A DNA stretch of 64,000 bases from Candidatus Nomurabacteria bacterium (GTDB taxonomy: Bacteria > Patescibacteriota > Patescibacteriia > UBA1558 > GWA2-36-10), in contig JACKFO010000002.1 of assembly GCA_020632415.1 (NCBI GenBank), positions 514,732-578,731 of the forward strand, given 5' to 3'. The position numbers and the translations under genes are program-made. The notes beneath the pieces are model-generated. The model saw nothing but the letters and a program-made list of their open reading frames with translations, was not told where the DNA came from and searched no databases. Below, one piece after another: positions 1 to 64,000 of this stretch; within the stretch, counting starts at the first letter, position 1; the number at the start of each line of letters is the position of its first letter.

Positions 1-117
1 AACATCTTTTTTATCTTGATCTAAAAAGTGTAATTTACCCGAATTATCCTTAATCAACAAATTATCAGCGATATTTTCCTCACTAATATTTGACTGTGGA
101 TTTGTTTCTTCTGGCAT
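1..117 (-). CDS. 5' fragment of a CDS whose remainder lies outside the window (N-terminus MPEETNPQS... only)
   Basis: ATG at 115-117 on the minus strand, reading frame open to the window edge; too short to assign a product. Confidence 0.25.
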   Translation of the reverse strand, partial: MPEETNPQSNISEENIADNLLIKDNSGKLHFLDQDKKDV

Positions 118-220
118 TATCTTGCTCAAAATTAAAATTAAAATTTAAAGAAAAAAATATCTTTTAGTGTTTATATTATAACATATTTTAAACTCTGGAA
201 CAAACAAAAAAAGTAAACAA

Positions 221-258
221 AAACCCCACTGTCTAGCAAGCTAAACAGTGGGGTTTTA
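221..258 (-). terminator. Rho-independent terminator downstream of efp (bidirectional hairpin)
   Basis: CCCCACTGT ... ACAGTGGGG stem followed by a T-tract; A-tract on the other side. Confidence 0.6.
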
Positions 259-272
259 AAATTTAAAAAAAT

Positions 273-830
273 CTATACTCTTTCCACGTATTCTCCGGTT
301 TCAGTATTAATTCTAATTTTGTCTCCTGATTTAATAAACATTGGAGTTCTGATTTCAACACCAGTTTCTAGAGTCACAGCCTTAGTTGTCGAACCAGCAC
401 TATTACCTTTGACACCATCGGGAGCAGAAGTGACTTCTAGCTCAATCTTGGTTGGCAAAGCAACGGTTACTGGTTTGTTATTAAAAATCAAGACATCAAC
501 AGTCTGACCTTCTTTTAAATATTTGGTCATTGCTCCCAAAGAATCTTCTGAAAATTGAAACTGCTCAAAATCTTCATTGTCCATGAAGAAAAAATCATCG
601 TCTTGTTGATAGAGAAAATTGGCCTGCTTTCTTTGCAAATCAGCTTCCGCTACTGAATCTGAGCCGGAAAAAGTTTTTTCTAAAGTAGAGCCTGAAACTA
701 AATTTTTCAGTTTAGTTTTTAAAACCGCTCCACCCCTAGCGACTTTGATGTGCTGGGTAAAAACCACTTGATAAGGCTCATCATTGATCGCCAAAACTTT
801 TCCTAGTTTTATTTCGCTCATTGACAACAT
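273..830 (-). CDS. efp: Elongation factor P
   Basis: 185 aa; N-terminal KxG...VARGG and the OB-fold domain arrangement typical of EF-P; recognised by sequence similarity. Confidence 0.9.
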   Translation of the reverse strand: MLSMSEIKLGKVLAINDEPYQVVFTQHIKVARGGAVLKTKLKNLVSGSTLEKTFSGSDSVAEADLQRKQANFLYQQDDDFFFMDNEDFEQFQFSEDSLGAMTKYLKEGQTVDVLIFNNKPVTVALPTKIELEVTSAPDGVKGNSAGSTTKAVTLETGVEIRTPMFIKSGDKIRINTETGEYVERV

Positions 831-835
831 AGGGT

Positions 836-1054
836 TTATTTAGAAACAAATGGTAACATAGCCATAAAACGAGCACGTTTAATGCCTAAGGCTAATTTTC
901 TTTGATGTTTAGAACAAACACCACTTCGTCTTTTTGGTACAATTTTGCCATAAGAAGAAGTGAATCTTTGTAATTGTTGCCAATTTTTGTAATCAATTTC
1001 TTCAACATTGTTAACACAAAAATGACAATACTTATTTTTTAACTTTTTATGCAT
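836..1054 (-). CDS. rpsR: 30S ribosomal protein S18
   Basis: 72 aa; CHFC ... KRRSGVCSKHQRKLALGIKRAR motif of bS18; classic rpsF-ssb-rpsR arrangement. Confidence 0.9.
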   Translation of the reverse strand: MHKKLKNKYCHFCVNNVEEIDYKNWQQLQRFTSSYGKIVPKRRSGVCSKHQRKLALGIKRARFMAMLPFVSK

Positions 1055-1081
1055 AATTAAAATTCAATAGTTACTTATGAT

Positions 1082-1543
1082 TTAAAATGGAATATCTTCA
1101 ACACTGATTTCTTCCTCACTATTTAGAGTTTGATCACTGTTCTCAAAATTATCCTGAGGCTTATTGGTGTTAACTGACTTATTGGCAGCGCCGCCATCCC
1201 AATCTCCACCACCGCCAGCACGATCTAACATGATCATGTTTTCAGCGATAATTTCTGTACGATATTTTTTGACTCCATTTGGATCATCCCAAGAACGAGT
1301 TTGTAAACGACCTTCAATGTAAGCCTTACTACCCTTTTTTAAATACTGACCAGCAATTTCTGCTAAACGACGCCAAGCGACTACATTGTGGAATTCCACT
1401 TTCTCTTGTTTTTGACCACTTTGATCAGTCCAAACTAAATTAGTAGCAACTGAAAAAGAGGTAACGTTTTGACCATTTGGAATACTACGCATTTCTGGAT
1501 CACGCACAATATTACCAATGATCATGACTTTGTTTAAATTCAT
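1082..1543 (-). CDS. ssb: Single-stranded DNA-binding protein
   Basis: OB-fold SSB sequence, Gly-rich linker, C-terminal acidic tip ending DIPF. Confidence 0.9.
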   Translation of the reverse strand: MNLNKVMIIGNIVRDPEMRSIPNGQNVTSFSVATNLVWTDQSGQKQEKVEFHNVVAWRRLAEIAGQYLKKGSKAYIEGRLQTRSWDDPNGVKKYRTEIIAENMIMLDRAGGGGDWDGGAANKSVNTNKPQDNFENSDQTLNSEEEISVEDIPF

Positions 1544-1547
1544 AATT

Positions 1548-2033
1548 TTATTGGTCTTTTTCTAAAATTTGATCTAATTGTTGATCTAGGTGATCTAAAT
1601 TGACATTTTCTTTGACTACTTCTTCTTTTTCGTCTTTAAGATCTTCCTTTTTGTCACTATCCTTGGTTTTTCTCAAAACTCTTTCTGCTTTTGCATCTTT
1701 TCTATCTTCTTGACGATTATTACTAGCTGCTCTTACTTTACCGCTAATTTTAATAATCAAATGACGCAAAATATTCTTATTGTGTCTCAAAGCAGTATCA
1801 AGGTCTTTTAAGCTCTCTCTGCCTAGCTCTTCAAAATCAAACTCCAAAACATAATAAAAACCATGTTTTTGGTTCTCAATTGGATAAGCTAATCTTTTGC
1901 GACCCAAAGAGTTTGGTTCGACTTTAATAGTGGCTTTAGCCTTTTTTAAATTAGCCAAAACCTCTTCTTGAATAGCGCCGTGTTCATTTTCCGGCACTTG
2001 AGCGCTTACAATGTAAGCAAGTTCATAATGCAT
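1548..2033 (-). CDS. rpsF: 30S ribosomal protein S6 with K/D/E-rich C-terminal extension
   Basis: N-terminal MHYELAYIV...RLAYPI bS6 signature; synteny with ssb and rpsR. Confidence 0.85.
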   Translation of the reverse strand: MHYELAYIVSAQVPENEHGAIQEEVLANLKKAKATIKVEPNSLGRKRLAYPIENQKHGFYYVLEFDFEELGRESLKDLDTALRHNKNILRHLIIKISGKVRAASNNRQEDRKDAKAERVLRKTKDSDKKEDLKDEKEEVVKENVNLDHLDQQLDQILEKDQ

Positions 2034-2327
2034 AATATTTCCTTTCTAATTACCTTAATTTGCCAATTAAGGGCCGCAAATAACCATGCGACACGGTTAA
2101 TTAGTAAAAATCTAGAATACAATCTACTAGACTTTGCTTACTCTAACATAAAAGTAGCCTCGAGTCAATCCCATTAAAAATTTCAAAAATGAACAACTCT
2201 GATTCTAAAAAATATGCAAAAATAAACTAAGCGCTAGGTTTTATTAAAAATTTGCTTAATTCTGACTTTCGCTTTATTATTATAAAAAAGCTACTCTATT
2301 AAAAAAATACTAAAATTATCAAGAAGC

Positions 2328-3518
2328 ATGCAAAAATATATTTTCATTCTCGGTCAAGCAAGTGATTTGGCCAAACAAGAAATCCTTAGCTTCTTGGAGC
2401 TAAAAAAAGAATCGTCTGTTATTATCGGCTCTAATTTTATTATAGCCGAAAGCGACTTAAGCGCTGAGCAACTAATGCTTAATCTTGGCAGCACGATCAA
2501 AGTCGCTGTTTTTTTAGAAGAGCTAAAAGACATTGGTCAAATCACTGCTGAAAATTTTCTTAATTGGCTTGATCTTACTCCAGAAGAACATAAAATAAAT
2601 TTTGGCCTCAGCATTTACAATACCAAGGCTAAAGAAGCAAAGATCTTACAAAAAATTGCTTTTGCTGCTAAAAAAATCTTAAAAGAAAAAAATCAATCAG
2701 CTCGCTTGGTTACTGGCCAAAGCTTTGATTTATCTTCAGTGATTGTTGCTAAAAATAAATTAATTGGCCGTGAAATTCTTTTGATCAAAAATCAACAAAA
2801 ATGGTTAGTTGGAAAAACTCTGGCTGTCCAAGATTTTGAAAACTACGGTTTTCGAGACATGGAAAGACCCGCTAGAGATAGTCGCTCTGGCATGCTTCCG
2901 CCAAAACTTGCTCAAACGATGCTTAATTTAGCTGGCCCAAAAAGAGACTTAAAAATTCTTGATCCTTTCTGTGGTTCAGGTACTATTTTACAAGAAGCAG
3001 CTTTATTAAACTTCAAAAATATTTATGGCCAAGACTTAAGCTCAAAAGCTGTTCAAGATACTAAAGACAATATCGATTGGCTTAAAAATAATTTTCAAAT
3101 TGAATCAAAGATAGAAATAAAACAAGGCTCAGTTGAAAACTTAAGCCGAGAATTCAAAGAAAAAATAGACTTGATTGTTACTGAACCACTAATGGGTGAT
3201 GCTCGAAACATCCAAAGAATGGATAGCTCTCAAGAACTAGCTCAAGAAGCCGAAAAATTAAACGAGCTTTATTGCCAGGCTTTCTCAGAATTTCATAAAA
3301 TCTGCGCAGAAAAAGCTAAGGTAATTTTTATCTTTCCTATTTTTAATTTAAGAGATAAAAAAATCCCGAGCCTCGAAGAAAAACAAATCGAAGCTTTGGG
3401 ATGGAAAAGCATCAAGCCTGATTTTGATTCTCCTCTACTCTCAGAAAATAAAAATATAATCTACCAACGACCAGAACAAAAAGTTTTGAGAGAAATTACA
3501 ATTTGGCAAAAAAAATAA
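2328..3518 (+). CDS. Class I SAM-dependent RNA methyltransferase (THUMP-associated UPF0020 family, RlmL/Trm14-like m2G type)
   Basis: Motif I LDPFCGSGTILQEAA and a downstream EPLMG motif in the place of the DPPYG-type motif IV; N-terminal THUMP-like region. Confidence 0.5.
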   Translation: MQKYIFILGQASDLAKQEILSFLELKKESSVIIGSNFIIAESDLSAEQLMLNLGSTIKVAVFLEELKDIGQITAENFLNWLDLTPEEHKINFGLSIYNTKAKEAKILQKIAFAAKKILKEKNQSARLVTGQSFDLSSVIVAKNKLIGREILLIKNQQKWLVGKTLAVQDFENYGFRDMERPARDSRSGMLPPKLAQTMLNLAGPKRDLKILDPFCGSGTILQEAALLNFKNIYGQDLSSKAVQDTKDNIDWLKNNFQIESKIEIKQGSVENLSREFKEKIDLIVTEPLMGDARNIQRMDSSQELAQEAEKLNELYCQAFSEFHKICAEKAKVIFIFPIFNLRDKKIPSLEEKQIEALGWKSIKPDFDSPLLSENKNIIYQRPEQKVLREITIWQKK

Positions 3519-4763
3519 TCAAATATTATCACGCCAGACTATTTGATTGTTTACCAAGTCTAAATCTCGCCATTTTAAACTACCGCTTTTTTGATCAAGA
3601 TAGACGAGCTGCCCTGATTGTTTGAATAAATTTACCAAATAAAAAGCTGACAAAGTTGCTTCCTGAGTATTTAAATTTAACTTATCGCTCAGAATCATCT
3701 CAAAAAATATCCGCCGCAACAATAGCTTATCCTGACTATTCCAGGAAACTTGATCGCCATAACGAATACTCACAAAACGTTTTAATAAGCCTTGAAATCG
3801 CTTATCTTCAGCTAGCATTAAGTCTAGCGCTTTTTTTTCAATCATTACTTTAAGACAAGATAAAACTTTATCTTGATCTTGCAAGGCCAAAGCTTGCCAC
3901 AAAACGTCTCTAAGCTTATGCAAACTATTATCTGTTTCAGCCAAAATTAAATTAGTCGACAAAAGGCTATTCTGAATTTCTAAAAACTTTTGATAAATAT
4001 TCTTAACAATTTCTTTTAAACTTTGCTCTGGCTTTTCCGCTGACTTTTCTGTCACTTCTTCAACTAGCGAAATTCGCAAAACTACATCTGAGAGGTCTAT
4101 TTCTACCGGCAAATTATCATCATAAGAGGTCAAAAAATGTCTAACGCTTTCTAATTCTGATCTGGATAGCTCTAAAACATTTTGACTTTTGGCTAAATAT
4201 TTTGAGCGTTGCAAAGAATCATGATAACCGGCGCCTAAAAAATGAACATAATCATTGAGCCAATTAGCAACCGTTGGACTAACACTTCTTTTTTCTTTAC
4301 TGATTATTTTTTTTGAACTCAAACGATAGTCACTTAACTCTGGGTACTTCTCCAAAAGAAATTTTACCGCCCCTTTAATGAGCTGTGGTAATTTTTGATT
4401 AAGCCTCGCGCTTGTTTTTTCTAAAGCCTTAAACTTTGGCACCTTGCCACCCAAACGCAAAATCAAACGATCAACATTTTTCAAATATTCCTGCAAAGGC
4501 CAAAAAATTTGATAAGCCAATTCTAAAGACAAGGCTCTTAAGTCAAATTCTGTGGCTTTCTCCATTTTTTCTAATTCTTTTGGTAAATCTAAAACTGAAA
4601 TTTTTTTCAACCAAATTTTTTCTTCCAAATCCAAAACAAAATCTAACTGATCTTGATTTAAGGCAAATTGATCAGCTATTGCGATATTTTTATCAGTCAA
4701 TTCATCAGAAAATATTAAATCCTGAACCTCAACTGGTAAATTTGTTAATTCTTTAAAAGACAT
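3519..4763 (-). CDS. Hypothetical protein (414 aa, soluble, helical)
   Basis: Long ORF with the local codon usage; no recognisable motif. Confidence 0.5.
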   Translation of the reverse strand: MSFKELTNLPVEVQDLIFSDELTDKNIAIADQFALNQDQLDFVLDLEEKIWLKKISVLDLPKELEKMEKATEFDLRALSLELAYQIFWPLQEYLKNVDRLILRLGGKVPKFKALEKTSARLNQKLPQLIKGAVKFLLEKYPELSDYRLSSKKIISKEKRSVSPTVANWLNDYVHFLGAGYHDSLQRSKYLAKSQNVLELSRSELESVRHFLTSYDDNLPVEIDLSDVVLRISLVEEVTEKSAEKPEQSLKEIVKNIYQKFLEIQNSLLSTNLILAETDNSLHKLRDVLWQALALQDQDKVLSCLKVMIEKKALDLMLAEDKRFQGLLKRFVSIRYGDQVSWNSQDKLLLRRIFFEMILSDKLNLNTQEATLSAFYLVNLFKQSGQLVYLDQKSGSLKWRDLDLVNNQIVWRDNI

Positions 4764-4784
4764 TAAATAAAATTATTCAAAAAA

Positions 4785-7220
4785 CTAAACTTCTTCCTGA
4801 ATAGGCTCTTCTTCATCCTCTGGATTTGGCGCAACGCCGGCGTATGGTTTTGTAATCAAATTAGTTTTGAGTCTTCTTATCTCTGCTTGGCCATCTCTGA
4901 GTTTAGCTTCGCCTAATAGACCTCCTTGCTCCCTTCCCTCTTGAATCTTCTGCTGAGCCGCATCTAACTTAATATTTACAGCCACTTGCATCTGACCAGC
5001 TGTATTTCCCTCATCAGACATCGCGCGCATCTGACTTAAACTCAAATATTGAGCAATGCTCTTAAACATTGAGCTGCCAGGATTCATCTTAGCCAGATCC
5101 GAACCAGTCATTGTTTTAGCTAAGGCTTTGTCAGCAGAATCTGCTTTAAAGGCAAATTGATCACCAACCTCTGTACGAGCTCGCTCTTCTGCATGTTGAA
5201 CAGCAGCTTGATAAACAGCGCCTGTATTCGCTTCACCACTTTTGTATTTACCCAACAAAGCAGCTTGTCTCCAAACAACGCTATCTTCGTTGATTTCTTG
5301 TTCAGTTTTAGTTACGGTTTGAAATTGAGCAACCCCATCTACTTCTACTTGATTTCCATTTGCATCCAAAACAGCTTCCTGTACTTCTTTTTGCTTTACT
5401 ACATATGCCTTGGTATCGTTTGTTTCGTCAATGGTCTCCAAGTCATCAGTGGATAAAGTTTTGACATAAGCCAATATTGCTTCTTTAGATTCTTTATCCA
5501 TACTCTTTAGAACCTCATCTTGTTCTTTTGATTCCAATTGCAAAAAGCCCTTGGCTAACATTTGACCTTGTTGATAAGCTTGAGAATTTTTATCTCGAGC
5601 GGCAATCACATTGCCATTTTCATCTTCATCAAAAGTCCCTTTCATGCTCATCTTAGCATAACGCTCCTTGCCTTTATCAGTATCCAAAGCGTCTTGAATA
5701 GAACTTTCGGTATTGGCCATAGCATGAGAATTTTGTAATTTTGTTAAAGTATCCGTGTCATTGACAGCCTTTGCTCGATCAACCATTGCCAAAACTTCAT
5801 TTGTTGATTTCTTACTTAACTTTCCTTCTTCTAAATCTAATTTATCCAAAGCTCGACCAGAATACTTAGTCGGACTGCCAGCAAAATACAATCTCCTTTC
5901 TTCGCTGGTCATACCTTTGGTCGCTTCTTCCATCTTTGCTTGTTTTCTAGTCTGACGATCACGTTCCATTTGATTTAAGCTCATCCCAGCTCTTTTGATG
6001 CCTTGAATTTTTAAACCTGAACCAATATTTTTCAAAGCACCTCCTACAATAGGAGTCGTTGCTCTTCTCAAAGCTCCTTGAGCACCACCTTCGCCGGTAG
6101 TTCCTTTCCAAGCTAAGTTTCCAGTTTTACGATATAAAGACCCAACTCCTGAGCCCATTTTCTTGCCCCAATCCATGCCCATGACTGCAGAAGATGCGCC
6201 GATTTGTTGAGCAACTTTTAAAGAGCCAAAAAGCATTGCTAAACCAACGATGTATTTTAAAATATTATCAGCCTTACCAGCTTCTGATACTCCAAGCGAA
6301 GCAACGTTAATCAGCGAATTTTCGCCAGTTTGTGCTCCTTGTTTAGTCGAATCCGCGCCTGCAAAATTATTTATAATATCTTCCTTGCCAGTCTGACCAA
6401 CAATCGTAAAAGATAGCCATAGAAAGAAAGCTAAAACTGGGCCAATAATAATTTCTTTAGAAAGGGCTGAAAGCCAGGTTTGAAAATATTTTTTTGTATC
6501 TGGAAATGTATTAGCCACAAAAGCTAGTGGTGCTAAAACTACCAAAATCCATAAAAAAATAATCCTCATGACTAGAGTCAAGATAAAGGCCATGACAACG
6601 ACCGCCGCCAAAGCCACCATGATCGCTGCTAATAAATAAGCTAAAATTATTTGACCATCAATCTCTAAGCCAGAAAGACCACTTTCTTTGTTTAAAGAAA
6701 CCAATGTATCAATGCCTAAGGCTGAAGTAATATTTCCAGCAGCAACATTTTTCCAGGCATCAACAAAAGTCAACATAATAATTTGAAAAAAATCAACAAC
6801 TATCCCGACAATTAATTTACTAAAATTAATCAAGATAGCCATAATGATCAAATTTTTCAATAACTGTTTATAACCATAAGTCTGAATTTTTAAAATTGTC
6901 GCAAAAGACATTACCAGCAAAACAACAATGAAAAACATATTTGATAAGTCTCTCATCGCCTTCCAACCAACAGCTACTCCACTCATGTTAATAAAGTCGC
7001 TAAATTGCGCAATGATTGGCAAAATAATCAATTCTACTTCTAATAAAGCAATGAATGGCGAGAACAAAACCCAAAAAATAAGCTTGCCAATTACTTGCCC
7101 CAAAACATCAGCTGAAGCAACAAATGGCGCTGTCAAACCAACTACTAAAATTAGCACTAAGTAAGGTAAAAAACTATTTTTTCTGTAATTAATCTTGCTC
7201 ATCATCTTAAAATTTATCAT
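4785..7220 (-). CDS. Polytopic membrane protein (about 12 TM helices) with long C-terminal coiled-coil and acidic tail; possibly a VirB6/TrbL-like channel protein
   Basis: Hydrophobic segments through the N-terminal 400 aa, then a charged coiled-coil region; directly downstream of the giant secreted protein gene on the same strand. Confidence 0.5.
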   Translation of the reverse strand: MINFKMMSKINYRKNSFLPYLVLILVVGLTAPFVASADVLGQVIGKLIFWVLFSPFIALLEVELIILPIIAQFSDFINMSGVAVGWKAMRDLSNMFFIVVLLVMSFATILKIQTYGYKQLLKNLIIMAILINFSKLIVGIVVDFFQIIMLTFVDAWKNVAAGNITSALGIDTLVSLNKESGLSGLEIDGQIILAYLLAAIMVALAAVVVMAFILTLVMRIIFLWILVVLAPLAFVANTFPDTKKYFQTWLSALSKEIIIGPVLAFFLWLSFTIVGQTGKEDIINNFAGADSTKQGAQTGENSLINVASLGVSEAGKADNILKYIVGLAMLFGSLKVAQQIGASSAVMGMDWGKKMGSGVGSLYRKTGNLAWKGTTGEGGAQGALRRATTPIVGGALKNIGSGLKIQGIKRAGMSLNQMERDRQTRKQAKMEEATKGMTSEERRLYFAGSPTKYSGRALDKLDLEEGKLSKKSTNEVLAMVDRAKAVNDTDTLTKLQNSHAMANTESSIQDALDTDKGKERYAKMSMKGTFDEDENGNVIAARDKNSQAYQQGQMLAKGFLQLESKEQDEVLKSMDKESKEAILAYVKTLSTDDLETIDETNDTKAYVVKQKEVQEAVLDANGNQVEVDGVAQFQTVTKTEQEINEDSVVWRQAALLGKYKSGEANTGAVYQAAVQHAEERARTEVGDQFAFKADSADKALAKTMTGSDLAKMNPGSSMFKSIAQYLSLSQMRAMSDEGNTAGQMQVAVNIKLDAAQQKIQEGREQGGLLGEAKLRDGQAEIRRLKTNLITKPYAGVAPNPEDEEEPIQEEV

Positions 7221-7226
7221 AAAAAA

Positions 7227-10200
7227 TTAATCTTGGTAGATTACAATTCTACCTGGATAAGAAATAGTTGTTGTTTCTCCCCAATTATCTACCACTCTCA
7301 CTTGTGGCGTGTAACAAGAGGCGTTTTCAATATCACCGCAAGCATAAATAGGGTCATAAGAATATTGTTGATAAAAACTCTTATAACCAACGTGACAAGC
7401 TCGTGATAAACCAGAAAAGCCCATCAAATAAACATCACTACCCGGAATAAAGCCCGTTGGCGTCGGATCACAATAGACACTTGGCATATTATTTTTGTAC
7501 TTACCAGTTCCCCCAACGGTAAAGCCTCCATCGCCATAAGGATCTAGCTGAACTTCTGTCACTGGCATGTGATCAGGGTGAGCGTAATAATAAAATTTAA
7601 TATCTGTAAACAAATCACCACGACCAACAATGTTAGCGTTATTCTGATTGTTAATCGTGATCCCTGGCTTATCTCCAGGACATAGACTGTCTCCACAAAC
7701 CTGATAAATCTTTGGCGGATAATCGGGACCAGCGTCAGGATTGACATTAGTTGCGTCATTAATCTCTGGATAAGCACTAAACTGATAACCAGAGCTAGGA
7801 TCCCACTGTAAATTATAAACCTTGGCAAATAAATACTTCATTCTACTTTTTGCTGTATCAAAATCTGTATCAGAAAAGAAAATACTCACCTGATTTGCCC
7901 CTTCGGCAATATTCAAAGGAGTTTTAGTAGTAACTGGCTGACTCAAAACACTATTATGAGCACTGCCAAAATATTTATTCATATCAATACCAGCAATTTG
8001 CTGTAAATAAGCTTGATTGCTTTGAGAATAAATCAAATTATCATAATACCAAGCAGACCAACCTCTGTTCAAAGTTGGGTTTTCTGAACTACGCCACCAA
8101 ATATCTGTTCTGACCCAAGATCTATCATCATCACCTTCGGCGGCCACTTGGGAAATCGTTTGACATTGTTGGAGGCAATCAAGGCCCGTGCAATCTGTAC
8201 TGAATTTCTCTACTTGATAACCAGCTGCGGCAACACAAGCATCTTCAATGCCAGATTCCAGACAACTCTGAGCTTCACTGACCAAGCTAGCATTAACCCC
8301 TGCTTTAGCTACGATATTTGTGCCGCTAATTTGTAAAATTGTTGCCAAACAGCCCGTAATAGAACTAGGTGTAGAAACCCAATCGCCACTAACTGGATCA
8401 TATGATTCGTTGTAAGTCACTTCTCCATACTCACTACAATACGGAGTAGCCAAAGGATCAGACAAAGCTTCTATGCACTGTTTAAATTGACAGTTCAAAT
8501 CCGAACCACAACCAGCAGCTGGAATAGTAATGCCGTTATAAGTTGCTTTTGTGTTTAAACAAGCCCTTCCGTAAGTAGGCTCAGCACAGTTAGTTTCGGT
8601 GCAAGTCAAATCAGCACTTGAACTATCTGCTCGCAAATAATAATTATAAGTCAAAGGATTACAATATCTTTGACCATATTGCTTTCTTTCTCCATAAAAG
8701 CCACAATGACTATTACCACGCCAGTCACGAACTTCTACCTGATGAGTGCCAGCAGGACAAACCTCAACATGCCAATTATCACAAGCAAAACCATCTGAAT
8801 AAAATTCGGCCCCGTTTGCCAATACTTTGTCATTGTCACTACCGCTAGCTCCCTCATCTAAATTCCAAGTGCCATCCCCTTTTACTGCTTCATCAAAATA
8901 ATAATATTCGATGTTTCCAGCAACGCCATCAAAAAGCAAAGCTAAATCATCTGGGTGAATCACTATATTATCAAAACTAATCTCCCCAAAATCAGAGGCC
9001 TGAAAAAATGCGCCGTCATTTATACATTCCCTTCTGTCCTCTGTGTTAGCGTTTTCTCCGCCACAAGTAGCATTAGAGTCATCTCTAATCAAAGCTTGGA
9101 CAGAATCATTAAATGTAAATGCTTCTTCATTTAAATAATTAGCATCAATAAATGAACCAAAACTCTCTGCCTTATTAATATTAATTTTTGAACCAGCAGG
9201 TACTTTTAATAACACAGTACAAGAGGAGCCACTATCATCTCCAAAACCATTTTCTGTTGAACCACAATAATAACGATCTTCTAAGGTAATAAATTCATCA
9301 CTAACTGCACACATTTCTAAATCAGCTCCTGTGTCACTATAAAATCCAGCAGTAGTAAAATTGTTATACAAACTTTGCGCTCCTTGGATTTCATCTACAG
9401 GATACCATTGATTACAGTAATTTTTTATGTCTACTCCATTAAGCTCATCTATTGGCACAGCAGTAGAAGCGTCAGTCTCCAAACAAATACCAGGCCAATT
9501 TAAGAAAGTCTCGATTTTTGTAGGTAAAGTACATTTTCCTGTATTATCTCCGCATTGACCATCACTTACGCACAAAGACCCCTCAACTCGTCCATCTTCC
9601 GGATCGTCACCAATGATTGTACAAACGCCACTAGTAGTGTCGGCATTTTTATTACCAAAATATTTAACAAAACCACCTAAACCATAAGTAATTTTCTTAT
9701 ATTTTAACTCGCAGTCATTATCACCAGTCTCACAAATATTGGCATTGGCAAAAAATTGCACCGTGCTTTCTTTGTCCGCTCTGATTCGATTTGCATACGG
9801 CGCATCTTGCTGAGCATAGGCTCTAGTATCTAAATGAAGAATATCATCACTAGCATCTGGGTTGAGCCAACAAATTTGGTCTTTACAAGTTCCTGTGTAG
9901 CCTAAGGCTGAACAAGAAGCTAAATCTTCAGCAGCCGTACAAGTAACATCACTTTCATAAACCAAACGCAGATCAGTTTCTGTGTCTACTTGCGAAAAAT
10001 TATAGACTTTCAAATCTTGAACTGGAAAAAATTCTGGAATCGAATAACCAAGATATTCCTTGTCTGGCCAGGAAATGCGCTCAGTCGTAGAAGTAGCACG
10101 ATCTTGATATTCAACGATTGTCAAAGGAATAGCATCTGTATAAGTAGACCATTGAGCGCATTGAGTAATATTGTTAGCATCTGAATACTCTGTGCAACTA

Positions 10201-13200
10201 TCAATGGCATCACAGATAATTTTATAAGAAGAAGTCTGTTCGTCAAAAACCGCTGTCGAAGATTTACAGGATAGCCATTCAGCACATTGCCTGTCTTTAC
10301 GAACTTTAACTAAGACATTAGCATTATCTCCACTTTCTGGATTGACTGGTCTACCTTCTACCAAATTATTTTGATAGCTAGCCACGGCATCGTATTGAGT
10401 AATGACCTCGCTATGTTCACCATTCCAATTATTTGCTTCATAGAGCAAAATGCAACCGCTGTTTTGATCAAACTGACCATTACAACTACTTTCGTCTATC
10501 TTATCATTGTTGTAATAATAATAAGATTGACAAGAGCCTTCAACTTCTACATCACAACCGCTCGGATCCAAAGGATCTCTGAACTCAGTACACAAGTTTT
10601 TCTCAGCTGGACAGCTAGCAGCCCAAGTTGGGGCCAAAGTAAAATTACCATCTGGACTACAACTTTCTGGCGCAGCTGTTTCTAAACTTGCAGTCTTAAA
10701 CCAGCCACTAACAATATTTCCAGCAAGGTTAACATTTTTTTGATAAGTACAATTACGATTACCAGGATCTTTAAAATAATAACTACCTTTATCAGAATTA
10801 TAAGCCTGACAATACAAGGCGTCACTCGTACAAAGAGTATTTTGATAATTATCCGGATCGTTAATCTTATAAACCGTACTATAGGTTTCTATTGTATTAT
10901 TCGCTTGATCAACTTGCGGCAAACCCAAAGCCGAACAACCCTTGTAGGCCTCTGGACAATAGTGCTGTCTATCTGGGACTAAATAGCTCACTGTATCAGC
11001 TGTAATGTCTAGACGAGAGTAATCGTCAATATGAAAAGTCTCTGCAAAAGGACTTTCTGAATTTTGCGTATCAATCACCGCCATACAACCAATCGCCTCT
11101 TCTCGACAAAGGCTAGAAAAAGATTTTAAATTATAATCATTGTTATTTGTATCAGTATACGCCTGGCAACCTAAGTAAGCTCCTGTAAAAGGTGTGTCAC
11201 AACTTACTGGAGTCTTCCAAGAATCTTTTACAAAACTCAAAGATTCTTCTACTTCCTTCAAGATAACATTGTCTAAAAATACTTCTCCACTGCCGCTAAA
11301 TTGTAGCCGTAAGACGACATTATCAACAGTAGCTAATTCTAAATTATCAACCGATGATATTTGATATAAACGCCAGTCACCAAAACCAATTGGCCCGATA
11401 ATTCCGATTTCGTGTTCTGCATCACCGTCATATAAAACCGCTCGAACGCTATTTAAATTTCCAGTATTTTTCATCCACCAAGAAACTTGGAAAATCTTAT
11501 CACTCTGAATTTCCGGCAAAGACCTTTGGATCGTAGCATTGGCTCCCGCTTTCAAAGAATGACCATTGTTAGCCAAAGATTCATTAGAAAGATTTAAGCC
11601 TGCGCCAGTCCAAGGACTATAACTACCATTTTCAAAATTATCTAAAAATATTCGATGCAAATTATTTGCTGCTTCTCCCTCGTATACTCGACAACCAGCA
11701 TTTTGCGCCTGACAAGAATAGCTCAAATCAGCGATCGCCTGATACTCTTGACCAGTCGCCGTTCTACGATAAGCACTACACTGATCAGAAGCGTAAATTA
11801 CTTTATCTTGCAAACGATAATGAGAATTTCCTTCGATGTCAAAAAATTCTCGACAATTTGGATCAAAAATTGGGTCATCAAAAGGATTTGCTGGAGTTTC
11901 TGGACCACAAGCCGCTGGAGTAATATCCACACAAGTATTTGTGCCAACTTCAACGTCAGTACAAGGAGCATCGTCAAGATTGCTCTTCAGGAAAGTCCAG
12001 GTTTTTAATTGATATCCAGCAACATCGCTACCTTCCCAAGTATAATAAGTGCCAACATTATCAGCGTTTAATGGCACGCATTGTCTGAGATAACTATAGT
12101 ATTCCTTTCCTTCTCCGCCAGCTGCTACTTCATCTAAATTTGTAAACTCTTCACAACCAACTTCTGAAAGTGGGCAACTTAGAGCTGTATCTGGAATAAA
12201 ATTATAATATTCAGTATCAATGTCTCCTTCTATTAGATCAAAGTTATTTGGGCTTTGAGCAAAAGATGAGTAGCCAACACACTCTGCTGGACAAATGTCT
12301 CCAGCCGAAATAATGCCTGGGACCATTGGATCATTGTTTTCTGGAAAATAACCCTGACAACCGACTTCTTCAGCCAAACACATGACACGTTCGTCATCCA
12401 TAAAGATTCGGCCACCGTCTCCATAATTAGTAAAGGTACTGGCTGTAGTTTGCGTAGCGCCAACTTCTTCCAATTTCATAGCATCCATCAAAACATTGCT
12501 TGCGCTAACAAAAGATAAACCTAAGCTAGTATTTTCTATATCTGAAGCAAAGGTATGGACAATTTGATATGGTCTCCATTCTGGGACCAAAATTTCTGAT
12601 CGACTACTACTATCTGCTCCAGCGCTAATTCTAAAAGTTAAGTTAGTTCCGGCACTTGGTGCTTTGGCATAAAAGCTTAAAATGAAAGTTCTGTTTTTCA
12701 AAGCTAGTCCAGTATCAAAATTAGTAGAGACATTTTGATTAAATTTCAAAGCTGTTTTTCCAAGATAAGCATCATTAACAATTTCTTTGACTATTGCTCC
12801 ACCAAGATTCCAAGATTGAACTGTATCATTAACACCATCATTGGCTGTTCCTTGATAATAATCGAAATTTCCGTTAGGCAACAAGTTTATTCCTCTGCTT
12901 GCAGCCATCACAATAAATTCTTCACAACCAGCTCGATTTGAAGGACAGTTTGCTGACTTGTCATTTAAAAACAAATCATTGGAGTCAGAGGCAATGTCAG
13001 TCAAAACCCAATCGCCAGCATCATCTTTTTCTTGAGAATAACGCAAACAACCAGCTTCATCAGCCGTACAATAGTCAAGGCTTTGTTCTAAATAGGATTC
13101 TTTAGAATTATTTCCTTCAAAAGTCAAACAACCAGAATAAATATCACCATCTTCACAAAGATCACCGTCCAAACGCCAAATATTTTCAGACAAAGTACAA

Positions 13201-14873
13201 TAACCATACTGACCGTCTAGACAATTTCCTTGATCATCTTCTCGCAAACAAGTAGAAACATCAGCGCAATATTCTTGACGAGTGTTACTTTGATTTGATT
13301 CCAAAGTTGGCGCATAGACCAAAGCCTCACATCTTGCTGGTGGCAACTTCAAGACCCAGTTTGGATCAATCAAATGATAATAAGGATTATGTTGCTCATC
13401 AACACTAGGATCAATGCCATAAGGACAGCCAGTTTCATCTTCAAAACAAGCTATCGCTTCACCCAAGGTCACTGCTTCACCAGCCGGACTTCTTTGAGCA
13501 GCAAACTCCCAACCAACTGGAACTACATTTGCTTTTCTCAATTTAACTAAATTATGATAGCAGAAACCATCTTGATAACAATCATCGCTGTTATTACGAG
13601 GATCGTTTGGTCCGATAAAAGGCGTATTTGGATTTAATAAACCTTGGTCAATCAAATCTCCTATAGTTTTCTTTTGGCCAATTGTTTGTAAAAATTCTGC
13701 GCTAATCACACAATTGTCTGGATGACGAAAAGCTACCTGATCAGGACAAATTGCAAAATTCTCCAAAACACTATAGTTTTCAACCTGTCCAAAATCAACA
13801 GTAATTAAATCCCGAAAAACATCCGCCCCTCTTGGCGCTCGACGTAAATCTCCTCCACCGCGCAGTTGATCTAATAAACTTGTCCGGAAATCACCATCTT
13901 GAGCATACCAGCTATTAATCTGGCGCATGCCTTTTTCAACGGCTAATTTCAAAAGTTTTGAAGACAAGGTATTCATAAATAAATTACCAGCATCTTTCAA
14001 AACCGAGCTCCAACTGATTTTACCCTTAGCTGAATGCTGAGCAATCTCCGCTTCTCCTTGAAAAGCTAAATCCCACTTTGCTTCAGAAATTCTCATAATC
14101 TCTAAACAATGGGTTTTAACTTCATTGGTCACAGTAGTCCGAGAATCCAAAAATCCCTGACATTCCGAAGAAGAAATTTGAGACAACAAACGGGCCTGTG
14201 CTTTTTGTTCATCCAAAGCTCCAACTAAAGTCAAAGCCGTTCCTAAGTCACTATTCGAAAGATCAAACTGTATCCAAAAATCTTTCCAATCATCAACCGA
14301 ACCATAACGAGGGTCTAGCTTAACTTTCAAAAAATCTTGCCATTGACCAGCCCTAATTTGTCCAGAAAATTGAGACCAATTTTTTTGTACCTCTCGCCAA
14401 TTACATTTTGGTTCTGGCGGAGCTTCAGTGTCAATTAAACCTAAAGTTAAAGTTAATTTTACTTCAATCGAAGGATCGCAAAGATTAAAACCAAGATCCG
14501 AAAAACTTCCTTCAGTTAAAGTGCCAATGAATTCGCCAATTGCTGCTTCTTGTGATTTTCGTAAACTATCTTTGATTGAATCTGTTCGAAACAAAGGCTT
14601 GCCACCTTCTGCTCCCTCAGCAATTGAGCTGGCAATGTTATAAGCCAGGTTGTTTAAATACATCCGCGCGGTATTTTCAATCACCTGATTCAAAACAGTA
14701 TCTTTGACTTTCACTACCACTGCGCTAATCTTTTCCCAAATCCACTTAGCACTATTTACAGCTACAACATCTGGCGACAAAGCAAGAGCGGGCTTTGGGT
14801 TAAAAACTATTACTGGCCCGACTAAAAAAATTGCCAATAACATTGCGACTAAAAATTTCTTCGACTTATGCAT
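7227..14873 (-). CDS. Giant (2548 aa) secreted cysteine-rich surface protein
   Basis: Uninterrupted 7.6 kb ORF; N-terminal signal/anchor MHKSKKFLVAMLLAIFLVGPVIVFNPKPALA; very high Cys, Asn, Asp, Gly and Tyr content typical of the extracellular giant proteins of CPR episymbionts. Confidence 0.8.
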   Translation of the reverse strand: MHKSKKFLVAMLLAIFLVGPVIVFNPKPALALSPDVVAVNSAKWIWEKISAVVVKVKDTVLNQVIENTARMYLNNLAYNIASSIAEGAEGGKPLFRTDSIKDSLRKSQEAAIGEFIGTLTEGSFSDLGFNLCDPSIEVKLTLTLGLIDTEAPPEPKCNWREVQKNWSQFSGQIRAGQWQDFLKVKLDPRYGSVDDWKDFWIQFDLSNSDLGTALTLVGALDEQKAQARLLSQISSSECQGFLDSRTTVTNEVKTHCLEIMRISEAKWDLAFQGEAEIAQHSAKGKISWSSVLKDAGNLFMNTLSSKLLKLAVEKGMRQINSWYAQDGDFRTSLLDQLRGGGDLRRAPRGADVFRDLITVDFGQVENYSVLENFAICPDQVAFRHPDNCVISAEFLQTIGQKKTIGDLIDQGLLNPNTPFIGPNDPRNNSDDCYQDGFCYHNLVKLRKANVVPVGWEFAAQRSPAGEAVTLGEAIACFEDETGCPYGIDPSVDEQHNPYYHLIDPNWVLKLPPARCEALVYAPTLESNQSNTRQEYCADVSTCLREDDQGNCLDGQYGYCTLSENIWRLDGDLCEDGDIYSGCLTFEGNNSKESYLEQSLDYCTADEAGCLRYSQEKDDAGDWVLTDIASDSNDLFLNDKSANCPSNRAGCEEFIVMAASRGINLLPNGNFDYYQGTANDGVNDTVQSWNLGGAIVKEIVNDAYLGKTALKFNQNVSTNFDTGLALKNRTFILSFYAKAPSAGTNLTFRISAGADSSSRSEILVPEWRPYQIVHTFASDIENTSLGLSFVSASNVLMDAMKLEEVGATQTTASTFTNYGDGGRIFMDDERVMCLAEEVGCQGYFPENNDPMVPGIISAGDICPAECVGYSSFAQSPNNFDLIEGDIDTEYYNFIPDTALSCPLSEVGCEEFTNLDEVAAGGEGKEYYSYLRQCVPLNADNVGTYYTWEGSDVAGYQLKTWTFLKSNLDDAPCTDVEVGTNTCVDITPAACGPETPANPFDDPIFDPNCREFFDIEGNSHYRLQDKVIYASDQCSAYRRTATGQEYQAIADLSYSCQAQNAGCRVYEGEAANNLHRIFLDNFENGSYSPWTGAGLNLSNESLANNGHSLKAGANATIQRSLPEIQSDKIFQVSWWMKNTGNLNSVRAVLYDGDAEHEIGIIGPIGFGDWRLYQISSVDNLELATVDNVVLRLQFSGSGEVFLDNVILKEVEESLSFVKDSWKTPVSCDTPFTGAYLGCQAYTDTNNNDYNLKSFSSLCREEAIGCMAVIDTQNSESPFAETFHIDDYSRLDITADTVSYLVPDRQHYCPEAYKGCSALGLPQVDQANNTIETYSTVYKINDPDNYQNTLCTSDALYCQAYNSDKGSYYFKDPGNRNCTYQKNVNLAGNIVSGWFKTASLETAAPESCSPDGNFTLAPTWAASCPAEKNLCTEFRDPLDPSGCDVEVEGSCQSYYYYNNDKIDESSCNGQFDQNSGCILLYEANNWNGEHSEVITQYDAVASYQNNLVEGRPVNPESGDNANVLVKVRKDRQCAEWLSCKSSTAVFDEQTSSYKIICDAIDSCTEYSDANNITQCAQWSTYTDAIPLTIVEYQDRATSTTERISWPDKEYLGYSIPEFFPVQDLKVYNFSQVDTETDLRLVYESDVTCTAAEDLASCSALGYTGTCKDQICWLNPDASDDILHLDTRAYAQQDAPYANRIRADKESTVQFFANANICETGDNDCELKYKKITYGLGGFVKYFGNKNADTTSGVCTIIGDDPEDGRVEGSLCVSDGQCGDNTGKCTLPTKIETFLNWPGICLETDASTAVPIDELNGVDIKNYCNQWYPVDEIQGAQSLYNNFTTAGFYSDTGADLEMCAVSDEFITLEDRYYCGSTENGFGDDSGSSCTVLLKVPAGSKININKAESFGSFIDANYLNEEAFTFNDSVQALIRDDSNATCGGENANTEDRRECINDGAFFQASDFGEISFDNIVIHPDDLALLFDGVAGNIEYYYFDEAVKGDGTWNLDEGASGSDNDKVLANGAEFYSDGFACDNWHVEVCPAGTHQVEVRDWRGNSHCGFYGERKQYGQRYCNPLTYNYYLRADSSSADLTCTETNCAEPTYGRACLNTKATYNGITIPAAGCGSDLNCQFKQCIEALSDPLATPYCSEYGEVTYNESYDPVSGDWVSTPSSITGCLATILQISGTNIVAKAGVNASLVSEAQSCLESGIEDACVAAAGYQVEKFSTDCTGLDCLQQCQTISQVAAEGDDDRSWVRTDIWWRSSENPTLNRGWSAWYYDNLIYSQSNQAYLQQIAGIDMNKYFGSAHNSVLSQPVTTKTPLNIAEGANQVSIFFSDTDFDTAKSRMKYLFAKVYNLQWDPSSGYQFSAYPEINDATNVNPDAGPDYPPKIYQVCGDSLCPGDKPGITINNQNNANIVGRGDLFTDIKFYYYAHPDHMPVTEVQLDPYGDGGFTVGGTGKYKNNMPSVYCDPTPTGFIPGSDVYLMGFSGLSRACHVGYKSFYQQYSYDPIYACGDIENASCYTPQVRVVDNWGETTTISYPGRIVIYQD

Positions 14874-14878
14874 AAAAA

Positions 14879-15613
14879 TTATTCTTGAATGAGTCTATTT
14901 CTAATTTCTAATAATTGTTGCTCTGATAATTGTTTTATTTCTTCCTCGTCAGCATTTGGTTGTGCTAATAAAAATTCCCTCACTTGCTCAGGTGTAGTTT
15001 CATTATCTAAATTAGCTTGACCAATTTCACTTTCCTGCAAAATACTAAAAATATATAACAAATCATCATTACTCAAAGAATCCACTTCTTCTTGTTTAAA
15101 ACCGTTATCTAGCAAAAATACCCTAAACTGTTGCAAAGCAGCGTCTTGGATAGTTAACTCACCATCAACATTTACGTCTTCAATTACGTCTGCTAATTTA
15201 GTATTTGGCGTGATTAATCTTAATAAATTACAATCTTCACCATTGGGACAAAGCGGGTCATTAGCGCTTGAAACTTCTTCAAAATCAGAATAGCCGTCAG
15301 AATCAGTGTCTTCCAAAAAAATACTAGTGTTGTACTGATAAATTTCTTGAAAGTCTGTCAAACCATCGCCATCGGTATCTTTCTTTTTTAGATCTTCAAT
15401 TGTTTGTTCATTTTTTTGTTGATCATTGAGCAGTGTTTCCTTGATAAAATCAGGCACCTCTACTGCAAAATGTTTTTCTAAATTTTGCGTTTTAAAATAC
15501 CAAAAAGCAAACATTAAAACCGCTAAACTAAGCAACAAAAAAACCCAAAAAACTTTATTTTTCAGCACACTCTTAATGCTGGTTGTTTCTAGGTCTCTAT
15601 TGTTTTCTAACAT
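14879..15613 (-). CDS. Membrane-anchored protein with thrombospondin-type-3-like calcium-binding repeats
   Basis: N-terminal TM helix; DTDGDGLTDFQE and DTDSDGYSDFEE loops (DxDxDGxxD); paralog of 23531-25255 and 25260-26075. Confidence 0.6.
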   Translation of the reverse strand: MLENNRDLETTSIKSVLKNKVFWVFLLLSLAVLMFAFWYFKTQNLEKHFAVEVPDFIKETLLNDQQKNEQTIEDLKKKDTDGDGLTDFQEIYQYNTSIFLEDTDSDGYSDFEEVSSANDPLCPNGEDCNLLRLITPNTKLADVIEDVNVDGELTIQDAALQQFRVFLLDNGFKQEEVDSLSNDDLLYIFSILQESEIGQANLDNETTPEQVREFLLAQPNADEEEIKQLSEQQLLEIRNRLIQE

Positions 15614-15741
15614 GCATGGAAATTTTAGAAAATTAAAGATTTATCTTCACTTATTATAACATAAATAAAAAATTTGCCCAAGAGCAAAAAACAATCCGCA
15701 AGCTTAGATTAAGTCTGCGGATTGTTTCACAAATTTTGTCC

Positions 15742-16584
15742 TTATTTTCTAGAAATTTCTTCTGCCAAAGCCAACCAATCTTCAACCGCTAAATCCTCAG
15801 CTCGACTATTTTTATCTATTTTTATTTTTTCAAAAATAATCAATAAGCGTTCTTTTTCTAAACTTGGATCACTTAATAAATTATTAATCAACTTCTTTCT
15901 TTTGGCAGCCATTCCGCGATGAATCAATTGCCAGACCTGTTGCTCGTCAGCCTGATAATTCCAAGGATGGAGATTTTTGATTTGCAGAATAGCCGAGTCA
16001 ACTTTTGGTACTGGATAAAAATTTTCCGCTTTGACAATTGGACCCAAATTAGCTTCTCCATAAAAAGCCACGCTCAAAGACAGTAAGCTATGCTTTTGTT
16101 TATGCAAAACAACTCTTTCAGCTACTTCACGCTGCACCATCAAAGTCATGCTGCTTGGCTGATTTTTACTCAAAATAAATTTGCCAATTAACTTGCCAGT
16201 CAGATAATAAGGAATATTAGCTACTACTTTATAAGTTTTAGCTTTTTTAGCAAACAAAATATTTTGCCATTGCTGATCTGTCAAAGATAAAATATCTTGC
16301 CAAATTAGCTCTAAATTCTGATTAAGTTTTTCTAAATTAGCCAAAGGCTTTTCTAAACTACGATCAACTTCAAAAGCAACTACCTTTGCTTTTGTGGCCA
16401 ATAATTTTTGAGTCAAAGCTCCTAAACCAGGTCCGACTTCTAAGACCAAATCTGTTTTGGAAACCTCTGCTAAGTCAATAATCTCTTCTAAAACATCATC
16501 TGCTAATAAAAAATTTTGACCCCGTAAATGATTTGGGCTAATTTTATATTTTTTAAATAAAAATTGTAATTCTTCTAAGTTCAT
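15742..16584 (-). CDS. rsmA: 16S rRNA (adenine1518/1519-N6)-dimethyltransferase
   Basis: HLRGQNFL ... VLEVGPGLGALT SAM-binding motifs of KsgA/RsmA. Confidence 0.9.
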   Translation of the reverse strand: MNLEELQFLFKKYKISPNHLRGQNFLLADDVLEEIIDLAEVSKTDLVLEVGPGLGALTQKLLATKAKVVAFEVDRSLEKPLANLEKLNQNLELIWQDILSLTDQQWQNILFAKKAKTYKVVANIPYYLTGKLIGKFILSKNQPSSMTLMVQREVAERVVLHKQKHSLLSLSVAFYGEANLGPIVKAENFYPVPKVDSAILQIKNLHPWNYQADEQQVWQLIHRGMAAKRKKLINNLLSDPSLEKERLLIIFEKIKIDKNSRAEDLAVEDWLALAEEISRK

Positions 16585-16596
16585 TCGGCTAAAAAT

Positions 16597-17760
16597 TTAA
16601 AGTAACATATAAAGCAAAGACATTGAGCCAGCTAAAATAAAGGTCAATTTCATCGCGAATATTTCATCAGTAATGAAGAACAAGGCCGCATAAATAGCTA
16701 AAATTGCGATTAATTTTCCGACTACTAAGCTCATCTCAAAGAAAATAGCCGTTTCCATCACGCTGCGCTTTTTGGCTCTTTCATAAGTGATTGTCATCAA
16801 AGGAATAACGATGATATTTTTGGCTAAACGAGACATCGTGTCCACAAAAAATACTCCCATTTGATTAACCACAAAAATACGAATAAACCAAGCAATCGAA
16901 TAAAAAGCGCTGCCTAAATCCAAAACTGAACGTTTATTTTTTGAATCAGATAATTTTCCAACATACAAAGTAATCAAAACCGTAATCAATGTTGCTAAAG
17001 CGACAATCAAGCCCAAATCAAAAACATTGACAATAATAATTGAAATAAAAATTGGCCAAATCACCATCACAATCAATTCTTCGCCAAAGCCCAAATAAGC
17101 AAACAAGGATCGACGATTTTCTTTGCTAAACAAATCCTTGTAAGCTTGCCAATAACTAAAATTTTTATATTCAAATTTTTCTTTGGTAACTAAAGTTGGA
17201 ATATTAGAAAGCAAAAATATAATTGAAGCCATTGTAAACAAAGCACCGTAACCCCAATCATAAATGATAAAACCAGCTAAAGCTGGGCCGATGATATACA
17301 TCAAAGAGCTGCCAATATTAAAAGCACTAATTTCACGACCCTCTTCACTGTCATCAGAAAACTTAGCAAAGCCAGCATGATAGGCTGGCCAATAAAACAT
17401 TTTTTGTACCGCAAAAACCAAAGGCGCTAAATAAAACATCCAAGGATACGCTTGTACTAAAAATAAAGAGACATAAAACAAAGCAAAGAAGAGGCTGCCG
17501 ACAAAAATCCCCCATTCATATCCCTTGGCCCTGGCAAATTTTGCGCCCATTGGCATGATTAGTAAATAAGGAACGTAGACCAATAAATAAAAAAATATAA
17601 TCTGCTGTAAAGAATAGCCAAGTTGATATAAATAGATCGGCTCAAAAATTGTCACCATTGCCAAAGCAAGATTAAGCAAAATAGTAGAGACTAACATTTC
17701 TCTAACTTGCCTTTTCATCCGATGCGGCAACATGCTTGAAAAAAAATTTTGAATACTCAT
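16597..17760 (-). CDS. MFS-like polytopic transporter (paralog of 18377-19534)
   Basis: 10-12 predicted TM helices; N-terminal region aligns with the downstream paralog. Confidence 0.5.
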   Translation of the reverse strand: MSIQNFFSSMLPHRMKRQVREMLVSTILLNLALAMVTIFEPIYLYQLGYSLQQIIFFYLLVYVPYLLIMPMGAKFARAKGYEWGIFVGSLFFALFYVSLFLVQAYPWMFYLAPLVFAVQKMFYWPAYHAGFAKFSDDSEEGREISAFNIGSSLMYIIGPALAGFIIYDWGYGALFTMASIIFLLSNIPTLVTKEKFEYKNFSYWQAYKDLFSKENRRSLFAYLGFGEELIVMVIWPIFISIIIVNVFDLGLIVALATLITVLITLYVGKLSDSKNKRSVLDLGSAFYSIAWFIRIFVVNQMGVFFVDTMSRLAKNIIVIPLMTITYERAKKRSVMETAIFFEMSLVVGKLIAILAIYAALFFITDEIFAMKLTFILAGSMSLLYMLL

Positions 17761-17761
17761 T

Positions 17762-18373
17762 TTATATTTTTATTTTTAAAGCTCCAGCCCTTAAAAGACT
17801 AGCCTTATTCTCTTTATCAACTTTAATAATAGTCGATGCTAAAGTTTTCGGCAAATTGCCAACATTGATAAACAAGTCTGGCTGAAACTTAGCTTGGGCA
17901 AAAGATTTTCTGATTGCCTGAGGAGTATAAATATTAGCCCTTGTCGACAAATTAGCAGAAGTTGAAATAATTGGCGCTGCTAAATGACTCAATAACTCTG
18001 AAACAAAATGATGACTAGAAATTCGTAAAGCCAAAAAATCTTCAAAACACTGGTCAATGCCACAATAACGATAAGGCAAAACCAAAGTTAGCGGTCCAGG
18101 CCAATGTTTAGCTGCTAGTTCCAAAGCGAGTCTTGGAAAATGGACCAAAGTCGTAGCCGTCAATAAATCTGGGACAATGATTGGCAAAGGCTTGTCATCG
18201 CCCCGTCCTTTAATTTTATAAATTTTTTTAATTGCTTTCTGATTATAAAAATCTCCCCCCAAACCATATGAGGTCTCCGTTGGATAAATGATCGTTCCTC
18301 CTTTTTCAATCACTTTTATTGTCTCTCGAATAACTGCCAAAGCATTATCCTTATTCAATTTTATTTCTTTCAT
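17762..18373 (-). CDS. tsaC: L-threonylcarbamoyladenylate synthase (YrdC/Sua5 family)
   Basis: YPTETSYGLGGD and KIYKIKGRGDDKPLPIIV motifs of the YrdC domain. Confidence 0.85.
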   Translation of the reverse strand: MKEIKLNKDNALAVIRETIKVIEKGGTIIYPTETSYGLGGDFYNQKAIKKIYKIKGRGDDKPLPIIVPDLLTATTLVHFPRLALELAAKHWPGPLTLVLPYRYCGIDQCFEDFLALRISSHHFVSELLSHLAAPIISTSANLSTRANIYTPQAIRKSFAQAKFQPDLFINVGNLPKTLASTIIKVDKENKASLLRAGALKIKI

Positions 18374-18376
18374 AGA

Positions 18377-19534
18377 TTAACGTAACAAATTAACAAACAA
18401 AGCCATCACCCCTGCGACCACAAAGCTTGCTTGAACTGGTAAAAATAATAATAAAATAGCCACTAACACTAAACCAAAAACTCTCCCTGCGCCATCTGAC
18501 ATTTCTTTGATCACCGTATACTCATCGATATAATGTCCGCGATCAGCTGCTTTTTCATAAACTAAAGTATTTAAAGAAGTCTGTAAAACTATCAAAGCCA
18601 AAGCATGATAAGTAGAAACCAAAAAGACCTGCAAACCAGAGACTACTAAAGTTTTTAAAAACCAAGCGCTAGCATTTAAGGCTGCTCCGACTTTGACCAT
18701 CTTTCTTTTTTGCCAACGATCTAACAAATTACCGATAAATAATCGCAATACTAAACCAAAAAATAAAATGCCAGCGGTCAACAAGCCCATCACTTGATAT
18801 TTTTCATTTAAAATTGAAAAAATAAACAAAGGCCAAAACACTCCATTAACCAAATTTACTAAACCATCAGACATATAAGCAAAGACCATTCGTCGATTAA
18901 AAGGATGGAGAAAATAACTCCAAGTCTCGCGATAAGTCCAAGAAAATTCCTCTTTTGAATCTGGCAAAGTCAAAATTGGCCAAATTGAGAGTAGACAAAA
19001 ACCCAAGGATAAAACAACGACCACCGAAAAAGCCCAGCGATCTAAAATAAACCCAGCAATCAAAGGAGCAACAATGCTTAAAATTGAAGCAATGGAAAAT
19101 AAAATGCTAAATTGCTTACCACGACTTTTTTTATCAGACAACCTTGCGCTCTCCGTATGAAATGGTGTCCAAAATAAATTACGAACCCAAGTAATAGAAA
19201 ACCAAGCCAAAATACTATACAACAACGGATTTTCTGGAAAAAAATAAAAAGCGGCAAAATAAGGAATTCGGAAAATCACTGATAAAATCAAACTATTTTT
19301 GATTCCAATTTTGGTCATCAATTTAGCACCCCAAGGCAAGGTCAAAAAGTAAGCGCCATAACCAAAAATAAAATATAAAATTACCAAGTTAATATCTTTG
19401 TACTGCTGATATAAAAATATCGGAAAAAAGATACCAAAAATATTAGAACCAAAATCCAACAATAATTTACCAAGATATAAATTCACCAAGCCTTTGGCAA
19501 ATTTTACTTGCCTCAAATCTTGAATTAAACGCAT
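18377..19534 (-). CDS. MFS-like polytopic transporter (paralog of 16597-17760)
   Basis: Polytopic hydrophobic profile; shared N-terminal pattern IF(E/F)PI(Y/F)LYQ ... PxGAK with the paralog. Confidence 0.5.
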   Translation of the reverse strand: MRLIQDLRQVKFAKGLVNLYLGKLLLDFGSNIFGIFFPIFLYQQYKDINLVILYFIFGYGAYFLTLPWGAKLMTKIGIKNSLILSVIFRIPYFAAFYFFPENPLLYSILAWFSITWVRNLFWTPFHTESARLSDKKSRGKQFSILFSIASILSIVAPLIAGFILDRWAFSVVVVLSLGFCLLSIWPILTLPDSKEEFSWTYRETWSYFLHPFNRRMVFAYMSDGLVNLVNGVFWPLFIFSILNEKYQVMGLLTAGILFFGLVLRLFIGNLLDRWQKRKMVKVGAALNASAWFLKTLVVSGLQVFLVSTYHALALIVLQTSLNTLVYEKAADRGHYIDEYTVIKEMSDGAGRVFGLVLVAILLLFLPVQASFVVAGVMALFVNLLR

Positions 19535-19562
19535 TTTTATTTTTATTTTTTAAATTAACAGT

Positions 19563-21974
19563 CTAGATAACGATGCTGATAATTTTATTTTTAACGTAAA
19601 TAAATTTTTTGATTTCTTTACCTTCTGTGCTCTTAAAAATTTTTTCCAAAGCCAAAACTCTTTCTTCTAACTCTTTGCTATTTTCAGTATCCACCGGCAG
19701 CTCGATTGTCTCTCGTAATTTTCCATTGACTTGAATTCCAATTGTCAGATTATCAACTTTTGCTAAATTTTGATCATACTCTGGCCAAGTAGCGTAAGCC
19801 AAGCTTTCTTGATTGCCAAGTAATTGCCAAAGTTCCTCTGCTAGATGTGGAGCAAGCGGTGATAATAATAAAATAATTTTTTGCCAATCCTGAATAGCAA
19901 AATTATCCTGATCAACTTGATTAACAAAAATCATCAGAGTGGAAATCGCTGTATTAAAACGAAAATTTTCTAAATCTTCACTGACCTTTTTGATCGTCTG
20001 ATGAATTAATTTCAAATTTTCTGCTGAACTTTCTGTTTCTTTAACAACAAATTGTAATTGATAAAATTTCTTCAAAAAATTATGAACACCTTTGATGCTC
20101 TCGGTATTCCAAACTTTATCATCCTCAAAGGGCCCCATAAACATTTCGTACAAACGCAAAGTATCAGCGCCATATTCAGCAACAATCTGATCAGGATTGA
20201 TCACATTACCACGTGACTTGGACATTTTCACTCCTCCTTCGCCCAAAATCATTCCTTGATTGACCAGTTTCACAAAAGGCTCTTCAAAAGGCACAACTTT
20301 TAGATCATACAAAAACATATTCCAAAAACGAGCATAAAGTAAATGCAAAACTGCATGCTCTGCTCCGCCAATATATAAATCAACTGGTAAATATTTTTTT
20401 AATTTTTTTGAATCAGCAAAAACTTCCTGATTTTCTGGATCAATGTATCTAAGCCAATACCAAGAAGAACCGGCCCACTGTGGCATGGTATTAGTTTCTC
20501 TTTTGCCTGCTCCGCCACATTTTGGACAACTTGTCTTGACCCAATCTTCAATTTTGACCAAAGGCGATTCTCCAGTGCCTGTTGGCTCATATTTTTCAAC
20601 CTCAGGCAAAACTACTGGCAAATCAATTTCTGGCACTGCTTGAGGTCCACATTTCTGACAATGAATAATTGGGATTGGCTCGCCCCAATATCTTTGGCGT
20701 GAAAAAACCCAATCACGTAATTTGTAATTAATTGCTTTTTGGCCACAATTATTTTTTTCTAGCCAAGTAGTAATTTTTTCTTGTGCCTCAGCTGTTTCTA
20801 AATTATCAAAATCACCAGAATTAATTACTTTTCCGTCAGCTTCAATTGCAGCTAAACTCAAATCTCCTTGAGCAGCAACAACTTGTCTAATTGGTAAATC
20901 AAATTTTTTAGCAAAATCCCAATCTCGTTGATCATGCGCTGGCACAGCCATAATTGCCCCAAAACCATATGAAGCTAAAATATAATCCGCCACAAAAATC
21001 GGCAGAGCTTCTTGATTGACTGGATTTATCGCTGACAAACCATCAAGTCTAACGCCAGTCTTTTCTTTGGCTAAATCTGTGCGCTCTAGCTCTGATTTGT
21101 TTTTAGCAGCCTTGATATATTTTTCTACTTCTGACCAATTGCTAACTTTACTTTGTAAATTTTTTAGCAGCGCATGCTCTGGCGAAATAGCCAAATAAGT
21201 TGCGCCAAACAAAGTATCCGGGCGAGTAGTAAAAACTTTAATTTCTTCTTGACTATCTTTGACTTTAAAAATTACTTCCGCTCCCTCGCTTTTGCCAATC
21301 CAATTTTTTTGTAAAAGTTTAATCTTGTTTGGCCAATCTAAACCATCAATATTTTTTAACAAACGATCAGCGTATTTTGTAATCTTCAACATCCATTGTC
21401 TTAAATCTTTTTTTTCAACTGGAGTTGAGCAACGATCACATTTTCCAGCTACCACTTCTTCGTTGGCCAAACCTGTCTTACAAGATGGACACCAATTAAT
21501 CGGAACAATACTTTCGTAAGCTAAATCATTTTTAAAAAGCTGAACAAAAATCCACTGTGTCCATTGATAATATTTTGGATCAGTAGTGTTAATTTCTCTT
21601 GACCAATCATAAGAAAAGCCTAAAGACTTAATTTGACGACGAAAATTATCAATATTTTTTTCAGTGGTAACTTTTGGCTGAGTTCCAGTCTTGATCGCAT
21701 AATTTTCTGCCGGCAAACCAAAAGCGTCCCAACCCATTGGATGCAAAACTTCAAAACCACGTAAACGATAATAACGAGACATAATATCAGATGCGGTATA
21801 GCCTTCTGGATGGCCAACGTGCAAACCCTCTCCTGAAGGATAAGGAAACATATCTAAAACATATTTCTTTTCTTTTTGAGAATTTTCATTAACTGCAAAA
21901 GTCTGATTTTCCTCCCAATATTTTTGCCATTTTGCTTCGATTTTTTCTGGCTGGTACTTATCGCTCATAAACAA
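19563..21974 (-). CDS. leuS: Leucyl-tRNA synthetase
   Basis: HVGHPEGY (HIGH) and KMSKSRGN (KMSKS) motifs, editing domain, LeuS-specific N-terminus; the true start is probably the third Met (MSDKYQ). Confidence 0.95.
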   Translation of the reverse strand: MFMSDKYQPEKIEAKWQKYWEENQTFAVNENSQKEKKYVLDMFPYPSGEGLHVGHPEGYTASDIMSRYYRLRGFEVLHPMGWDAFGLPAENYAIKTGTQPKVTTEKNIDNFRRQIKSLGFSYDWSREINTTDPKYYQWTQWIFVQLFKNDLAYESIVPINWCPSCKTGLANEEVVAGKCDRCSTPVEKKDLRQWMLKITKYADRLLKNIDGLDWPNKIKLLQKNWIGKSEGAEVIFKVKDSQEEIKVFTTRPDTLFGATYLAISPEHALLKNLQSKVSNWSEVEKYIKAAKNKSELERTDLAKEKTGVRLDGLSAINPVNQEALPIFVADYILASYGFGAIMAVPAHDQRDWDFAKKFDLPIRQVVAAQGDLSLAAIEADGKVINSGDFDNLETAEAQEKITTWLEKNNCGQKAINYKLRDWVFSRQRYWGEPIPIIHCQKCGPQAVPEIDLPVVLPEVEKYEPTGTGESPLVKIEDWVKTSCPKCGGAGKRETNTMPQWAGSSWYWLRYIDPENQEVFADSKKLKKYLPVDLYIGGAEHAVLHLLYARFWNMFLYDLKVVPFEEPFVKLVNQGMILGEGGVKMSKSRGNVINPDQIVAEYGADTLRLYEMFMGPFEDDKVWNTESIKGVHNFLKKFYQLQFVVKETESSAENLKLIHQTIKKVSEDLENFRFNTAISTLMIFVNQVDQDNFAIQDWQKIILLLSPLAPHLAEELWQLLGNQESLAYATWPEYDQNLAKVDNLTIGIQVNGKLRETIELPVDTENSKELEERVLALEKIFKSTEGKEIKKFIYVKNKIISIVI

Positions 21975-22157
21975 GAAATCAAATAATTATAGCCAAATTT
22001 TAACAAAATATCACCAAAAAATCAAACAAAGGTTTTTACTTGAACAAGGATTTTACATTGACAAAAATCTTTTATTTTAGTATGATATCTTTTATAATAC
22101 AGTTATCTTTATTTAAATATTAATCATAACTATATTAGTATTCGAATAAAAAGATTT

Positions 22158-23477
22158 TTGACCAAATCTTTACTGAAAATTATTGATTATATTCTATTAT
22201 TAAAAAAACCCCTGGTGTTCTTAGGGCTTATTTTTTTTAAAAGCTTCAGAGCAAGTTTGAAACTTTTGGTTTTACCTTTTGTTTTGCCAATTTATCGCTT
22301 AATCCTCCGCTCAAAAGTATATTGGCGTAACTTGCGACAAGAAAATGTAGCTTATTTAAAATTTATCAAAAAATATTTACCACGCATCACAATTTTTATT
22401 ATTATCATTGCCGTCACTAGTAATAATCTTTTGGCCAAAACTTATGGCATCGATCAATACACAAATAATAATTTACTACCCGCCTTACTAAGTGACGCTG
22501 AAGCTGATTGGGCCGAGCTAATCGAAGAAGATGCTCTGATGGTCAATGAGCCAATTGCGATGAATCAATTTTCTGAAGAACAAGGAGCTTTAAGAGAAGT
22601 TGTGATTGACACTCCTTTTCCTGAAGAAGTCTATGATTCTGAACAAATCACAAACACCTCGCCAGATGAATCAAGTCTAGTTCAAGTCAGTCCTCAAGAG
22701 ACACAAAACACCAGAACTGAAACTGTAGTTTACACTGTTCAAACTGGCGATGTTCTAGGTAAAATTGCCGAAAAATTTGGACTTTCTACCAATACCATTC
22801 TCTGGGCCAATAATCTCACTTGGAATAGCACTATTAAGCCCGGACAAAAACTCACTATTCTCCCAAGCTCAGGAATCGAACACCAAGTCAAAAGCGGTGA
22901 TACAATTTTAGCTATTGCTAAAAAATATCAAGCAGAGGCTGATAAAATAATTTCTGAAAATAAATTAGCCGATGCTTCTGACATCAAGTCAGGAGACACG
23001 CTCTTTATTCCAAATGGTATTAAACCAACTCAAATTGTCTCTTCTTACCAACCAAAGACTAGTAACAATCCAGTCTATAGTGACGAAAAAGTTGCTCCAG
23101 CTAGTTCTGACTCTGGAACTAAATTACTCTGGCCAGTCTTAAGTCAACGAATTACTCAATACTATAGTTTGGTTCACACTGGCCTGGATATTGGAGATAA
23201 AACTGGCAATCCAATCTACGCTGCGGAAGCTGGAAAAGTTGAAATTGCCGGCTGGAATGCTGGCGGGTATGGAAACTACGTGATCATCAATCACGGTAAT
23301 GGCCTCAAAACTGTCTATGGCCACGCTAGCAAACTCTTGGTCAAAACTGGCGATACTGTTTCTCGTGGAGAAACCATTGCCTTAATCGGCTCCACTGGAC
23401 GTTCTACTGGACCTCATTTACACTTTGAAGTACGTGTCAATAATGTCCGTAAAAATCCATTGAATTATATTAAATAA
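22158..23477 (+). CDS. LysM-domain M23 family metallopeptidase (peptidoglycan DD-endopeptidase-like)
   Basis: N-terminal TM segment; two LysM repeats (TVQTGDVLGKIAEKFG, HQVKSGDTILAIAKKY); M23 motifs HTGLDIG ... HLHFEV. Confidence 0.85.
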   Translation: MTKSLLKIIDYILLLKKPLVFLGLIFFKSFRASLKLLVLPFVLPIYRLILRSKVYWRNLRQENVAYLKFIKKYLPRITIFIIIIAVTSNNLLAKTYGIDQYTNNNLLPALLSDAEADWAELIEEDALMVNEPIAMNQFSEEQGALREVVIDTPFPEEVYDSEQITNTSPDESSLVQVSPQETQNTRTETVVYTVQTGDVLGKIAEKFGLSTNTILWANNLTWNSTIKPGQKLTILPSSGIEHQVKSGDTILAIAKKYQAEADKIISENKLADASDIKSGDTLFIPNGIKPTQIVSSYQPKTSNNPVYSDEKVAPASSDSGTKLLWPVLSQRITQYYSLVHTGLDIGDKTGNPIYAAEAGKVEIAGWNAGGYGNYVIINHGNGLKTVYGHASKLLVKTGDTVSRGETIALIGSTGRSTGPHLHFEVRVNNVRKNPLNYIK

Positions 23478-23485
23478 ACTAATAA

Positions 23486-23519
23486 AAACCCGGCGCGTTT
23501 TTACGCGCCGGGTTTTTTA
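23486..23519. terminator. Bidirectional Rho-independent terminator between convergent genes
   Basis: CCCGGCGCG-loop-CGCGCCGGG perfect stem flanked by A and T tracts. Confidence 0.8.
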
Positions 23520-23530
23520 TTTGTCTAATT

Positions 23531-25255
23531 TTATACCTCTAACAATCCCTCACCATTTGGATTATAACCATTATTAACTTCTTCGCCATCAGAATAACCA
23601 TCACCATCGGTATCTGGATTGTTTGGATCGGTCAACCAAAACATTACTTCCGCGCCATCCAATAAGGTGTCTCCGTCAGTATCTGGATTGTTTGGGTCGG
23701 TAAAATAATCATTAAGCTCTTCACTATCTAATAGCAAATCCTCATCTGCATCTGGCAAAGTTCCACTAATACAATCTGTGCCCGCAAAACCTTCGCAATT
23801 CGTGAACGTTTTATTTTCCAGACAGGCTTCCAGTGCGCAACCCTCTTCTGTACAAGTTACTCCTGAAACATCATCGTTGTACACACAAAATTCAAAATCT
23901 TGTAAGTCTGCACTAGAAAATACAAAATAATTACTCCATTGATAATCATTTTCCAAATCTGGCCAACTAGGAACACCATCTATGCCATCACACATTTTTG
24001 AGCCCACTTGTGGAGGATTGAATTCTTTATTTTCCTGCAAACAAAAATTAACACCAGACTGAAGCTGCGCTAAATTTTCTAAACTAATTACAGAAAATAA
24101 CATTTCCGGCGATAAAATCGGCTCCCAATCGACACTTGGTTCAACAATGCTAACCAAAAACATTCGCTGAAATTCCTCCATGCTAATCGCATTTTCTGGG
24201 GCTAAAATTTCTTGCGCTGCTATATTTTCTAGCATTTGACTAACTAAAAAATTAATTTTTATTTTCTGACCATCCAAAGTTAACTCAAAATCTTCTAAGC
24301 TTAAATCAAAACCGAAAATGTTTTTGTTATTTTGATCCAACCAAAAACTAAAATTAATATTAGATAAAAGTTCTTGAAAATTCTGCCAATTTTCTGGTTT
24401 TTTAGTTTTAAAATCTTCAAAAGATTTTTTTGCTTCTTCGATTTTATTTGTTGCTACAAAACTATTAATGCCAATTATTATAAACTCACTAACATTTTCT
24501 GATTTTAAACTAAAATTTATTTTCTTCAAATCTACTTGTTCGGTTTTTTTATTCTCATGCGGATCACTGATTTTAAGTAATTTTTTATCTTTTAACTCAT
24601 TCAAAAAATTATTAAATTTTAAATTCCATCCTTTCAAATAACTTTGATATTCTACTAGATCTAAGCTTGGCGAAATACTATTTTCCTCTACAAAACCCTG
24701 GTCAATAGCAACCCAAGTATCATTAAAATTAACTGGAAAAAAACTAGCAAATTCTTCTGGAATACTAACTTGCGCGTAAAAGATGCTGTCCACTTTTTTA
24801 TTTTTCAAAGCTAAAGCAAAAGAGTCTTCGCCCGCTGTAAAATCTAAGCCTAGTTGACCCTCAAAATTCTGACCAGAGATCACACTGGAGCCATTAACTT
24901 TAACTCTTAAATTCTGCCCTAAATCAAAGACAAAAGAATCGTTTTTATCTAAACTAGCCAAGGCTAAATCAAAATCATAATTCATCTGGTAATTATCACC
25001 CGGCTCACCCCAAATCCATTGCATGTCTTTGACTAGTAACATCGCCTGACCTTGCGCATAATACCACCAGCCACCAACGCCGACTAAAACCACCACCAAA
25101 ACCATCATAATCCATAACCAAAGTTTTGATTTTTTCTTTGGCTCTGTTGCGGTTGGTAATTTAATCATTGCTGGTGATTCTTCTGATATTTTTGCTGGCT
25201 CAGTTTCAACAACAGCATCTGCTTGTTGTTTTTGATCTTGATTGTACTCTAACAT
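23531..25255 (-). CDS. Membrane-anchored extracellular protein with C-terminal TSP3-like calcium-binding repeats
   Basis: N-terminal TM helix; C-terminal tandem DPNNPDTDGD(T/G) ... GYSDGEEVNNGYNPNGEGLL motifs shared with 25260-26075. Confidence 0.6.
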   Translation of the reverse strand: MLEYNQDQKQQADAVVETEPAKISEESPAMIKLPTATEPKKKSKLWLWIMMVLVVVLVGVGGWWYYAQGQAMLLVKDMQWIWGEPGDNYQMNYDFDLALASLDKNDSFVFDLGQNLRVKVNGSSVISGQNFEGQLGLDFTAGEDSFALALKNKKVDSIFYAQVSIPEEFASFFPVNFNDTWVAIDQGFVEENSISPSLDLVEYQSYLKGWNLKFNNFLNELKDKKLLKISDPHENKKTEQVDLKKINFSLKSENVSEFIIIGINSFVATNKIEEAKKSFEDFKTKKPENWQNFQELLSNINFSFWLDQNNKNIFGFDLSLEDFELTLDGQKIKINFLVSQMLENIAAQEILAPENAISMEEFQRMFLVSIVEPSVDWEPILSPEMLFSVISLENLAQLQSGVNFCLQENKEFNPPQVGSKMCDGIDGVPSWPDLENDYQWSNYFVFSSADLQDFEFCVYNDDVSGVTCTEEGCALEACLENKTFTNCEGFAGTDCISGTLPDADEDLLLDSEELNDYFTDPNNPDTDGDTLLDGAEVMFWLTDPNNPDTDGDGYSDGEEVNNGYNPNGEGLLEV

Positions 25256-25259
25256 AATT

Positions 25260-26075
25260 TTATTCTAAAATTTTCCATTGATTATCTATTTTGATGAAAA
25301 CAAAAGTGCTTTCTTCAGACAATTGCTCATCCAAAAAAATATTTGTCTTAACTTTAACTTTATCATCAGCCAAGTCTTCTTGACTGATAATCTCAAAACT
25401 AACTTCTTTGTTTTGATAATAACTACGCATAAAAGATAGATTGGCCTGACCATCGCTTTGTAATAATTGGTATTCTGGATTTTCTTCAGCTAAAACACTT
25501 AGCCACAAATTTAAATTATTTTGATTAAAAGCCTGAGCCAAAAGATCTAATGTCGCCTGAGGATCGTCAGCGATTAATAAAGAAGAGTCTAACAAACCCT
25601 CGCCAAGTGGATTATAGCCATTATTAACCTCTTCGCCATCAGAATAACCATCACCATCTGTATCTGGATTAGACGGATCACTTAACCAAATGCTTAATTC
25701 ATCTTGATCACTTAAACCGTCTTGGTCAGTATCTATTATTATTTGATTATCATCTGTCTGGTCTGCAGGTTGATCTTCTGCCTGATTAGCTTGATCATTT
25801 GTTTCTTGATCAACTACTTCTTGTTGAGCATTTTGGTTCTCTGGCGTCACCAAAGCTCCTTTTGGTTTCAAAAAATACCAAAGTAAAATTCCCACAGTTG
25901 CTAAAATTAACAAAATCAAGACTGCCCATTGCCACTTTGGTGCGCCTTTTAAGCCACCGGAACTTGGCATTTCTGAAAATTGATCAGTTTCTTCCTCGGT
26001 GAGCTTAGAAGATTCGTTATTTTCTACTGAATTTTCTGCTAAGTCTTTAAAATTGTGAGCATTTTCTTCGGCCAT
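25260..26075 (-). CDS. Membrane-anchored protein with TSP3-like calcium-binding repeats (paralog)
   Basis: TM helix after an acidic N-terminus; DTDQDGLSDQDE and DPSNPDTDGDGYSDGEEVNNGYNPLGEGLL motifs. Confidence 0.6.
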   Translation of the reverse strand: MAEENAHNFKDLAENSVENNESSKLTEEETDQFSEMPSSGGLKGAPKWQWAVLILLILATVGILLWYFLKPKGALVTPENQNAQQEVVDQETNDQANQAEDQPADQTDDNQIIIDTDQDGLSDQDELSIWLSDPSNPDTDGDGYSDGEEVNNGYNPLGEGLLDSSLLIADDPQATLDLLAQAFNQNNLNLWLSVLAEENPEYQLLQSDGQANLSFMRSYYQNKEVSFEIISQEDLADDKVKVKTNIFLDEQLSEESTFVFIKIDNQWKILE

Positions 26076-26116
26076 ATAATTACTCCCTTTAAAATAAAAT
26101 AAATAATCAGCTAAAC

Positions 26117-27070
26117 TTAACCTCTAATTATTAAATAAACAATATAGGCTAAGTACAAAGACAGCATTACTATCCCCTGCCAACGTTGTAAAATATTTTT
26201 TTTACCGACAAACATAAACAAGAATAGCAAGGCTGTAGCTGAAATGACAATATAAATATCTGTATTTAAATTTAAATTAAAAACAATTGGCTTAATAGCC
26301 GCGCTTAATCCCAAGATCCAAAAAACATTAAAAATATTTGAACCAATAATGTTGCCAATCGCGATATCAGGATTATGTCGCCAAGCAGCCATCGCTGAAG
26401 CAGCGAGCTCTGGCAAAGAAGTACCAACAGCCACAATTGTCAAACCAATTAAACTCTCCGACATGCCAAAAAATTTTGCAATTTCAATTGCCCCATCAAC
26501 AATCCATTGCCCGCCAAAGGCTAAGCCTAAAGCGCCAGCAATAATCATCGCAATCGAAGTCCAAACTCCATATTTACGAACATCATCTCCTTCTCCTTCT
26601 ACCTTGGCGATGCCAAAAGTATAATAAAGAAAAATCACAAAAAATGATAATAAAATCAAACCGTCAATACGACTAAGCGCGCTGACATTCTGACCATCGA
26701 TCAAAAAATCATTAGCTAAAAACCATAAAACTATTACCGCCAATAAGCTAAAAGGAATTTCTTTCCAAGTAGTTCCTTTTTTTACCGCCAAGGGAAAAAT
26801 TACCGCTGAAATTCCTAAGATTAATAAAATATTGGAAATATTTGAACCAATAATGTTAGCTACTGCCAAATCTCCACTGCCATTGAAAGAAGCCACTAGA
26901 TTAACAACTAATTCCGGCGCTGAAGTTCCAAAAGAAACAATGGTCAAGCCAATCATTAAATCTGAGACCTTTAGTCTTTTGGCAATTGACGAGGCACCGC
27001 CGACTAACCAATCGGCTCCTTTGATCAAAAAATAAAAGCCAACAAGAAACAAAGATAAGGTAATATACAT
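26117..27070 (-). CDS. Ca2+/Na+ antiporter (CaCA family, YrbG-like)
   Basis: Two alpha-repeats GTSAPELVVNLVA and GTSLPELAASAMAA; about 10 TM helices. Confidence 0.85.
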   Translation of the reverse strand: MYITLSLFLVGFYFLIKGADWLVGGASSIAKRLKVSDLMIGLTIVSFGTSAPELVVNLVASFNGSGDLAVANIIGSNISNILLILGISAVIFPLAVKKGTTWKEIPFSLLAVIVLWFLANDFLIDGQNVSALSRIDGLILLSFFVIFLYYTFGIAKVEGEGDDVRKYGVWTSIAMIIAGALGLAFGGQWIVDGAIEIAKFFGMSESLIGLTIVAVGTSLPELAASAMAAWRHNPDIAIGNIIGSNIFNVFWILGLSAAIKPIVFNLNLNTDIYIVISATALLFLFMFVGKKNILQRWQGIVMLSLYLAYIVYLIIRG

Positions 27071-27177
27071 AAATATTTTTTCTTAAATCTTCTTTATTAT
27101 AACATAAGTTAACTTAAATAAAAAAGTCTTAGTTAAAAAATAACTAGACTTTTTTAAATTTAAATTTTAATAAATAC

Positions 27178-28515
27178 TTAAGCTGTCTGCTTTTCTGATT
27201 TTGCTTGTTTCAAAACTGCTTTTTCAAATAAAATTGCGCCCAAGACAGTTACTAAAATTACAGCTAACAAAGCAGATGAGGCCATGGTTTCATCTAAAGC
27301 GTGGTTAGCAAGAGCTACGGCTACAAAAACCAAGCCAACCTCACCGCGAATCGCCATCGCTAAACCAACAAGTTTGCCATCTTCTTTATTTTTAAATAAA
27401 TATTTAACTAAATATTTACCAAAGAAAGCTAAGATGGTAAACAAAATTGCCCAAAGCCAAACTTTCAGATCAACCAAAGCTGTACGTGGCAACATCGTTC
27501 CAATGCTAACCAAAAATCCACCAACAAAAATGTGCATATAGCCTTCAATTTTTTCCCAAGCGCTATGTTTGATTTCATTGTCTACTTTAGATAAAACTAC
27601 GCCAATACCAAAAGCTCCCAAGACTGGTTCTAAACCAAGCACTGCAGCCAATGAAGCGCCAATCATTAACATGCCAAAAAAGAAACGAGTGAAAATTCCA
27701 GTACTATTTTCTGAATAACTTCTATTTAAATAAGCAGCAATTTTTTCGGCTACTCCCCATTGCCATAAAACATAAGTACCAACTAAGAAAACCATCACGC
27801 CAATTGCCAAAGCTAAATACGGATTCATCGCGGCATGTTCTACTACCTCTGTAGCATGACCAACTACCTCTTCGCTACTAGCAGTACTAGCAACTTTGGA
27901 TAATACAGTCAAAATAATTACTCCCAAAATATCATCAATTACTGCTGCACCAACAATTTGATTGCCTAGATTGGTCTCTAATCTACCAGCGCGCTTCAAA
28001 GCTTCTACTGACAGACCAACTGAAGTGGCAGTAAAAACACCTCCTAAAAAAATACTAGCTACTAATGGCAAATGAATTAAATAATAACCCAAAGCTGTAA
28101 AAGTGATTAAAGGAATTAAAACTCCGCAAAAAGCCACTAAAGTTGCAATGCCAATATTTTTCTTCAACAATTCCATGTCAAAGTGCAAACCAGCTTCAAA
28201 CAAAATAAATAACACGCCTGCAAGTCTCGCCAACTCGACTCCTTCTGAATAAGGATTTAAAACACCTAAAACCGCTGGACCAGCGATAATACCCATGATG
28301 ATCTTACCGGCCATTGGAGCTATTCCTAAAGCTTTGGCCATCCTTCCGCCAAAAGAAGCAAACAAGGCCAAGAAGGCAATGTCAATCAACATTGGTAAAT
28401 AAGTGTTAATTTCCAAATGATGACTTAAGGCTAATTTCCCTTTAATAAAATACAAAATAACAGAAATAACTGCTACCTCCAAAACAAAAAGTAGGAGTGA
28501 TTTTATTTTTTTCAT
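27178..28515 (-). CDS. Monovalent cation:proton antiporter (CPA2 / Kef-NapA-type Na+/H+ exchanger)
   Basis: 445 aa, 12-13 TM helices, Na_H_exchanger-like core. Confidence 0.7.
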   Translation of the reverse strand: MKKIKSLLLFVLEVAVISVILYFIKGKLALSHHLEINTYLPMLIDIAFLALFASFGGRMAKALGIAPMAGKIIMGIIAGPAVLGVLNPYSEGVELARLAGVLFILFEAGLHFDMELLKKNIGIATLVAFCGVLIPLITFTALGYYLIHLPLVASIFLGGVFTATSVGLSVEALKRAGRLETNLGNQIVGAAVIDDILGVIILTVLSKVASTASSEEVVGHATEVVEHAAMNPYLALAIGVMVFLVGTYVLWQWGVAEKIAAYLNRSYSENSTGIFTRFFFGMLMIGASLAAVLGLEPVLGAFGIGVVLSKVDNEIKHSAWEKIEGYMHIFVGGFLVSIGTMLPRTALVDLKVWLWAILFTILAFFGKYLVKYLFKNKEDGKLVGLAMAIRGEVGLVFVAVALANHALDETMASSALLAVILVTVLGAILFEKAVLKQAKSEKQTA

Positions 28516-28598
28516 AAAAATTTCTTTTTTTCTTAATAATTAAAAAATAGGATGCCAACAGTATATCCTATTTCAAAAATATTTTCAAGATAAAAAAA

Positions 28599-28817
28599 TT
28601 AATGCTTCAATTCCTTTAAATCTTTATCTGGGGCAAATAAAATAAACAAGCCTAAAAAAATGCCTCCCACAGAAGTCCATAAGGTGTTTTCAGCAAAAAC
28701 AATCAAATCAACTAAATCTAATAAATGCCAAATCCCTCGCCAAATAAGAATAATGCCAGTGGCTGTGATTAAATTTTCTAAAAAATAAGAGATACTTAAA
28801 TTTTTTATTTTTTTCAT
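28599..28817 (-). CDS. Small membrane protein (72 aa, 2 TM helices)
   Basis: ORF with two hydrophobic helices just upstream of tRNA-Ala; weak support. Confidence 0.35.
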   Translation of the reverse strand: MKKIKNLSISYFLENLITATGIILIWRGIWHLLDLVDLIVFAENTLWTSVGGIFLGLFILFAPDKDLKELKH

Positions 28818-28837
28818 AAAAAAATCGATAATTATTT

Positions 28838-28914
28838 TGGTGGACTGTGCGGGAATCGAACCCGCGACCTCTGCAATGCGAATGCAACGCTCTAGCCAAC
28901 TGAGCTAACAGCCC
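28838..28914 (-). tRNA. tRNA-Ala (anticodon CGC), 3' CCA encoded
   Basis: Cloverleaf folded by hand: acceptor GGGCTGT/ACAGTCC with a G3:U70 pair, anticodon loop TTCGCAT, T-loop TTCGATT. Confidence 0.85.
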
Positions 28915-29019
28915 CTAAGTACTCAAAGATGATAATTTAAATCAGAAAAAAAGACAATAGTTAAAATAAAAATCATCTTGTTAAAAAACAAGAAGATTTT
29001 TATTTCGTGAAATTTTAAA

Positions 29020-29226
29020 TTATTTTTTAGATAATTTACCAACCACGAAAAGGAGATACAAACCTGACAAACCGACCAAATCATAGACAATGCGTGAAAG
29101 CATTGACATGTCGCCAAAAATTGTAGCAACTAAGTCAAACTTGAAAAAGCCGACTAGGCCCCAATTTAATCCCCCTACGATGACTAGGACTAAAGCGACC
29201 CAGTCTAAGGCACTTAATTTATTCAT
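29020..29226 (-). CDS. DUF378-family small membrane protein
   Basis: 68 aa with the ALDW...GGLNWGLVGFF...FGDMS pattern characteristic of DUF378. Confidence 0.6.
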   Translation of the reverse strand: MNKLSALDWVALVLVIVGGLNWGLVGFFKFDLVATIFGDMSMLSRIVYDLVGLSGLYLLFVVGKLSKK

Positions 29227-29295
29227 AGGCGTATTTTATTTTTTGATTAGAAAAATCGACCTATATTTATTATAACATAAAATAACAAAAAAATC

Positions 29296-29372
29296 TGGTC
29301 GGAGTGGTGGGACTTGAACCCACGACCTCATCGTCCCGAACGACGCGCGCTAGCCAACTGCGCCACACCCCG
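29296..29372 (-). tRNA. tRNA-Pro (anticodon CGG), CCA encoded
   Basis: Acceptor CGGGGTG/CACTCCG with a C1:G72 pair typical of bacterial tRNA-Pro; anticodon loop TTCGGGA; T-loop TTCAAGT. Confidence 0.85.
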
Positions 29373-29436
29373 AAAAATATAACATCGACATTATAAGATA
29401 AAAAACAAGCCCCTACAAGAGGCTTTGTTTAAACAA

Positions 29437-30466
29437 TTATTCTGTTTTCAATTTTCTATGATACCTCTCTAAAGCATACAAACCAACTTTGGCAATTGAT
29501 TCTGGACGAAAAAATGGCAAAGAATGATGCCCCATATTTTTGCCAATAATCATCCGCACATATGGACTATTGGGTAATAAATTTTTTTTCAAATACTCTT
29601 CACGTGGATCAAAAAAATCATCCCTAGAAAGACCTTCTTCTACAAACCTTCGTTCTTCTTCTGGCGGAACAATTTTATCTGGCTTAGAAATAGGATCACT
29701 CTCTCCGGATATAATTACTACTGGGACTTTTAACTTTGCTAAATTAGCATTAGCTGACGACATTTCAGATATTTCTTGACGCAATTTCTTTGGATAAGCA
29801 GATTTAAATTTTTTCATATCTCTAAAAACTCCGCCAACAATATCCACTAAAGCACCCGCTCCCTTGGCAACCATCATCAATCTTTGTTTTTTTGAATAAT
29901 TTGCCCGATACAATTGGCTCATAACACTAGCTCCGGTACCAAGGGCTGCATCACTGACAAAATCTTTACTCATTTTAAACTCATCTTGTTGATATAAACC
30001 TGTCGAATCTACCAAAACCACTCCCTCGACATCAACTTCATCTTGAATCTCGCCAGCTAAATCAATCGCCTGATCTCCTCCTTGGGAATAGCCAACTAAA
30101 GTTAACTTTTTTATGCCTTTCTCAATAATAAATTTTTTAAGCGCTTCTACCTTGTCTCGACTTAAATTTTCAAGATTCTCTAAATCAGCTAATTTTGTAA
30201 CCACAGCGTAGGAGGGACTTTCTGCATTTTCTGCTAAAGAACTTCCTATTTTTCTGACAATTTTTGAATGATTATCTGTCCCCCCACCCAGGAAGAAAAA
30301 TTACCGCTCGATCATTTTCAATCTCAATATTTTTTCCTTCAGTAGGTAAAAATTTTTCCCAAGATAAATCAATTTCACTGCCATCGACTGATTCGTATCT
30401 TTTACTTTGAATGCCCTCTTCGTTTTCTTGATCGCTAACTTCAAAATTAATATTTTCAAAACTCAT
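29437..30466 (-). pseudogene. Alpha/beta-hydrolase gene split by a single-base frameshift in a homopolymer
   Basis: ORF 30272-30466 ends ...FLPGWGDR* (HG/oxyanion-hole-like region) and ORF 29437-30204 carries the LVGYSQGG nucleophile elbow. Removing one C from the C6 run at 30280-30285 fuses both into one frame (...PGWGTDNHSKIV...AVVTKLAD...). Confidence 0.6.
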
Positions 30467-30482
30467 AAAAAATAAAATTAAC

Positions 30483-30941
30483 TTAAAGACTCATCAAAAT
30501 CGCTCCCCCGGTCAATAAAATCGCCCCAATCGCTTTGAGCCAAGTCAATTTTTCTCCTAAAAATAAAATCGCAAAAATCAACACAAAAACTACACTCAAA
30601 CGATCCAAAGAAGCAACACCGGTTGCTTGTCCATGTTTTAAAGCGAAAAAATAAAACAACCAAGAAAGCGCGCCGGCTACCCCAGACAAAACGATAAAAA
30701 TCAAAGCCTTGCTATGAATAGTGCTTAGTAATTCAAATTTTCCTAAAAAGAAAGAAACAATTACTAAAAATCCCGCCATTACTACCGCTCTCACACTAGT
30801 TGCCAAAGTGCTGTCTAAATTTTGAATGCCAATTTTACCAAAAATGGCAACCAAAGCAGCAAACCCAGCTGACAACAAAGCATAAACGATCCACAATTGC
30901 ATAAAATTAAAATCAATAATAATACCGACATTATAAAACAA
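30483..30941 (-). CDS. EamA/DMT-superfamily small membrane protein (4 TM helices)
   Basis: Four hydrophobic helices; EamA-like pattern; the start is more likely the internal Met (MQLWIVYALL) near 30869. Confidence 0.5.
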   Translation of the reverse strand: MFYNVGIIIDFNFMQLWIVYALLSAGFAALVAIFGKIGIQNLDSTLATSVRAVVMAGFLVIVSFFLGKFELLSTIHSKALIFIVLSGVAGALSWLFYFFALKHGQATGVASLDRLSVVFVLIFAILFLGEKLTWLKAIGAILLTGGAILMSL

Positions 30942-30973
30942 AAAACAGCGCTCAACAAGAGACTGTTTTTTCC

Positions 30974-31050
30974 TGGTAGTCGCACCTGGACTCGAACCGG
31001 GGACCTCTGCAATGTGAATGCAGCGCTCTAACCAACTGAGCTATGCGACC
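30974..31050 (-). tRNA. tRNA-Val (anticodon CAC), CCA encoded
   Basis: Anticodon stem CTGCA/TGCAG, loop TTCACAT, T-loop TTCGAGT; G1-U72 and one T-stem mismatch noted. Confidence 0.75.
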
Positions 31051-31053
31051 AAG

Positions 31054-31130
31054 TGGTCGTCCTGCCGGGACTTGAACCCGGGACCCCCACTTTATAAGAG
31101 TGGTGCTCTAACCAACTGAGCTACAGGACG
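31054..31130 (-). tRNA. tRNA-Ile (anticodon UAU), CCA encoded
   Basis: Acceptor CGTCCTG/CAGGACG, anticodon stem CCACT/AGTGG, loop CTTATAA, T-loop TTCAAGT. Confidence 0.8.
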
Positions 31131-31192
31131 ATATAAAAATATTATAACAAAATCATTATAGAGGAAGCACCTAATTTTGTGAAGTAAAAATT

Positions 31193-32350
31193 TTAATCTG
31201 GATTGTTAATCAACTTCAGCTTAGCTTGTAAATGCTCTAAAACTTCTTCTTGTGCTAAATCAATCTGTTTAGCTATGCTAAATTTTGCAAACTGACGAGA
31301 ACCCTCTCCTGACCAATTCTTAACTAGAGCTAAGGCGTCAATATTATTTTTACTATAAAGCCAAACCTCTGTGCTTTCAAAATCTAACTGATAAAAAATA
31401 ACTGCTACTTGAGATTGTGGCGTAGATAAGATCAGATCTCTAACTAATTCTTGAAAATCATCTGGCAAGTTTTCAACTTCTTGATGCTCTAAATAAGAAC
31501 TAATAATATTTCCTTTTTTACTAATTCGAGATAAAACTTTGCCCCAAACTTTTAAAACATCAATATTTTTTGTGCGGTACAAAACTTCGATCACCTTTGC
31601 TCGATCAGCTCCGCTAATAATCAAAGCACTCGCCAAATCCAAAGTTTGTGGCGTCACTTGTGCTGACTGAAAACTATTGGTAGCCGAAATCATCCCAGCA
31701 AGCAGCGCTGTAGCTATTTCTGGATTTAAATTTTTTTGTAAAAACTGATGTGAAACTTCTGCTAGAGAAGTAGCTGTCGTCTCGACAATGTTTAGCTGAC
31801 CAAAATTTTCATTAGCCACTTGTCGATCAATGTTGATAATTGGCTTCTGGTGAAAAAATTCTCTAGCCTGAGCAAAAGTAGCTCCTAAAGATTGTAAATT
31901 CTGAGCACCAAAACTGATAATCAAATCATAACGATAATCTTCTGAAAAAGATTTAATATCTGCTGGATTTAAAAATCCACCTTCAGGCAATAAATCAATC
32001 GCCAAGATATCGTCTTTGACGTCATAACTTAATTGTTTAATTTTGGTTTTTTTGAGATCAACTAAAATTTTGAACTTGCCGAAGGCTTCTAGTTTATCTT
32101 CAAAATCCAGATTAGCTGGTAAAAAATCTACGCGTGGCAAATGACCTGAAAAGACCAGATTTACCTTTTTATTTTTAGATAATAAAAAAATGGCCCAAGC
32201 AGCAGCCGTCGAAAGCACGTCTACATTGGGATTTTCCGGACCAGTCAACAAGATTTGATCCGCTTGATTTAACATTTTCTTTAATTGCTCAAGTGTTTCC
32301 ATTGATTTATTAATGATAATAACTGAAAAATATATAATAAATCGAAACAA
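31193..32350 (-). CDS. Hypothetical protein, possibly a degenerate DHH/DHHA1-like phosphoesterase homolog
   Basis: 385 aa soluble protein; overall layout resembles NrnA-like proteins but the DHH catalytic motifs are not evident; the start is possibly the internal Met (METLEQ) at 32302. Confidence 0.4.
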   Translation of the reverse strand: MFRFIIYFSVIIINKSMETLEQLKKMLNQADQILLTGPENPNVDVLSTAAAWAIFLLSKNKKVNLVFSGHLPRVDFLPANLDFEDKLEAFGKFKILVDLKKTKIKQLSYDVKDDILAIDLLPEGGFLNPADIKSFSEDYRYDLIISFGAQNLQSLGATFAQAREFFHQKPIINIDRQVANENFGQLNIVETTATSLAEVSHQFLQKNLNPEIATALLAGMISATNSFQSAQVTPQTLDLASALIISGADRAKVIEVLYRTKNIDVLKVWGKVLSRISKKGNIISSYLEHQEVENLPDDFQELVRDLILSTPQSQVAVIFYQLDFESTEVWLYSKNNIDALALVKNWSGEGSRQFAKFSIAKQIDLAQEEVLEHLQAKLKLINNPD

Positions 32351-32430
32351 ATGTCAATAAGAATTAGTCAAATTCGTTAAAAATATCAATATTTTTACAA
32401 AAAAAGATCAAGTTCAATCTTCTGACTGAC

Positions 32431-34491
32431 TTGACTTTTTTAGATATTTTTAGTAAAGTAAGGGCAAATTTAAAAAATAAAGATGCACTAAATGTTTTAA
32501 GCAGAAGTGTATTTTATTCTCAAAATCCTATGAATGTCAGCTCACTTGCTCGCCAACTAAAAGTCACCACCCAAGAAGTCTTAGAAAAACTTCCTAGCCT
32601 TGGTTTTGATATTGGCGCTCGAGCAATCAAAGTTGATGACAAATTAGTCCCAAAAATCGTTAGTGCTTGGAAGCGTGATGCCAGAAGAAACGCCTTACAA
32701 GAAGAAATGTCTGCTATTAGAGAAATTCATGGCAAAGATGATAAAAAAGGTGGGCCTGAAAAAACTAGAGAAATTTCTATTCCAGAAATAATTATCGTCA
32801 AAGACTTAGCTGAATTGATGAATTTTCCGGTAGCCAGATTAATGGGCGAATTAATGAAAAACGGCATCATGGTCTCTTTGAACGAAAAAATCGATTTTGA
32901 CACAGCAACTATTATTGCCGAAGACTTGGGATTCAAAGTTTTGAAAAGTGACCACGAAGTCATCGAAGAAGAAAATAAACGTGCTAAATTAGAAAAATTA
33001 TTATCCTCCCGAAAATCTAGCGACACTCGCCCACCGGTAGTTGTAGTCATGGGACACGTTGATCATGGTAAAACAAAATTACTAGATGCTATTCGTCAAA
33101 CTAACGTTGTCGATTCTGAAGCTGGTGGCATCACTCAACACATCGGAGCCTACCAAGTCACTACTCATGATCGTTTGATTACTTTTTTGGACACCCCTGG
33201 ACACGAAGCTTTCAAAGCAATGCGTTCCCGTGGTGGTCAAATCGCCGATGTCGCAATTTTGGTCGTCGCAGCTGATGATGGTTTACAACCACAAACTTTA
33301 GAGAGTATCTCAGTCATTCAAAAAGAGAACTTGCCTTTCATCGTTGCGATCAATAAAATCGACAAAGAAGGCGCTGATGTTAATCATGTCAAACAACAAC
33401 TAGCTGAAATCAACTTGAGCCCTGAAGACTGGGGTGGCAAAACAATTTGTCATCCGATTTCTGCCAAAGAAAATATCGGCATTAGCGAACTCTTAGATTT
33501 AATCTTATTAGTCGTTGACTTAAACGAGCTAAAAGCTGATGACTCTGGTCCAGCTGTTGGTACGATCATCGAATCACATATTGATAAAGGCGAAGGCCCA
33601 GTAGCTACTGTCTTGGTTCAAGCTGGAACTTTAAAAATCGGCGATACATTCATCGTCGGAGAAGTTTCTGGTAAAATAAAAACCTTAAAAGACTGGACCA
33701 ACAAAGATGTCAAAAAAGCCAAGCCTGCTACGCCAGTCAAAATCTTAGGCTTAAAGCAAGCTCCAGTTATTGGAGAAGTTTTGGAAGTAATTTCTGATAA
33801 AAAAGAATTCAAAAACCGTAGCAAAAACTTAAATGGCTACCAACAAAACAAAAGCAATAACAGTCAAAATAGCACTGATGATGAAACTACTAATGTTCTT
33901 AACCTAATCATCAAAGCTGACGTTTTAGGCTCTGCTGAGGCAATCGAAGAATCTCTAAATAAAATCAAAGTAGAAAATACTCGAGTCAAAGTTTTGAAAA
34001 AGGGCTTAGGCCAAATTACCGAAGCAGATGTTTTGAATGCTCAAGCTACTGAAGCGATTATCTTAGGCTTTCATATAAAAGAAAACAAAAACATCACTTC
34101 TCTAGCTGATGAAAAACATGTCAAAATTTTACACTTTGATATTATCTATAAACTTTTGGAAGATATCGAACGTCGTCTAGAGACAATCAAAGTCAAAAAG
34201 ACTGTCCATAATATTTTGGGCAAACTAGAAGTTTTGGCAATTTTCAAAACTAACAAAAACAGCATGATCCTCGGCGGCAAAGTTACTGAAGGTAAAATTG
34301 TCAAAGATAGCAAAATCAAAGTTTTGAAAAATGGCGAGATTGAAGCTGTCGGCGAATTAAAAAATTTGCAAGCAGCCAAAGAAAATGTCTCTGAAGTTTT
34401 AGCTGGTACTGAAGCTGGCCTTGAATACAAAGGTGAGCCAATTATTCAGGTTGGTGACACTTTAGAATTTTTCCAAGAAGCCTATGAGTAG
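32431..34491 (+). CDS. infB: Translation initiation factor IF-2
   Basis: G-domain VMGHVDHGKTKLLD, DTPGHEAF, NKID; C-terminal beta-barrel domains. Confidence 0.95.
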   Translation: MTFLDIFSKVRANLKNKDALNVLSRSVFYSQNPMNVSSLARQLKVTTQEVLEKLPSLGFDIGARAIKVDDKLVPKIVSAWKRDARRNALQEEMSAIREIHGKDDKKGGPEKTREISIPEIIIVKDLAELMNFPVARLMGELMKNGIMVSLNEKIDFDTATIIAEDLGFKVLKSDHEVIEEENKRAKLEKLLSSRKSSDTRPPVVVVMGHVDHGKTKLLDAIRQTNVVDSEAGGITQHIGAYQVTTHDRLITFLDTPGHEAFKAMRSRGGQIADVAILVVAADDGLQPQTLESISVIQKENLPFIVAINKIDKEGADVNHVKQQLAEINLSPEDWGGKTICHPISAKENIGISELLDLILLVVDLNELKADDSGPAVGTIIESHIDKGEGPVATVLVQAGTLKIGDTFIVGEVSGKIKTLKDWTNKDVKKAKPATPVKILGLKQAPVIGEVLEVISDKKEFKNRSKNLNGYQQNKSNNSQNSTDDETTNVLNLIIKADVLGSAEAIEESLNKIKVENTRVKVLKKGLGQITEADVLNAQATEAIILGFHIKENKNITSLADEKHVKILHFDIIYKLLEDIERRLETIKVKKTVHNILGKLEVLAIFKTNKNSMILGGKVTEGKIVKDSKIKVLKNGEIEAVGELKNLQAAKENVSEVLAGTEAGLEYKGEPIIQVGDTLEFFQEAYE

Positions 34492-34810
34492 ACGAACCGA
34501 ACAAGTTGCTGAATTGTTAAGACAAGAAATCAATCAAGTCTTAGTCAAAGATTTTGAAGCACCGCTGGGCTCCTTGATCGGAGTATCCGAAGTAGAAGTA
34601 GCACCTGATTTAAAACATGCCACCGCTTACCTAAGTATTATTCCTAGCAATAAAATCGGTTCTGGCTTACAAGCGGTTGAAAAATTTTCTGGACATATTC
34701 AGAAAAAAATCAACCAAAATTTAAAAATGAGATCTGTTCCTAAAATACATTGGCAACTCGATCAACGAGATTTGAAATACAAGATCATTGAAGACGCCAT
34801 CAAAGACTAA
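34484..34810 (+). CDS. rbfA: Ribosome-binding factor A
   Basis: MSRRTEQVAELLRQEI ... KH-like RbfA fold; overlaps the infB stop by 8 nt, as is typical. Confidence 0.9.
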   Translation: MSRRTEQVAELLRQEINQVLVKDFEAPLGSLIGVSEVEVAPDLKHATAYLSIIPSNKIGSGLQAVEKFSGHIQKKINQNLKMRSVPKIHWQLDQRDLKYKIIEDAIKD

Positions 34811-34821
34811 GGAGGAAAACC

Positions 34822-35103
34822 ATGGCCAGACGCCGTAATCACAGCGCCCCGGAAGCAAAGCCACTTCTTACTGTTCATTCTGTTCATTGTCAAAAATGCA
34901 AAAAAGAAAACCCCAGAGAACATCGTTTCTGTCGTTTTTGCAAACACATCATCAATCCCGACGCTCCAGAAGTTGAATCTGAGAATTGCTCACATAATGC
35001 CGTACCCGATGCTCAGCACAGTCTCCTGAGGTACAACTTCTGCCCGCAGTGCGGACTGGACATGCGTACCGGAATGATTGGATTTTTCAGCGTGGCCTTC
35101 TAG
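34822..35103 (+). CDS. Small zinc-ribbon protein (four CxxC pairs), GC-rich
   Basis: Strong SD GGAGG 6 nt upstream of the start; CQKCKK ... CRFCKH ... CPQCG Cys pairs; GC content far above the flanking genes. Confidence 0.5.
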   Translation: MARRRNHSAPEAKPLLTVHSVHCQKCKKENPREHRFCRFCKHIINPDAPEVESENCSHNAVPDAQHSLLRYNFCPQCGLDMRTGMIGFFSVAF

Positions 35104-35190
35104 CTCGACGAACTACAAATTCGACGAGCTTTTTTAATTAGCACCTTTTAGCCTTGACCAGAAGCTCTTTTTCCAGTAAACTACTTCGTT

Positions 35191-36156
35191 ATGCATGAAT
35201 ACCAAGCAATTAGCCAAAAAATAAAAGCTGAGATTGCACGAGCCCAAACAATCCTCGTTATTTCTCATCAAAAACCGGACGGTGATACCTTGGGTTCTAA
35301 TTTAGCATTCAGTCAAATCTTAAAACAACAAGGCAAAACAGTGACCAGCTTTTGTCTTGATCAAGTGCCAGAGCTTTTTCAATTTTTGCCCCACCACGAA
35401 CAAGTGACTAACAATCATTTGGTTTTCAGCAAACACTATGACTTGGTAATCGTCGTTGACTCTGGCAGCTTAAATTATGCTGGCGTAGAACTTTTGATCA
35501 CTGCTTTAAAAGACTATAAATTAATCAATATTGATCACCATGCTTCCAATCCTCTTTACGGCGATGTAAACCTAGTTATCCCTACTGCCTCTTCTTGTGC
35601 TGAAGTAATCTATCGCCTACTCAAAGATTGGCAAATAAAAATAAACTCTGAAGTCGCAACTTTACTTGCCTGTGGCATGATCACTGACACTGGTGGCTTC
35701 ATTAACCCAGCAACTAGCTATCAAGTTTTACAAGCTGCTGCTGATTTGATTGCTCAAGGAGCAAATTTAAGCCAAATCAGTAAAATCACTTTGGGCAATA
35801 AAAATGTCAACAACCTAAAATTATGGGGCCGCGCTTTTAGTCGCTTGCAGTATGTCAAAAAATATAATTTAGTTTATACTTTTATTACTCAAAAAGATTT
35901 TTTGGAATGTGAAACTGATGAAAATTCTGCTGAAGGAATTTCTAATTTTTTACACGTCTTACAAGATGCCAAAATTATTTTGGTTTTAAAAGAAAGCATT
36001 GACGGGCAAATTAAAGGCTCGCTACGAACCACTGAAGACGACATTGATCTGTCAAAATTAGCTGGAATTTTTGGCGGTGGCGGACACAAAAAAGCCTCTG
36101 GCTTTGCCTTGCCAGGCAGACTTAGTTATGATAAGAATAAATTAAGAATTATTTAA
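35191..36156 (+). CDS. nrnA: DHH/DHHA1 phosphoesterase NrnA (oligoribonuclease / pAp phosphatase)
   Basis: [17 protein letters not shown] and [10 protein letters not shown] motifs. Confidence 0.85.
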
Positions 36157-36167
36157 AGATAAAAAAT

Positions 36168-36746
36168 ATGCTAATCCCGACAGTCATCGAAAAAACGTCT
36201 TTAGGTGAACGCTCCTATGACATCTACTCTCGCCTGCTTAAAGACCGAATCATTTTTTTGGGTGAAGAAATTGACGAACACAGCGCTAACTTAGTGATTG
36301 CTCAATTGTTATTTTTGGAATCTCAAGATAAAGAAAAAGCGATCAAGATGTATATCAATTCTCCTGGTGGCTCAGTCACTGATGGTCTAGCGATTTATGA
36401 CACAATGCAATACATCTCTTGTCCAGTTTCTACAATCTGTGTTGGTTTAGCCGCCTCAATGGCTGCTGTCTTACTTGCCGCTGGCGCTGAAGGACAAAGG
36501 TTTGCTTTACCTAACTCCGAAATCTTGATTCATCAAGTAATGGGTGGAGCTTCTGGGCAAGCAAGTGACATCAAAATCAAAGCCGAGCAAATTTTGAAAC
36601 TAAAAAGTAGACTAAACAAAATTTTACAAAAACATACTAAACAAAATTTAAGTAAAATTGAAAAAGATACTGACCGCGATCATTATTTAACTGCCGAAGA
36701 AGCAAAAAAATATAATTTGATCGACAAGATTGTCTCCAATAAATAA
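36168..36746 (+). CDS. clpP: ATP-dependent Clp protease proteolytic subunit
   Basis: Catalytic Ser in [12 protein letters not shown], His in LIHQ; typical ClpP length. Confidence 0.9.
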
Positions 36747-36779
36747 ATTTCTCTTTTCAAAAAAATAAAAATGTGTTAA

Positions 36780-36907
36780 CATCTCAAACGAGGCGGTAAG
36801 GGTTTTTCAACTCTAAGTCAAACCGTCATGGGATCACCAGTGCATAGCATCATTCATGGTCGAAAGGCCTTGATTGTCGCCATGCGCTTGCTGGTGATCT
36901 TTTTTTA
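36780..36907 (+). ncRNA. Candidate structured RNA / terminator element in the 520-bp clpP-rny intergenic region
   Basis: Perfect 9-bp inverted repeat GATCACCAG ... CTGGTGATC (36831-36899) enclosing a 51-nt internal region, then T7; no ORF. Confidence 0.3.
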
Positions 36908-37271
36908 TCTCACAAAAAAATTCTAAAAATTAATTTTTTCCCACTAATTTAAGCAATTGACTTTTAGCTTTTTTTGTGGTTAAATAAGCTTAACAGTTTA
37001 GTAAAACTGTTCAGATAAAAATTAATTTACTGTTTTGGAAGCTTTTGATTTTATCTACTAGCCTAAACTTATAAAGAAGAAAATTAGCTAGTATTGGCAG
37101 AAAAATTTAAACTATTTTTTGTAAACACAACCTCTGAAATGTTTAAACTAGAAAAAAATACTACTCTAAACAAAAATCGCTTGTTAATTAAACAAGTGCT
37201 TTGTTTTTAAAATTTTTCTTGTAAAAATCTCCAAAAAAAGCCAAAAACAGTAATCCAAGAAAAGGCAAAAT

Positions 37272-38786
37272 ATGGAATACTTAATTATCGCTGGCGCCCT
37301 AGTCCTTGGCTTAATTTTTGGTTATCTACTAAAAAAAATATTACTAAGCAAAAGCGCTGCGCGTGCTGAAAAAAAAGCTGAGAATATTTTGGAAGAAGCT
37401 AAAAATAAAACCAAAAAACTAGAGCTAGAAGCAAAAGATAAGGCTCTCTCAATCATTGAGGAAGCAAAACGTGAAGAAAAAGAAAGACAAAAAAGAATCA
37501 ACGATTTAGAGAATCGCTTGAGTCAACGAGAGAGTTTATTTGATCGTAAACTTTTAGAATTGGAAGACAAAAAACAAAAGACTGAAAACACTCAAAAAGA
37601 GTTAGCTGCCAAAGCTGAAGAGATCAAAAAAATCAAAGAAGAGCAAATGGCAAAAATCGAGAAGATTGCTCAGTTAAATCAAGAAGAAGCTAAGGCTGTC
37701 TTACTCAAAAATGTAGAAACTAGAATGAAAGACGAGTTATTAACTCGCATTCGTAAACTAGAAAACGAAGGCAGTGAAGAGCTAGAATCAAAAGCTAAAA
37801 ATATTTTGGCTACTGTGATCGAACGTTGTGCTGCTCCCCACACCGCCGAAACCACCACAACTAATGTCCCTCTACCAAACGACGAAATGAAAGGTAGAAT
37901 CATTGGTCGTGAAGGACGTAATATCAAAACCATCGAACAACTTACTGGTGTCGAAATTATCATCGATGATACTCCAGAATCAATCATGATTTCTGGCTTT
38001 AATCCAATCCGCAGACATCTAGCTAAACGTGCTTTGGAAAAATTAATGGCTGATGGTCGGATTCACCCAAGCCGAATTGAAGAAGTTGTTGATCAATGTA
38101 AAAAAGACTTAGCTTTGGATATCAAAAAAGCTGGTGAAGAAGCGGCTTACAAAGCTGGCGTGGTTGGTTTGGATACTAAATTGGTCCAAATTTTGGGACG
38201 CTTAAAGTATCGTACTAGCTACGGTCAAAATCAATTGCAACATGCTTTGGAAGTTTCTCATCTTTCTGGCTTACTAGCCTCTGAGCTTGGTGCTGATGTC
38301 AATGTCGTCAAAAAAGGTGGCTTATTACATGATATTGGTAAAGCTTTGGATCATGAAATCCAAGGCTCTCACCCAGACATTGGCTATGACTTAATGAAAA
38401 AATTTGGCTTGTCAGAAGAAGTCGCTTACATGTCCATCGCTCATCATGAAAATGAACCAAAGACTTTGGAAGGAGTGATCGTCAAAATTGCTGACGCGAT
38501 TTCTGGATCACGTCCTGGTGCCCGTCGCGATAGCTTCGAAGAATACATTCAACGTTTAACTGAATTAGAAGCAACCGCCAAAAGTTTCAAAGGCGTAGAA
38601 AAAGCCTTTGCTATTCAAGCTGGTCGTGAAATCCGAGTGATGGTCGCTAGTGATGAAGTTGATGATTATGGTGCTAAAAAATTAGCCCGTGACATTGCTG
38701 ACAAAATTGAGGCTGAATTACGTTATCCTGGAGAAATCAAAGTCAACGTAATTAGAGAAAAAAGAATTGTTGAATATGCAAAATAA
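37272..38786 (+). CDS. rny: Ribonuclease Y
   Basis: N-terminal TM helix, coiled coil, KH domain (GRIIGREGRNIKTIEQLTGV), HD domain (LLHDIGKALDHE). Confidence 0.9.
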   Translation: MEYLIIAGALVLGLIFGYLLKKILLSKSAARAEKKAENILEEAKNKTKKLELEAKDKALSIIEEAKREEKERQKRINDLENRLSQRESLFDRKLLELEDKKQKTENTQKELAAKAEEIKKIKEEQMAKIEKIAQLNQEEAKAVLLKNVETRMKDELLTRIRKLENEGSEELESKAKNILATVIERCAAPHTAETTTTNVPLPNDEMKGRIIGREGRNIKTIEQLTGVEIIIDDTPESIMISGFNPIRRHLAKRALEKLMADGRIHPSRIEEVVDQCKKDLALDIKKAGEEAAYKAGVVGLDTKLVQILGRLKYRTSYGQNQLQHALEVSHLSGLLASELGADVNVVKKGGLLHDIGKALDHEIQGSHPDIGYDLMKKFGLSEEVAYMSIAHHENEPKTLEGVIVKIADAISGSRPGARRDSFEEYIQRLTELEATAKSFKGVEKAFAIQAGREIRVMVASDEVDDYGAKKLARDIADKIEAELRYPGEIKVNVIREKRIVEYAK

Positions 38787-39579
38787 AACAATCAAAATTA
38801 TTTTCTTTGGTGATATTGTCGGCTCACTTGGACGTAAAGCCGTCAAAGAAATCGTTCCGCTTTGGCAAAAAGAATATGCTCCTGATTTGATGATTGCTAA
38901 CATTGAAAATCTAGCACATGGCAAAGGTGTCACTCTCAAAACCGTGGAAGAAATCAAAAGCACCGGCATCCAACTCTTCAGCGGAGGCAATCATATTTGG
39001 GCCAAAGAAAGCATCGAAGATATTGCAGCTCAAACTCATTTTCCGATTGCTCTGCCAGCTAATGACTCTCAAACAACAGATAATTATCTTTGGCAAGATT
39101 TAGAAATCAAAGGCCAAAAAATTGTCTTGCTTAGTTTTTCTGGGCGGACTTTTATGAAAGATGATAATCTAAGTAATCCTTTTTTAAAAGCTGATGAGCT
39201 AATCAAAAAATTTCCTGATTCAATAATTATTGTCGATTTCCATGCTGAAGCCAGTTCTGAAAAAAGAGCATTTGGCTTATACTTAGATGGCCGAGTTTCT
39301 GCTGTTTTAGGCACGCACACTCATGTACCAACTAACGATGCGCAAATTTTGAATCAAGGCACGGGCTATTTGACGGACATCGGCATGATTGGATCCTATC
39401 CTTCAGTGATTGGCGTGAAGTCTGAAATCATTATTAACAAATTTTTAAGTGACGAGCCAAATGGTCGCCATGAATTTGCCGACTCTGGTCAAATCGAACT
39501 AAATGCAGTATTATTAGAAGTGGATACAGTCAGTAAAAAAACTGTCCAAATCCAAAATTTAAGACAAATTTTATCTTAA
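38767..39579 (+). CDS. ymdB: YmdB-family metallophosphoesterase (2',3'-cNMP phosphodiesterase, TIGR00282)
   Basis: IIFFGDIVG ... NIENLAHGKG ... HAE motifs; conserved rny-ymdB operon; 20-nt overlap with rny. Confidence 0.8.
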   Translation: MLNMQNKTIKIIFFGDIVGSLGRKAVKEIVPLWQKEYAPDLMIANIENLAHGKGVTLKTVEEIKSTGIQLFSGGNHIWAKESIEDIAAQTHFPIALPANDSQTTDNYLWQDLEIKGQKIVLLSFSGRTFMKDDNLSNPFLKADELIKKFPDSIIIVDFHAEASSEKRAFGLYLDGRVSAVLGTHTHVPTNDAQILNQGTGYLTDIGMIGSYPSVIGVKSEIIINKFLSDEPNGRHEFADSGQIELNAVLLEVDTVSKKTVQIQNLRQILS

Positions 39580-39597
39580 CTTTAAACGTCTAAGCCT

Positions 39598-39891
39598 ATG
39601 CACAAAGCAGAACTTATCGAGGCAATCGCCGCCAAAGCTGGTGTCGGAAAAAAAGACACCGAAGCAGTGCTGGATGCCTTAGAAAATTTAATCATCGAGA
39701 GACTAAAAATCGGAAAAGAAGTCACCCTGACTGGCTTTGGTACTTTTTCTGCTCGCACGCGTAATGCTCGCATGGGAGTTAACCCTCAAAACCCGAGTGA
39801 AAAAATTGAAATCCCAACAGTAGTTGTGCCAAAGTTCAAGGCTGGAAAAACTTTAAAAGACTCCCTGAAAAAAACTTCTGAACAAAACTAA
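39598..39891 (+). CDS. hup: DNA-binding protein HU
   Basis: MHKAELIEAIA ... GFGTFSARTRNARMGVNPQN ... arm motif. Confidence 0.9.
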   Translation: MHKAELIEAIAAKAGVGKKDTEAVLDALENLIIERLKIGKEVTLTGFGTFSARTRNARMGVNPQNPSEKIEIPTVVVPKFKAGKTLKDSLKKTSEQN

Positions 39892-39902
39892 CCTAATTAA
39901 AA

Positions 39903-39938
39903 AAACAAGCCCTAGATTTAAAGGGCTTGTTTTTTTAA
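39903..39938. terminator. Bidirectional Rho-independent terminator
   Basis: CAAGCCCT-loop-AGGGCTTG stem flanked by A5 and T7. Confidence 0.75.
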
Positions 39939-40738
39939 TTCGGAGAAATTATCAGTCCTCTTTTTGGGCCGCTAGCGCGGAGCTCTTTTTGGTTCCAGTC
40001 AAAAATACTTGCCAAGAGATGGTCTGCTTGATAAATAAAATCTGCTCCGTATCTTGTTCCTGGGTCATTACTAATCAAATAATTATCTTGATAACCTTTG
40101 ATGACCAACATGTGATAATCTGGCCCATTCCCGGAAAAATAAGGATTAGCTAACAAATGGCCATCAGCCGGAACAATCAAAGGTTTGCCATCATTTAAAA
40201 TATTTTTTATTTTGGCTAAATCTAAGTCTTCAATAATTTCTACTCGATAAGCAAAATTAGCTTCAATATAATCTTTCAACTCTGTGATTGTCAAATTATG
40301 ATGATCGCCCCAATTAGAAATTTGCCAATCAACCATTTCTTTTAAAACATCTGAAACCACTGCGGGCAAAGGTAACTTTTTGTTTTGATAATAATAATCC
40401 AGCATCAGAAAACTTGCCTCTTCACAAGCATCTTGCCAGGGTTGTGACCAATCAGATAGTGGCGCCTGAGAAGTAAAAGGTACGGCTAAATTAATCTGCG
40501 GACTGATCAGCTTTTCTTCTTTTATTATTTCTTGCTCTGGTAAATTTTGTTCAAGCTCTACATTTTCCGACTGCTCTTCAAAAATTTGCGAATCCTCTAT
40601 TTCTGCTTGTGAAAAATCATTTATATTTTGCGCTGGTGGCAAATCCAAGCTGATCACAGCTGGCTTATTTTTTTGCCAAACCCACAAAAAAATTGCCACT
40701 AGTAAAATTGAAATAACCAAAAATTTCTTCTTTATCAT
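39935..40738 (-). CDS. Secreted or membrane-anchored papain-fold (C39-like) cysteine peptidase homolog
   Basis: N-terminal TM/signal segment; candidate Cys (QDACEEASF) and His (DYHMLVIKGY) with downstream Asn/Asp; product assignment is tentative. Confidence 0.35.
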   Translation of the reverse strand: MIKKKFLVISILLVAIFLWVWQKNKPAVISLDLPPAQNINDFSQAEIEDSQIFEEQSENVELEQNLPEQEIIKEEKLISPQINLAVPFTSQAPLSDWSQPWQDACEEASFLMLDYYYQNKKLPLPAVVSDVLKEMVDWQISNWGDHHNLTITELKDYIEANFAYRVEIIEDLDLAKIKNILNDGKPLIVPADGHLLANPYFSGNGPDYHMLVIKGYQDNYLISNDPGTRYGADFIYQADHLLASIFDWNQKELRASGPKRGLIISPN

Positions 40739-40866
40739 ATGCTAACATCTTAGCAATAAAAAATACTTTTTTCCAGTAGCTCCAAATAGACAAAATTGAC
40801 AGAAAAAAAACTTTGGCTTAAGCTTAAATCAAACTTTGTTCTCTGTCACTTGGCACAAGGAGGAAC

Positions 40867-41041
40867 CATGACGCCATTCATGCAAGATCCGAGGGTGTTC
40901 TGGAGACTAGTCGGACTAGTCCTCGTCACCATCGCTTTCATCGCTATCGTCGCCTCTCCGTCGATCCGAAACGAGATCCTCGACTTCCCGTCAACCCAGA
41001 ACGAGATTCTCAACTCCCTACCCTCAGTTCTGACTCTCTGA
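40867..41041 (+). CDS. Small GC-rich membrane protein (57 aa) containing an internal 10-aa tandem repeat
   Basis: Perfect SD AAGGAGG 6 nt upstream of ATG 40867; single TM helix; repeat SIRNEILDFP/STQNEILNSLP; followed by a terminator; GC content well above the genome. Confidence 0.45.
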
Positions 41042-41069
41042 CCACCAACTGAGGCGACCAACCATGCAA

Positions 41070-41106
41070 TCGCGCTTTTGAGCCGTACCTCATCCCAGGG
41101 GTACGG
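41070..41106 (+). terminator. Rho-independent terminator
   Basis: CCGTACC-loop-GGTACGG stem followed by TTTTATTTTTTT. Confidence 0.7.
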
Positions 41107-41627
41107 TTTTATTTTTTTATAAAAATTTAAACAAAAAGAAAAGAGCCCGAACTTAGAAAGTTGGCTCCCGAAACTGTATTTTTTGATCTTACAAACCGAA
41201 GTTCGTGAGATCAAGTGAGTTGAGATCAATGCTTGATGCTCCACTCTGAAAAGAACTGATCAATTCACTTATGATGGTTAATATTTTTGTCAAAATATCT
41301 ACCGTCAAAGTAAAAATCTCTGGAGCGAACACTTTGAGTACTACGAGTAAAATGGCTAGTGCAAATAATCTGGACATATGATTACAAATTAAATCCCTAA
41401 GCCTGTAGCTAACACTGAAAATGACCGACATCATTTCCAAGGTCTCATAAGTACCCAAGTGTTCTCTGCAGGACTGTAAACTGGAATTTCCAGCTCACGA
41501 TCCTGCAGAGAAATACTCCAAATTGTAAGGTGCTCTTAATTTATCTATAACAAAAATAATAAAAACTGTCAATAATAAAAGCGCCGACTCCTCAAAGAAC
41601 CAGCGCTTCAAAATCCAAAGTTAACAG

Positions 41628-41822
41628 TCAATCAGGCTGCTGGCTTTGGACTTCAGTGGAAGAATCTAAGTCTTCCAAATCAAGAGGATAGCTCGCAGTG
41701 AACGTGTGCTCACCATCATACAAGACTAGAATTTCTTTTGGGCTACAAATGCCAAACTCATCTGGCACTATTTTGCCGTTTTTTCCAGTCAGCTTGTTGT
41801 GGACGCGTCTTTCCTGCTTCAT
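41628..41822 (-). CDS. Hypothetical small protein (64 aa)
   Basis: GGAGAG SD-like sequence upstream; weak hairpin downstream; no similarity recognised. Confidence 0.3.
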   Translation of the reverse strand: MKQERRVHNKLTGKNGKIVPDEFGICSPKEILVLYDGEHTFTASYPLDLEDLDSSTEVQSQQPD

Positions 41823-41897
41823 GGATTTTTCTCTCCTCTGCTAAAAGTGAATGAGCCGATAGCATAGAATAAAATATTTTAATCACTTTGTCAATTG

Positions 41898-43415
41898 CTA
41901 ACTCAAAATCCTTGCTCGATAACGTAAAGCTTCTAACAGATCACTTTCTACTATTTGTTCTCGTCCTGCTAGATCAGCAATGGTTCTGGCAACTTTCAAA
42001 ACTTTGAAATAAGCTCGTGCTGATAACTGTAATCTTTCACTGGCCGCTGATAAAAGCTCTTGCAAATCCCGATCCAGTGGACAAAGTCTTTTGACTTCTG
42101 TTGATGTCATTTGTCCGTTGAGCGAGCTTTTGCCTAAACGCTTTTGTTGTTTGCTTTGTGCTTTTTTAACTCGTTGACGAATCGTTTCTGAATTCTCTGG
42201 CTGACTTTGTCTTAAAATCAAATCTTCAGTTTTGACTTTGTTGACTTGCAGATGCAAATCAATCCGATCCAGTAAGGGTCCGGAAATTCTTTTTTGATAA
42301 CGCTGAATTTCCAAAGGAGAACATTTACATTTTTTATCTTGGTCAAGCAAATAGCCACAAGGACAAGGATTAGCGGTCGCGAGTAAAATAAACTTTGCCG
42401 GATAATTAACGCTGGCTTTTGCTCGAGAAACAGTCACCACTTGATCCTCTAAAGGCTGACGCAAAGCCTCCAAAACTGTTTTGGGAAATTCCAAAATTTC
42501 ATCTAAAAACAAAACATTATGGTGAGCCAAACTTATTTCACCAGGTTTAGGCCAAGAACCACCGCCGACCATAGCCGCCACTGAAGCCGAATGATGCGGC
42601 GCACGCATCAGACGACGATTAATCAAAGGCTCATCTTCTGATAATAAACCCGCTAAACTATAAATCTTGGAAGTTGTCAGGACCGCGTCCAAATCAGGCT
42701 CCGGCAAGATAGATAAAAAAGCTTTAGCAAGCATTGTCTTTCCTGCTCCTGGCGAACCAATCAACAAAACATTGTGATGACCAGCAGCAGCAATCTCTAG
42801 CATTCTCTTGGCCTGACTCTGACCTTTGACTTCCGCAAAATCAAAATCTGAACTAGCGCTCTGAAATTCTAATTTTTTAGTTTCCAAAGCTGGCAATAAA
42901 TTTCGACCAGACAAATGATGAATTAAGTCTAGCAAATTTTTAACTGGAATAATTTTTATTCCCGACAAAATCTCTAACTCCCGAGCATTTGCTTGTGGTA
43001 CATAAACCTCTTGAAAACCAAAATCTTTTAAAGCAGAAACTAAAACCAAAATTCCTGGAACAGACTTTATCTCGCCTTTCAAAGACAGCTCACCAATAAA
43101 AGCCTGGCGTAAGTCAGCCAAAATAACTTGCTTGCTAGCAGCCAAAATACTGATTGCAATCGCCAGATCATAAGCACCACCTTCTTTACGAATTTGCGCT
43201 GGCGCTAAATTGACCACCACTTTTTGACGCGGATAAGTAAGACCACTATTTTCTATGGCCGCCCAAACTCTTTCTCGTGCCTCCTGCACAGCAGCGTCGG
43301 GCAAGCCGACTAAAATAGTTTTTGGTAAATGCCGAGATAAATTTGCTTCCACCTCGACCACTACTCCATGCAAACCCCAAGGAGCAATACTGTAAACTTT
43401 TTGCATTTTAGACAT
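41898..43415 (-). CDS. comM: YifB/ComM-family Mg-chelatase-like AAA+ ATPase
   Basis: N-terminal Lon-like domain, Walker A GSPGAGKT, Walker B LFLDEI, C-terminal Mg_chelatase domain. Confidence 0.85.
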   Translation of the reverse strand: MSKMQKVYSIAPWGLHGVVVEVEANLSRHLPKTILVGLPDAAVQEARERVWAAIENSGLTYPRQKVVVNLAPAQIRKEGGAYDLAIAISILAASKQVILADLRQAFIGELSLKGEIKSVPGILVLVSALKDFGFQEVYVPQANARELEILSGIKIIPVKNLLDLIHHLSGRNLLPALETKKLEFQSASSDFDFAEVKGQSQAKRMLEIAAAGHHNVLLIGSPGAGKTMLAKAFLSILPEPDLDAVLTTSKIYSLAGLLSEDEPLINRRLMRAPHHSASVAAMVGGGSWPKPGEISLAHHNVLFLDEILEFPKTVLEALRQPLEDQVVTVSRAKASVNYPAKFILLATANPCPCGYLLDQDKKCKCSPLEIQRYQKRISGPLLDRIDLHLQVNKVKTEDLILRQSQPENSETIRQRVKKAQSKQQKRLGKSSLNGQMTSTEVKRLCPLDRDLQELLSAASERLQLSARAYFKVLKVARTIADLAGREQIVESDLLEALRYRARILS

Positions 43416-43551
43416 AAAAAAATCGCTTAATCTTCAAAATCAGAAAAGCGATCAATAAAACAAATTCTTTACGCCTCGCCGGCGGGGCTAAACGCAAAAT
43501 AAAAATCACTTTTCTTCTTCAAATCTATCTTATGATTTTTAAAAAAATTTG

Positions 43552-44439
43552 TCAATCCAACGGACTTTTTAAATTCTGCCAAAAATCCCGCGCCACGGCA
43601 GTATAAATTTCCGTAGTTTTGATACTCTGATGTCCAAGTAGCTTTTGGATATAACGAATGCTCACGCCACTTTCCAAAAGATGTGTGGCAAAACTATGTC
43701 GCAAACTATGGCAAGAAACATCAGTCTTGATCCCAACTTTTTGACAAGCATGTTCAAATATTTTCTGCGCTGTTCTGATCTGCAAATGTCCTCTGCTTTC
43801 TGTGCTGCTAAATAAATATTTTTGCTCTGCTGGCAAATCAGCTAAATATTTTTCTGCCAAATCTATACTTTTTTGACTAAGCAAAGTATAACGATCTTTG
43901 TTACCTTTAGCACCACGAACAAAAATATATTTATTTTCTAAATCTAAATCCGAAATTTTTAAAACTACCACTTCAGAAACTCGCAAACCAGAGCCATATA
44001 GTAAGCTTAAGATTAACTGATGTTTAAGATTTGCGGCGGCTGCTAAAATACTTTTAACTTGCTCTTTAGACAATACTTGCGGTAAATGCTTTTCGCGCTT
44101 CGGCCGAACCACATTAAAAAACAGCCGCCGTTTTAAAACTTGGCTGTAGTAAAATTTCAAAGCTGAGATCACACTGTTGAGAGAAGTGTTAGTATAATTT
44201 TGACCTTTTAAAACCAAAAGGTAATTTTTGATATCTTGCTGATCAACTTCGCGGGCAGATTTTTGCACAAAATCCAAAAATCTTTGATTATGACTAAGGT
44301 AAGACTTGATTGTCCGTCGACTAAACCCACGGATAATTAACTCTTGTGCCAGACTAGCTAAAGGATGTGATTTGGAAACTAACTGATTGTTTGTTGATAA
44401 TTTTTGGGGCTCTTCAGACCTTTCAAAATCGCTTTTCAT
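43552..44439 (-). CDS. Tyrosine site-specific recombinase (Xer-like length, IntI-like C-terminal motif)
   Basis: Catalytic R...K...HxxR...Y set: LLYGSGLRVSE, HSLRHSFATHLL, LLGHQSIKTTEIYTAV; C-terminus ends KSPLD as in integron integrases, but the IntI-specific additional domain between patches II and III is absent. Confidence 0.8.
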   Translation of the reverse strand: MKSDFERSEEPQKLSTNNQLVSKSHPLASLAQELIIRGFSRRTIKSYLSHNQRFLDFVQKSAREVDQQDIKNYLLVLKGQNYTNTSLNSVISALKFYYSQVLKRRLFFNVVRPKREKHLPQVLSKEQVKSILAAAANLKHQLILSLLYGSGLRVSEVVVLKISDLDLENKYIFVRGAKGNKDRYTLLSQKSIDLAEKYLADLPAEQKYLFSSTESRGHLQIRTAQKIFEHACQKVGIKTDVSCHSLRHSFATHLLESGVSIRYIQKLLGHQSIKTTEIYTAVARDFWQNLKSPLD

Positions 44440-44600
44440 AAGGCTTTGTGATTAATGTTTAAGTATTTACATCTTGGCTAAAAATAGCTAAACTGTCAAT
44501 ATATACGTAAATACCTTGTTAGGTGAAATTTTACGAAACAAAACAAATAAATATTTTAGATTACAAGTCCCTTTTAAAAAAGAGAAATAGAAATTAAGCT

Positions 44601-45587
44601 TTACTGTTCTTGTAAAGCTATTTTGTTTAGAATAGTGTTTTCTAGGTTGTAATTATTACCATGTTGTAATAAGCCTAAATAAGAAGGCAGATTTTTGTTA
44701 TTAACTTTTTTAAGCATTCTTTGTTTTGTTTTAGTTCTTAATACTCTATAATTTGGAAAATTAACATAACCTAAATAATCTACACCACTGGCTAAAGTGG
44801 TTAAAGATACTTTCTTTGGATGTAAGCTAAGTTGAAGTTTTTTGCCAAGAAAATTTTTAATTTGAGGAAGAAGTTTAAGTAAATCTTCCTTGCTTTGGGA
44901 AAGAAAAACAAAATCATCTGCGTAACGAATATAATACTTTTGTTTAAGTTTGTGCTTAACATATTGATCAAATTCATTCATGTAGATATTAATAAAGAGT
45001 TGAGAAGTGAGATTACCCAAAGGAAGTCCTTTGTTTGAAGAGGTTTCAAAGCTATCTATGACTTTACTTAAAAGCCAAAGAATGTTTTGATCTTTAATAT
45101 ATTGAGAAAGAATGTCTTTTAAAATGTTGTGGTCAATATTGGCAAAAAACTTCTGAATGTCACATTTGAGTACATAACAAGTTTTAGTGTTATTTTGACT
45201 TACTTTTAAAGAATAGCTTTTGAATTTATTAATTGCTTTATGTGTTCCTTTATTGTTTCTACAAGAATAGGAGTCTTGAGTGAAAGTATGATCAAAAAAA
45301 GGATATAGTTGTCTATATATTGCATGGTGCAATAATCTATCTTTAACTTGAGCTTTGTGAATGTTTCTGGGCTTAGGATCAGAGATATTAAATGCCTCAT
45401 ATCCTGAATGTTGGTAAGTAAAATTGGCAAGTGAGGTGTGAAGCTGTATAATGTTATCTATTAAGTGTAAAGAAAATAATAAGACATCTGCTTTATGTTT
45501 TTTACCTTGAATAAATTCAGTGTAAGCTGAAAGTAAGTTATCTAAAGAAATAATATCTTTATAAGTATGAATGAATTGCCTTTTCAT
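44601..45587 (-). CDS. Diversity-generating retroelement reverse transcriptase
   Basis: RT motifs including YIRYADDFVFL (YxDD) and LGNLTSQLFINIY, i.e. the DGR-specific (I/L)GxxxSQ in place of QGxxxSP; about 330 aa without an X/maturase domain. The ORF track extends to 45647, but the start is probably the Met of MKRQFIHTYKDIISLDNLL. Confidence 0.85.
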   Translation of the reverse strand: MKRQFIHTYKDIISLDNLLSAYTEFIQGKKHKADVLLFSLHLIDNIIQLHTSLANFTYQHSGYEAFNISDPKPRNIHKAQVKDRLLHHAIYRQLYPFFDHTFTQDSYSCRNNKGTHKAINKFKSYSLKVSQNNTKTCYVLKCDIQKFFANIDHNILKDILSQYIKDQNILWLLSKVIDSFETSSNKGLPLGNLTSQLFINIYMNEFDQYVKHKLKQKYYIRYADDFVFLSQSKEDLLKLLPQIKNFLGKKLQLSLHPKKVSLTTLASGVDYLGYVNFPNYRVLRTKTKQRMLKKVNNKNLPSYLGLLQHGNNYNLENTILNKIALQEQ

Positions 45588-45709
45588 AATGATATGCAAA
45601 AATCTGCCTTTAGGCCTGCCCCCCCAGAGGGATATACGACCTACCAATTTTAGATAAAGCCACTGCGGCTTACAAAATATGGCATAAGTATTTAATAGAT
45701 TTTCCGCGC

Positions 45710-45985
45710 TTGGATAGATATACTTTGGGCGAGAAAATAGATTTGCTTTTTTGTGATGTCATTGAATTATTATTAGAAGCAGTTCAAAGCCAAAAAGAGC
45801 TAAAATTAAAAATAGTGGATAAGGCCTGCGTCCGGCTGGATATGTTAAAATATTTTTTGCAAATTGCTTGGAATTTAAAAACAATGGATAATAAAAAATA
45901 TCTAATAATTTCCAATGCTTTAAATGAAGTGGGCAAAATGCTGGGCGGCTGGAAAAAACAGGTGCAAAATATTACTCTGAAATAA
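45710..45985 (+). CDS. avd: DGR accessory variability determinant (Avd, four-helix-bundle protein); the N-terminus probably extends upstream to about 45640 with a non-ATG start
   Basis: C-terminal ...LNEVGKMLGGWKK resembles the BPP-1 bAvd EVGRILGSWI region; the in-frame upstream extension (LDKATAAYKIW...) also aligns with the Avd N-terminus; opposite strand to the RT and target gene. Confidence 0.65.
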   Translation: MDRYTLGEKIDLLFCDVIELLLEAVQSQKELKLKIVDKACVRLDMLKYFLQIAWNLKTMDNKKYLIISNALNEVGKMLGGWKKQVQNITLK

Positions 45986-45996
45986 AAAAGAAACTG

Positions 45997-46126
45997 GCGA
46001 ACAGCCGCGAAGCGACAGTTGTCGATCCAGTCATTGTCGATCCAGTTGAGATTGAGCTTGCGCTTGCTGTCATTACTGTTGAGGTAGCCGACGTTACGGT
46101 TGCCATTCAGGTTCTGCCAGACGGAA
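45997..46126 (-). repeat. DGR template repeat (TR), 130 bp
   Basis: 130/130 alignable to the VR, with 23 mismatches, all at TR adenines on the minus (coding-sense) strand; TR in the target frame is rich in AAC/AAT codons. Confidence 0.9.
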
Positions 46127-46384
46127 AAGCCGTTTTGTACAAAATATCTTCTTTAGCACCACCTCTTGAATACTCTTGAGGTTGTATTTTATTTGAGATC
46201 TTTAAATCTACCAATATCTTGCACCAAGTTTCTTTTTTGTGAGAATTTTAAGGTAAGTACTCTAGAATAAAATAATTTATCCTACTCTATTCTCGCTTCT
46301 CCTTAAATTCAGAGTTCAACCGTTTCAAACCTTAGCCTGAAACTGTCTCGTTTACTATCCAAAAAATATTTTAACAAATTTTAA

Positions 46385-46440
46385 AGAAAAAGAAAAACTC
46401 CGTCTCTCACCTTCTTAGGGGATATTGAGACGGAGTGGGT
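46385..46440 (-). terminator. Hairpin plus T-tract downstream of the DGR target gene (terminator and possibly the DGR-associated stem-loop)
   Basis: CTCCGTCTC-loop-GAGACGGAG 9-bp stem; T-rich tract on the minus strand. Confidence 0.6.
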
Positions 46441-46506
46441 TGTTGACGCTGGCCAAGTGTCCAAGGGACAATCAAGTCCCGAGTGCACAAGTGACCAAGA
46501 TCAGGT

Positions 46507-47094
46507 TTACTTGCGAACAGCCGCGAAGCGACAGTAGCCGAGCCAGCCACTGCCGACCCAGCTGAGAAAGAGCCCGCGCCCGCTGACAAGACCGTTGAGG
46601 TAGCCGACGTAACGGTGGCCACTCAGGCTCTGCCAGACGGAACCCAGAGCGACGATCGGAAACTGACGCTGCAGCTCGGGGTATTCGATACCGAGAGCGA
46701 GCAGCTCCGACATCGTCGCCGGACGTAGGCCTTCCGCATCCAGAGCCTTGAGCACAGCATCCGTGCTCATGGACTTGTCGAAGTGCTTGAAGATGATCTC
46801 ACACTGATGCCGCTCGTCAGCCTGGAAGTTCCGATCATTGATATCGGAGTTGCTCCAATCGTAGTTTCCAAACCTCACGTTCTCGCTGATGTCACCAGTG
46901 ACGCTGATCTGGTAGATCTTGGCATTGTTGCCGACGATCAGGTTGGCCAGTTCCTTGCGAAGCGTGCGGTTGCTGATGATCTGACGCAGGTTGTCGTCGT
47001 TACCGCCCAACGAATTGACTTCGTCGGACAAGGCCTTGACGATTTCGAAACCGGTGCCGAGACCACTGACGAACTCACTCTTCTGGCGTGCCAT
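46507..47094 (-). CDS. DGR target protein with C-terminal variable region (likely CLec-fold ligand-binding domain)
   Basis: SD AAGGAG before the ATG (MARQKSEF...); the C-terminal 43 aa are encoded by the VR; GC content about 55% against a genome value of about 33%. Confidence 0.8.
   Translation of the reverse strand: MARQKSEFVSGLGTGFEIVKALSDEVNSLGGNDDNLRQIISNRTLRKELANLIVGNNAKIYQISVTGDISENVRFGNYDWSNSDINDRNFQADERHQCEIIFKHFDKSMSTDAVLKALDAEGLRPATMSELLALGIEYPELQRQFPIVALGSVWQSLSGHRYVGYLNGLVSGRGLFLSWVGSGWLGYCRFAAVRK
46512..46641 (-). repeat. DGR variable repeat (VR)
   Basis: See TR; the identical 3' segment (IMH-like GC-rich segment CTGTCGCTTCGCGGCTGTTCGC) is shared by TR and VR. Confidence 0.9.
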
Positions 47095-47433
47095 GATAGG
47101 CTCCTTCACAATTTAGCTCACCTCTTATCTTTGCCTCTTGCAAAGACACAAGGCCTGCTTGTTTAGAAACGGCTATTTCCATATAGCCGCAGCGGCCAAG
47201 TTAGAATGTTTTAATTCTAGCTTAAACGCTGAGGCTATATTTGCAAGTAAAATATCAATGAACTTAATAATAAATAAGTATATCATATATTAGCTATTCT
47301 GTCAAGCATTATAACAAAAACTGCCATATTTAGGCTAAAATTAGCTAAAATACTTATTTCTACCAAACATTCTTCTCTATTTCTCTTTTTTAAGGGACTT
47401 GTTTATTATATAGGTAATTTGTTTCGTAAAACT

Positions 47434-47637
47434 GTCACCCAACACCCGGTATGCGGTTCGCGAGAGACTACTAGAAAAATATACTTATTGCAAATAAGTA
47501 TATTTTCATTTAAAGTTAATAAGGTATATTTTTCTTCAGTCCTCGCTCTCGTAAATCCCTCGACTCCAACGCATGATTATAAGATTATATCATGCAGGAG
47601 TCTCGGGACTTCGCATACCGTGGACAGTTAGCTGAAA
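47434..47637 (+). repeat. Integron attC-like imperfect palindrome (long form, no ORF inside); first element of the cassette array
   Basis: Left arm CACCCAACACCCGGTATGCGGTTCGCGAGAG is complementary to right arm CTCGGGACTTCGCATACCGTGGACAGTTAGCTG; the terminal boxes ACCCAAC / GTTAGCT fit RYYYAAC / GTTRRRY. Confidence 0.6.
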
Positions 47638-47734
47638 TATTCCTTTTCTTTTAATGAATAAATAAGCTATTATTAAAAAACATTTTCAAATTTCTTTTTC
47701 TTTATTATAAAGGGGAACCTGCCTGTCGGCAGGA

Positions 47735-50700
47735 GTGGATGTTTCCTCCGCTACGCTTCGGAAACAATTTAATAATTTAAATACAATGAATCAATATTAC
47801 AGAGGCTCAGAGTGGCGCAAGTGGGATCTTCACATTCACACTCCAAAATCAATAATCCAACAATACAGCGGCGATACTGAGGCTGTTTGGGATATATTTA
47901 TTAAAAAACTTGCACAATTGCCACCGGAGTTAAAAGTAATAGCCGTTACTGACTATCTTTTTTGTGATGGGTATGAGTATCTACTTACGCGCAAGGACGA
48001 GATACCAAATATCAAATTGATCATTCCCAACATCGAATTCCGTCTCAATACGTTTAGCGGTACACCAAACAATACAAAGCGACACAATTTCCATGTACTC
48101 TTTGACCCGTCGGTTTTAATTCAAGATATCCGAGATCAACTGCTCAACTGTCTTTCAACCGGCTACAAAATCGAGGACGGCACCGAATGGTTACAAACAC
48201 CCACAGTTCGCTCACTTGAAGAATTAGGACGTCAGATAAAAGCCGCCGCTCCACCCGAGAATACTGTACATACCAAATCCGATCTGAAAGTCGGCTTTGA
48301 AAACATCACCTACAAACGTGAGGACATCGAAATATTACTTAATAAAAATTGTTTTAAGGGTCGTTTCGTAACTGCAGTCGGCTATTCCGAATGGGATCAA
48401 TCCAGATGGGACCAGTCAACCGCAGAAAAGCGTACACTGATAAATACCGCAAACTTTTCACTTACAAGCTTGAATGACCCAGCAAAAATCGAGGAAAACC
48501 GTAGAGATCTTACCGCCAACAAACTAAATAATATTGTGCTTCACTCTTCCGATTCTCATGACATTGATTGCGTGGGAGAGACAATGCTTTGGATAAAAGC
48601 CGATCCTACCTTTGCAGGCTTAAAACAGGTTTTAAATGAGCCAGAAGCACGTGTCTTTATTGGTGCGACACCTCCAAACTACAAACCAGAGCATAAGGTT
48701 ATTTCTCGTATTTCAATTCCATCATCAAACGGATGGTTTGCTGATGATTTCTCTATAGAATTGAATAGAGATCTTGTTACCGTTATTGGCGGACGTGGTT
48801 CTGGTAAGTCTGCCCTAGCAGAAGTAATCGCCTGTGGTGCTGGCAGTGAGGACGAAAGCGACGATGCATTCTTGAAGAAAGCTACAAAGCATCCCAACCC
48901 CATCAAAGGTGCGGAGATTTTTGTGGAGTGGGCTGATGGAAACACTACTAGCTTTAAGGTTGGCGAGCTTCCCGAAGATCAAGGACTCGTACGTTATCTC
49001 CCCCAAGGAGTTGTAGAAGAATTATGCTCTCACAAGAATAGTGAAAAGCTTCAGAAACAAATCGAGAATGTTATCTTCCAAGCTCTTGATGATACGGAAC
49101 GCATGGGGGCGTCTGATTTCGATGAGCTGCAAATACGTATCTTGAGCGGCTTCCAATATGAGAAGGAGCAAATTGTAAAAAAGGTCCGTGACATAAACCG
49201 AAAACTAAGCAGCCTATCAACTGTCCTCTCCGGTTTGCCGGATAAACAAAAAATTCTCGATGACAGCAAGAAAGAGCTAGAACGGTTGATTAAAAGCTTA
49301 CCAGAACTTCCTGCTGAGGACAAAAAAGGTCAGGAGGAACTTGCCGCACTTGCGGAAATAAAGAAGAAATTTGAAACGAAGATTATCGAGCTTCAAAAAC
49401 GTCTCAACAAGATATTTGAAGTAGAATCCAAAGTAAAAGTTTTCAAAACAAAGGTTAAGGAATTCGGAGAAGAAACGAGCGCACTATTGTCGGATCTTGG
49501 TATCACTGACACATCGGCTTTCGATGTAAATGTAGACGATATCAATATTAAGGCCGTGTTGGACGAGAAGAAAAACGAGATTACTAACGATCTCAGGATT
49601 CTCAAGGAAGGTACGAAATTGGATGTCGCTATTGTATTGGGTATGGAAACAAATCTTCCGTTTGATAACCTTCAGACACTTAACCAAGGTATTGAGGACA
49701 AGCAAAAAGAAACGCGCGCATTTGAAACCACAAAACTCAAGTACCAACAGCAAAAGAAAACCGCGCTTGCGCTCGAAAGCTCGATCCAGGCTCTTGAAAA
49801 TGAAATATCCAAAATCAGCACTGAATCTACTCCAGAAAAGGAACGACTGGAAAAAGAGCGCATAAACACGTACTGCTCATATTTCAAGTTACTAGGCGAA
49901 GAAAAAATACAAATGGAAGTATTATATAAACCGCTTCAAAAATCACTCTTAGCCGGAACAGACACCGATAAGAAACTTATGTTTGAGGCACAAATAAACT
50001 ATCGCTTGGAAGCACACAATAAAAATGGCCTCGACATCATTGACCGCACGCGCAAAGGAAATTTCCGCGAGCCTGGAAACCTCAAAACTGCGCTTACTGA
50101 ACTCTGGGATGAAACGGTAAGACATAACTTCGATAAAGATATTCTCGAAACAGAAATTAAAAAAATCATCGAAGCGTTTACGACATGTGATGGGGAAAGC
50201 GTCACAATTGAAAGTCAACTGCGCGATAATTACGGCATTGAGGATTTTTACAATTGGCTATTTGATCCGACCAATTTTGAAATTGTGTCTTCACTTAAAT
50301 TCGACGACACAAATCTCTACGTACTTTCACCTGGACAGAAAGGTATTATTTTACTCATGCTTTTCTTAGAGATCGATAAAGGAGATTATCGACCACTTAT
50401 CATCGACCAACCTGAAGAGAACTTGGATAACCTCTCAGTCTATAAAGACCTCATTAACTACTTCCGAGAACGCAAACAATACCGACAAATCATCATGGTT
50501 ACTCACAACCCGAACCTTGTCGTAAACACTGATGCGGAGCAGATTATCGTTGCCAGCTATAATGGCAAGCACATACCTCGTTTGACGTACAGCTCAGGAT
50601 CACTTGAGGATCAGGCAAAACAGATTCCAAATACATCGACTATGGAACTTGAAGATGGGATTATTGAGCAAGTTTGTAACATTCTTGAAGGAGGCGAACG

Positions 50701-50764
50701 TGCATTTGAAAAACGGAAGAAAAAATATCAAATATCTCAAAAAATGAAAAATCAAGAGTCATAA
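47735..50764 (+). CDS. PHP-domain phosphoesterase fused to an SbcC/Rad50-like coiled-coil ABC ATPase (about 1000 aa); candidate defence/conflict-system protein
   Basis: N-terminal PHP motifs WDLHIHTPKS, IAVTDY, HNFHVLFDP; Walker A VIGGRGSGKSAL; about 300-aa coiled coil; C-terminal signature LSPGQKG, Walker B LIIDQPEENLD, H-loop MVTHNPN. The start is either GTG 47735 (overlapping SD AGGAG) or ATG 47786. Confidence 0.75.
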   Translation: MDVSSATLRKQFNNLNTMNQYYRGSEWRKWDLHIHTPKSIIQQYSGDTEAVWDIFIKKLAQLPPELKVIAVTDYLFCDGYEYLLTRKDEIPNIKLIIPNIEFRLNTFSGTPNNTKRHNFHVLFDPSVLIQDIRDQLLNCLSTGYKIEDGTEWLQTPTVRSLEELGRQIKAAAPPENTVHTKSDLKVGFENITYKREDIEILLNKNCFKGRFVTAVGYSEWDQSRWDQSTAEKRTLINTANFSLTSLNDPAKIEENRRDLTANKLNNIVLHSSDSHDIDCVGETMLWIKADPTFAGLKQVLNEPEARVFIGATPPNYKPEHKVISRISIPSSNGWFADDFSIELNRDLVTVIGGRGSGKSALAEVIACGAGSEDESDDAFLKKATKHPNPIKGAEIFVEWADGNTTSFKVGELPEDQGLVRYLPQGVVEELCSHKNSEKLQKQIENVIFQALDDTERMGASDFDELQIRILSGFQYEKEQIVKKVRDINRKLSSLSTVLSGLPDKQKILDDSKKELERLIKSLPELPAEDKKGQEELAALAEIKKKFETKIIELQKRLNKIFEVESKVKVFKTKVKEFGEETSALLSDLGITDTSAFDVNVDDINIKAVLDEKKNEITNDLRILKEGTKLDVAIVLGMETNLPFDNLQTLNQGIEDKQKETRAFETTKLKYQQQKKTALALESSIQALENEISKISTESTPEKERLEKERINTYCSYFKLLGEEKIQMEVLYKPLQKSLLAGTDTDKKLMFEAQINYRLEAHNKNGLDIIDRTRKGNFREPGNLKTALTELWDETVRHNFDKDILETEIKKIIEAFTTCDGESVTIESQLRDNYGIEDFYNWLFDPTNFEIVSSLKFDDTNLYVLSPGQKGIILLMLFLEIDKGDYRPLIIDQPEENLDNLSVYKDLINYFRERKQYRQIIMVTHNPNLVVNTDAEQIIVASYNGKHIPRLTYSSGSLEDQAKQIPNTSTMELEDGIIEQVCNILEGGERAFEKRKKKYQISQKMKNQES

Positions 50765-50860
50765 ATTTTGGGCTCGGGCATTCACCCCTTTATCCCCTCT
50801 GCCCTTCGCCCAAAAATGAAAAAAAGAAATTCACTAAGAATAAATACTAAGAATTTAAGA

Positions 50861-50891
50861 AAAGGAATACATCAGCCAACAGCGGATGTCC
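50861..50891 (+). repeat. attC-like short element (left arm only): CAGCCAACAGCGGATGTCCGATAAGCAAG
   Basis: Its reverse complement is found split at both ends of the long element at 51264-51374. Confidence 0.55.
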
Positions 50892-50921
50892 GATAAGCAA
50901 GTTTAATTTTAATTAAAATAT

Positions 50922-51272
50922 ATGCAAGAAAAAACAAAAAAACATCTAGTGAGTTATTTAATAATCTACTTAATAGTATCTGGATTATTATTAGTATTAT
51001 TACGGGACATGTACTCTGCTTTGGTTAGTGGATTATCATTAGTATTATTATTCATAATACTACCTCACAGAATATATCTGCTATTTAAAAATCCAAAAGC
51101 AGAGAATAATATATCAGGAAAAAACATAGCCTTGATACTATTTGCATCTATACTATGTATAGCTGGTTTTTTCATGTACTTGCTAAATGAAAATCTATAT
51201 TGGCCAGGCAAAATATTATTCGTTATAGGATTAACATACATTGTAAGTGCTGTAAGAAATACTAAAAATTAA
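50922..51272 (+). CDS. Cassette ORF: small membrane protein (3 TM helices)
   Basis: 116 aa hydrophobic ORF bounded by attC-like elements. Confidence 0.4.
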   Translation: MQEKTKKHLVSYLIIYLIVSGLLLVLLRDMYSALVSGLSLVLLFIILPHRIYLLFKNPKAENNISGKNIALILFASILCIAGFFMYLLNENLYWPGKILFVIGLTYIVSAVRNTKN

Positions 51273-51374
51273 ACTTGCTTATCCAAATTCCACTTTCGCT
51301 TTTGCGGTTTGCTCCGCAAAATTATACCGCAACGCTCAAGTGAAACTTCGGACATCCGCGTAATGTTAGCTGAA
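51264..51374 (+). repeat. attC-like long element ending in CGGACATCCGCGTAATGTTAGCTGAAAT
   Basis: Equals the reverse complement of the 50861-50891 element with a 75-bp internal insertion. Confidence 0.55.
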
Positions 51375-51448
51375 ATAAATTTTTCCTTTTTACAATAAAA
51401 CAAACCAAAATAACAAAAATACTTATTTGATTTTTTTATCAATATTAT

Positions 51449-51925
51449 ATGGACTTCTCTCAAGTAGACAATCAGACTAAAACCGAATTTAGAGCAACGA
51501 GAATTTTTATTCGTAGTCAAAATTTAGACGATACCGAAAAAAATTTTAAAAAAGAAATCGATGATCTAAGTATAGATATAATATATATTCCAAAATCTTT
51601 AAAATTTCAAATTGTTTCAGTTGATGGCGGGCCAGATAAATTAATGTCCAAAGGAGAATATGAGTGGTCATTTTTATTAACAGATTTTTTTAGAATATAC
51701 ATTAAAGAACCAATACTAAAAAAGACTAAAAAATACGCCGGTCAACCAGGTCAAGACACAATACTTATAATTCACGCATTAAATATGCCTGCAACGGAAG
51801 AAATAATTACAAAAACAATTGAAGATAATAAAAATCATATTAATAAATTAGGTAATGATAGTGGATTTAATAAAATTTTTTTAATTTTTGATTCTAAAGA
51901 AAAAGTTTTTGATTTATTCAAATAA
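51449..51925 (+). CDS. Cassette ORF: hypothetical protein (158 aa)
   Basis: ORF between attC-like elements; no motif recognised. Confidence 0.4.
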   Translation: MDFSQVDNQTKTEFRATRIFIRSQNLDDTEKNFKKEIDDLSIDIIYIPKSLKFQIVSVDGGPDKLMSKGEYEWSFLLTDFFRIYIKEPILKKTKKYAGQPGQDTILIIHALNMPATEEIITKTIEDNKNHINKLGNDSGFNKIFLIFDSKEKVFDLFK

Positions 51926-51983
51926 AAAAATCAAATCATACTATTAAATAATAAAAACATTTAAAAATCTAAGAAAAAATTTA

Positions 51984-52006
51984 CATCACCCAACAGCGGA
52001 TGTGAG
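51984..52006 (+). repeat. attC-like short element CATCACCCAACAGCGGATGTGAG
   Basis: Consensus short form, repeated at least 8 times in the array. Confidence 0.55.
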
Positions 52007-52038
52007 GCTCCGCCTTTAAGAATAATATAAAATTAATT

Positions 52039-52608
52039 ATGGACTTATACCAAAAAACAGAACAATTTGTCATAGATTCCTTTACTAAAGCTGGAGATGA
52101 ACGTGGAATTAAACATTTCTTAAGAACTGTTTATTGGTTAGAGCAATTAAAGCCAAATGCTGATGAAGCATTAAAAATTGCTGCAGTTGCTCATGACATT
52201 GAAAGAGCTTTTAGAAAACAAGATTATGCTAATGTCTTTAATTCTGAAAAAGGTTTTGCTAGTGATGAACATTTGAGTTATCATCAAACTGAAGGAGCAA
52301 AAATAATCTCTGAGTTTTTGAAAAAAGAAGGTGCGGATAAAAAAATTGTAGAGCGTGTTAAAATGTTAGTAGAAAAACACGAGATTGGTGGCAATGAAGA
52401 TCAAAATCTAGTAAAAGATGCTGATAGTGTAAGCTTTTTTGAAAATAACGCTAATCACTTTATAGAAGTGAAAGTTAAACAGACAAGCAAAGAGAAAGTA
52501 AAAGATAAATTTGATTGGATGTTTAATAGAATTACTTCTGACAAAGCTAAAGAGCTAGCAAAACCTTGGTATGAAGAAGGATTGCATAAATTGTCCTTAC
52601 TGGATTAA
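52039..52608 (+). CDS. Cassette ORF: HD-domain phosphohydrolase
   Basis: H ... AHDIER ... D metal-binding pattern. Confidence 0.55.
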   Translation: MDLYQKTEQFVIDSFTKAGDERGIKHFLRTVYWLEQLKPNADEALKIAAVAHDIERAFRKQDYANVFNSEKGFASDEHLSYHQTEGAKIISEFLKKEGADKKIVERVKMLVEKHEIGGNEDQNLVKDADSVSFFENNANHFIEVKVKQTSKEKVKDKFDWMFNRITSDKAKELAKPWYEEGLHKLSLLD

Positions 52609-52629
52609 TTTTATATTATTCTTAAGCTT

Positions 52630-52725
52630 CGCCCAAATCACTCGTTCGTTTACGTGATGCGCTTCGCGCTATTATATCACGACACTCACTCGTGACTTCT
52701 CACATCCGCGATATGTTAGGTGAAA
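52630..52725 (+). repeat. attC-like long element (TCACCCAAATCACTCG ... CTCACATCCGCGATATGTTAGGTGAAA)
   Basis: Consensus long form; near-identical copies at 53913, 57196, 60218 and 62541. Confidence 0.6.
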
Positions 52726-52769
52726 CCGAGAATTTATAAAATAAATATTTCTATTACAAAAAAAATAAA

Positions 52770-53315
52770 ATGCGATACGTTATTGTCTGTAATTTAAATG
52801 GTGATGTTGTCAAATATCACAAACAATTAGTTAATGAAATAGCTAAAAATTTTAATATTGCTAAGCCAAAAAAACAAAATCTACAACCACATTTTACACT
52901 TAAGTATGGATTTGAAACTAATAATATAAAAACAATTGAAAAGGCAATAAAAGATTTCTGCGCTAGAAACCATAAAGCTTCTGTTAAAATTAATGGTTTT
53001 GGCAAATTTAGAAAAGATGTAATATTTTGTAAAGTTATTCTTTCAAAAAAAGCTTACGCTATATTCACTGAACTTTTAAATGACTTGAAAAAAATCCCCA
53101 AATTAACATGGAATAAGAATGATGGAAAAAGGCTAAAATTCCATGCTACCATAGCTGCAGATTGTGAAGACAAATATACTGAAATTCAAAAATATTTAAA
53201 AGGAAAAGAAAAAAACTTTACTACCTATTTTGACAACATCACCATACTACAACAACAAAGAATAGTTGATGGAATAAGTATTTGGAAAACATTTAAAAAA
53301 TTTCAAATTAAATAG
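52770..53315 (+). CDS. Cassette ORF: 2H-phosphoesterase (LigT-like) family protein
   Basis: Two HxT/Sx motifs: PHFTLKY and FHATIAA. Confidence 0.55.
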   Translation: MRYVIVCNLNGDVVKYHKQLVNEIAKNFNIAKPKKQNLQPHFTLKYGFETNNIKTIEKAIKDFCARNHKASVKINGFGKFRKDVIFCKVILSKKAYAIFTELLNDLKKIPKLTWNKNDGKRLKFHATIAADCEDKYTEIQKYLKGKEKNFTTYFDNITILQQQRIVDGISIWKTFKKFQIK

Positions 53316-53326
53316 CAAATTCTCGA

Positions 53327-53373
53327 CATCACCCAACAGCGGATGTGAAGTTCGTAAAATAAAGAAAATCACC
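53327..53373 (+). repeat. attC-like short element with extended arm
   Basis: CATCACCCAACAGCGGATGTGAAGTTCGTAAAATAAAGAAAATCACC is the reverse complement of the flank and end of the 53894-54009 element. Confidence 0.55.
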
Positions 53374-53375
53374 TT

Positions 53376-53897
53376 ATGAAATATACTATTCCAACAAAAC
53401 AATGGTTGAATCCTAAAGTGGAAATAAAAAACTCCTCTATTGCAAGTAGAGGAATATTTGCTAAAGAGTTAATTAAAAAAGATGAGGTAGTTGTTATTTG
53501 GGGTGGAGATAATTATACAGATTATCAAGGGATGCTCAAAGCTAAAAAAGAAGGTAAATTGGTAATGCATTGGGATGATGATCTATATAGTTTTGAGAAT
53601 AGACAAAGTGATGACACTTATTTTATAAACCATTCTTGTAATTCTAATCTTTGGTTAAAAGATCAATTTACTTTAATTGCTAAAAGAGATATAAATATTG
53701 GAGAGGAAATAACCATTGATTATGCTTTATTTGAAGGAGATGAAGATTATATAGCTCAATGGGAATGTAATTGTAAAGAAGTGGATTGTAGAAAAAAGAT
53801 TACTGGAAATGATTGGAAAATAAAAGCTGTACAAGAAAGATATAAAGATCATTTCTTGCCTTATATTAATAGAAAGATTAATAATTTAAACAAGTGA
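53376..53897 (+). CDS. Cassette ORF: SET-domain protein (putative protein-lysine methyltransferase)
   Basis: NHSCNSNLW and EEITIDY SET motifs plus a Cys-rich post-SET region CNCKEVDCRKK. Confidence 0.6.
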   Translation: MKYTIPTKQWLNPKVEIKNSSIASRGIFAKELIKKDEVVVIWGGDNYTDYQGMLKAKKEGKLVMHWDDDLYSFENRQSDDTYFINHSCNSNLWLKDQFTLIAKRDINIGEEITIDYALFEGDEDYIAQWECNCKEVDCRKKITGNDWKIKAVQERYKDHFLPYINRKINNLNK

Positions 53898-54009
53898 TTT
53901 TCTTTATTTCACTCACCCAAATCACTCGTTCGTTTACGTGATGCGCTTCGCGCTATTATATCACGACACTCACTCGTGACTTCTCACATCCGCGATATGT
54001 TAGGTGAAA
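53894..54009 (+). repeat. attC-like long element
   Basis: Identical to 52630-52725 from CCCAAAT onward. Confidence 0.6.
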
Positions 54010-54053
54010 CCGAGAATTTATAAAATAAATATTTCTATTACAAAAAAAATAAA

Positions 54054-54599
54054 ATGCGATACGTTATTGTCTGTAATTTAAATGGTGATGTTGTCAAATA
54101 TCACAAACAATTAGTTAATGAAATAGCTAAAAATTTTAATATTGCTAAGCCAAAAAAACAAAATCTACAACCACATTTTACACTTAAGTATGGATTTGAA
54201 ACTAATAATATAAAAACAATTGAAAAGGCAATAAAAGATTTCTGCGCTAGAAACCATAAAGCTTCTGTTAAAATTAATGGTTTTGGCAAATTTAGAAAAG
54301 ATGTAATATTTTGTAAAGTTATTCTTTCAAAAAAAGCTTACGCTATATTCACTGAACTTTTAAATGACTTGAAAAAAATCCCCAAATTAACATGGAATAA
54401 GAATGATGGAAAAAGGCTAAAATTCCATGCTACCATAGCTGCAGATTGTGAAGACAAATATACTGAAATTCAAAAATATTTAAAAGGAAAAGAAAAAAAC
54501 TTTACTACCTATTTTGACAACATCACCATACTACAACAACAAAGAATAGTTGATGGAATAAGTATTTGGAAAACATTTAAAAAATTTCAAATTAAATAG
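54054..54599 (+). CDS. Cassette ORF: 2H-phosphoesterase, exact duplicate of 52770-53315
   Basis: 181/181 aa identical, with identical upstream element and downstream left arm. Confidence 0.55.
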   Translation: MRYVIVCNLNGDVVKYHKQLVNEIAKNFNIAKPKKQNLQPHFTLKYGFETNNIKTIEKAIKDFCARNHKASVKINGFGKFRKDVIFCKVILSKKAYAIFTELLNDLKKIPKLTWNKNDGKRLKFHATIAADCEDKYTEIQKYLKGKEKNFTTYFDNITILQQQRIVDGISIWKTFKKFQIK

Positions 54600-54610
54600 C
54601 AAATTCTCGA

Positions 54611-54633
54611 CATCACCCAACAGCGGATGTGAG
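54611..54633 (+). repeat. attC-like short element
   Basis: CATCACCCAACAGCGGATGTGAG. Confidence 0.55.
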
Positions 54634-54704
54634 AAAAAAAGAGAAATAAAAAATTTGAAAAATAAAACCCTCTCGCCACAACAAGTGCAACGAGAGGGAA
54701 AATG

Positions 54705-55007
54705 TCAGTCTTCGATTTCCAGGTTTCCTCTACGGCAACTCAAATCATAATACCCGGAAAATTTAATCCGACAATCACGATCTTCATCCCCGGTGAAATA
54801 TGCGTCTTGAGATGCAAGAGTAATCAAAAACTGAGCACGTTTCTTGTCCATGGACTCAGCCGAGATTACGAAAAATTCGCAAGAACGAACAACGGTTTCT
54901 GAAGTGGTTCTCACGGTAAATCTGACCGTCTTACCCTCTTCAAAGAGAGCTAAGGCGAAATCCCATTTTCCGGGCCCATTAGTGATGACAAACTGCTTGG
55001 AAGACAT
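54705..55007 (-). CDS. Cassette ORF (inverted): hypothetical 100-aa protein, GC-rich
   Basis: ORF with its own terminator hairpin (CCCTCTCG/CGAGAGGG plus T-tract at 54664-54697). Confidence 0.4.
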   Translation of the reverse strand: MSSKQFVITNGPGKWDFALALFEEGKTVRFTVRTTSETVVRSCEFFVISAESMDKKRAQFLITLASQDAYFTGDEDRDCRIKFSGYYDLSCRRGNLEIED

Positions 55008-55159
55008 AACGACTTCCTCCTTTTGAAATGAACTGTGAATTTTAAGGCTTCACTTTGAACCTGTTCATCTTACGATGCACCAAGCTTAACAAAGCCTGGA
55101 ATTACTGAGAATTTAACATAATACTACGTAATTAACTTTTAGTCAAGTCACTAAGTTAA

Positions 55160-55262
55160 TTTTTTATTTCTCTTTTTCTCCAAATTGCCACCTCGTTACG
55201 GTAGTTGTATAATTATACTACCTTCACTCGGCGTCAACTTCTCACATCCGCGATATGTTAGA
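55160..55262 (+). repeat. attC-like long element variant carrying a consensus sigma70 promoter
   Basis: TTGCCA (55185-55190), 17 bp, TATAAT (55208-55213); ends CTCACATCCGCGATATGTTAGACG; about 95% identical to 63440-63545. Confidence 0.55.
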
Positions 55263-55398
55263 CGCCATCGTATTTTTCTCTTATAATCTTTTATTAAATT
55301 AAGAGATTATTTTTTATTTTTAAAGTAAAAGAAAAAGGACCACCCGGTAAGGGGCAACCCTTGATGTGAAGTGGAAGATGGAGCTTCCAAAATCTCAA

Positions 55399-55800
55399 CT
55401 ATCTGGACAGGACAGCTGCTCCAATAGCACGAGCTGCTTCCTGAGCATCTTTCTCTGTCCATCCAGACTGTTTCAAATCAGCATTGATCCGTTGCACATT
55501 GACTCTATCTGGGTGTGTAGCACACTCCTTGCAAATCATAACTCCCCTAGAAACTGAGACGTGCCCAGAAAAGACTGTGACGTCACAGTCTTGCGTTCTC
55601 AAACTCTGACGAATGGCAGTATCCTGGCCGAAGTACACAGTGGCACTCTCCTTCCAATTCCACCTGTCTCCGCAGTTAGGGCAGCCGCCGAAATGATGAA
55701 GATGACCGATGAAATTCTTCCAGACACTCGTCTTGGGGACGAAGTAACATCCGGAGAATACAAGAGCCAAGGTAATGAAAAGTGCGGTGTAGCTAAACAT
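55399..55800 (-). CDS. Cassette ORF (inverted): membrane-anchored Cys-rich protein, GC-rich
   Basis: Start chosen at MFSYTALFITLALVF with a GGAGAC SD; N-terminal TM helix; CPNCGDRW, CKEC. Confidence 0.4.
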   Translation of the reverse strand: MFSYTALFITLALVFSGCYFVPKTSVWKNFIGHLHHFGGCPNCGDRWNWKESATVYFGQDTAIRQSLRTQDCDVTVFSGHVSVSRGVMICKECATHPDRVNVQRINADLKQSGWTEKDAQEAARAIGAAVLSR

Positions 55801-55920
55801 GGTTGTCTCCAAAATCTGATTGTCGTTTAGGTCTGATTTAATATATAAATATAGCATATATTTCAAATTATGTCAAGTACCTAAAAATACTCCTGTAAAT
55901 AGAGAAAAATGCGACAAGCG

Positions 55921-56070
55921 TCCAACACCCGGTATGCAGTTTCCTCGCCTCCGCTAAAGCTACGGCGAAGTTCACCCAAATCGTGTCTTCCCTTATGCGG
56001 TTAGCTTCGCTATAATTATACCGCAGTCGGAAAGACACGACTTCGCATACCGTGGACAGTTAGGTGAAAT
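55921..56070 (+). repeat. attC-like full element without internal ORF
   Basis: Arms CAACACCCGGTATGCAG / TCGCATACCGTGGACAGTTAGGTG; nested CGTGTCTTCC/GGAAGACACG stem; internal TATAAT. Confidence 0.55.
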
Positions 56071-56113
56071 TATACAGATTTTTTCTTGTTTTTTAGACAC
56101 TAATAATATAAAT

Positions 56114-56788
56114 ATGGGACAACAATTCAAAGAGCATGTCCAACGCTCAAAAAATATTTGGATAATATTTATTTCTGTTTTGGGAATCGCCTTAATTGTT
56201 GGTGGAGGTATGTACTTATTACAACAGAATAAAATTATCAGTGTTCAAAAAGATTTACGGGTTTTAACATCTAATCTACAAAATCAAATCACCCAAAGTC
56301 AAACAGAAAATGAAATTTTAAAACAAAATGCCGCTAATCTTCAATCTGAATTGAATGCATTGAAAAATATATCAGAAAACAAAACTGATAATAATTCTTC
56401 AATATATTGTACTAGTGAACCAACGCCGACTGTAATCGGTCGGGATATTTATCCGATTAACGCTGATAAGTATGGCAATATAGGTTTTCTAGGAGAACTT
56501 TTTACAGCTGATGATTGTGGGTCAGATAGAGTTTCCATGATTTTCGGTGTAACTGGTAATAACTATACTCTCTGGCCAGATATTGGACTCAAAAATTATC
56601 CTTCAAAAGAATTATTATCAGTTTTACAATTAATTGGTTTTGAAACTGGCAGTACCTGTGGCGGTTCCTCAGACCTAGATACTTGCACTCATTGGTCGCT
56701 TAAAAAAACTATTCCCTTGAACGAAATTATAAAACTAAAACCATACGCTAAAGAAATAAAAAGTAGCGGCTGTATTAATTGTGGATAG
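56114..56788 (+). CDS. Cassette ORF: membrane-anchored coiled-coil protein with Cys-containing C-terminal domain
   Basis: TM helix at aa 15-35, then a Q/N-rich coiled coil. Confidence 0.45.
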   Translation: MGQQFKEHVQRSKNIWIIFISVLGIALIVGGGMYLLQQNKIISVQKDLRVLTSNLQNQITQSQTENEILKQNAANLQSELNALKNISENKTDNNSSIYCTSEPTPTVIGRDIYPINADKYGNIGFLGELFTADDCGSDRVSMIFGVTGNNYTLWPDIGLKNYPSKELLSVLQLIGFETGSTCGGSSDLDTCTHWSLKKTIPLNEIIKLKPYAKEIKSSGCINCG

Positions 56789-56803
56789 AAAAAATCTGCA
56801 TAA

Positions 56804-56826
56804 CATCACCCAACAGCGAATGTGAG
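56804..56826 (+). repeat. attC-like short element
   Basis: CATCACCCAACAGCGAATGTGAG. Confidence 0.5.
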
Positions 56827-56862
56827 GTTACGAGAAAATAACTAATAATCTTTATACTATAT

Positions 56863-57183
56863 ATGAATCTAGAAGAATTATTACAATTTATTAACAACGA
56901 AGATCAAAGATTGATCCAATTTAAGAATGGTAATAATGAAAAAGAAAGGATACTTTCAAGAACAGTAAAAATGACAGAAGAGTTAGGAGAATTATGTAAT
57001 GAAGTATTATCTTTTATTGGTGATCAAAGAAAAGAAAAACTAGAAAGAACAGATAAAGATAACTTACCAAATGAATTTGCTGACGTAATTATCACTACTC
57101 TACTTCTTGCTAAAACTATGAATGTAGATATAGTAAAAGCTTTAGAAGATAAAATTGAGAAAATAAAGAAGAGAAATTATTAG
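56863..57183 (+). CDS. Cassette ORF: MazG-like nucleoside triphosphate pyrophosphohydrolase
   Basis: EELGELCNEVL (EExGE motif), small all-alpha protein. Confidence 0.5.
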   Translation: MNLEELLQFINNEDQRLIQFKNGNNEKERILSRTVKMTEELGELCNEVLSFIGDQRKEKLERTDKDNLPNEFADVIITTLLLAKTMNVDIVKALEDKIEKIKKRNY

Positions 57184-57195
57184 TTATTTTCTCTT

Positions 57196-57292
57196 CACCC
57201 AAATCACTCGTTCGTTTACGTGATGCGCTTCGCGCTATTATATCACGACACTCACTCGTGACTTCTCGCATCCGCAATATGTTAGGTGAAAT
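57196..57292 (+). repeat. attC-like long element
   Basis: CACCCAAATCACTCG ... GTTAGGTGAAAT. Confidence 0.6.
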
Positions 57293-57314
57293 AATTTTAG
57301 AAATTTAAATACCA

Positions 57315-57689
57315 ATGAAAAGTAACCTCTACAAAAAAGAAAGTAAAATCCATGGATTAGGCATTTTTACTAATGCCCCAATTTTAAAAAATGCAGTTAT
57401 TTATAAAGTACCCTTAAATAAAATTTATCATGCCGCAAGAAAAAAATGTGCTTTTATAGGAAATAATATGTGGGTAGATGATGAAAAAATTCTAAATTTT
57501 ATTAACCACTCATGTAATGCAAACGCTAAACTAGATCTAAGTGATAAACCACAAATTATAGCGAAAAGAAAAATAAAAACCGACGAAGAGATAACTGTTG
57601 ATTACGACCAAACCGAGCTTAATGGAACAAAAATGATATGTTGTTGTAAAAGTAAAAAATGTAAAAAATACTTTCTAACCATTCAATAA
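57315..57689 (+). CDS. Cassette ORF: SET-domain protein (second paralog)
   Basis: NHSCNANAKL, EEITVDYD, post-SET CCCKSKKCKK. Confidence 0.55.
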   Translation: MKSNLYKKESKIHGLGIFTNAPILKNAVIYKVPLNKIYHAARKKCAFIGNNMWVDDEKILNFINHSCNANAKLDLSDKPQIIAKRKIKTDEEITVDYDQTELNGTKMICCCKSKKCKKYFLTIQ

Positions 57690-57690
57690 T

Positions 57691-58338
57691 ATGCTGCCAA
57701 AAATTGGAATTCTAGGAGGAATTGGCCCAGAAGCTTCTGCGGAATTTTATAAAAAACTAATTCAAAAATGCCAAAACTCCAAAATCAAAAATAATCAATC
57801 ATACCCTTATATTATTTTAGAGAGCATACCTGCTCCTGAGTTATTTTTGAAAAAGCCTAACTTGAAAATGTATGAAGACGGCATAAAAAATTTGGAAAAA
57901 TGTAAATCCAACTTCATAGTTATAATTTGCAATACTGCACACATTTTTTTCAAACATTTTCAGGCATTAGTAAAAATACCTATAATAAATCTGGAAGGCG
58001 AAATAGAAAAAGTCCTAAAAAAACAAAAAATTAAGTCGATTTTCATCTTAGGCTCTAGTGCTACAGCTAATAATTTATTCCGCTTTAAAAACATTGAGAC
58101 TAATTCACCTACTAAAGTTGAGCAAAATAAAATTGATAACATTATAAAAAATTATAATGCTGGAAAAAGTAAAAAATTACAAAAAAAAGATTTATTAAAA
58201 ATAGTTAATAAATACAAAAAACATACTTTACTTTTAGCTTGCACGGAAATATCTGCTATGTTGAAAGATGAAAATCTTAAATACATTGATACAATGGATG
58301 TTGCACTTGAGGTTACTTATACAAAGTGGAAAAAATAA
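57691..58338 (+). CDS. Cassette ORF: Asp/Glu racemase family (aspartate racemase-like)
   Basis: IGILGGIGPEAS N-terminus; catalytic Cys motifs CNTAH and ACTEIS. Confidence 0.65.
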   Translation: MLPKIGILGGIGPEASAEFYKKLIQKCQNSKIKNNQSYPYIILESIPAPELFLKKPNLKMYEDGIKNLEKCKSNFIVIICNTAHIFFKHFQALVKIPIINLEGEIEKVLKKQKIKSIFILGSSATANNLFRFKNIETNSPTKVEQNKIDNIIKNYNAGKSKKLQKKDLLKIVNKYKKHTLLLACTEISAMLKDENLKYIDTMDVALEVTYTKWKK

Positions 58339-58359
58339 AAAATTTCTAAAATTACATCG

Positions 58360-58389
58360 CACAACACCCGGTATGCGGTTCGCGAGAAC
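58360..58389 (+). repeat. attC-like short element, second sequence family (CACAACACCCGGTATGCGGTTCGCGAGAAC)
   Basis: Matches the left arm of the 47434 element. Confidence 0.55.
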
Positions 58390-58408
58390 TAAAGAAATAT
58401 AACAAACT

Positions 58409-58924
58409 ATGTTAGAAAATAATTACGATAAAGAATTAGAAAGAGCCATCCAGTTTCTTGTGTTTGCAATTACTGAATCTGGACATAACCCAAAACCAGT
58501 AATCTTACATAGTATTAAGGTAGCTTTATATTTACAAAATAAACAATATTCTAAAGATATTGCTATCGCCTCTTGTTTACATGACTTATTGGAAGATACA
58601 AAAATAAGTGAAGAAGATATAAAAAATGAATTTGGAGATAAAATATTAAATTTAGTTAAAGCAAATACTTTTGATACTTCAATTTCAGATAAAACTGAAC
58701 AATACAAAGAAATGTTTACAAGAACTGTCAAGGCTGGTAAAGAAGCAATGATTATTAAAGCTGCTGATATTCTAGAAAATAGTTATCATTGGAATAAAGC
58801 AATCAATGAAGAACAAGTAAATTGGTTAATTAATAAGGCAAAGTACTTCTTAGAACTCACAGCTATTGAACTTAAAGATGAAATTGTTTACAAAGATTTG
58901 CAAACACAAGTAAATAACTTTTAA
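58409..58924 (+). CDS. Cassette ORF: HD-domain protein
   Basis: H ... LHDLLEDT ... D pattern. Confidence 0.5.
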   Translation: MLENNYDKELERAIQFLVFAITESGHNPKPVILHSIKVALYLQNKQYSKDIAIASCLHDLLEDTKISEEDIKNEFGDKILNLVKANTFDTSISDKTEQYKEMFTRTVKAGKEAMIIKAADILENSYHWNKAINEEQVNWLINKAKYFLELTAIELKDEIVYKDLQTQVNNF

Positions 58925-58938
58925 TCAAATAATTTCTT

Positions 58939-59040
58939 TAGTCCTCGCTCACTGCAAATCCCTCACTCGTCACGGTGGTTATAAATTATACCACCTAAAC
59001 TCGTTCGGGACTTCGCATACCGTGGACAGTTAGGTGAAAT
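58939..59040 (+). repeat. attC-like long element, second family (ends TTCGCATACCGTGGACAGTTAGGTGAAAT)
   Basis: Right-arm partner of 58360-58389; internal TATAAATTATACC. Confidence 0.55.
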
Positions 59041-59099
59041 ATTCCTTTTCTTTTTTCAGATTGGTATCATCATTATTTAAATAATTTTATATAAACAAT

Positions 59100-59555
59100 A
59101 TGCCAAACTTTTTTAAGTATCCAGCTAAAAATTTCAAAAACCAAGATATAAAAATTAGCATTAATTCTGGACCAGTGATTATTGGTGAAGATGGAAGGTT
59201 TTTACTACATATTTCTAGTAGTACAGGAAAATATCAATTTACTGGCGGACGTCTTGACGATAGTAAATCACCAAAAGAGAATGCAATTTTTAGACCAAAA
59301 GAAGATGTTGGTTTAGAAGTGGAATTAATAAAAAATTTAAATCCTTTAGTTATCTCTGATGAAATTGAAAGAAATGGAGAAAAAGAAAAGTTGGTCTTAA
59401 TTCATTATTTAGCAAAATTGAAAGATGGATTTGAACCTGATCTGTCCAGGTGTTCTTGGTTTACATTAGATGAAGTAAAGGAATTAGAAAAAAATAATAA
59501 TGTTTCATCACCAAATATTCTAATTGGCTGTAAATATTTTACTCAAACAATTTAA
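59100..59555 (+). CDS. Cassette ORF: NUDIX-like hydrolase (tentative)
   Basis: Gx5Ex7-like box GGRLDDSKSPKENAIFRPKEDVGLEV, only a partial match to the Nudix signature. Confidence 0.3.
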   Translation: MPNFFKYPAKNFKNQDIKISINSGPVIIGEDGRFLLHISSSTGKYQFTGGRLDDSKSPKENAIFRPKEDVGLEVELIKNLNPLVISDEIERNGEKEKLVLIHYLAKLKDGFEPDLSRCSWFTLDEVKELEKNNNVSSPNILIGCKYFTQTI

Positions 59556-59582
59556 AAAAAGAAAAGGAATACATCACCCAAC

Positions 59583-59604
59583 AGCGGATGTGAGATTCGT
59601 AAAA
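59583..59604 (+). repeat. attC-like short element
   Basis: CATCACCCAACAGCGGATGTGAG. Confidence 0.55.
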
Positions 59605-59624
59605 TAAATAGTAAATAACTTAAC

Positions 59625-60191
59625 ATGACAAAATATATTTTGCACGGTGGCGCAACTAGTAAAGATTCGCCAGATAATAAAAAATTTTTCAATGAAGCAA
59701 TGAGCAGCTTACCAGATCAGGCCGTTATTCTTTTTGTGTATTTTGCCCGAGAGAAGGAACTGTGGCCAAAAATGTTAGAACAGGATAAATTACATTTTTC
59801 TCCTACCGATAAGCAAAAAGTTTTTAACTTCACTATCGCCGACGACAAAATATCTAACCTTATAGAACAAATTAAAAAAGCCGACTTAATATACTTAAGA
59901 GGTGGCCAAACAGATCGATTAAAAGACACTTTGAGTAAAGTTAAAAATCTAGGTGGTTTGTTAAAAGACAAGGTTGTAGTAGGTTCTTCGGCTGGAGCAT
60001 ATGTTTTGTCTAGATATTATTATACCAATAGCAAAGACATTATATTAAATGGTCTTGATATATTACCAATAAAAACTTTTTGTCACTATTCCGAAGAAAA
60101 AGCCGATAAACTAGATAAGCTAAAACAATACGAGGAGAATTTGAAAGTTTATGCAATACCAGAAGAAAAATTTTTTATTATAGAAGTGTAA
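59625..60191 (+). CDS. Cassette ORF: peptidase S51 (peptidase E / cyanophycinase-like) family protein
   Basis: YLRGGQT and VVGSSAGAYVLS (nucleophile Ser) motifs. Confidence 0.55.
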   Translation: MTKYILHGGATSKDSPDNKKFFNEAMSSLPDQAVILFVYFAREKELWPKMLEQDKLHFSPTDKQKVFNFTIADDKISNLIEQIKKADLIYLRGGQTDRLKDTLSKVKNLGGLLKDKVVVGSSAGAYVLSRYYYTNSKDIILNGLDILPIKTFCHYSEEKADKLDKLKQYEENLKVYAIPEEKFFIIEV

Positions 60192-60217
60192 GGTTAGTTA
60201 TTTGCTATTTATTTTAC

Positions 60218-60315
60218 TCACCCAAATCACTCGTCCGTTTACGTGATGCGCTTCGCGCTATTATATCACGACACTCACTCGTGACTTCTCACATCCGCGA
60301 TATGTTAGGTGAAAT
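60218..60315 (+). repeat. attC-like long element
   Basis: TCACCCAAATCACTCG ... GTTAGGTGAAAT. Confidence 0.6.
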
Positions 60316-60389
60316 GGTGTTTTTTTAGAAAATGAATGACCCCCAACGTACTGGACGCTGGGGGTCTTTGATTTTCTCAAACAGGCGCT

Positions 60390-60863
60390 CTACTTCAGAA
60401 GAATGTAGAGCATAGGAGCTGTGATTGCGATGAACTCTGCTGTAATGACACTACGTATAATGACTTTCCTGTCATCTATCCAAATGTACTTTTCTGTACT
60501 CAGTATAGCTGTGGCTCCAAACATTAAAGCAAATATCATTATTGAGCTTGCTATTGCTGTTTGAGAAGCAAAAAATAATGCCGTAGCAGAAGCAACCAAA
60601 GAACCAAAAAAAGCAGTAGAAAAAGCGGGCATAACTATACCATTTGATTTAATAAGGAAAGCACAAAAAAGTGAAAAAATAGTCACACTTACTAAGGCCA
60701 TTGATATAGACAGTATAATGCTATACTTTGCCCAGAGACAAAAATTTAGCCAAAAAAACAAAACAACGCCATTTGGTATCCAGACAACTGCTCTACTGGT
60801 GATTTTCGGTGGATCCTCTTTGAAAATACCCACCGGTCTACGGAAAAGATCTTGCGCGTTCAT
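60390..60863 (-). CDS. Cassette ORF (inverted): polytopic membrane protein, member of a three-gene paralog family
   Basis: 4-5 TM helices; C-terminal ...APMLYILLK conserved with 61251 and 63625; own terminator hairpin GACCCCCA ... TGGGGGTC at 60338-60366. Confidence 0.45.
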   Translation of the reverse strand: MNAQDLFRRPVGIFKEDPPKITSRAVVWIPNGVVLFFWLNFCLWAKYSIILSISMALVSVTIFSLFCAFLIKSNGIVMPAFSTAFFGSLVASATALFFASQTAIASSIMIFALMFGATAILSTEKYIWIDDRKVIIRSVITAEFIAITAPMLYILLK

Positions 60864-61004
60864 GATGGTTCTCCTTTGTTTGAGATTTATGTGATGAACA
60901 AAAACAAAATTAAATTACCATATATCTAATATTTTGCAAAGACTTATTCAAAGACCCCCTAAAAATAGTGTTTTTATTCAAAATAAAGGCAAAAACACCA
61001 CTTC

Positions 61005-61165
61005 TACCCAACACCGCGTATGAGGTTCAACTCCTCCACTAACGTGTCGTCGTTTCACCAAAATCGTGTCTTCCCTTATGCAGTTGATCTCTCGCCCAAC
61101 TCGGGATATAATTATACTGCAACGGTCAGACACGACTTCTCATACGCTGGACAGTTAGGTGAAAT
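61005..61165 (+). repeat. attC-like full element without internal ORF
   Basis: Arms CCCAACACCGCGTATGAGG / CTCATACGCTGGACAGTTAGGTG; internal TATAATTATAC. Confidence 0.55.
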
Positions 61166-61250
61166 GGTGCTTTTTAAGAAAAATGAAAAGCCCCTCAGCA
61201 CGTGGACACGAGGGGTCTTTGGTTTTCATTTGCAGGAAGTGTGAAATGTT

Positions 61251-61871
61251 TCAGGAAGCGATCGCCGTCTTGATCTGATCCTGATGCACGAAAATGTACC
61301 ACAACATCGGTGCAGCGAAGACGATAAACTCAGTTATTACACTAAGAAAAGCATACTTCTTAGAAAAATCTTCCTCATCAGCGCATTGAAACACGGGCGC
61401 AATAGCGATTGCGGCGTATACGGACAGTGCGACCAATAGAGTGTGTGAGGTGAATATGACTAGCACGCAGAATAATATGAGCGATGAAAGTACAGAGAGC
61501 ACAGCGTATGAACCTAATAAGACAAGTAGTCCAAATGCCATGGAAACTGCGGCTGCGGCGGATATAGCAAACATGGCCGCTAACATAGTATCGCCACTCA
61601 CCGCATTGACGATAAAAAAAGTCATCCAAGCGACGACGACGCTCGCCAACTTCCACCAAAAAATCCTGACCTTCGGATTCATGATTTCTGTGATTTCTCC
61701 ATAGGTGATTCTTCCCTGAACATTTCCTGAACTGAATCCATCAGTGGCCAAATCGCCACAGCCTGGCTTAGGTCGAAATCCGGCATTTCTTTCTGCTCGG
61801 ACAAACTCTTCCCTAGTGAGCTCGTGCCATGGCAACTTGCCTACGCGGAGCCAATAACGCTCTTGGTTCAT
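61251..61871 (-). CDS. Cassette ORF (inverted): membrane protein paralog with cytoplasmic N-terminal domain
   Basis: C-terminal FAAPMLWYIFVHQDQIKTAIAS conserved with 63625; downstream hairpin GCCCCTC ... GAGGGGTC. Confidence 0.45.
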   Translation of the reverse strand: MNQERYWLRVGKLPWHELTREEFVRAERNAGFRPKPGCGDLATDGFSSGNVQGRITYGEITEIMNPKVRIFWWKLASVVVAWMTFFIVNAVSGDTMLAAMFAISAAAAVSMAFGLLVLLGSYAVLSVLSSLILFCVLVIFTSHTLLVALSVYAAIAIAPVFQCADEEDFSKKYAFLSVITEFIVFAAPMLWYIFVHQDQIKTAIAS

Positions 61872-62007
61872 TGTCTAAGTCTCCTGCTGAAATGTGATGA
61901 ACTTCTCAATATGATAAATTACCATATATATACCATTCTGTAAATATACAGCAAAGGCCCCCTAAATAAAGAGGTTTTTCTAATAAAATAAGCAAAAAAC
62001 ACCACAT

Positions 62008-62027
62008 CTCCCAACAGCGGATGTGAG
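62008..62027 (+). repeat. attC-like short element
   Basis: CTCCCAACAGCGGATGTGAG. Confidence 0.5.
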
Positions 62028-62053
62028 GTTCGTAAGTTAGGTAATTATTTTTT

Positions 62054-62527
62054 ATGAAAAAAAATTGTTTATTCTGTAATAAAAAGGAAGATTGGATTTT
62101 TGAAAATAGATATTTTTATTCTGTATTTGACATTCATCCAGTATCTCCGGGTCATGCCTTGGCAATTCCTAAAAGACATATTGTCTCTCTATTAGATTTA
62201 ACAGATAATGAGTGGAATGAGCTAAAAAAATCTATTACTGAAACTATCAACATTATTGGATTAACAAATAAGAGGGAATTGTATTTAGAAATGAAGGAAA
62301 AAGAAATTACAAAAAAATCTCCTCTGTTCTGTAAAAAGATGTTAATACATTTGGGTATTAACAAAAAAACAAAAGATTTTAATATTGGAGTAAATGATGG
62401 TAGATTAGCAGGAAGAACAATAGATCACCTACATATTCAAATAATTCCTAGATATAAAGATGATGTCAAAAATCCAATCGGTGGTATTAGAACAATTATT
62501 CCTGGACTAGGAAATTACAAAAAATAA
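62054..62527 (+). CDS. Cassette ORF: HIT-family (histidine triad) nucleotide hydrolase
   Basis: CLFCNKK N-terminus and DHLHIQIIPR histidine triad. Confidence 0.65.
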   Translation: MKKNCLFCNKKEDWIFENRYFYSVFDIHPVSPGHALAIPKRHIVSLLDLTDNEWNELKKSITETINIIGLTNKRELYLEMKEKEITKKSPLFCKKMLIHLGINKKTKDFNIGVNDGRLAGRTIDHLHIQIIPRYKDDVKNPIGGIRTIIPGLGNYKK

Positions 62528-62540
62528 TTTCCTAACTTAC

Positions 62541-62643
62541 TCACCCAAATCACTCGTTCGTTTACGTGGTTGTGAGCTAACGCTCACATTTTACCACGAC
62601 ACTCACTCGTGACTTCTCACATCCGCGATATGTTAGATGAAAT
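62541..62643 (+). repeat. attC-like long element (variant centre, ends GTTAGATGAAAT)
   Basis: TCACCCAAATCACTCGTTCG ... CTCACATCCGCGATATGTTAGATG. Confidence 0.55.
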
Positions 62644-62754
62644 TTTCTTTAAAAATATTTTTTCATTTAAGTCCTTTTGAAATTTTTAGAAAAAGAAAAA
62701 GCCCACACAAGTGTGCAGGCCGAGCAGATCTATATATTCAACTGGAGAAGTTGT

Positions 62755-63003
62755 TTATTCAACCAAAGCAATAAATTGATCAGAATATTGTTTATCAAAA
62801 CAATGGACAAAATCATCACAATCTAAGACAACACACAGCTGAGGTTTGCCAAACGTTTCAGTGACTCCAGCAACCTCTCCTTTCGCATTTAATAGGGTGT
62901 AAGAAACACGATCATGTGGTTTGAAACCAAACTCAGAGCAAAGCTCTTCCGAGGTGTCAACCACAATAGGAATGCCGCTCAACGAAGTCATTTGCTTTTT
63001 CAT
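62755..63003 (-). CDS. Cassette ORF (inverted): hypothetical 82-aa protein
   Basis: ORF only. Confidence 0.3.
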   Translation of the reverse strand: MKKQMTSLSGIPIVVDTSEELCSEFGFKPHDRVSYTLLNAKGEVAGVTETFGKPQLCVVLDCDDFVHCFDKQYSDQFIALVE

Positions 63004-63221
63004 CTCAAACTCCGGAGATTTGATGTGCTATTTACGCTATGTTTAGCGTTTTCAAATAACTATATAATAAAAATCCATTCTTGTCAAGCAGGCAAAAATT
63101 TCAAAAGAATTAAGATAAATGTTAAAATATTTTTAAACAAAACCAACCCACGCTGCGCTCTCGGTCTGTCTTTTCTCGATTTAAAGATTAAATTAAGGAA
63201 GTTAAAGACAGAGCCTCGGGA

Positions 63222-63242
63222 CGTCCAACAGCGGATGTGAGA
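63222..63242 (+). repeat. attC-like short element
   Basis: CGTCCAACAGCGGATGTGAG. Confidence 0.5.
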
Positions 63243-63439
63243 GAAAAAGAGAAATAAAAAAAAGCCCTCTTGATGCTATCGCTGAGAGCAGAGAACAGAT
63301 GTCTTTTTTACGGATCGGCTTATGGTGCCTAGGGTTTCCCATTTACAATGCCTGGGCAATACCCCATCTGTTATGCAAATATACTAGCACATATTAAATA
63401 TTTTGTCAATAACTAAAATGGGTTAAAATTAACCTATTT

Positions 63440-63545
63440 TTTATTTCTCTTTTTCTCCAAATTGCCACCTCGTTTCGGTAGTTGTATAATTATACTACCT
63501 TCACTCGGTGACAACTTCTCACATCCGCAATATGTTAGGTGAAAT
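63440..63545 (+). repeat. attC-like long element with sigma70-like promoter (TTGCCA-17-TATAAT at 63462-63490)
   Basis: Near-identical to 55160-55262. Confidence 0.55.
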
Positions 63546-63624
63546 GATGTTTTTTAGAGAAAATGAAAAGCCCCTCGAATACATAGCAAACGAGGGGTCT
63601 TTGATTTCTGAAACAGGAGATGAT

Positions 63625-63984
63625 TCAGTGACCGATCATGGCCGTCTTGATCTGCCCCTGATGTGTCACAATGTACCATATCATCGGCGTAGCGATGATA
63701 ATTAACTCCGCCACCAGCGAAAGAAACACATACCCCTTGGTGAGGTTTTGTCTCTTGGTGTAGTAGGATCCGGCGAGCATGGCGACGATTGCGGCGACGA
63801 TTGCGGCGGCGATTGCGGCAATTGCGGTGGATGCAGCGGGCGCGGCGGCGATTGCGGCGATTGCGGCGGCGATTGCGGCTGATGCAGCGGGCGCGACGAT
63901 TGCGGCGGCGAGCATGGCAACGATTGCGGCAGCGAGCATGACGGCGATTGCGGCGATTAAGAGGGATGCAGGATCACCACTCAT
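63625..63984 (-). CDS. Cassette ORF (inverted): membrane protein paralog with Ala/Ile-rich tandem-repeat region; start may lie beyond the window edge
   Basis: C-terminal ATPMIWYIVTHQGQIKTAMIGH conserved with 61251; internal GC-rich 12-15-bp tandem repeats (ATTGCGGCGGCG-like) at 63770-63960; downstream hairpin GCCCCTCG ... CGAGGGGTC. Confidence 0.4.
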   Translation of the reverse strand: MSGDPASLLIAAIAVMLAAAIVAMLAAAIVAPAASAAIAAAIAAIAAAPAASTAIAAIAAAIVAAIVAMLAGSYYTKRQNLTKGYVFLSLVAELIIIATPMIWYIVTHQGQIKTAMIGH

Positions 63985-64000
63985 GCCTTTGGTGATAAAG

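Follow-up and report, generated by a model that had tools for sequence, protein, structure and literature searches.

The window analyzed here, a 64-kb stretch of the 842-kb genome of a Candidatus Nomurabacteria bacterium (Patescibacteria, Candidate Phyla Radiation), carries a long array of gene cassettes separated by sites that resemble the attC sites of integrons, and the question it raises is which enzyme captures and mobilizes them. A single tyrosine recombinase gene is present in the 64 kb, and a sequence-only reading had proposed it as the mobilizer of the cassettes, possibly a non-canonical integron integrase, in part because it is oriented divergently from the array; this orientation is indeed seen, with a diversity-generating retroelement (DGR) alone in between. 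The gene and the conserved region upstream of it are organized as follows.

43552 to 44439, minus strand: tyrosine recombinase gene, ATG to stop, 295 aa (Xer-length)
44440 to 44517, unstranded: left part of the attI-like region, conserved intergenic sequence aligned across 14 loci, with the near-palindrome GGCTAAAAATAGCT (44476 to 44489) and TGTCAATA
44466 to 44494, plus strand: promoter-like site TTTACA-17-TAAACT, a consensus match predicted to function as a Pc analogue aimed into the array
44518 to 44529, plus strand: attI-like core GTTAGGTGAAAT, with the probable crossover after G44518

The recombinase contains a Phage_integrase domain (Pfam, 6e-44) and a Phage_int_SAM_4 N-terminal domain, and the full RKHRHY catalytic set claimed for it is present, with R153, K181 (in a KGNKDR hairpin), H244, R247, H270, and Y279 all invariant in an alignment of 20 family sequences. 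The additional domain of IntI proteins (the I2 helix, around patch III) is absent, as had also been claimed. HMMER aligns the protein with VchIntIA (2a3v) in two blocks (query residues 28 to 190 and 214 to 293 with IntI residues 7 to 172 and 237 to 316), leaving 23 query residues where VchIntIA has 64, and residues 201 to 220 form only a loop, with no helix, in the AlphaFold model. The KGxKxR and LRHSFA motifs are separated by ∼69 residues, compared with 67 to 74 in the short relatives measured and 109 to 110 in the IntI-type proteins where the two motifs could be found (n = 13). The C terminus reads ...ARDFWQNLKSPLD, a tail of the SPLD type (...KSPLD) in which S292, P293, and L294 are invariant across the same 20 sequences. 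HMMER alignment to IntI4 runs through ..SP, whereas alignment to XerA ends at residues 282 to 284. The tail, proposed to be IntI-like, is not specific to IntI, since dozens of short recombinases outside IntI, from Bacteroidota, Alphaproteobacteria, DPANN archaea, and other groups, have tails of the SPLD type. The LLYGSGLRVSE box, also put forward as IntI-like, is equally close to the boxes of XerA (LLLYGAGLRVSE) and XerD (VLYATGLRVSE) and is likewise not IntI-specific.

The recombinase is outside the IntI family, and it is also not a XerC/XerD protein. It scores below the cutoffs of the IntI models (TIGR02249, 197.6 versus 265; PRK15417/NF011946, 121.3 versus 435) and of the XerD (202.8 versus 329.6) and XerC (194.4 versus 335) models, and above that of the XerA model NF040815 (recomb_XerA_Arch; 253.3 bits versus 220), for which the NCBI name is "site-specific tyrosine recombinase/integron integrase." The phylogeny is a neighbor-joining (NJ) distance tree, with IntI-type proteins grouped by tree position; the 17 IntI-type proteins form a clade in 100/100 bootstraps, as do the query and its relatives (100/100), and the two clades are joined in 0/100. 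XerC/D-type sequences, which are without the SPLD tail, branch outside the recombinase's clade, and an SPLD-tailed group that includes IntI splits from XerC/D plus XerA in 71/100 bootstraps, with the query clade apart from the XerA proteins of P. abyssi and T. acidophilum. The top structural matches are VchIntIA (E value, 2e-18) and XerA (7e-18), and XerA is the nearest in sequence among solved structures. The recombinase is one of a wider SPLD-tailed group of IntI relatives positioned between archaeal XerA and IntI; its family is very widespread in Patescibacteria, and it may be the cell's only Xer.

Upstream of the gene, conservation across the 14 aligned loci ends directly after the TG of the core. 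In the window, the core GTTAGGTG lies 79 nt upstream of the recombinase start codon, beyond the outward-facing promoter-like site, and in all 14 loci it is of the GTTRRRY type and located at nt 77 to 79 upstream of the gene. The pattern TTTACW-N17-TAnnnT is retained in 13 of the 14, the exception being L089. A conserved dyad of two binding arms around a 6- to 8-bp spacer was not found in the upstream site of the aligned loci.

The core recurs through the array: on the plus strand, GTTAGNTG(AAAT) is present at 44518 and recurs at 11 positions between 47627 and 63534, and a variant, GTTAGACG at 55257, makes the 12th. These cores all point the same way, in alternation with CAYCCAAC partners, and a core closes each of 12 attC-like sites. 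These sites, together with the DGR that forms the first cassette, are as follows.

44519 to 47634, plus strand: cassette 1, a complete DGR, terminating in the attC-like site at 47436 to 47634
44601 to 45647, minus strand: RT of the DGR
45710 to 45985, plus strand: Avd of the DGR
45993 to 46126: TR of the DGR
46507 to 47109, minus strand: target gene of the DGR, with the VR (46509 to 46642) inside it
47436 to 47634, plus strand: attC-like site, type B, empty, 199 nt, with R'' CACCCAAC, L'' CCGGTATGCG, L' CGCATACCG, and R' GTTAGCTG
50873 to 51372, plus strand: attC-like site, type A variant, with GTCCG/CGGAC covariation and a 116-aa ORF in the first hairpin
51987 to 52722, plus strand: attC-like site, type A, with an HD/DUF4202 gene inside
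53330 to 54006, plus strand: attC-like site, type A, with a SET-domain gene inside
54614 to 55264, plus strand: attC-like site, type A, with the variant core as its R'
55919 to 56066, plus strand: attC-like site, type B, empty, 148 nt, folding into a three-way junction
56807 to 57288, plus strand: attC-like site, type A, with a MazG-like gene inside
58358 to 59036, plus strand: attC-like site, type B, with an HD_4 gene inside
59575 to 60311, plus strand: attC-like site, type A, with a peptidase S51 gene inside
61005 to 61161, plus strand: attC-like site, empty, 157 nt
62008 to 62639, plus strand: attC-like site, type A, with a HIT gene inside
63226 to 63541, plus strand: attC-like site, type A, 316 nt, beyond which the array runs on to the window end

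A whole gene lies between L'' and L' in 8 of the 12 window sites (480 to 740 nt from R'' to R'), and we know of no integron counterpart to whole genes inside attC sites. The 5' end of cassette 1, TTTACGAAACAAA, is the exact complement of the sequence preceding its R''. The DGR had been described as all that separates the recombinase from the array, which holds, and as possibly a later insertion, which does not: the DGR, with its own cassette ends, is the first cassette and not a later interruption.

The attC-like sites share a common order of R'' (CAnCnAAC), 1 to 3 nt, L'', a variable branched part, L', 5 to 6 nt, and R' (GTTAGnnG). In curated site lists, the L''/L' helix is 89% paired with compensatory changes at 9 of 11 pairs, and over all 19 scored pairs 84% of cells pair, compared with 26 to 41% in slid controls and with 0/500 shuffles matching. 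The stems reach 13 to 20 bp past the R box and contain a conserved 2x2 mismatch (AA/CA), and the empty sites (82 to 224 nt) fold into branched hairpins with z values of −2.7 to −6.9. The R''-L'' and L'-R' spacers differ by a constant 3- to 4-nt asymmetry that separates two site classes, the orientation of which is fixed in all loci. Cassette boundaries, likewise from curated lists (38 cassettes), are also patterned, and the bases after the G of R' at a cassette start complement the R'' of the same cassette and the bases before it. Cognate pairs are complementary at core position 2 in 100% of cases and non-cognate pairs in 81%, with GAT starts always accompanied by ATC ends; complementarity at core positions 5 to 7 is 0.92/0.71/0.89 in cognate versus 0.67/0.34/0.48 in non-cognate pairs; and the next 16 nt include 11.0 complementary bases versus 5.8, a value reached in 0/2000 permutations. 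AT-rich chance matches dominate a loose automatic search for R''/R' pairs, and in a stricter one false sites remain and the signal is 3.19 versus 2.84.

Thirteen homologous Patescibacteria loci, mostly on metagenome contigs, code for recombinases with 59 to 83% aa identity and have the same upstream 80 nt conserved; these close loci come from other contig and metagenome searches, and a family-alignment search of genome contigs gave distant relatives (30 to 47% identity) among the matches listed. The recombinase, attI-like region, and array occur together in every related locus examined, and arrays of alternating R''/R' sites are present in 9/9 distinct loci whose upstream sequence extends for 2 kb or more, as well as in the window. 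The flanking housekeeping genes vary among loci (ComM/HU/RNase Y, RNR, FtsH, TsaE, and YchF), and the recombinase and attI-like site persist at homologous loci where there is no DGR. No arrays are evident beside the distant SPLD-tailed relatives of Woesearchaeota, Undinarchaeales, Spirochaetota, and Clostridia.

Two pairs of contigs have recombinase genes that are 100% identical and sequences that begin to diverge 3 to 6 bases into the core. In the first pair, L091 and L092, the upstream sequences are identical for 81 nt, through GTT, and the first cassette of L092 recurs in L091 (109/109 identical) after a 1064-bp cassette ending ...AACGTT; the two loci differ by this one 1064-bp cassette, inserted at GTT. 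In the second, L086 and L087, 84 nt are identical and the sequences beyond are unrelated. The cassette at 56039 to 56815 of the window has 78% identity over 780 nt to a cassette placed elsewhere in the array of L088, a locus with a recombinase of only 62% identity. One attC-like hairpin is deleted between L095 and L105, for which slippage or an assembly artifact is possible, and this pair is left out of the argument. These comparisons indicate that crossover is at G|TT, that the site halves pair, that linkage of recombinase, site, and array is conserved, and that cassettes are gained and lost at the attI-like site.

The recombinase gene thus likely codes for the site-specific recombinase of a chromosomal integron-like gene-capture platform that is specific to one Patescibacteria clade. 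The protein would function like an integron integrase, though outside the IntI family, and the comparative evidence (linkage and the polymorphisms at GTT) supports the role first proposed for it, as do its placement outside XerC/XerD and the arrays that accompany its homologues in other genomes, with linkage pointing to this protein as the catalyst. The platform is predicted to comprise the recombinase gene, the 78-nt conserved intergenic region with its outward promoter-like site, the core G|TTAGGTG, and the cassettes. The enzyme would exchange one strand at G|TT. Its partner sites would be the attI-like site plus the attC-like site carried by a circular cassette, or else a pair of attC-like sites, giving cassette insertion and excision as in integrons; the substrate is probably single-stranded and folded, and the Holliday junction would be resolved by replication. 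The overlap sequences beside the crossover differ between partner sites, which argues against a classical two-strand exchange.

Counted against this explanation are the missing I2 helix, the differences of the sites from canonical attC, and the XerA model score above its cutoff together with the wide distribution of the family in Patescibacteria. IntI is described as requiring the additional domain both to be active and to recognize folded attC sites (PMC7790495; Messier and Roy 2001, as cited in PMC9668308). CTX phage integrates as a folded hairpin via XerC, which is without the I2 domain (Escudero et al. 2020, PMC7790495), and provides a precedent for folded-hairpin integration by an I2-less enzyme.

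The same protein could be a housekeeping single-recombinase Xer of the XerA type, with the upstream site being dif, where chromosome dimers are resolved, the array a set of Xer-exploiting elements (IMEX or pdif-like), and capture parasitic. This is unlikely, although it would accommodate the NF040815 score (253 bits versus 220), XerA as the nearest solved sequence, the Xer length without I2, the wide distribution of the family in Patescibacteria with a single tyrosine recombinase in 64 kb, and the resemblance of the alternating-orientation sites flanking modules to pdif modules. The dif sites of the XerS/difSL and XerH/difH systems adjoin their recombinase genes. The folded hairpin of CTX phage with XerC (PMC7790495) also fits. 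However, the site is without a conserved two-arm dyad, the R'' and R' classes differ by the constant spacer asymmetry and so are not one site in two orientations, different core genes lie beside the platform in different genomes, and the NJ tree places the clade apart from the XerA proteins of P. abyssi and T. acidophilum (71/100). GC skew at the site in seven loci is weakly negative on the housekeeping side and ∼0 in the array, with no terminus-type switch from positive to negative, and no dnaA or other origin marker is found near the skew change at 31 to 32 kb of the window. The Xer/dif and capture-platform explanations are not mutually exclusive, as the enzyme would make the cassette junctions in either, and a concurrent Xer/dif role may exist.

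Other roles for the recombinase have far less in their favor. A shufflon-like DNA invertase flipping segments between inverted sites would explain why R'' and R' are mutually inverted and bracket gene-sized segments, but it is very improbable given that the polymorphisms are insertions or replacements at the attI-like site and not inversions, that the segments are unrelated genes and not alternative 3' ends of one gene, and that the two site classes have fixed orientation and asymmetric spacing in all loci. The related reading of one duplex site in alternating orientation (pdif-like or shufflon), first prompted by the 480- to 740-nt R''-R' intervals, was rejected: the spacer asymmetry is constant, the array is polar from the attI-like site, and insertion polymorphisms are seen. 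A tyrosine recombinase is a common marker of island borders, and the DGR adjoins this one; even so, there is little chance that it belongs to the DGR or serves a discrete mobile element (prophage, ICE, or genomic island) as its integrase, with no tRNA within 36 to 64 kb, no Rfam match within 40 to 64 kb (Rfam without the IntegronFinder attC model), no phage genes, homologous loci without a DGR, and cassette ends on the DGR itself. Genuine membership in the IntI family, for which the SPLD tail, the Phage_int_SAM_4 N-terminal domain, the divergent position beside an attI-like site and array, and VchIntIA as the top structural match all speak, is refuted on defining features and retains almost no probability: TIGR02249 and PRK15417 are below their cutoffs, the additional domain is absent, and the IntI clade is joined in 0/100 bootstraps.

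The capture platform has much in common with integrons, especially sedentary chromosomal ones, including the divergent integrase gene, outward promoter-like site, attI-like GTTRRRY core, and G|TT crossover, complementarity between the first bases of a cassette and the R'' of that cassette, attC-like sites in which the R''/L''/L'/R' boxes keep their structure but not their sequence, contents that are mostly single small genes, entry of new cassettes at the attI-like site, and a chromosomal array of at least 12 cassettes. It differs from integrons in its Patescibacteria host and in an integrase that is without the additional domain and outside the IntI clade, and its sites are unlike canonical attC in the reach of their stems past the R box, the AA/CA mismatch, an asymmetric spacer or internal loop (1 to 3 versus 5 to 6 nt) instead of extrahelical bases, and the whole gene that many contain in the variable part. 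XerA and other single-recombinase Xer-dif systems are similar in size, domain layout, absence of I2, XerA model score above the cutoff, and a site beside the gene, but here a dif-like dyad is missing, the SPLD tail matches IntI but not XerA in the alignments to solved structures, and the clade is separate (71/100). The pdif modules of Acinetobacter plasmids are XerC/D sites in alternating orientation, a single 28-bp duplex site in two orientations. They share with the platform gene modules bracketed by alternating-orientation sites and module-specific inverted ends, whereas the two classes here differ by fixed spacer asymmetry and pair via covarying stems in an array that is polar from the attI-like site. 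In CTX phage (an IMEX element), a Xer enzyme without I2 achieves the integration of a folded single-stranded hairpin through a single strand exchange (PMC7790495). Unlike in Xer-dif and IMEX systems, the site here heads an ordered array of structured attC-like sites and not one or two integrated elements.

The additional domain is what defines an integron integrase, and detection tools require that domain, so systems such as this would be scored at best as integrase-less arrays; no description of one was found in a literature search that covered journals outside subscription. A broader interpretation, which we hold tentatively and at slightly less than even confidence, is that this is natural integron-type capture on a recombinase that never had, or lost, I2, forming a widespread chromosomal platform in a Patescibacteria clade, with long-stemmed attC-like sites able to hold whole genes and cargo that includes a complete DGR and candidate defense genes. 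Acquisition of the I2 helix is treated in the field as the innovation that permits recombination of folded single-stranded attC sites (PMC7790495; PMC9668308, citing Messier and Roy 2001). The platform, if this interpretation is true, would provide a direct test of the need for I2 in folded-site chemistry, and would show that a diversity-generating retroelement can travel as a cassette. It would also extend cassette capture to the Candidate Phyla Radiation, whose members have tiny genomes for which few means of acquiring genes are known. Should its lineage have split off before the acquisition of I2, the platform would be a living "proto-integron," and folded-site recombination at G|TT would be older than the domain thought to enable it.

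The locus is best read as an integron-like platform that would be run by a tyrosine recombinase lacking I2, the additional domain by which integron integrases (IntI) are defined. The recombinase gene and the core of the attI-like site upstream of it are located as follows:

43552..44439, minus strand, tyrosine recombinase gene, 295 aa, C-terminus ...ARDFWQNLKSPLD
44518, attI-like core GTTAGGTGAAAT, 79 nt from the start codon, fits GTTRRRY

A sequence-only reading had given the open reading frame these exact coordinates, and they are reproduced; the product has a Phage_integrase domain (6e-44) and the N-domain Phage_int_SAM_4 (Pfam). The full catalytic set described there is present (R153, K181, H244, R247, H270, and Y279) and, together with S292-P293-L294, is invariant in an alignment of 20 relatives. 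The additional domain is absent, as claimed: HMMER alignment with VchIntIA (2a3v) gives two blocks, with 23 query residues facing 64 IntI residues; the distance from the KGxKxR hairpin to LRHSFA is ∼69 residues in the query and 109 to 110 in IntI-type proteins (measured in the 13 where both motifs can be located); and residues 201 to 220 are only a loop in the AlphaFold model (mean pLDDT, 81). Two other features proposed as IntI-like do exist but lack specificity. SPLD-type tails are common to many short recombinases (Bacteroidota, Alphaproteobacteria, Planctomycetota, and DPANN archaea among the matches listed), with none in the XerC/D-type sequences compared, and XerA and XerD come as close to the LLYGSGLRVSE box as IntI does. 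Outside Patescibacteria, the SPLD-tailed, I2-less proteins among the matches listed (contigs L001 to L080) include proteins of Bacteroidota that carry a long extension at the N-terminus, of Alphaproteobacteria (∼300 aa), and of DPANN archaea; a quick repeat search beside four SPLD-tailed relatives (L001, L002, L008, and L027) gave no comparable array.

The recombinase lies on an 842-kb contig of Ca. Nomurabacteria and has thousands of Patescibacteria homologues of 288 to 300 aa. Its top NCBIfam model is NF040815 (recomb_XerA_Arch, in full "site-specific tyrosine recombinase/integron integrase"), with 253 bits exceeding the cut-off of 220, and the scores for XerD (203), the integron integrase model TIGR02249 (198, in two stretches), and XerC (194) are each far under their own cut-offs. 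The nearest solved sequences are, in order, XerA of P. abyssi and T. acidophilum and then VchIntIA, and by fold comparison VchIntIA (E, 2e-18) and XerA (7e-18) are equally close. In a neighbor-joining tree of 85 sequences (276 well-occupied columns, extra-domain columns left out), the IntI-type clade (17 proteins, grouped by tree position) and the query clade are each recovered in 100/100 bootstraps and are joined in 0/100, and the SPLD-tailed proteins including IntI split from XerC/D plus XerA in 71/100. This clade separation and the scores show that the recombinase is neither IntI nor XerC/D; a position inside XerC/XerD, which the sequence-only reading had named as counting against its own proposal, is thus not what is seen. 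By this distance method only, it is one of a broad set of I2-less IntI relatives. Membership in the IntI family proper is refuted on three defining features.

To the left of the gene are housekeeping genes (a ComM-like ATPase, HU, YmdB, RNase Y, and ClpP), and a 2548-aa ORF (7227-14873, minus strand) is also in this part. To the right, the core repeats 12 times across 47627-63534, as GTTAGNTG at 11 sites and GTTAGACG at 55257, with all copies on the plus strand and alternating with CAYCCAAC (RYYYAAC) partners. These partner pairs (R'' and R') bound attC-like sites laid out as R'', 1 to 3 nt, L'' ... L', 5 to 6 nt, R'. No other tyrosine recombinase was found in the window, a tRNA scan of 36 to 64 kb is empty, and an Rfam scan of 40 to 64 kb gave no match. 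A near-palindrome, GGCTAAAAATAGCT, at 44476-44489 sits between the -35 and -10 hexamers of an outward promoter-like site and may be an operator or accessory recombinase-binding site; its counterpart in contig L090 is a perfect palindrome, AGCCAATATTGGCT.

The RT, Avd, template repeat (TR), and variable repeat (VR) of a diversity-generating retroelement (DGR) follow the attI-like core and precede the first attC-like site:

45993-46126, TR
46509-46642, VR, at the 3' end of target gene 46507-47109

The bases with which this segment begins after GTTAGGTGAAAT, TTTACGAAACAAA, are exactly complementary to those ahead of its R''. Given this position and these complementary ends, the DGR is cassette 1 and not an interruption; a later insertion between recombinase and array, as had been suggested, gives way to a complete DGR packaged as the first cassette (44519-47634). 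Around the target gene, GC content rises to 0.49, from ∼0.31 in the flanking kilobases.

Thirteen comparison loci, with recombinases 59 to 83% identical, were drawn from JGI, ENA, NCBI, and Logan assemblies, and their housekeeping neighbours vary (ComM/HU/RNase Y, ribonucleotide reductase, FtsH, TsaE/HigB, or YchF). All 13 keep the 80 nt before the start codon, which end in a GTT/GAT core at nt 77 to 79, and similarity ends just past the G of the core. A promoter-like TTTACW-N17-TAnnnT directed into the array is present in 13/14 aligned loci, L089 being the exception. Arrays of alternating sites occur in the window and in 9/9 distinct loci for which 2 kb or more of upstream sequence is available, so that the suggested check on co-occurrence of recombinase and array comes out positive; their L''/L' sequences differ between loci. 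The arrays examined each contain small genes, most of which point away from the recombinase, and cargo in related arrays includes acetyltransferases, glyoxalase, restriction-modification, and ATPase genes.

Closely related contigs differ at the core itself. L091 and L092 have recombinase genes identical at 870/870 positions and share 81 nt upstream, through GTT, before diverging; the first cassette of L092 recurs in L091 (109/109 identical) right after a 1064-bp cassette ending ...AACGTT, so L091 equals L092 plus one cassette at the attI-like site. L086 and L087, also with identical recombinase genes, have 84 upstream nt in common and are unrelated beyond. Among 38 curated cassettes, the start bases after the G of R' are complementary to the R'' of that cassette together with the nucleotides leading up to it: complementarity at core position 2 is found in 100% of cognate pairs and 81% of noncognate ones, GAT-start cassettes are always paired with ATC ends, positions 5 to 7 reach 0.92/0.71/0.89 versus 0.67/0.34/0.48, and the next 16 nt contain 11.0 versus 5.8 complementary bases (0/2000 permutations reach the observed value). 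Complementarity of this kind classically marks an integron crossover between G and TT. The L''/L' helix is 89% paired across 37 sites, with compensatory changes in 9/11 pairs; over all 19 scored pairs, 84% of cells pair versus 26 to 41% in slid controls, and covariation as high as that observed occurs in 0/500 shuffles. Within a single site the variable R-box positions are poorly paired, which is expected because its R' bases are part of the following cassette. One cassette, 56039-56815, matches a cassette of L088 at 78% identity over 780 nt; the two occupy different positions in their arrays, and the L088 recombinase is only 62% identical.

Four partner pairs of 148 to 316 nt have no convincing gene inside, and the three of them that were folded each form a three-way junction (z = -2.7 to -6.9). 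The remaining eight (480 to 740 nt) each enclose a whole gene, which lies between L'' and L' within the first internal hairpin:

50873-51372, gene-holding site 1
51987-52722, gene-holding site 2
53330-54006, gene-holding site 3
54614-55264, gene-holding site 4
56807-57288, gene-holding site 5
58358-59036, gene-holding site 6
59575-60311, gene-holding site 7
62008-62639, gene-holding site 8

Six of the eight genes have Pfam matches (HD/DUF4202, SET, MazG, HD_4, peptidase S51, and HIT). Each is bracketed by its own 20- to 30-nt inverted repeat, and genes also lie inside attC-like sites in L081 and L084; we know of no counterpart in described integrons.

A LigT-like (2'-5' RNA ligase family) cassette is duplicated (52629-53352 and 53913-54636; 100% identity over the first 300 nt), and the copy boundaries, the CACCCAAAT motif in the upstream attC-like site and the end of L'', hint at a second exchange point within attC-like sites. 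Cassette 47627-50880 encodes a 1009-aa SMC/AAA-type ATPase and has only its ends (∼140 nt 5', with a hairpin, CCTGCCTGTCGGCAGG, and ∼120 nt 3') in common with cassettes of L081 (2.6 kb) and L105 (7.3 kb), at 92 to 96% identity; the interior has no DNA match to either, and the cargo between these ends appears to differ. A 155-nt mini-cassette without an ORF, whose attC-like site measures 82 nt, heads the array in four related contigs and occurs three times in the L096 array (nt 79-241, 4972-5134, and 6746-6908) and twice in that of L105 (nt 79-241 and 7780-7942). Related cassette ORFs in reverse orientation lie at 61251-61871 and 63625-63984 (both minus strand); the latter product is Ala/Ile-rich, repetitive, and probably a membrane protein, and its ORF contains GC-rich tandem repeats of the GCGGCGATT type at 63771-63971.

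The proposal that the recombinase mobilises the attC-like cassettes, as a non-canonical integron integrase, thus stands as the best reading. The recombinase would carry out a single-strand exchange at G|TT, with a folded attC-like site recombining with the attI-like site, or with two attC-like sites recombining with each other. Folded substrates are favoured over a duplex Xer-type reaction by the covarying stems and by the constant 3- to 4-nt spacer asymmetry separating the R'' and R' classes, and probably also by the lack of a common 6- to 8-bp overlap beside the crossover. The site of a circularised cassette would be a long hairpin, with a 9- to 16-bp cassette-specific stem followed by a conserved AA/CA mismatch, the 8-bp R box, an asymmetric loop, the L stem, and the variable part. 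For an I2-less enzyme acting on a folded hairpin there is a precedent in the integration of CTX phage by XerC (PMC7790495).

A housekeeping Xer role with an adjacent dif, additional or original, is possible given the XerA score above cut-off and a recombinase family near-ubiquitous in Patescibacteria, and the enzyme would even so be the builder of the array. However, no dif-like dyad is seen at the site, its core-gene neighbours change from genome to genome, and seven loci have no terminus-type skew switch there, which is weak evidence. A phage, ICE, or DGR integrase misfits the absence of tRNAs in 36 to 64 kb and the polymorphism at the core, and a shufflon invertase misfits the cassette insertion at the attI-like site and the unrelated in-site genes.

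Papers on integron evolution and archaeal integrons take the additional domain as defining and necessary, and full-text literature searches turned up no account of Patescibacteria arrays of integron-like type whose integrase lacks I2. The finding, all of whose function is predicted from sequence comparison, is of great interest for work on integrons and on the CPR.

Follow-up and report, generated by a model that had tools for sequence, protein, structure and literature searches.

A diversity-generating retroelement of the layout typical for CPR bacteria in a Candidatus Nomurabacteria chromosome

Genes and repeats at the locus

The window, i.e., the whole stretch of DNA analysed here, comprises 64,000 nucleotides of a Candidatus Nomurabacteria chromosome (GenBank assembly GCA_020632415.1, contig JACKFO010000002.1, positions 514,732 to 578,731). 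Within it, a target gene ending in a variable repeat (VR), a structured RNA, a template repeat (TR), an avd gene on the opposite strand and a reverse transcriptase (RT) gene follow each other in this order (Table 1).

Table 1. Features of the retroelement and its immediate surroundings, in positions of the window.
Feature	Position	Strand	Remarks
Recombinase gene	43552-44439		tyrosine recombinase, Xer-type
Left boundary element	44511-44634		site GTTAGGTGA (44518-44526) and inverted-repeat arm of ~70 nt
DGR reverse transcriptase	44601-45587	(-)	328 aa; ATG 45587, stop 44603-44601
Promoter-like site TTGGCA-17-TATAAT	45424-45452	(+)	inside the RT gene, directed toward avd; 11/12 matches
avd accessory gene	45614-45985	(+)	opposite strand to RT, TR and target; open from 45614
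Homopolymer C7 (avd sense)/G7 (RT sense)	45619-45625		between avd N-terminus and RT start codon
TR	45997-46126	(-)	130 nt, 34 adenines
IMH-like end	VR 46533-46513; TR 46017-45997	(-)	21 nt, A-free, GC-rich, common to TR and VR
Three-helix RNA element	46134-46228	(-)	95 nt, directly 5' of TR, on the TR-sense strand
Terminator-like hairpin	46397-46436	(-)	CTCCGTCTC...GAGACGGAG, then T-run; downstream of target gene
VR 3' flank	46440-46512	(-)	five CTT(T)(R)G motifs and hairpin GGGAC-N6-GTCCC
VR	46513-46642	(-)	last 43 codons of the target gene
Target gene	46507-47094	(-)	195 aa, VR at 3' end
Promoter-like site TTGACA-17-TATACT	47277-47305	(-)	with TG motif, upstream of target; 11/12 matches
Right boundary element	47327-47452		site TCACCCAAC (47435-47443) and matching inverted-repeat arm

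TR and VR are the core of an ungapped direct repeat of 134 nt (45993-46126 and 46509-46642, 83% identical). An earlier note on this DNA had placed the TR correctly, whereas its VR (46512-46641) lies one base low since the offset between the two 130-nt copies is 516 and not 515, and the 23 differences counted there are actually 22. On re-alignment all 22 mismatches fall on a T in the plus-strand TR, i.e., on an A of the minus (sense) strand, which would be expected by chance with P = 1.3e-16, and the changes lead to all three other bases (plus strand: T>C 13, T>A 6, T>G 3), both as the note had claimed. In total 22 of the 34 TR adenines are altered in the VR, and none of the 96 non-adenine positions differs, a pattern that points to recent homing. 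In the frame of the target gene, 16 adenines occupy codon position 1, 18 position 2 and none position 3. The computed translations, ...VWQNLNGNRNVGYLNSNDSKRKLNLNWIDNDWIDNCRFAAVRQ for the TR and ...VWQSLSGHRYVGYLNGLVSGRGLFLSWVGSGWLGYCRFAAVRK* for the VR, agree with those given before. Searches of the window with the TR and with the target protein for further targets returned the VR and the TR alone.

The GC-rich hairpin that had been reported to follow the VR is present, but it is a modest stem of 5 bp located 32 nt beyond the VR end (GGGAC-N6-GTCCC, 46480-46465), and the terminator-like hairpin downstream of the target gene (46436-46397) is stronger. Inverted repeats downstream of the VR were found in only 34% of DGRs in a published survey.

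Reverse transcriptases of the DGR clade carry the signature (I/L/V)GxxxSQ together with a catalytic YxDD. The RT of the window is full length and intact, matches Pfam RVT_1 (1.6e-27) and contains LGNLTSQ (45020-45000), the DGR-specific motif recognised previously, and YADD (44924-44913). Compared to thousands of CPR RTs it shows 57-79% identity and keeps all invariant columns. The presence of an Avd-like reading frame is likewise corroborated by Pfam bAvd (1.8e-15) and by NCBIfam DivGenRetAVD (3.3e-20, 72.3 bits at a cutoff of 80), which covers profile positions 1-104 starting from 45641.

The target protein has more than 400 homologues of about 200 aa, and all of those with a source name stem from Patescibacteria. 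Within this family, the columns that vary are those whose TR codons contain adenine. Neither a Pfam or NCBIfam match nor a sequence match to any solved variable protein was obtained, and by eye no signal peptide or membrane segment is evident. The AF2 model (pLDDT 89) suggests that the protein may adopt a C-type-lectin-like fold, which the earlier note had named for the C-terminus: the top Foldseek matches are all C-type lectin domains, but these matches are weak (E >= 0.07, TM 0.3-0.5).

The base composition of the target gene differs from that of its neighbours, a feature the earlier note did not mention: GC-rich target genes reside within an AT-rich genome, and in the window the GC3 of the target is 0.75 vs 0.21 for the RT, with a third-position A content of 0.05. 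An adenine-specific erosion of the whole target gene is unsupported as the source of this composition, since the third-position ratios for A and T over 57 loci are 0.60 and 0.62, i.e., both bases fall equally.

The structured RNA and the avd/RT junction

An RNA element that shows strong covariation adjoins the TR on its 5' side and had been missed in the earlier note. It scores 95.1 bits (E = 3e-21) with a covariance model from which the window copy was left out, compensatory changes occur in 19 of its 23 pairs, and 97% of the alignment cells are paired compared to 32-57% with slid partners. Helix P1 is formed by 46224-46213 and 46148-46137. The element resembles the RT-16 RNA (Rfam RF03019), which was found near RT genes (Weinberg et al., 2017, PMC5737381), in having an outer helix around a AUAAAAUACA stretch, a short hairpin and then GGU. 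However, a region that is single-stranded in RT-16 forms a hairpin here, and the inner stem is shorter. Membership in the RT-16 family was rejected with a score of 28.4 bits vs a gathering score of 50, and its relatives give no match to the Rfam model. The element is probably part of the template RNA that is recognised by RT and Avd.

The avd frame is bounded by an upstream in-frame stop (TAG, 45611-45613) and the terminal stop (TAA, 45983-45985), and the homology to Avd begins at the Leu codon CTA at 45641. A start-codon survey of this frame revealed no ATG, GTG or TTG before the codon at 45710, and gene callers predict a truncated Avd of 86 aa. Upstream ATGs are out of frame and would be joined to avd only if the C7 tract were C6 or C9. 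To be made in full length, Avd would therefore require either initiation at a non-canonical codon or an altered C7 tract. An in-frame canonical avd start is also lacking in 23 of 71 related loci, so that this state may be normal and initiation may proceed via non-canonical codons such as ATA 45632 or ATT 45647. The earlier note had called the DGR complete; every defining component was found at the coordinates given there or beside them, but for avd the completeness is uncertain on account of the missing canonical start.

The C7 tract is one of three G/C runs of at least 6 in the 64 kb and the sole run of 7. Most related loci have a run of 6-14 at the corresponding place, and in three loci this place is taken by (GA)n or (CT)n; the earlier note had also overlooked this conserved poly-C/G tract between avd and RT. 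An assembly error is an unlikely source of the tract, since an independent assembly gives the same length. Conserved coding sequence was rejected as well because hand counts in related loci revealed no period of three when measured from the RT start.

Known systems, rival explanations and present activity

The order and spacing of VR, TR, reverse-oriented avd and RT are the same in about 70 related CPR loci, so that the DGR belongs to a known kind. Its architecture corresponds to B3, 'TR-(avd)-RT', which makes up ~90% of the CPR DGR set (Wu et al., 2018, PMC5758913); DGRs of CPR bacteria were also described by Paul et al., 2017, as cited in PMC5758913. Compared to other B3 DGRs of CPR bacteria there is no essential difference, apart from the C7 tract leaving avd without a canonical start and the repeat-bounded gene array around the element. 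With the DGR of the Bordetella phage BPP-1 (mtd-avd-TR-brt) it shares the adenine-specific transfer from TR to VR, an RT with (I/L)GxxxSQ, Avd, a target gene with the VR at its 3' end, an A-free GC-rich homology end and, beyond the VR, a hairpin. Unlike the BPP-1 element, it has a conserved structured RNA 5' of the TR, its hairpin is shorter and placed 32 nt from the VR, and it is chromosomal whereas the BPP-1 DGR resides in a phage.

The NCBI annotation calls the RT a 'group II intron reverse transcriptase domain-containing protein' and its best NCBIfam model is a group II RT/maturase, which would fit a group II intron or retron RT beside an unrelated repeat, or an ordinary duplicated segment. 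However, the group II model scores 146.8 bits at a cutoff of 300, and an Rfam search found no intron RNA at the locus. Mismatches at adenines alone, the Avd gene and the DGR-type LGNLTSQ all contradict these origins; adenine specificity rules out chance or plain duplication and, together with the Avd gene, refutes an intron or retron. We therefore give such explanations practically no weight and hold it as nearly certain that the locus is a real DGR of the CPR-typical B3 layout in the Candidatus Nomurabacteria chromosome.

Whether the window copy of this DGR is currently active is roughly an even question, because avd has no in-frame canonical start and because two sequencing runs, assembled independently, yield one and the same VR. 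Nor do the contigs of the two runs differ in the C7 tract or anywhere in the flanking sequence. These observations would fit a DGR that was recently silenced or switched to a phase-OFF state, with Avd not makeable from the present sequence, the upstream ATGs left out of frame by C7 and the VR frozen at its last diversified state. By contrast, a sister DGR (RT 79% identical) varies across samples: the 10 contigs retrieved hold three VR variants, which differ almost only at TR adenines, while the shared core of ~2.6 kb outside the VR is identical except for one SNP. Such VR variants on otherwise identical DNA indicate that the design works in nature. Against silencing of the window copy stand the related loci that likewise lack a canonical avd start and the sister element itself, which is active without a start upstream of its C10 tract, although it has a TTG at the Leu position. 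Moreover, the two sequencing runs may sample one population, and a long decay is at odds with the absence of non-adenine differences between TR and VR and with the intact state of the RT, the RNA element and the avd body. Taken together, recent silencing is a serious contender that we place slightly below an even chance. A rapid length change of the tract was not seen, since G10 of the sister element stays constant across the 10 contigs with their differing VRs.

The surrounding array and a possible mechanism

The DGR is the first unit of an array whose genes lie between recombination-like sites of alternating orientation, next to the gene of a XerA-like recombinase; this is a further observation absent from the earlier note. 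Sites of the array include GTTAGGTGA and GTTGGGTGA. Exact sites occur 15 times vs 0.65 expected, none of them before the recombinase gene, and their orientation mostly alternates; the site cores TCACCCAAC and GTTAGGT fit RYYYAAC and GTTRRRY. About 70 nt of the left boundary form an inverted repeat with 47327-47452, and the segment 47425-47635 folds strongly (z = -8.4). In another genome, sites of this family also flank a related DGR, which lies in the neighbouring interval. Flanking inverted repeats are no general trait of DGRs, since only a few of 44 relatives have them, and an exact site search in metagenome contigs gave a chance match inside an RluA gene as the sole hit.

Single genes between short alternating sites with an adjacent tyrosine recombinase resemble the Acinetobacter dif (pdif) modules and the cassette arrays of integrons. 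However, the recombinase lacks the additional domain of integron integrases, having 23 residues where IntI has 64 (compared to VchIntIA, 2A3V); its closest solved relative is archaeal XerA and its TIGR02249 score of 197.6 lies below the cutoff of 265. The 123-nt repeats of the array do not fold as attC hairpins, and with this poor folding and the lacking IntI domain a canonical integron was rejected. In contrast to the pdif modules, a 28-bp XerC-spacer-XerD structure is not evident in the array sites and the array lies on a CPR chromosome, not on a plasmid. Judged from sequence, the DGR could be mobile cargo of a Xer-type, dif-module-like or integron-like array, its mutagenesis gated by the avd/RT tract and the present copy being OFF, although we consider this combined reading rather unlikely. 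It draws on direct evidence for the array, namely the excess of sites, their place and alternation and the related DGR flanked by sites of this family, and on comparative evidence for the tract, which is conserved in position, variable in length and replaceable by (GA)n or (CT)n.

For the DGR itself, we infer transcription units in which a minus-strand RNA would carry the conserved three-helix element first and then the TR. RT and Avd would copy the TR into cDNA, inserting random bases opposite the 34 template adenines, and the cDNA would replace the VR at the 3' end of the target gene, with the A-free GC-rich stretch common to TR and VR setting the 3' limit. As an outcome, up to 23 codons could be recoded in the last 43 residues of the 195-aa, probably C-type-lectin-like protein, while A-free codons would hold the scaffold constant.

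As one more example of a large and well-described class, the DGR changes little by itself. The comparative results yield testable leads on how DGRs work in CPR bacteria, for which culture studies are not yet possible. One is the strongly covarying RNA element, missed by current Rfam models. The conserved homopolymer or dinucleotide repeat between the divergent starts of avd and RT could control expression, and the repeat-bounded gene array may explain the movement of such cassettes between genomes.

Components and layout of the element

In the region 43-49 kb, a repeat search returned a sole long direct repeat (45993-46126 versus 46509-46642, ungapped, 83% identical), which comprises the template repeat (TR) and the variable repeat (VR) of a diversity-generating retroelement (DGR). 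A base-by-base comparison of its 130-nt core (offset 516) yields 22 mismatches, and the plus-strand TR base is T at all of them (T>C 13, T>A six, T>G three). Read in the sense (minus-strand) direction, the TR contains 34 adenines, 16 in codon position 1, 18 in position 2 and none in position 3, and 22 of the 34 are altered in the VR (P = 1.3e-16 for all mismatches landing on adenines). The earlier note had placed the 130-bp TR correctly, set the VR one base too low (46512-46641) and counted 23 differences instead of 22; its observation that the differences are confined to TR adenines and use all three replacement bases was confirmed, and upon re-alignment 0 of 96 non-adenine positions differ. 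The TR translation ends in ...VWQNLNGNRNVGYLNSNDSKRKLNLNWIDNDWIDNCRFAAVRQ and that of the VR in ...VWQSLSGHRYVGYLNGLVSGRGLFLSWVGSGWLGYCRFAAVRK, followed by the stop codon. The last 21 nt of the TR/VR homology are GC-rich and A-free and are the counterpart of an IMH.

The reverse transcriptase (RT) shows 57-79% identity to thousands of database proteins, of which those with a named source are from Patescibacteria or unclassified bacteria, and it retains all invariant columns of a 36-sequence alignment. Its sequence motifs and its RVT_1 match bear out the DGR-type RT noticed before. Likewise, the proposed Avd-like ORF corresponds to an Avd homologue, to which the entire NCBIfam DivGenRetAVD profile aligns from codon 45641 (72.3 bits), and the hairpin reported behind the VR is present as a modest 5-bp stem. 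The features are collected in the table.

Features of the DGR and of its surroundings
Feature	Coordinates	Strand	Description
Tyrosine recombinase gene	43552-44439		adjoins the DGR unit
RT	44601-45587	minus	328 aa; RVT_1 1.6e-27; motifs LGNLTSQ and YADD
Promoter-like site	45424-45452		within RT gene, directed toward avd
Junction tract	45619-45625		C7 in avd sense
Avd homologue		plus	opposite RT, TR and target; bAvd 1.8e-15
TR	45997-46126		130-nt core
RNA element	46134-46228	minus	95.1 bits
Terminator-like hairpin with T-run	46436-46397		downstream of VR
CTT(T)(R)G copies	46440-46512	minus	five copies
Hairpin	46480-46465		downstream of VR; 5-bp GC stem
IMH counterpart	46533-46513		homology end in VR
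VR	46513-46642		130-nt core
Target gene	46507-47094	minus	195 aa
Promoter-like site, near-consensus	47305-47277		upstream of target gene
Palindrome	47425-47635		211 nt, multi-hairpin

The exact target and RT proteins are those of a Candidatus Nomurabacteria MAG, where they are encoded on an 842-kb contig. When genomic contexts were looked up and species-representative genomes scanned, 80 related loci were obtained, in which the order and spacing of the components are constant wherever sequence suffices. The VR lies at the C-terminus of the target, the TR follows 260-390 nt on, the reverse-strand avd homology begins about 25-75 nt past the TR, and the avd N-terminus is separated from the RT start by 0-50 nt. 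This layout of the window and its relatives is architecture B3, TR-(avd)-RT, which makes up 90% of the CPR DGR set (Wu et al. 2018, PMC5758913), so that this kind of element has already been described. The window element is a CPR DGR of typical structure and was rightly identified as a DGR by the earlier note.

For the target protein, no Pfam or NCBIfam match was found. Its homologues number more than 400 and are about 200 aa long, those with a named source being from Patescibacteria, and their alignment reveals the conserved scaffold VWQ..G.R.V.YL......R.L.L.W...DW...CRFAAVRK, in which the variable columns are the same sites as the adenine-containing TR codons. Structure prediction had been suggested as a check for a C-type lectin (CLec) fold. 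In Foldseek comparisons with PDB and BFVD, the AlphaFold model calculated with the homologue alignment as input (pLDDT 89) indeed had almost only C-type lectin domains as best matches, but these are weak (E >= 0.07, TM 0.3-0.5), so that a compact CLec-like fold is predicted as likely only. Moreover, the target genes are GC-rich islands within AT-rich cassettes: with the VR left aside, their GC averages 0.51, and the corresponding values of RT and avd are 0.37 and 0.38 (65 loci), and the family mean GC3 of the target is 0.62 versus 0.38 (57 loci). In the window, the target has a GC3 of 0.75 and a third-position A content of 0.05 and the RT a GC3 of 0.21, the GC-rich region being noted as 46507-47110. 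At a related locus, L001, a target homologue with 58% identity (6001-6591) is encoded near dnaA, and RT and TR are absent within 6 kb, suggesting that the family includes members that are remote targets or have ceased to be diversified.

A covarying RNA and further signals in the cassette

In all relatives (the equivalents at the related loci L004-L088), the TR-sense strand harbours an element of about 95 nt directly 5' of the TR. This element is conserved and comprises three helices; a AAAUAAAAUACA stretch and a hairpin loop, AGAGUAUUCAA, are likewise conserved in it. Compensatory changes occur in 19 of 23 base pairs, 97.3% of the cells are paired compared to 32-57% with partners slid by one to three columns, and the covariation score is 0.74 versus 0.10-0.21 for the slid controls. 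The bit score of the window copy in the table was obtained with a covariance model that excluded the window from its construction and that also recovers 30 of 37 held-out loci; in six of the seven misses the contig begins so close to the RT that the region is absent, and the remaining one is L001, which has no nearby DGR. Motifs RT-1 to RT-19 were described near RT genes, RT-10 being placed in the BPP-1 TR-RT spacer and other RT motifs being speculated to belong to DGRs (Weinberg et al., PMC5737381). Membership in Rfam RT-16 was rejected, as this sole Rfam match of the window RNA scores 28.4 bits, below the threshold of 50, and an Rfam search of the relatives' RNA region gave no matches. The element is probably part of the template RNA recognised by RT-Avd.

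Furthermore, the 70 nt 3' of the VR contain a mean of 3.9 copies of a CTT(T)(R)G motif, for which shuffled sequences yield 0.8 and the opposite strand 0.09 (47 loci). The copies are degenerate, arranged in tandem between VR and terminator and mostly 7-8 nt apart. Just upstream of the RT start, there is a 14-mer, TGCAAAAATCTGCC (45595-45608), which recurs exactly and in inverted orientation at the RT 3' end (44684-44697) and within the recombinase gene (44254-44267).

The avd/RT junction and the activity of the window copy

Where the starts of avd and RT diverge, most of the about 70 related loci have a run of 6-14 G in RT sense, i.e., poly-C in avd sense. Three G/C runs of at least six occur in the 64-kb window, and only the junction tract reaches seven. 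Where the run is absent, its position is taken by (GA)n in two loci, by (CT)n in one, or by a short G4, and in several relatives the scaffold ends at the tract. The tract lies 5-10 nt upstream of a likely avd TTG start. It could be a slippage switch, an avd leader element, or a structural signal in RNA or DNA; hand counts on the relatives' junction sequences revealed no 3-periodicity of tract length relative to the RT start, and the length is fixed at G10 across ten sister contigs with differing VRs.

These contigs (L092-L101) carry a sister DGR (RT handle P0122), which is present on many contigs and whose RT is 79% identical to that of the window. Over a shared core of about 2.6 kb they are identical outside the VR except for one SNP, with one TR throughout, and they contain three VR variants differing from the TR at 15, 17 and 8 positions, of which 13, 16 and 8, respectively, are adenines. 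As three VR variants occur on a near-identical core, the design of the DGR is clearly functional. About 38 nt past the sister RT stop, the contigs continue in three contexts, PheS/PheT or a tRNA with two different gene sets, which points to rearrangement or transfer at the cassette end.

For the window copy itself the evidence is mixed. An active element is supported by the intact RT, RNA element and avd body, and by the absence of any TR/VR difference outside adenines. However, contigs assembled from two sequencing runs match the window at 100% identity, VR included, in stretches of 5.1 and 2.5 kb, and the avd frame contains a stop at 45611-45613, no ATG, GTG or TTG was found in it upstream of 45710, and the ATGs farther upstream, at 45589 and 45593, lie in different frames. 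ATG 45589 would be in frame only with a tract of C6 or C9, so that with the present C7 avd has no canonical start in its frame. At the codon aligned to Avd profile position 1, the window has CTA and 29 of 71 non-redundant relatives have TTG or ATG; 19 have in-frame starts solely upstream and 23 have none at all, showing that such absence is common, and non-canonical initiation may serve in these cases. Whether the window copy is currently active is therefore uncertain.

The surrounding site-bounded array

The core GTTRGGTGA occurs in 15 copies in the window versus 0.65 expected; the copies span 44518-63542, and the first 44 kb are free of them. The site sequence is always GTTAGGTGA on the plus strand and always GTTGGGTGA on the minus strand. 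Counting one-mismatch variants, the orientation mostly alternates, with one gene or none between neighbours, and the DGR is unit 1 of this array (44518 to 47435). The inverted repeat flanking the DGR (44511-44634 versus 47327-47452; score 93 compared to 36 +/- 5.6 for shuffles) consists of the array sites and about 70 nt internal to them. The palindrome is an empty site pair and on either strand folds far more strongly than its shuffles do (z = -8.4 and -9.0), and no Rfam match was found for it; its halves also flank the ORF 58409-58924, and a Logan contig ends where it ends. In another MAG, sites of this family (2100-2135 and 5005-5160) flank a related DGR at L011, whose RT is 75% identical and which occupies the neighbouring interval of the site pattern. 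An exact search of metagenome contigs with one site type returned a sole match, a chance one in coding sequence.

With its putative recombination sites, the array is similar to the dif-module arrays of Acinetobacter (for example PMC13141974) and to integron cassette arrays; from integrons it differs in the recombinase. The latter is nearest to archaeal XerA and was rejected as an integron integrase: compared with VchIntIA it has 23 residues against 64, and the IntI-specific domain is thus missing. Longer repeats, of families with 123, 67 and 50 nt, are found together with the sites. Directly past the DGR unit lies a gene for a TrlF-family AAA-like ATPase (47786-50764; NCBIfam 572.6 bits, over cutoff), a 720-nt direct duplication with a LigT-like 2'-5' RNA ligase gene (52629-53348 and 53913-54632, 99.9% identical) encloses a SET-domain gene (53376-53897), and tandem 12-nt GC-rich repeats (GCGGCGACGATT-like) lie within the ORF at the window end (63771-63971).

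As a summary, the element adds a member to a described class of DGRs, and more interest lies in what is comparative and peripheral to it, namely the covarying RNA, the repeat at the avd/RT junction, the island of deviating composition and the array of site-bounded genes.

Follow-up and report, generated by a model that had tools for sequence, protein, structure and literature searches.

The window analysed here, a stretch of 64,000 nucleotides from a Candidatus Nomurabacteria bacterium, holds a tyrosine recombinase gene followed by a long array of small genes and palindromes. The recombinase gene is divergent, its transcription pointing away from the array, which starts at 44518, 79 bp from the recombinase start codon, and continues past the window edge. 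Over this span 13 co-oriented recombination boxes and 12 palindromic attC-like sites are observed, with unrelated small genes between them. The original prediction had placed the beginning of the array at 47.4 kb, with more than 25 small ORFs and a Xer-like recombinase 3 kb away. The array, its unrelated genes and the enzyme are all real, but the array abuts the recombinase gene, the credible genes number about 22, and the intervening 3 kb are the first cassette, a complete diversity-generating retroelement (DGR). The adjacency of the recombinase, the DGR as first cassette, the dif-like character of the sites and the wide distribution of the element family had gone unnoticed in that earlier reading. 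The features are as follows (P2 is one of the two hairpins of each folded site, described below):

43552-44439, minus strand: tyrosine recombinase, XerA-like, 295 aa, catalytic R-K-H-R-H-Y present
44466-44529, plus strand: attI region, weak outward promoter and dif-like core
44519-47638, plus strand: cassette 0, complete DGR, then 'empty' attC0
44601-45647, minus strand: RT of cassette 0 (Pfam RVT_1)
45710-45985, plus strand: bAvd of cassette 0 (Pfam bAvd)
45993-46126: TR of cassette 0
46507-47109, minus strand: DGR target gene of cassette 0, VR at 46509-46642
47433-47638: attC0, 'empty', folds as a three-way junction
47639-51376, plus strand: cassette 1, TrlF-family/Ppl-like ATPase gene (47735-50764), then attC1 (50870-51376)
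50922-51272: 116-aa membrane-protein gene in the P2 loop of attC1
51377-52726, plus strand: cassette 2, 158-aa gene (51449-51925), then attC2 (51984-52726)
52039-52608: HD/DUF4202 gene in the P2 loop of attC2
52727-54010, plus strand: cassette 3, 2'-5' RNA ligase-like gene (52770-53315), then attC3 (53327-54010)
53376-53897: SET-domain gene in the P2 loop of attC3
54011-55268, plus strand: cassette 4, ligase-like gene (54054-54599) identical to that of cassette 3, then attC4 (54611-55268)
54705-55007, minus strand: inverted 100-aa gene with its own terminator in P2 of attC4
55269-56070, plus strand: cassette 5, inverted 155-aa gene (55399-55866, minus strand) with its own promoter and terminator, then 'empty' attC5 (55918-56070)
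56071-57292, plus strand: cassette 6, 224-aa gene (56114-56788), then attC6 (56804-57292)
56863-57183: MazG-like gene in P2 of attC6
57293-59040, plus strand: cassette 7, SET-domain gene (57315-57689), Asp/Glu racemase gene (57691-58338), then attC7 (58355-59040)
58409-58924: HD-domain gene in P2 of attC7
59041-60315, plus strand: cassette 8, NUDIX gene (59100-59555), then attC8 (59572-60315)
59625-60191: peptidase S51 gene in P2 of attC8
60316-61165, plus strand: cassette 9, inverted 157-aa membrane-protein gene (60390-60863, minus strand) with its own terminator, then 'empty' attC9 (61004-61165)
61166-62643, plus strand: cassette 10, inverted 206-aa gene (61251-61871, minus strand), then attC10 (62005-62643)
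62054-62527: HIT-family gene in P2 of attC10
62644-63545, plus strand: cassette 11, inverted 82-aa gene (62755-63003, minus strand), then attC11 (63220-63545)
63265-63433: insert of about 170 nt in the P2 loop of attC11, non-coding, with a minus-strand promoter of its own
63546-64000, plus strand: start of cassette 12, inverted membrane-protein gene (63625-63984, minus strand)

The cargo is diverse and consists of small enzymes, including defence-type genes. Every gene is surrounded by a unique inverted repeat of 15–37 bp of its own; in cassette 2 a perfect inverted repeat of 22 bp directly adjoins the start and stop codons, and around the DGR unit the inverted repeat measures about 80 nt, R boxes included. 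The differences between TR and VR of the DGR are confined to adenines of the coding strand. The inverted cassettes, previously credited with terminators of their own, carry promoters as well, and some P3 hairpins hold a promoter facing the next cassette. The exact cassette duplication that had been pointed out is 52633-53348, repeated at 53917-54632, and the empty elements are the three sites in cassettes 0, 5 and 9.

The repeats themselves are real, as originally proposed. The short motif CATCACCCAACAGCGGATGTGAG has seven matches and the end of the long element six, all on the plus strand between 50.8 and 63.5 kb, where shuffled sequences predict none. With at most one mismatch allowed, R' boxes GTTAGGTGAAAT are found at 44518, 47627, 51365, 52715, 53999, 56059, 57281, 59029, 60304, 61154, 62632 and 63534; additional to these twelve is the variant GTTAGAC at 55257, the R' of attC4 (GTTAGACGCC). 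The paired R'' boxes lie on the plus strand only. The boxes conform to RYYYAAC and GTTRRRY, in line with the earlier reading, and the second sequence family it had noted is recovered as the L-boxes CCCGGTATGCG / CGCATACCG, used by attC7.

The recombinase contains the Pfam Phage_integrase and SAM-like N domains, scores 253 bits against NCBIfam NF040815 (cutoff 220) and has archaeal XerA proteins as its best solved relatives, while the integron-integrase models remain under their cutoffs on it. Compared with VchIntIA it is missing about 41 residues, and the insert of about 40 residues typical of integron integrases is absent; the system fails the integrase membership test, and no canonical intI adjoins the array, as had been stated. 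Homologues of 269–289 aa adjoin arrays in other loci. This linkage is observed in at least 10 independent loci, where the Xer-like gene divergently adjoins the array start at 40–100% identity; recombinases of 40–68% identity are so placed in L065, L077, L096, L111, L140 and L142/L143, of which the last three lie on contigs of 368–847 kb. An ordinary integrase-less integron array (CALIN), with a canonical IntI elsewhere and the Xer-like gene as a bystander, would agree with R boxes that fit RYYYAAC and GTTRRRY exactly and with the archaeal arrays, most of which lack an adjacent IntI (6 IntIs for 539 attCs; PMC9668308). Such a reading is very unlikely in view of this recurrent linkage, of the conservation of attI along with the Xer-like gene, and of the failure to find any IntI-type protein in about 0.6 Mb of array-bearing loci, the insert missing in all hits; the junction motifs CAAAT and ACTTC, conserved in the array sites, are also foreign to canonical attCs.

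The attI region comprises a weak outward promoter (TTTACA-17-TAAACT, 44466-44494, 9/12 match) and a core whose left arm spans 44502-44512 and whose right arm, TTAGGTGAAAT, spans 44519-44529; between them lies the 6-nt centre ACCTTG at 44513-44518. In relatives the core reads GGTGCATATAT/ACAGTG/TTAGGTGAAAT and agrees with E. coli dif in 17 of the 22 arm positions; judged by sequence, the sites are dif-like in the arms of attI and attC alike. XerA, XerS and XerH are housekeeping single Xer recombinases, and in XerS systems the site adjoins the gene. The recombinase could be the housekeeping Xer of this organism and attI its chromosomal dif, with the cassettes as IMEX-kind hitch-hikers piling up there without dedicated capture. 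The XerA-like score above the NCBI cutoff, the kinship to solved XerA structures, the dif-like attI and the presence of only one such recombinase in the window speak for it, and in CTX phage there is a known case of Xer working on a single-strand hairpin fold. We nevertheless regard it as improbable: the GC skew of the left flank is strongly negative and its genes lie on the minus strand all the way to the recombinase, without the positive-to-negative switch of a terminus (over 44 kb only), no replication or transfer genes occur in the cassettes, the arrays are long, keep one orientation and are read from the attI side, and the linkage holds even at 40% recombinase identity. This explanation overlaps mechanistically with the dedicated cassette platform that we favour, and the sole difference is the primary role of the enzyme.

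A closer view of the sites is provided by the metagenome family, present in more than 120 contigs or loci and usually 75–150 nt long. In this usual form the R stem is followed by a bulge, an L stem and a three-way junction; the junction bears two hairpins that covary, P2 and P3, and the motifs CAAAT and ACTTC are conserved and stay unpaired. The observed covariation is extensive. L''/L' covary pairwise within each site (97% paired, with many compensatory changes), 85.6% of cells are paired at the three-way junction against at most 47% when the partners are slid, and P2 and P3 show compensatory changes in 11 of 12 pairs, then in 14 of 16. The set was picked by a pattern fixing ACTTC, GTTA and L pairing, and therefore part of their conservation in it was built in by the selection; the pattern has no bearing on P2, P3, the R stem or the window sites. 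The bottom-strand folding proposed as a check gave the same fold for all 12 window sites, with the bottom strand more stable in each; a model built solely from metagenome sites matches attC5 (36.6 bits, E 1e-5; DNA fold z-score -4.6 for the bottom and -3.3 for the top strand) and attC9 (36.2 bits). The L'-R' half always has 3–5 extra central, bulged bases, giving a centre of 9–11 nt. The short element, taken before for the reverse complement of both ends of the long one, pairs solely with its 3' end (L'-R'), and the remainder is the separate P3 hairpin, not an insertion between two arm copies. Nine of the 12 sites carry an insert in the P2 loop, a gene in eight and non-coding DNA in the ninth. 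The arms that had been described as split by a whole ORF are so because the gene sits in this loop, and such inserts, genes included, recur in other metagenomes.

Mismatches G.T and A.C are symmetric, with no excess of G.U over A.C, and point to DNA and not RNA as the folded molecule. It is hardly credible, then, that the elements are dispersed REP/MITE-like repeats or RNA-level elements (terminators, processing stems) without a role in gene mobility, even if the P2 hairpins of 'empty' sites resemble terminators and each coding region is bracketed by long stems. The elements all lie on one strand, none comparable was found at positions 1-44000 in a wider scan of the window, Rfam gave no match, and they are strictly linked to the recombinase gene and show junction swapping and cassette polymorphism (see below).

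Inversely oriented dif-like sites also bound the alternating modules of Acinetobacter plasmids (PMC13141974), and the geometry here is the same. On a double-strand reading of this kind, duplex Xer recombination would shuffle modules with R arms inside (D modules) and with L arms inside (C modules), hairpin folding being incidental. The reverse complement of the short element is indeed a 28-mer in which dif-like arms flank a 6-nt centre. Some breakpoints fall away from G/TT, at the three-way junction core (both ends of the 716-bp duplication, and the hybrid attC of L148); those at the P2/P3 bases behave like independent C-module swaps. Duplex sites, on the other hand, have no need of L''/L', P2 and P3 covariation, the 6-nt centres of attI and the short element are unable to pair with the 9–11-nt centre of L'-R', the 'C module' of most arrays is merely a 45-nt pair of hairpins, and all sites are co-oriented. 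Modules are not flipped at window sites either, because throughout, inverted genes included, R' reads GTTAGG and R'' in reverse complement reads GTTGGG. Such a system is an unlikely account of the locus as a whole.

Cassette polymorphism is observed in the comparison with sister genomes suggested at the outset. Close relatives (recombinase 77–82% identical) share backbone and attI as far as GTG/TTA and diverge from there on, with different first cassettes; one contig (L001) stops exactly at the GTT of attI. The dispersed repeats and conserved gene order that were named as refuting the original prediction are not what is seen: the repeats are not dispersed, and the gene order beside attI is not conserved in relatives. 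Mosaic junctions are likewise observed. Identical cassettes recur in different contexts, and the same attC is found with different cassettes, as is the same cassette with different attCs, the break lying in the site core. The first cassette of L004 has the flanks and attC of cassette 9 around a different gene, the cassette 11 unit recurs in L148 (98.9% identical) in another context, and cassette 10 has 100% identical contigs from other samples that end inside attC repeats. In the 43 loci with two or more sites (median spacing 874 bp) all are co-oriented and none is mixed. The 26-nt stretch preceding R'' is complementary to the beginning of its own cassette and not to that of the next (43 vs 11 of 59, p = 4e-7).

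The divergent tyrosine recombinase adjoining a conserved attI, the co-oriented palindromes with canonical R boxes and diverse cargo, the variation of cassettes downstream of attI with junctions swapped at site cores, and the match of each R'' to the start of its own cassette are all as in integrons; unlike textbook integrons, the array has no canonical IntI and adjoins a Xer-like recombinase without the IntI insert. The view of the locus as integron-like without being a textbook integron is thereby supported. We consider it likely that this is a chromosomal gene-cassette platform, integron-like in its working and based on a Xer-type recombinase and dif-like sites, although excision circles are supported by neither experimental nor read-level evidence.

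Each cassette begins with the TT of a GTTAGGT box and extends to the G of the following box, its attC-like site at the end, and all cassettes follow attI in one orientation. In the mechanism we propose, the single-stranded site would fold by pairing of R''/R' and L''/L' into a dif-like duplex with two recombinase arms and a short centre, the 3–5 extra bases bulging out on the L'-R' arm and the three-way junction lying beyond the L stem. On the analogy of integrons and of the integration of CTX phage at dif, it is inferred that the recombinase would cut one strand at AA/C (G/TT on the top strand); the cut strand may then be exchanged with attI or another attC, and replication would resolve the product, so that cassettes are inserted, excised and reordered. 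The single-strand substrate, the cleavage point and the strand used are all three inferred, and the breakpoints at the three-way junction core noted above, away from G/TT, count against this scheme. Recognition of the folded site rests on analogy alone because the domain required by canonical integrases for reading folded attC is missing from this enzyme. Double-strand reactions cannot be excluded because the short element alone is the dif-like 28-mer described above. Large inserts would be tolerated in the P2 loop, the long unique inverted repeats holding the arms together, and many cassettes here do hold a second gene inside their own recombination site.

No description of a Xer-type integron-like array was found in the searched literature. 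The system looks like a separate or an ancestral branch of the integron idea. It would mean that a CPR bacterium with a tiny genome (Nomurabacteria) carries a gene-capture array, and that folded recombination sites can hold whole genes.

The attC-like sites are confined to the right-hand part of the window and lie in one orientation. The two repeats on which the original prediction of an integron-like cassette array was built were recovered seven times (consensus of the short element) and six times (end of the long element), all within 50.8–63.5 kb of the + strand; the expectation from shuffled sequences was 0. A wider scan placed 13 R' boxes (12 within one mismatch of GTTAGGTGAAAT and the variant GTTAGAC at 55257) and 12 R'' boxes (CATCACCCAACA plus variants) on the + strand from 44518 to 63545, with no comparable R boxes in the first 44 kb (1–44000). 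A covariance model built solely from metagenome representatives of the family (48 sites) matched the window within the array only, again exclusively on the + strand. Dispersed REP or MITE repeats, the case that would have overturned the prediction, are not what is found: with 0 copies in 1–44000 and all copies on the + strand, the elements differ from such repeats in the lack of scatter, the single orientation and the linkage to a recombinase gene, and loci with several sites are all co-oriented among the matches listed. The first R' box (44518) is placed 79 bp upstream of the start codon (44439) of a divergent gene coding for a recombinase of 295 aa, and the 3 kb previously thought to separate this gene from the array is in fact the first cassette, a diversity-generating retroelement (DGR). 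The recombinase gene, the attI beside it and the main cargo features are located as follows:

43552–44439, minus strand: gene of the XerA-like recombinase
44466–44529: attI, a dif-like region
44519–47432: cassette 0, the DGR, with RT, bAvd, TR (45993–46126) and VR (46509–46642)
47735–50764: TrlF-family AAA-like ATPase of 1009 aa (NF045780, 572 bits; weaker match to the anti-phage protein Ppl)
63265–63433, minus strand: non-coding unit in the loop of hairpin P2 of site attC11, with a promoter (TTGACA-17-TAGTAT, 63409–63381) and a T-run hairpin near 63265

A canonical integron attC is an imperfect palindrome (R''–L''...L'–R') of 57–141 nt with RYYYAAC/GTTRRRY boxes. The cassettes of the window end in an imperfect palindrome resembling it, with R boxes that fit this consensus and R and L arms that pair, as had been predicted. 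The 12 sites (attC0–attC11) show the order R'' (CACCCAAC) – A – L'' (e.g. GCGGATGTGAG) – P2 – CAAAT – P3 – ACTTC – L' (CTCACATCCGC) – 3–5 nt – R' (GTTAGGTGAAAT), P2 and P3 being the two hairpins of a three-way junction. P2 is a short hairpin in three sites, which measure 153–206 nt overall, and its loop carries an insert in nine, a gene in eight of these and the 170-nt non-coding unit in one; the sites thus span 153–743 nt, compared with 75–150 nt for the compact form seen elsewhere. A unique inverted repeat of 22–38 nt encloses each P2 insert, extending as far as the start and stop codons. Unique repeats likewise enclose the genes between sites, where they are a continuation of the R boxes. 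In some P3 hairpins there is a promoter close to consensus, TTGCCA-17-TATAAT (55185–55213 and 63462–63490), directed toward the next cassette.

Most details of the predicted architecture were borne out by this anatomy: whole ORFs sit between the two arms of sites, a second L-box family is present, three sites are 'empty' (without a P2 insert), the inverted cassettes have promoters and terminators of their own, and an exact duplication of 716 bp (52633–53348 = 53917–54632) was found. The ends of the duplication are the two bases of the P2 hairpin and not R' boxes, with the result that three P2 genes, each different, have the same arms, P3 and neighbouring gene around them. Several other ways of delimiting the units were discarded. 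The short element as a small hairpin by itself is not kept in the second L-box family, and the long element alone cannot form a full attC via its internal CACCCAAAT because 19 nt between L' and R' would stay unpaired. An origin of the inverted genes by site-specific inversion was rejected because the R'/R'' asymmetry (GTTAGG vs GTTGGG) is unaltered around them, and insertion of a standard cassette at a secondary GTT was rejected for the genes in loops because the inner gene is not accompanied by a second attC. A GC-rich repeat (CGATTGCGGCGG..., with 9- and 12-nt periodicity) occupies 63771–63971 within the last minus-strand membrane-protein gene, and the stretch 61394–61423 is related to it.

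With the loop genes replaced by GAAA, 12/12 window sites folded into the same three-way junction. The bottom-strand folding by which the original prediction proposed to check the sites showed, in predicted folds only, a constant bulge of 3–5 nt on the L'–R' arm and a bottom strand more stable than the top by 3–8 kcal/mol in 12/12 sites; a native empty site gave z = −4.6 (bottom strand) and −3.3 (top strand). In 48 non-redundant compact metagenome sites the proposed structure was 85.6% paired, as against at most 47% with slid partners, and compensatory changes occurred in nearly every pair of P2 (including its closing GGY/RCC helix) and P3. RNAalifold on a MAFFT alignment gave the L stem only; P2 and P3 were obtained by placing individual folds on the alignment columns and then tested with pair counts. 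The pattern by which the metagenome sites were selected included ACTTC, GTTA and the L pairing but neither P2 nor P3, and the sites of the window and of two related loci (L004 and L019), found independently of this pattern, share the ACTTC, GTTA and L-pairing features. CAAAT and (A)CTTC are unpaired and conserved. The sites are a three-way junction and not, as in integrons, a simple stem with extrahelical bases; their R stem is moreover lengthened by 15–80 nt of cassette-specific pairing. G·T and A·C mismatches are equally frequent in every helix. Since RNA would favour G·U, this symmetry speaks against a reading of the sites at the RNA level and indicates that the structure acts as DNA. An Rfam scan of 43–64 kb (E ≤ 1) gave no relevant match.

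The recombinase beside the array passes the NCBI XerA model NF040815 (253 bits, cutoff 220) and fails the integron-integrase models (TIGR02249, 198 bits vs 265; PRK15417, 121 vs 435), and its best solved relatives are archaeal XerA structures. Against VchIntIA (2a3v) the match splits, query residues 191–213 standing opposite IntIA residues 173–236; the roughly 41 residues that are missing fall at the place of the IntI-specific domain, around patch III. The absence of an adjacent canonical IntI was therefore correctly noted, the neighbouring Xer-like enzyme being devoid of the IntI-specific insert, and the array-linked homologues (269–291 aa) have no insert either. Canonical IntIs, archaeal ones included, carry this extra domain (PMC9668308). 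With the single-recombinase Xer systems (archaeal XerA/dif, XerS/difSL, XerH/difH) the enzyme shares protein family, size and intact catalytic residues as well as a dif-like two-arm core site near the gene. Here, in contrast, the arm motifs recur 13 times or more across an array of accessory genes, and those systems have nothing equivalent to the folded three-way-junction sites.

The attI core of L004, GGTGCATATAT-ACAGTG-TTAGGTGAAAT, consists of two arms around a 6-nt centre. As in the Xer/dif system of dimer resolution, whose two-arm site measures 28–31 bp with a centre of 6–8 bp, the enzyme is a Xer-type recombinase without accessory domains. The core of the relatives matches 17/22 arm positions of E. 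coli dif (GGTGCGCATAA-TGTATA-TTATGTTAAAT; PMC3025954), 10/11 positions agree between the common R' arm TTATGTGAAAT and the XerD arm, and ACTTCxCATAy is similar to the left arm of dif in B. subtilis (ACTTCCTAGAA; dif sequence from PMC3025954). In another metagenome locus (L142) the attI, ACTTCGCCTAT-CCAGTG-TTGTACGAAAT, places the attC arm motifs around the 6-nt centre. The array site is probably not the dif of the chromosomal terminus, a single site per replicon at the switch in GC skew: GC skew of the left flank is negative and not terminus-like, a weak argument given that only 44 kb of backbone is visible. A gene for a ComM/YifB-type Mg-chelatase-like ATPase (41898–43415) directly adjoins the recombinase gene, a synteny kept in the related loci L003–L005. 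ComM is a factor of natural transformation that works on single-stranded DNA during uptake, and its position here may or may not be a coincidence.

The proposed mechanism is that of an integron-like platform, in which the Xer-type enzyme would recombine folded cassette sites that mimic dif with the dif-like attI by single-strand exchange, and the P2 loop would provide an additional gene slot. In the folded attC the R''–L'' strand would give the 6-nt spacing while the extra 3–5 nt of the other strand would bulge out. Xer-type enzymes cut at the boundary of arm and centre and, given this spacing and the bulged strand, the integron crossover between G and TT (G/TT; AA/C on the bottom strand) can by analogy be inferred to be that boundary. 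A comparable event is known from CTX-phage-type IMEX integration at dif (XerCD); here too a Xer-family enzyme would act on a folded single-strand hairpin mimicking dif, elements accumulate in tandem at the site, and the centre is mismatched or bulged, so that only one strand pair would be exchanged. In contrast to those elements, the units of the window are cassettes of 0.6–3.7 kb without replication or phage genes, a dozen or more per array, and the recombinase gene is linked to a site that is probably not the terminus dif.

A double-strand component is retained as a minority alternative. In Acinetobacter dif modules, C and D modules alternate between inversely oriented 28-bp pdif sites with 6-bp spacers (PMC13141974), and the R-internal and L-internal gene units, which alternate in the window, reproduce this D/C geometry of the plasmids; in both cases modules between inversely oriented dif-like sites are small and functionally unrelated, with a content that is mosaic among relatives. 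The two elements of the window differ, however, in their centres (9–11 nt in the L'–R' element, 6 nt in the short one), and being mutually complementary around the L-internal module they fold together. Further differences are that most L-internal modules here are only two short hairpins and that the array is chromosomal, with its own adjacent single recombinase and all units co-oriented. Single-strand exchange on folded sites remains the preferred reading.

Cassette boundaries were examined by comparing the 26 nt before the AAC of R'' with the start of the cassette to which the site belongs (the bases after the upstream GTT). These nucleotides complement their own cassette start better than that of the next cassette (43 vs 11 of 59 cassettes; Wilcoxon p = 4e-7), which is the circular-permutation signature of integron cassettes. 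Support for cassette mobility is comparative only and comes from content polymorphism and mosaic junctions. Pairs of loci were found with a common attC and a different downstream region, or with a common cassette and a different upstream region, the switch being located within the site core. Cassette 11 of the window, including the non-coding insert of attC11, recurs in the metagenome contig L148 (ERZ27309364 k141_134361) with 98.9% identity over the cassette, where it lies beside an attI-like left flank and ahead of a different cassette. L148 also holds a hybrid attC, with R''–L''–P2–P3 of one family and L'–R'–next cassette of another; the L-box family changes immediately after ACTTC, and L'' and L' consequently no longer pair. 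This breakpoint and both ends of the 716-bp duplication are three breakpoints placed at the core of the three-way junction and not at G/TT. A cassette 'chassis' (5' terminator, 3' promoter region and attC) is about 95% identical between 60290–61180 of the window and 1–1125 of L004 and carries unrelated genes in the two genomes.

The cargo comprises unrelated small enzymes and membrane proteins (HD, SET, MazG, NUDIX, HIT, peptidase S51, racemase and 2'-5' ligase-like) and the TrlF/Ppl-like ATPase, whose cassette is probably a defence cassette. The DGR is complete: TR and VR differ only at coding-strand adenines, and VR lies C-terminally in a target gene of 200 aa that has its own promoter (TTGACA-17-TATACT, 47305–47277). 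An inverted repeat of about 80 nt, of which the R boxes are part, encloses the cassette, and attC0 comes next. The non-coding unit of attC11, for which Rfam gives no match, may represent a small RNA some 110 nt long. Almost no homologues of the window cassettes were found in about 0.55 Mb of related loci. Look-ups of exact proteins gave no match for the SET gene and the last window gene, and for others only short contigs ending within repeats, so the array could not be traced past the window.

Five Parcubacteria MAG contigs encode recombinases 77–82% identical to that of the window and have in common with it a far-side backbone of about 10 kb. The conserved backbone of the window also contains a 2548-aa ORF (7227–14873, minus strand). 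The attI regions of the close relatives align until GTG/TTA and diverge beyond. The cassette polymorphism that the original prediction proposed to seek in sister genomes was observed, as the first cassettes downstream of the conserved attI all differ:

Window: DGR
L004: repeat protein
L019: small ORF
L005: hairpin and restriction-modification genes

Several relative contigs end at or just past attI, L001 exactly at GTT. Short-read contigs from other samples (L001, L144, L145 and L146) end exactly at the attI GTT or within attC repeats, and such arrays are probably under-assembled as a rule in metagenome bins.

A metagenome scan with the pattern ACTTC–L'–spacer–R' located the site family in at least 120 loci. 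Among the matches listed, site lengths cluster at 75–100 and 120–150 nt, with a tail of 430–830 nt that has genes in P2, and at least two sites occur in each of 43 loci, always in one orientation and spaced by a median of 874 bp; L023 and L045 exemplify the usual ORF-site-ORF-site layout. Divergent recombinases 40–68% identical to that of the window stand beside such arrays in L065, L077, L096, L111, L140 (a contig of 847 kb) and L142/L143 (368 and 809 kb), and the recombinase-attI-array geometry is repeated in L004, L019, L065, L077, L096, L111, L140 and L142. An Omnitrophota MAG contig (L006), binned outside the CPR, contains a compact site of the same family at 2691–2784 and a recombinase 53% identical to that of the window; either the system extends beyond the CPR or the contig is mis-binned.

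Closest in mechanism are integrons, CTX-type hairpin integration at dif and dif modules. Integrons are matched in the divergent tyrosine recombinase beside attI, the co-oriented array of small cassettes that are promoterless or self-promoted, the attI junctions at G/TT with an R'' corresponding to the bases at which its own cassette starts, the likeness of the sites within one genome as opposed to highly diverse cargo that includes defence genes, and the conserved chromosomal location with variable content among relatives. The differences lie in a recombinase that scores as XerA and has no IntI insert near patch III, in the dif-like attI, in whole genes within the hairpin loop of the sites and in some breakpoints at the junction core. 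The array works like an integron and fails the defining integrase test, and for that reason it is not filed as a member. In the searchable literature, which is incomplete, no description was found of integrons or attC sites in CPR, Patescibacteria or Parcubacteria, of Xer-based integron-like arrays, or of three-way-junction attC sites. Whether the CPR, and perhaps other uncultured lineages, have a widespread second kind of integron, with a plain Xer-family integrase, a dif-like attI and folded three-way-junction sites that rebuild a dif-like duplex, the hairpin loop being a gene slot equivalent to the 'C module', is a point on which our judgement is evenly balanced.

Integrons are defined by their specialised integrase, and their origin from Xer recombinases and that of attC-bearing cassettes are unsettled questions. 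A plain Xer-like enzyme tied to attC-like arrays with dif-like sites in many uncultured genomes is testable material on this origin. A second kind of integron of this sort, if real, would be the intermediate long sought between Xer/dif and IntI/attC, or else gene capture invented independently, and its hairpin-loop gene slot would unite integrons with CTX-type hairpin integration and with Acinetobacter dif modules as a single mechanistic family. Genes within a site, long pairing arms around every gene and breakpoints at the junction core could bear on how cassettes form. Surveys that demand a canonical IntI or keep only 'complete' integrons, as one aquifer survey did, would miss these arrays, and gene-capture platforms of the CPR may therefore be systematically under-counted. 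The arrays also illustrate how ultra-small genomes maintain a pool of accessory and defence genes that stays flexible; in this case a whole DGR and a Ppl/TrlF-like ATPase belong to it as cassettes.
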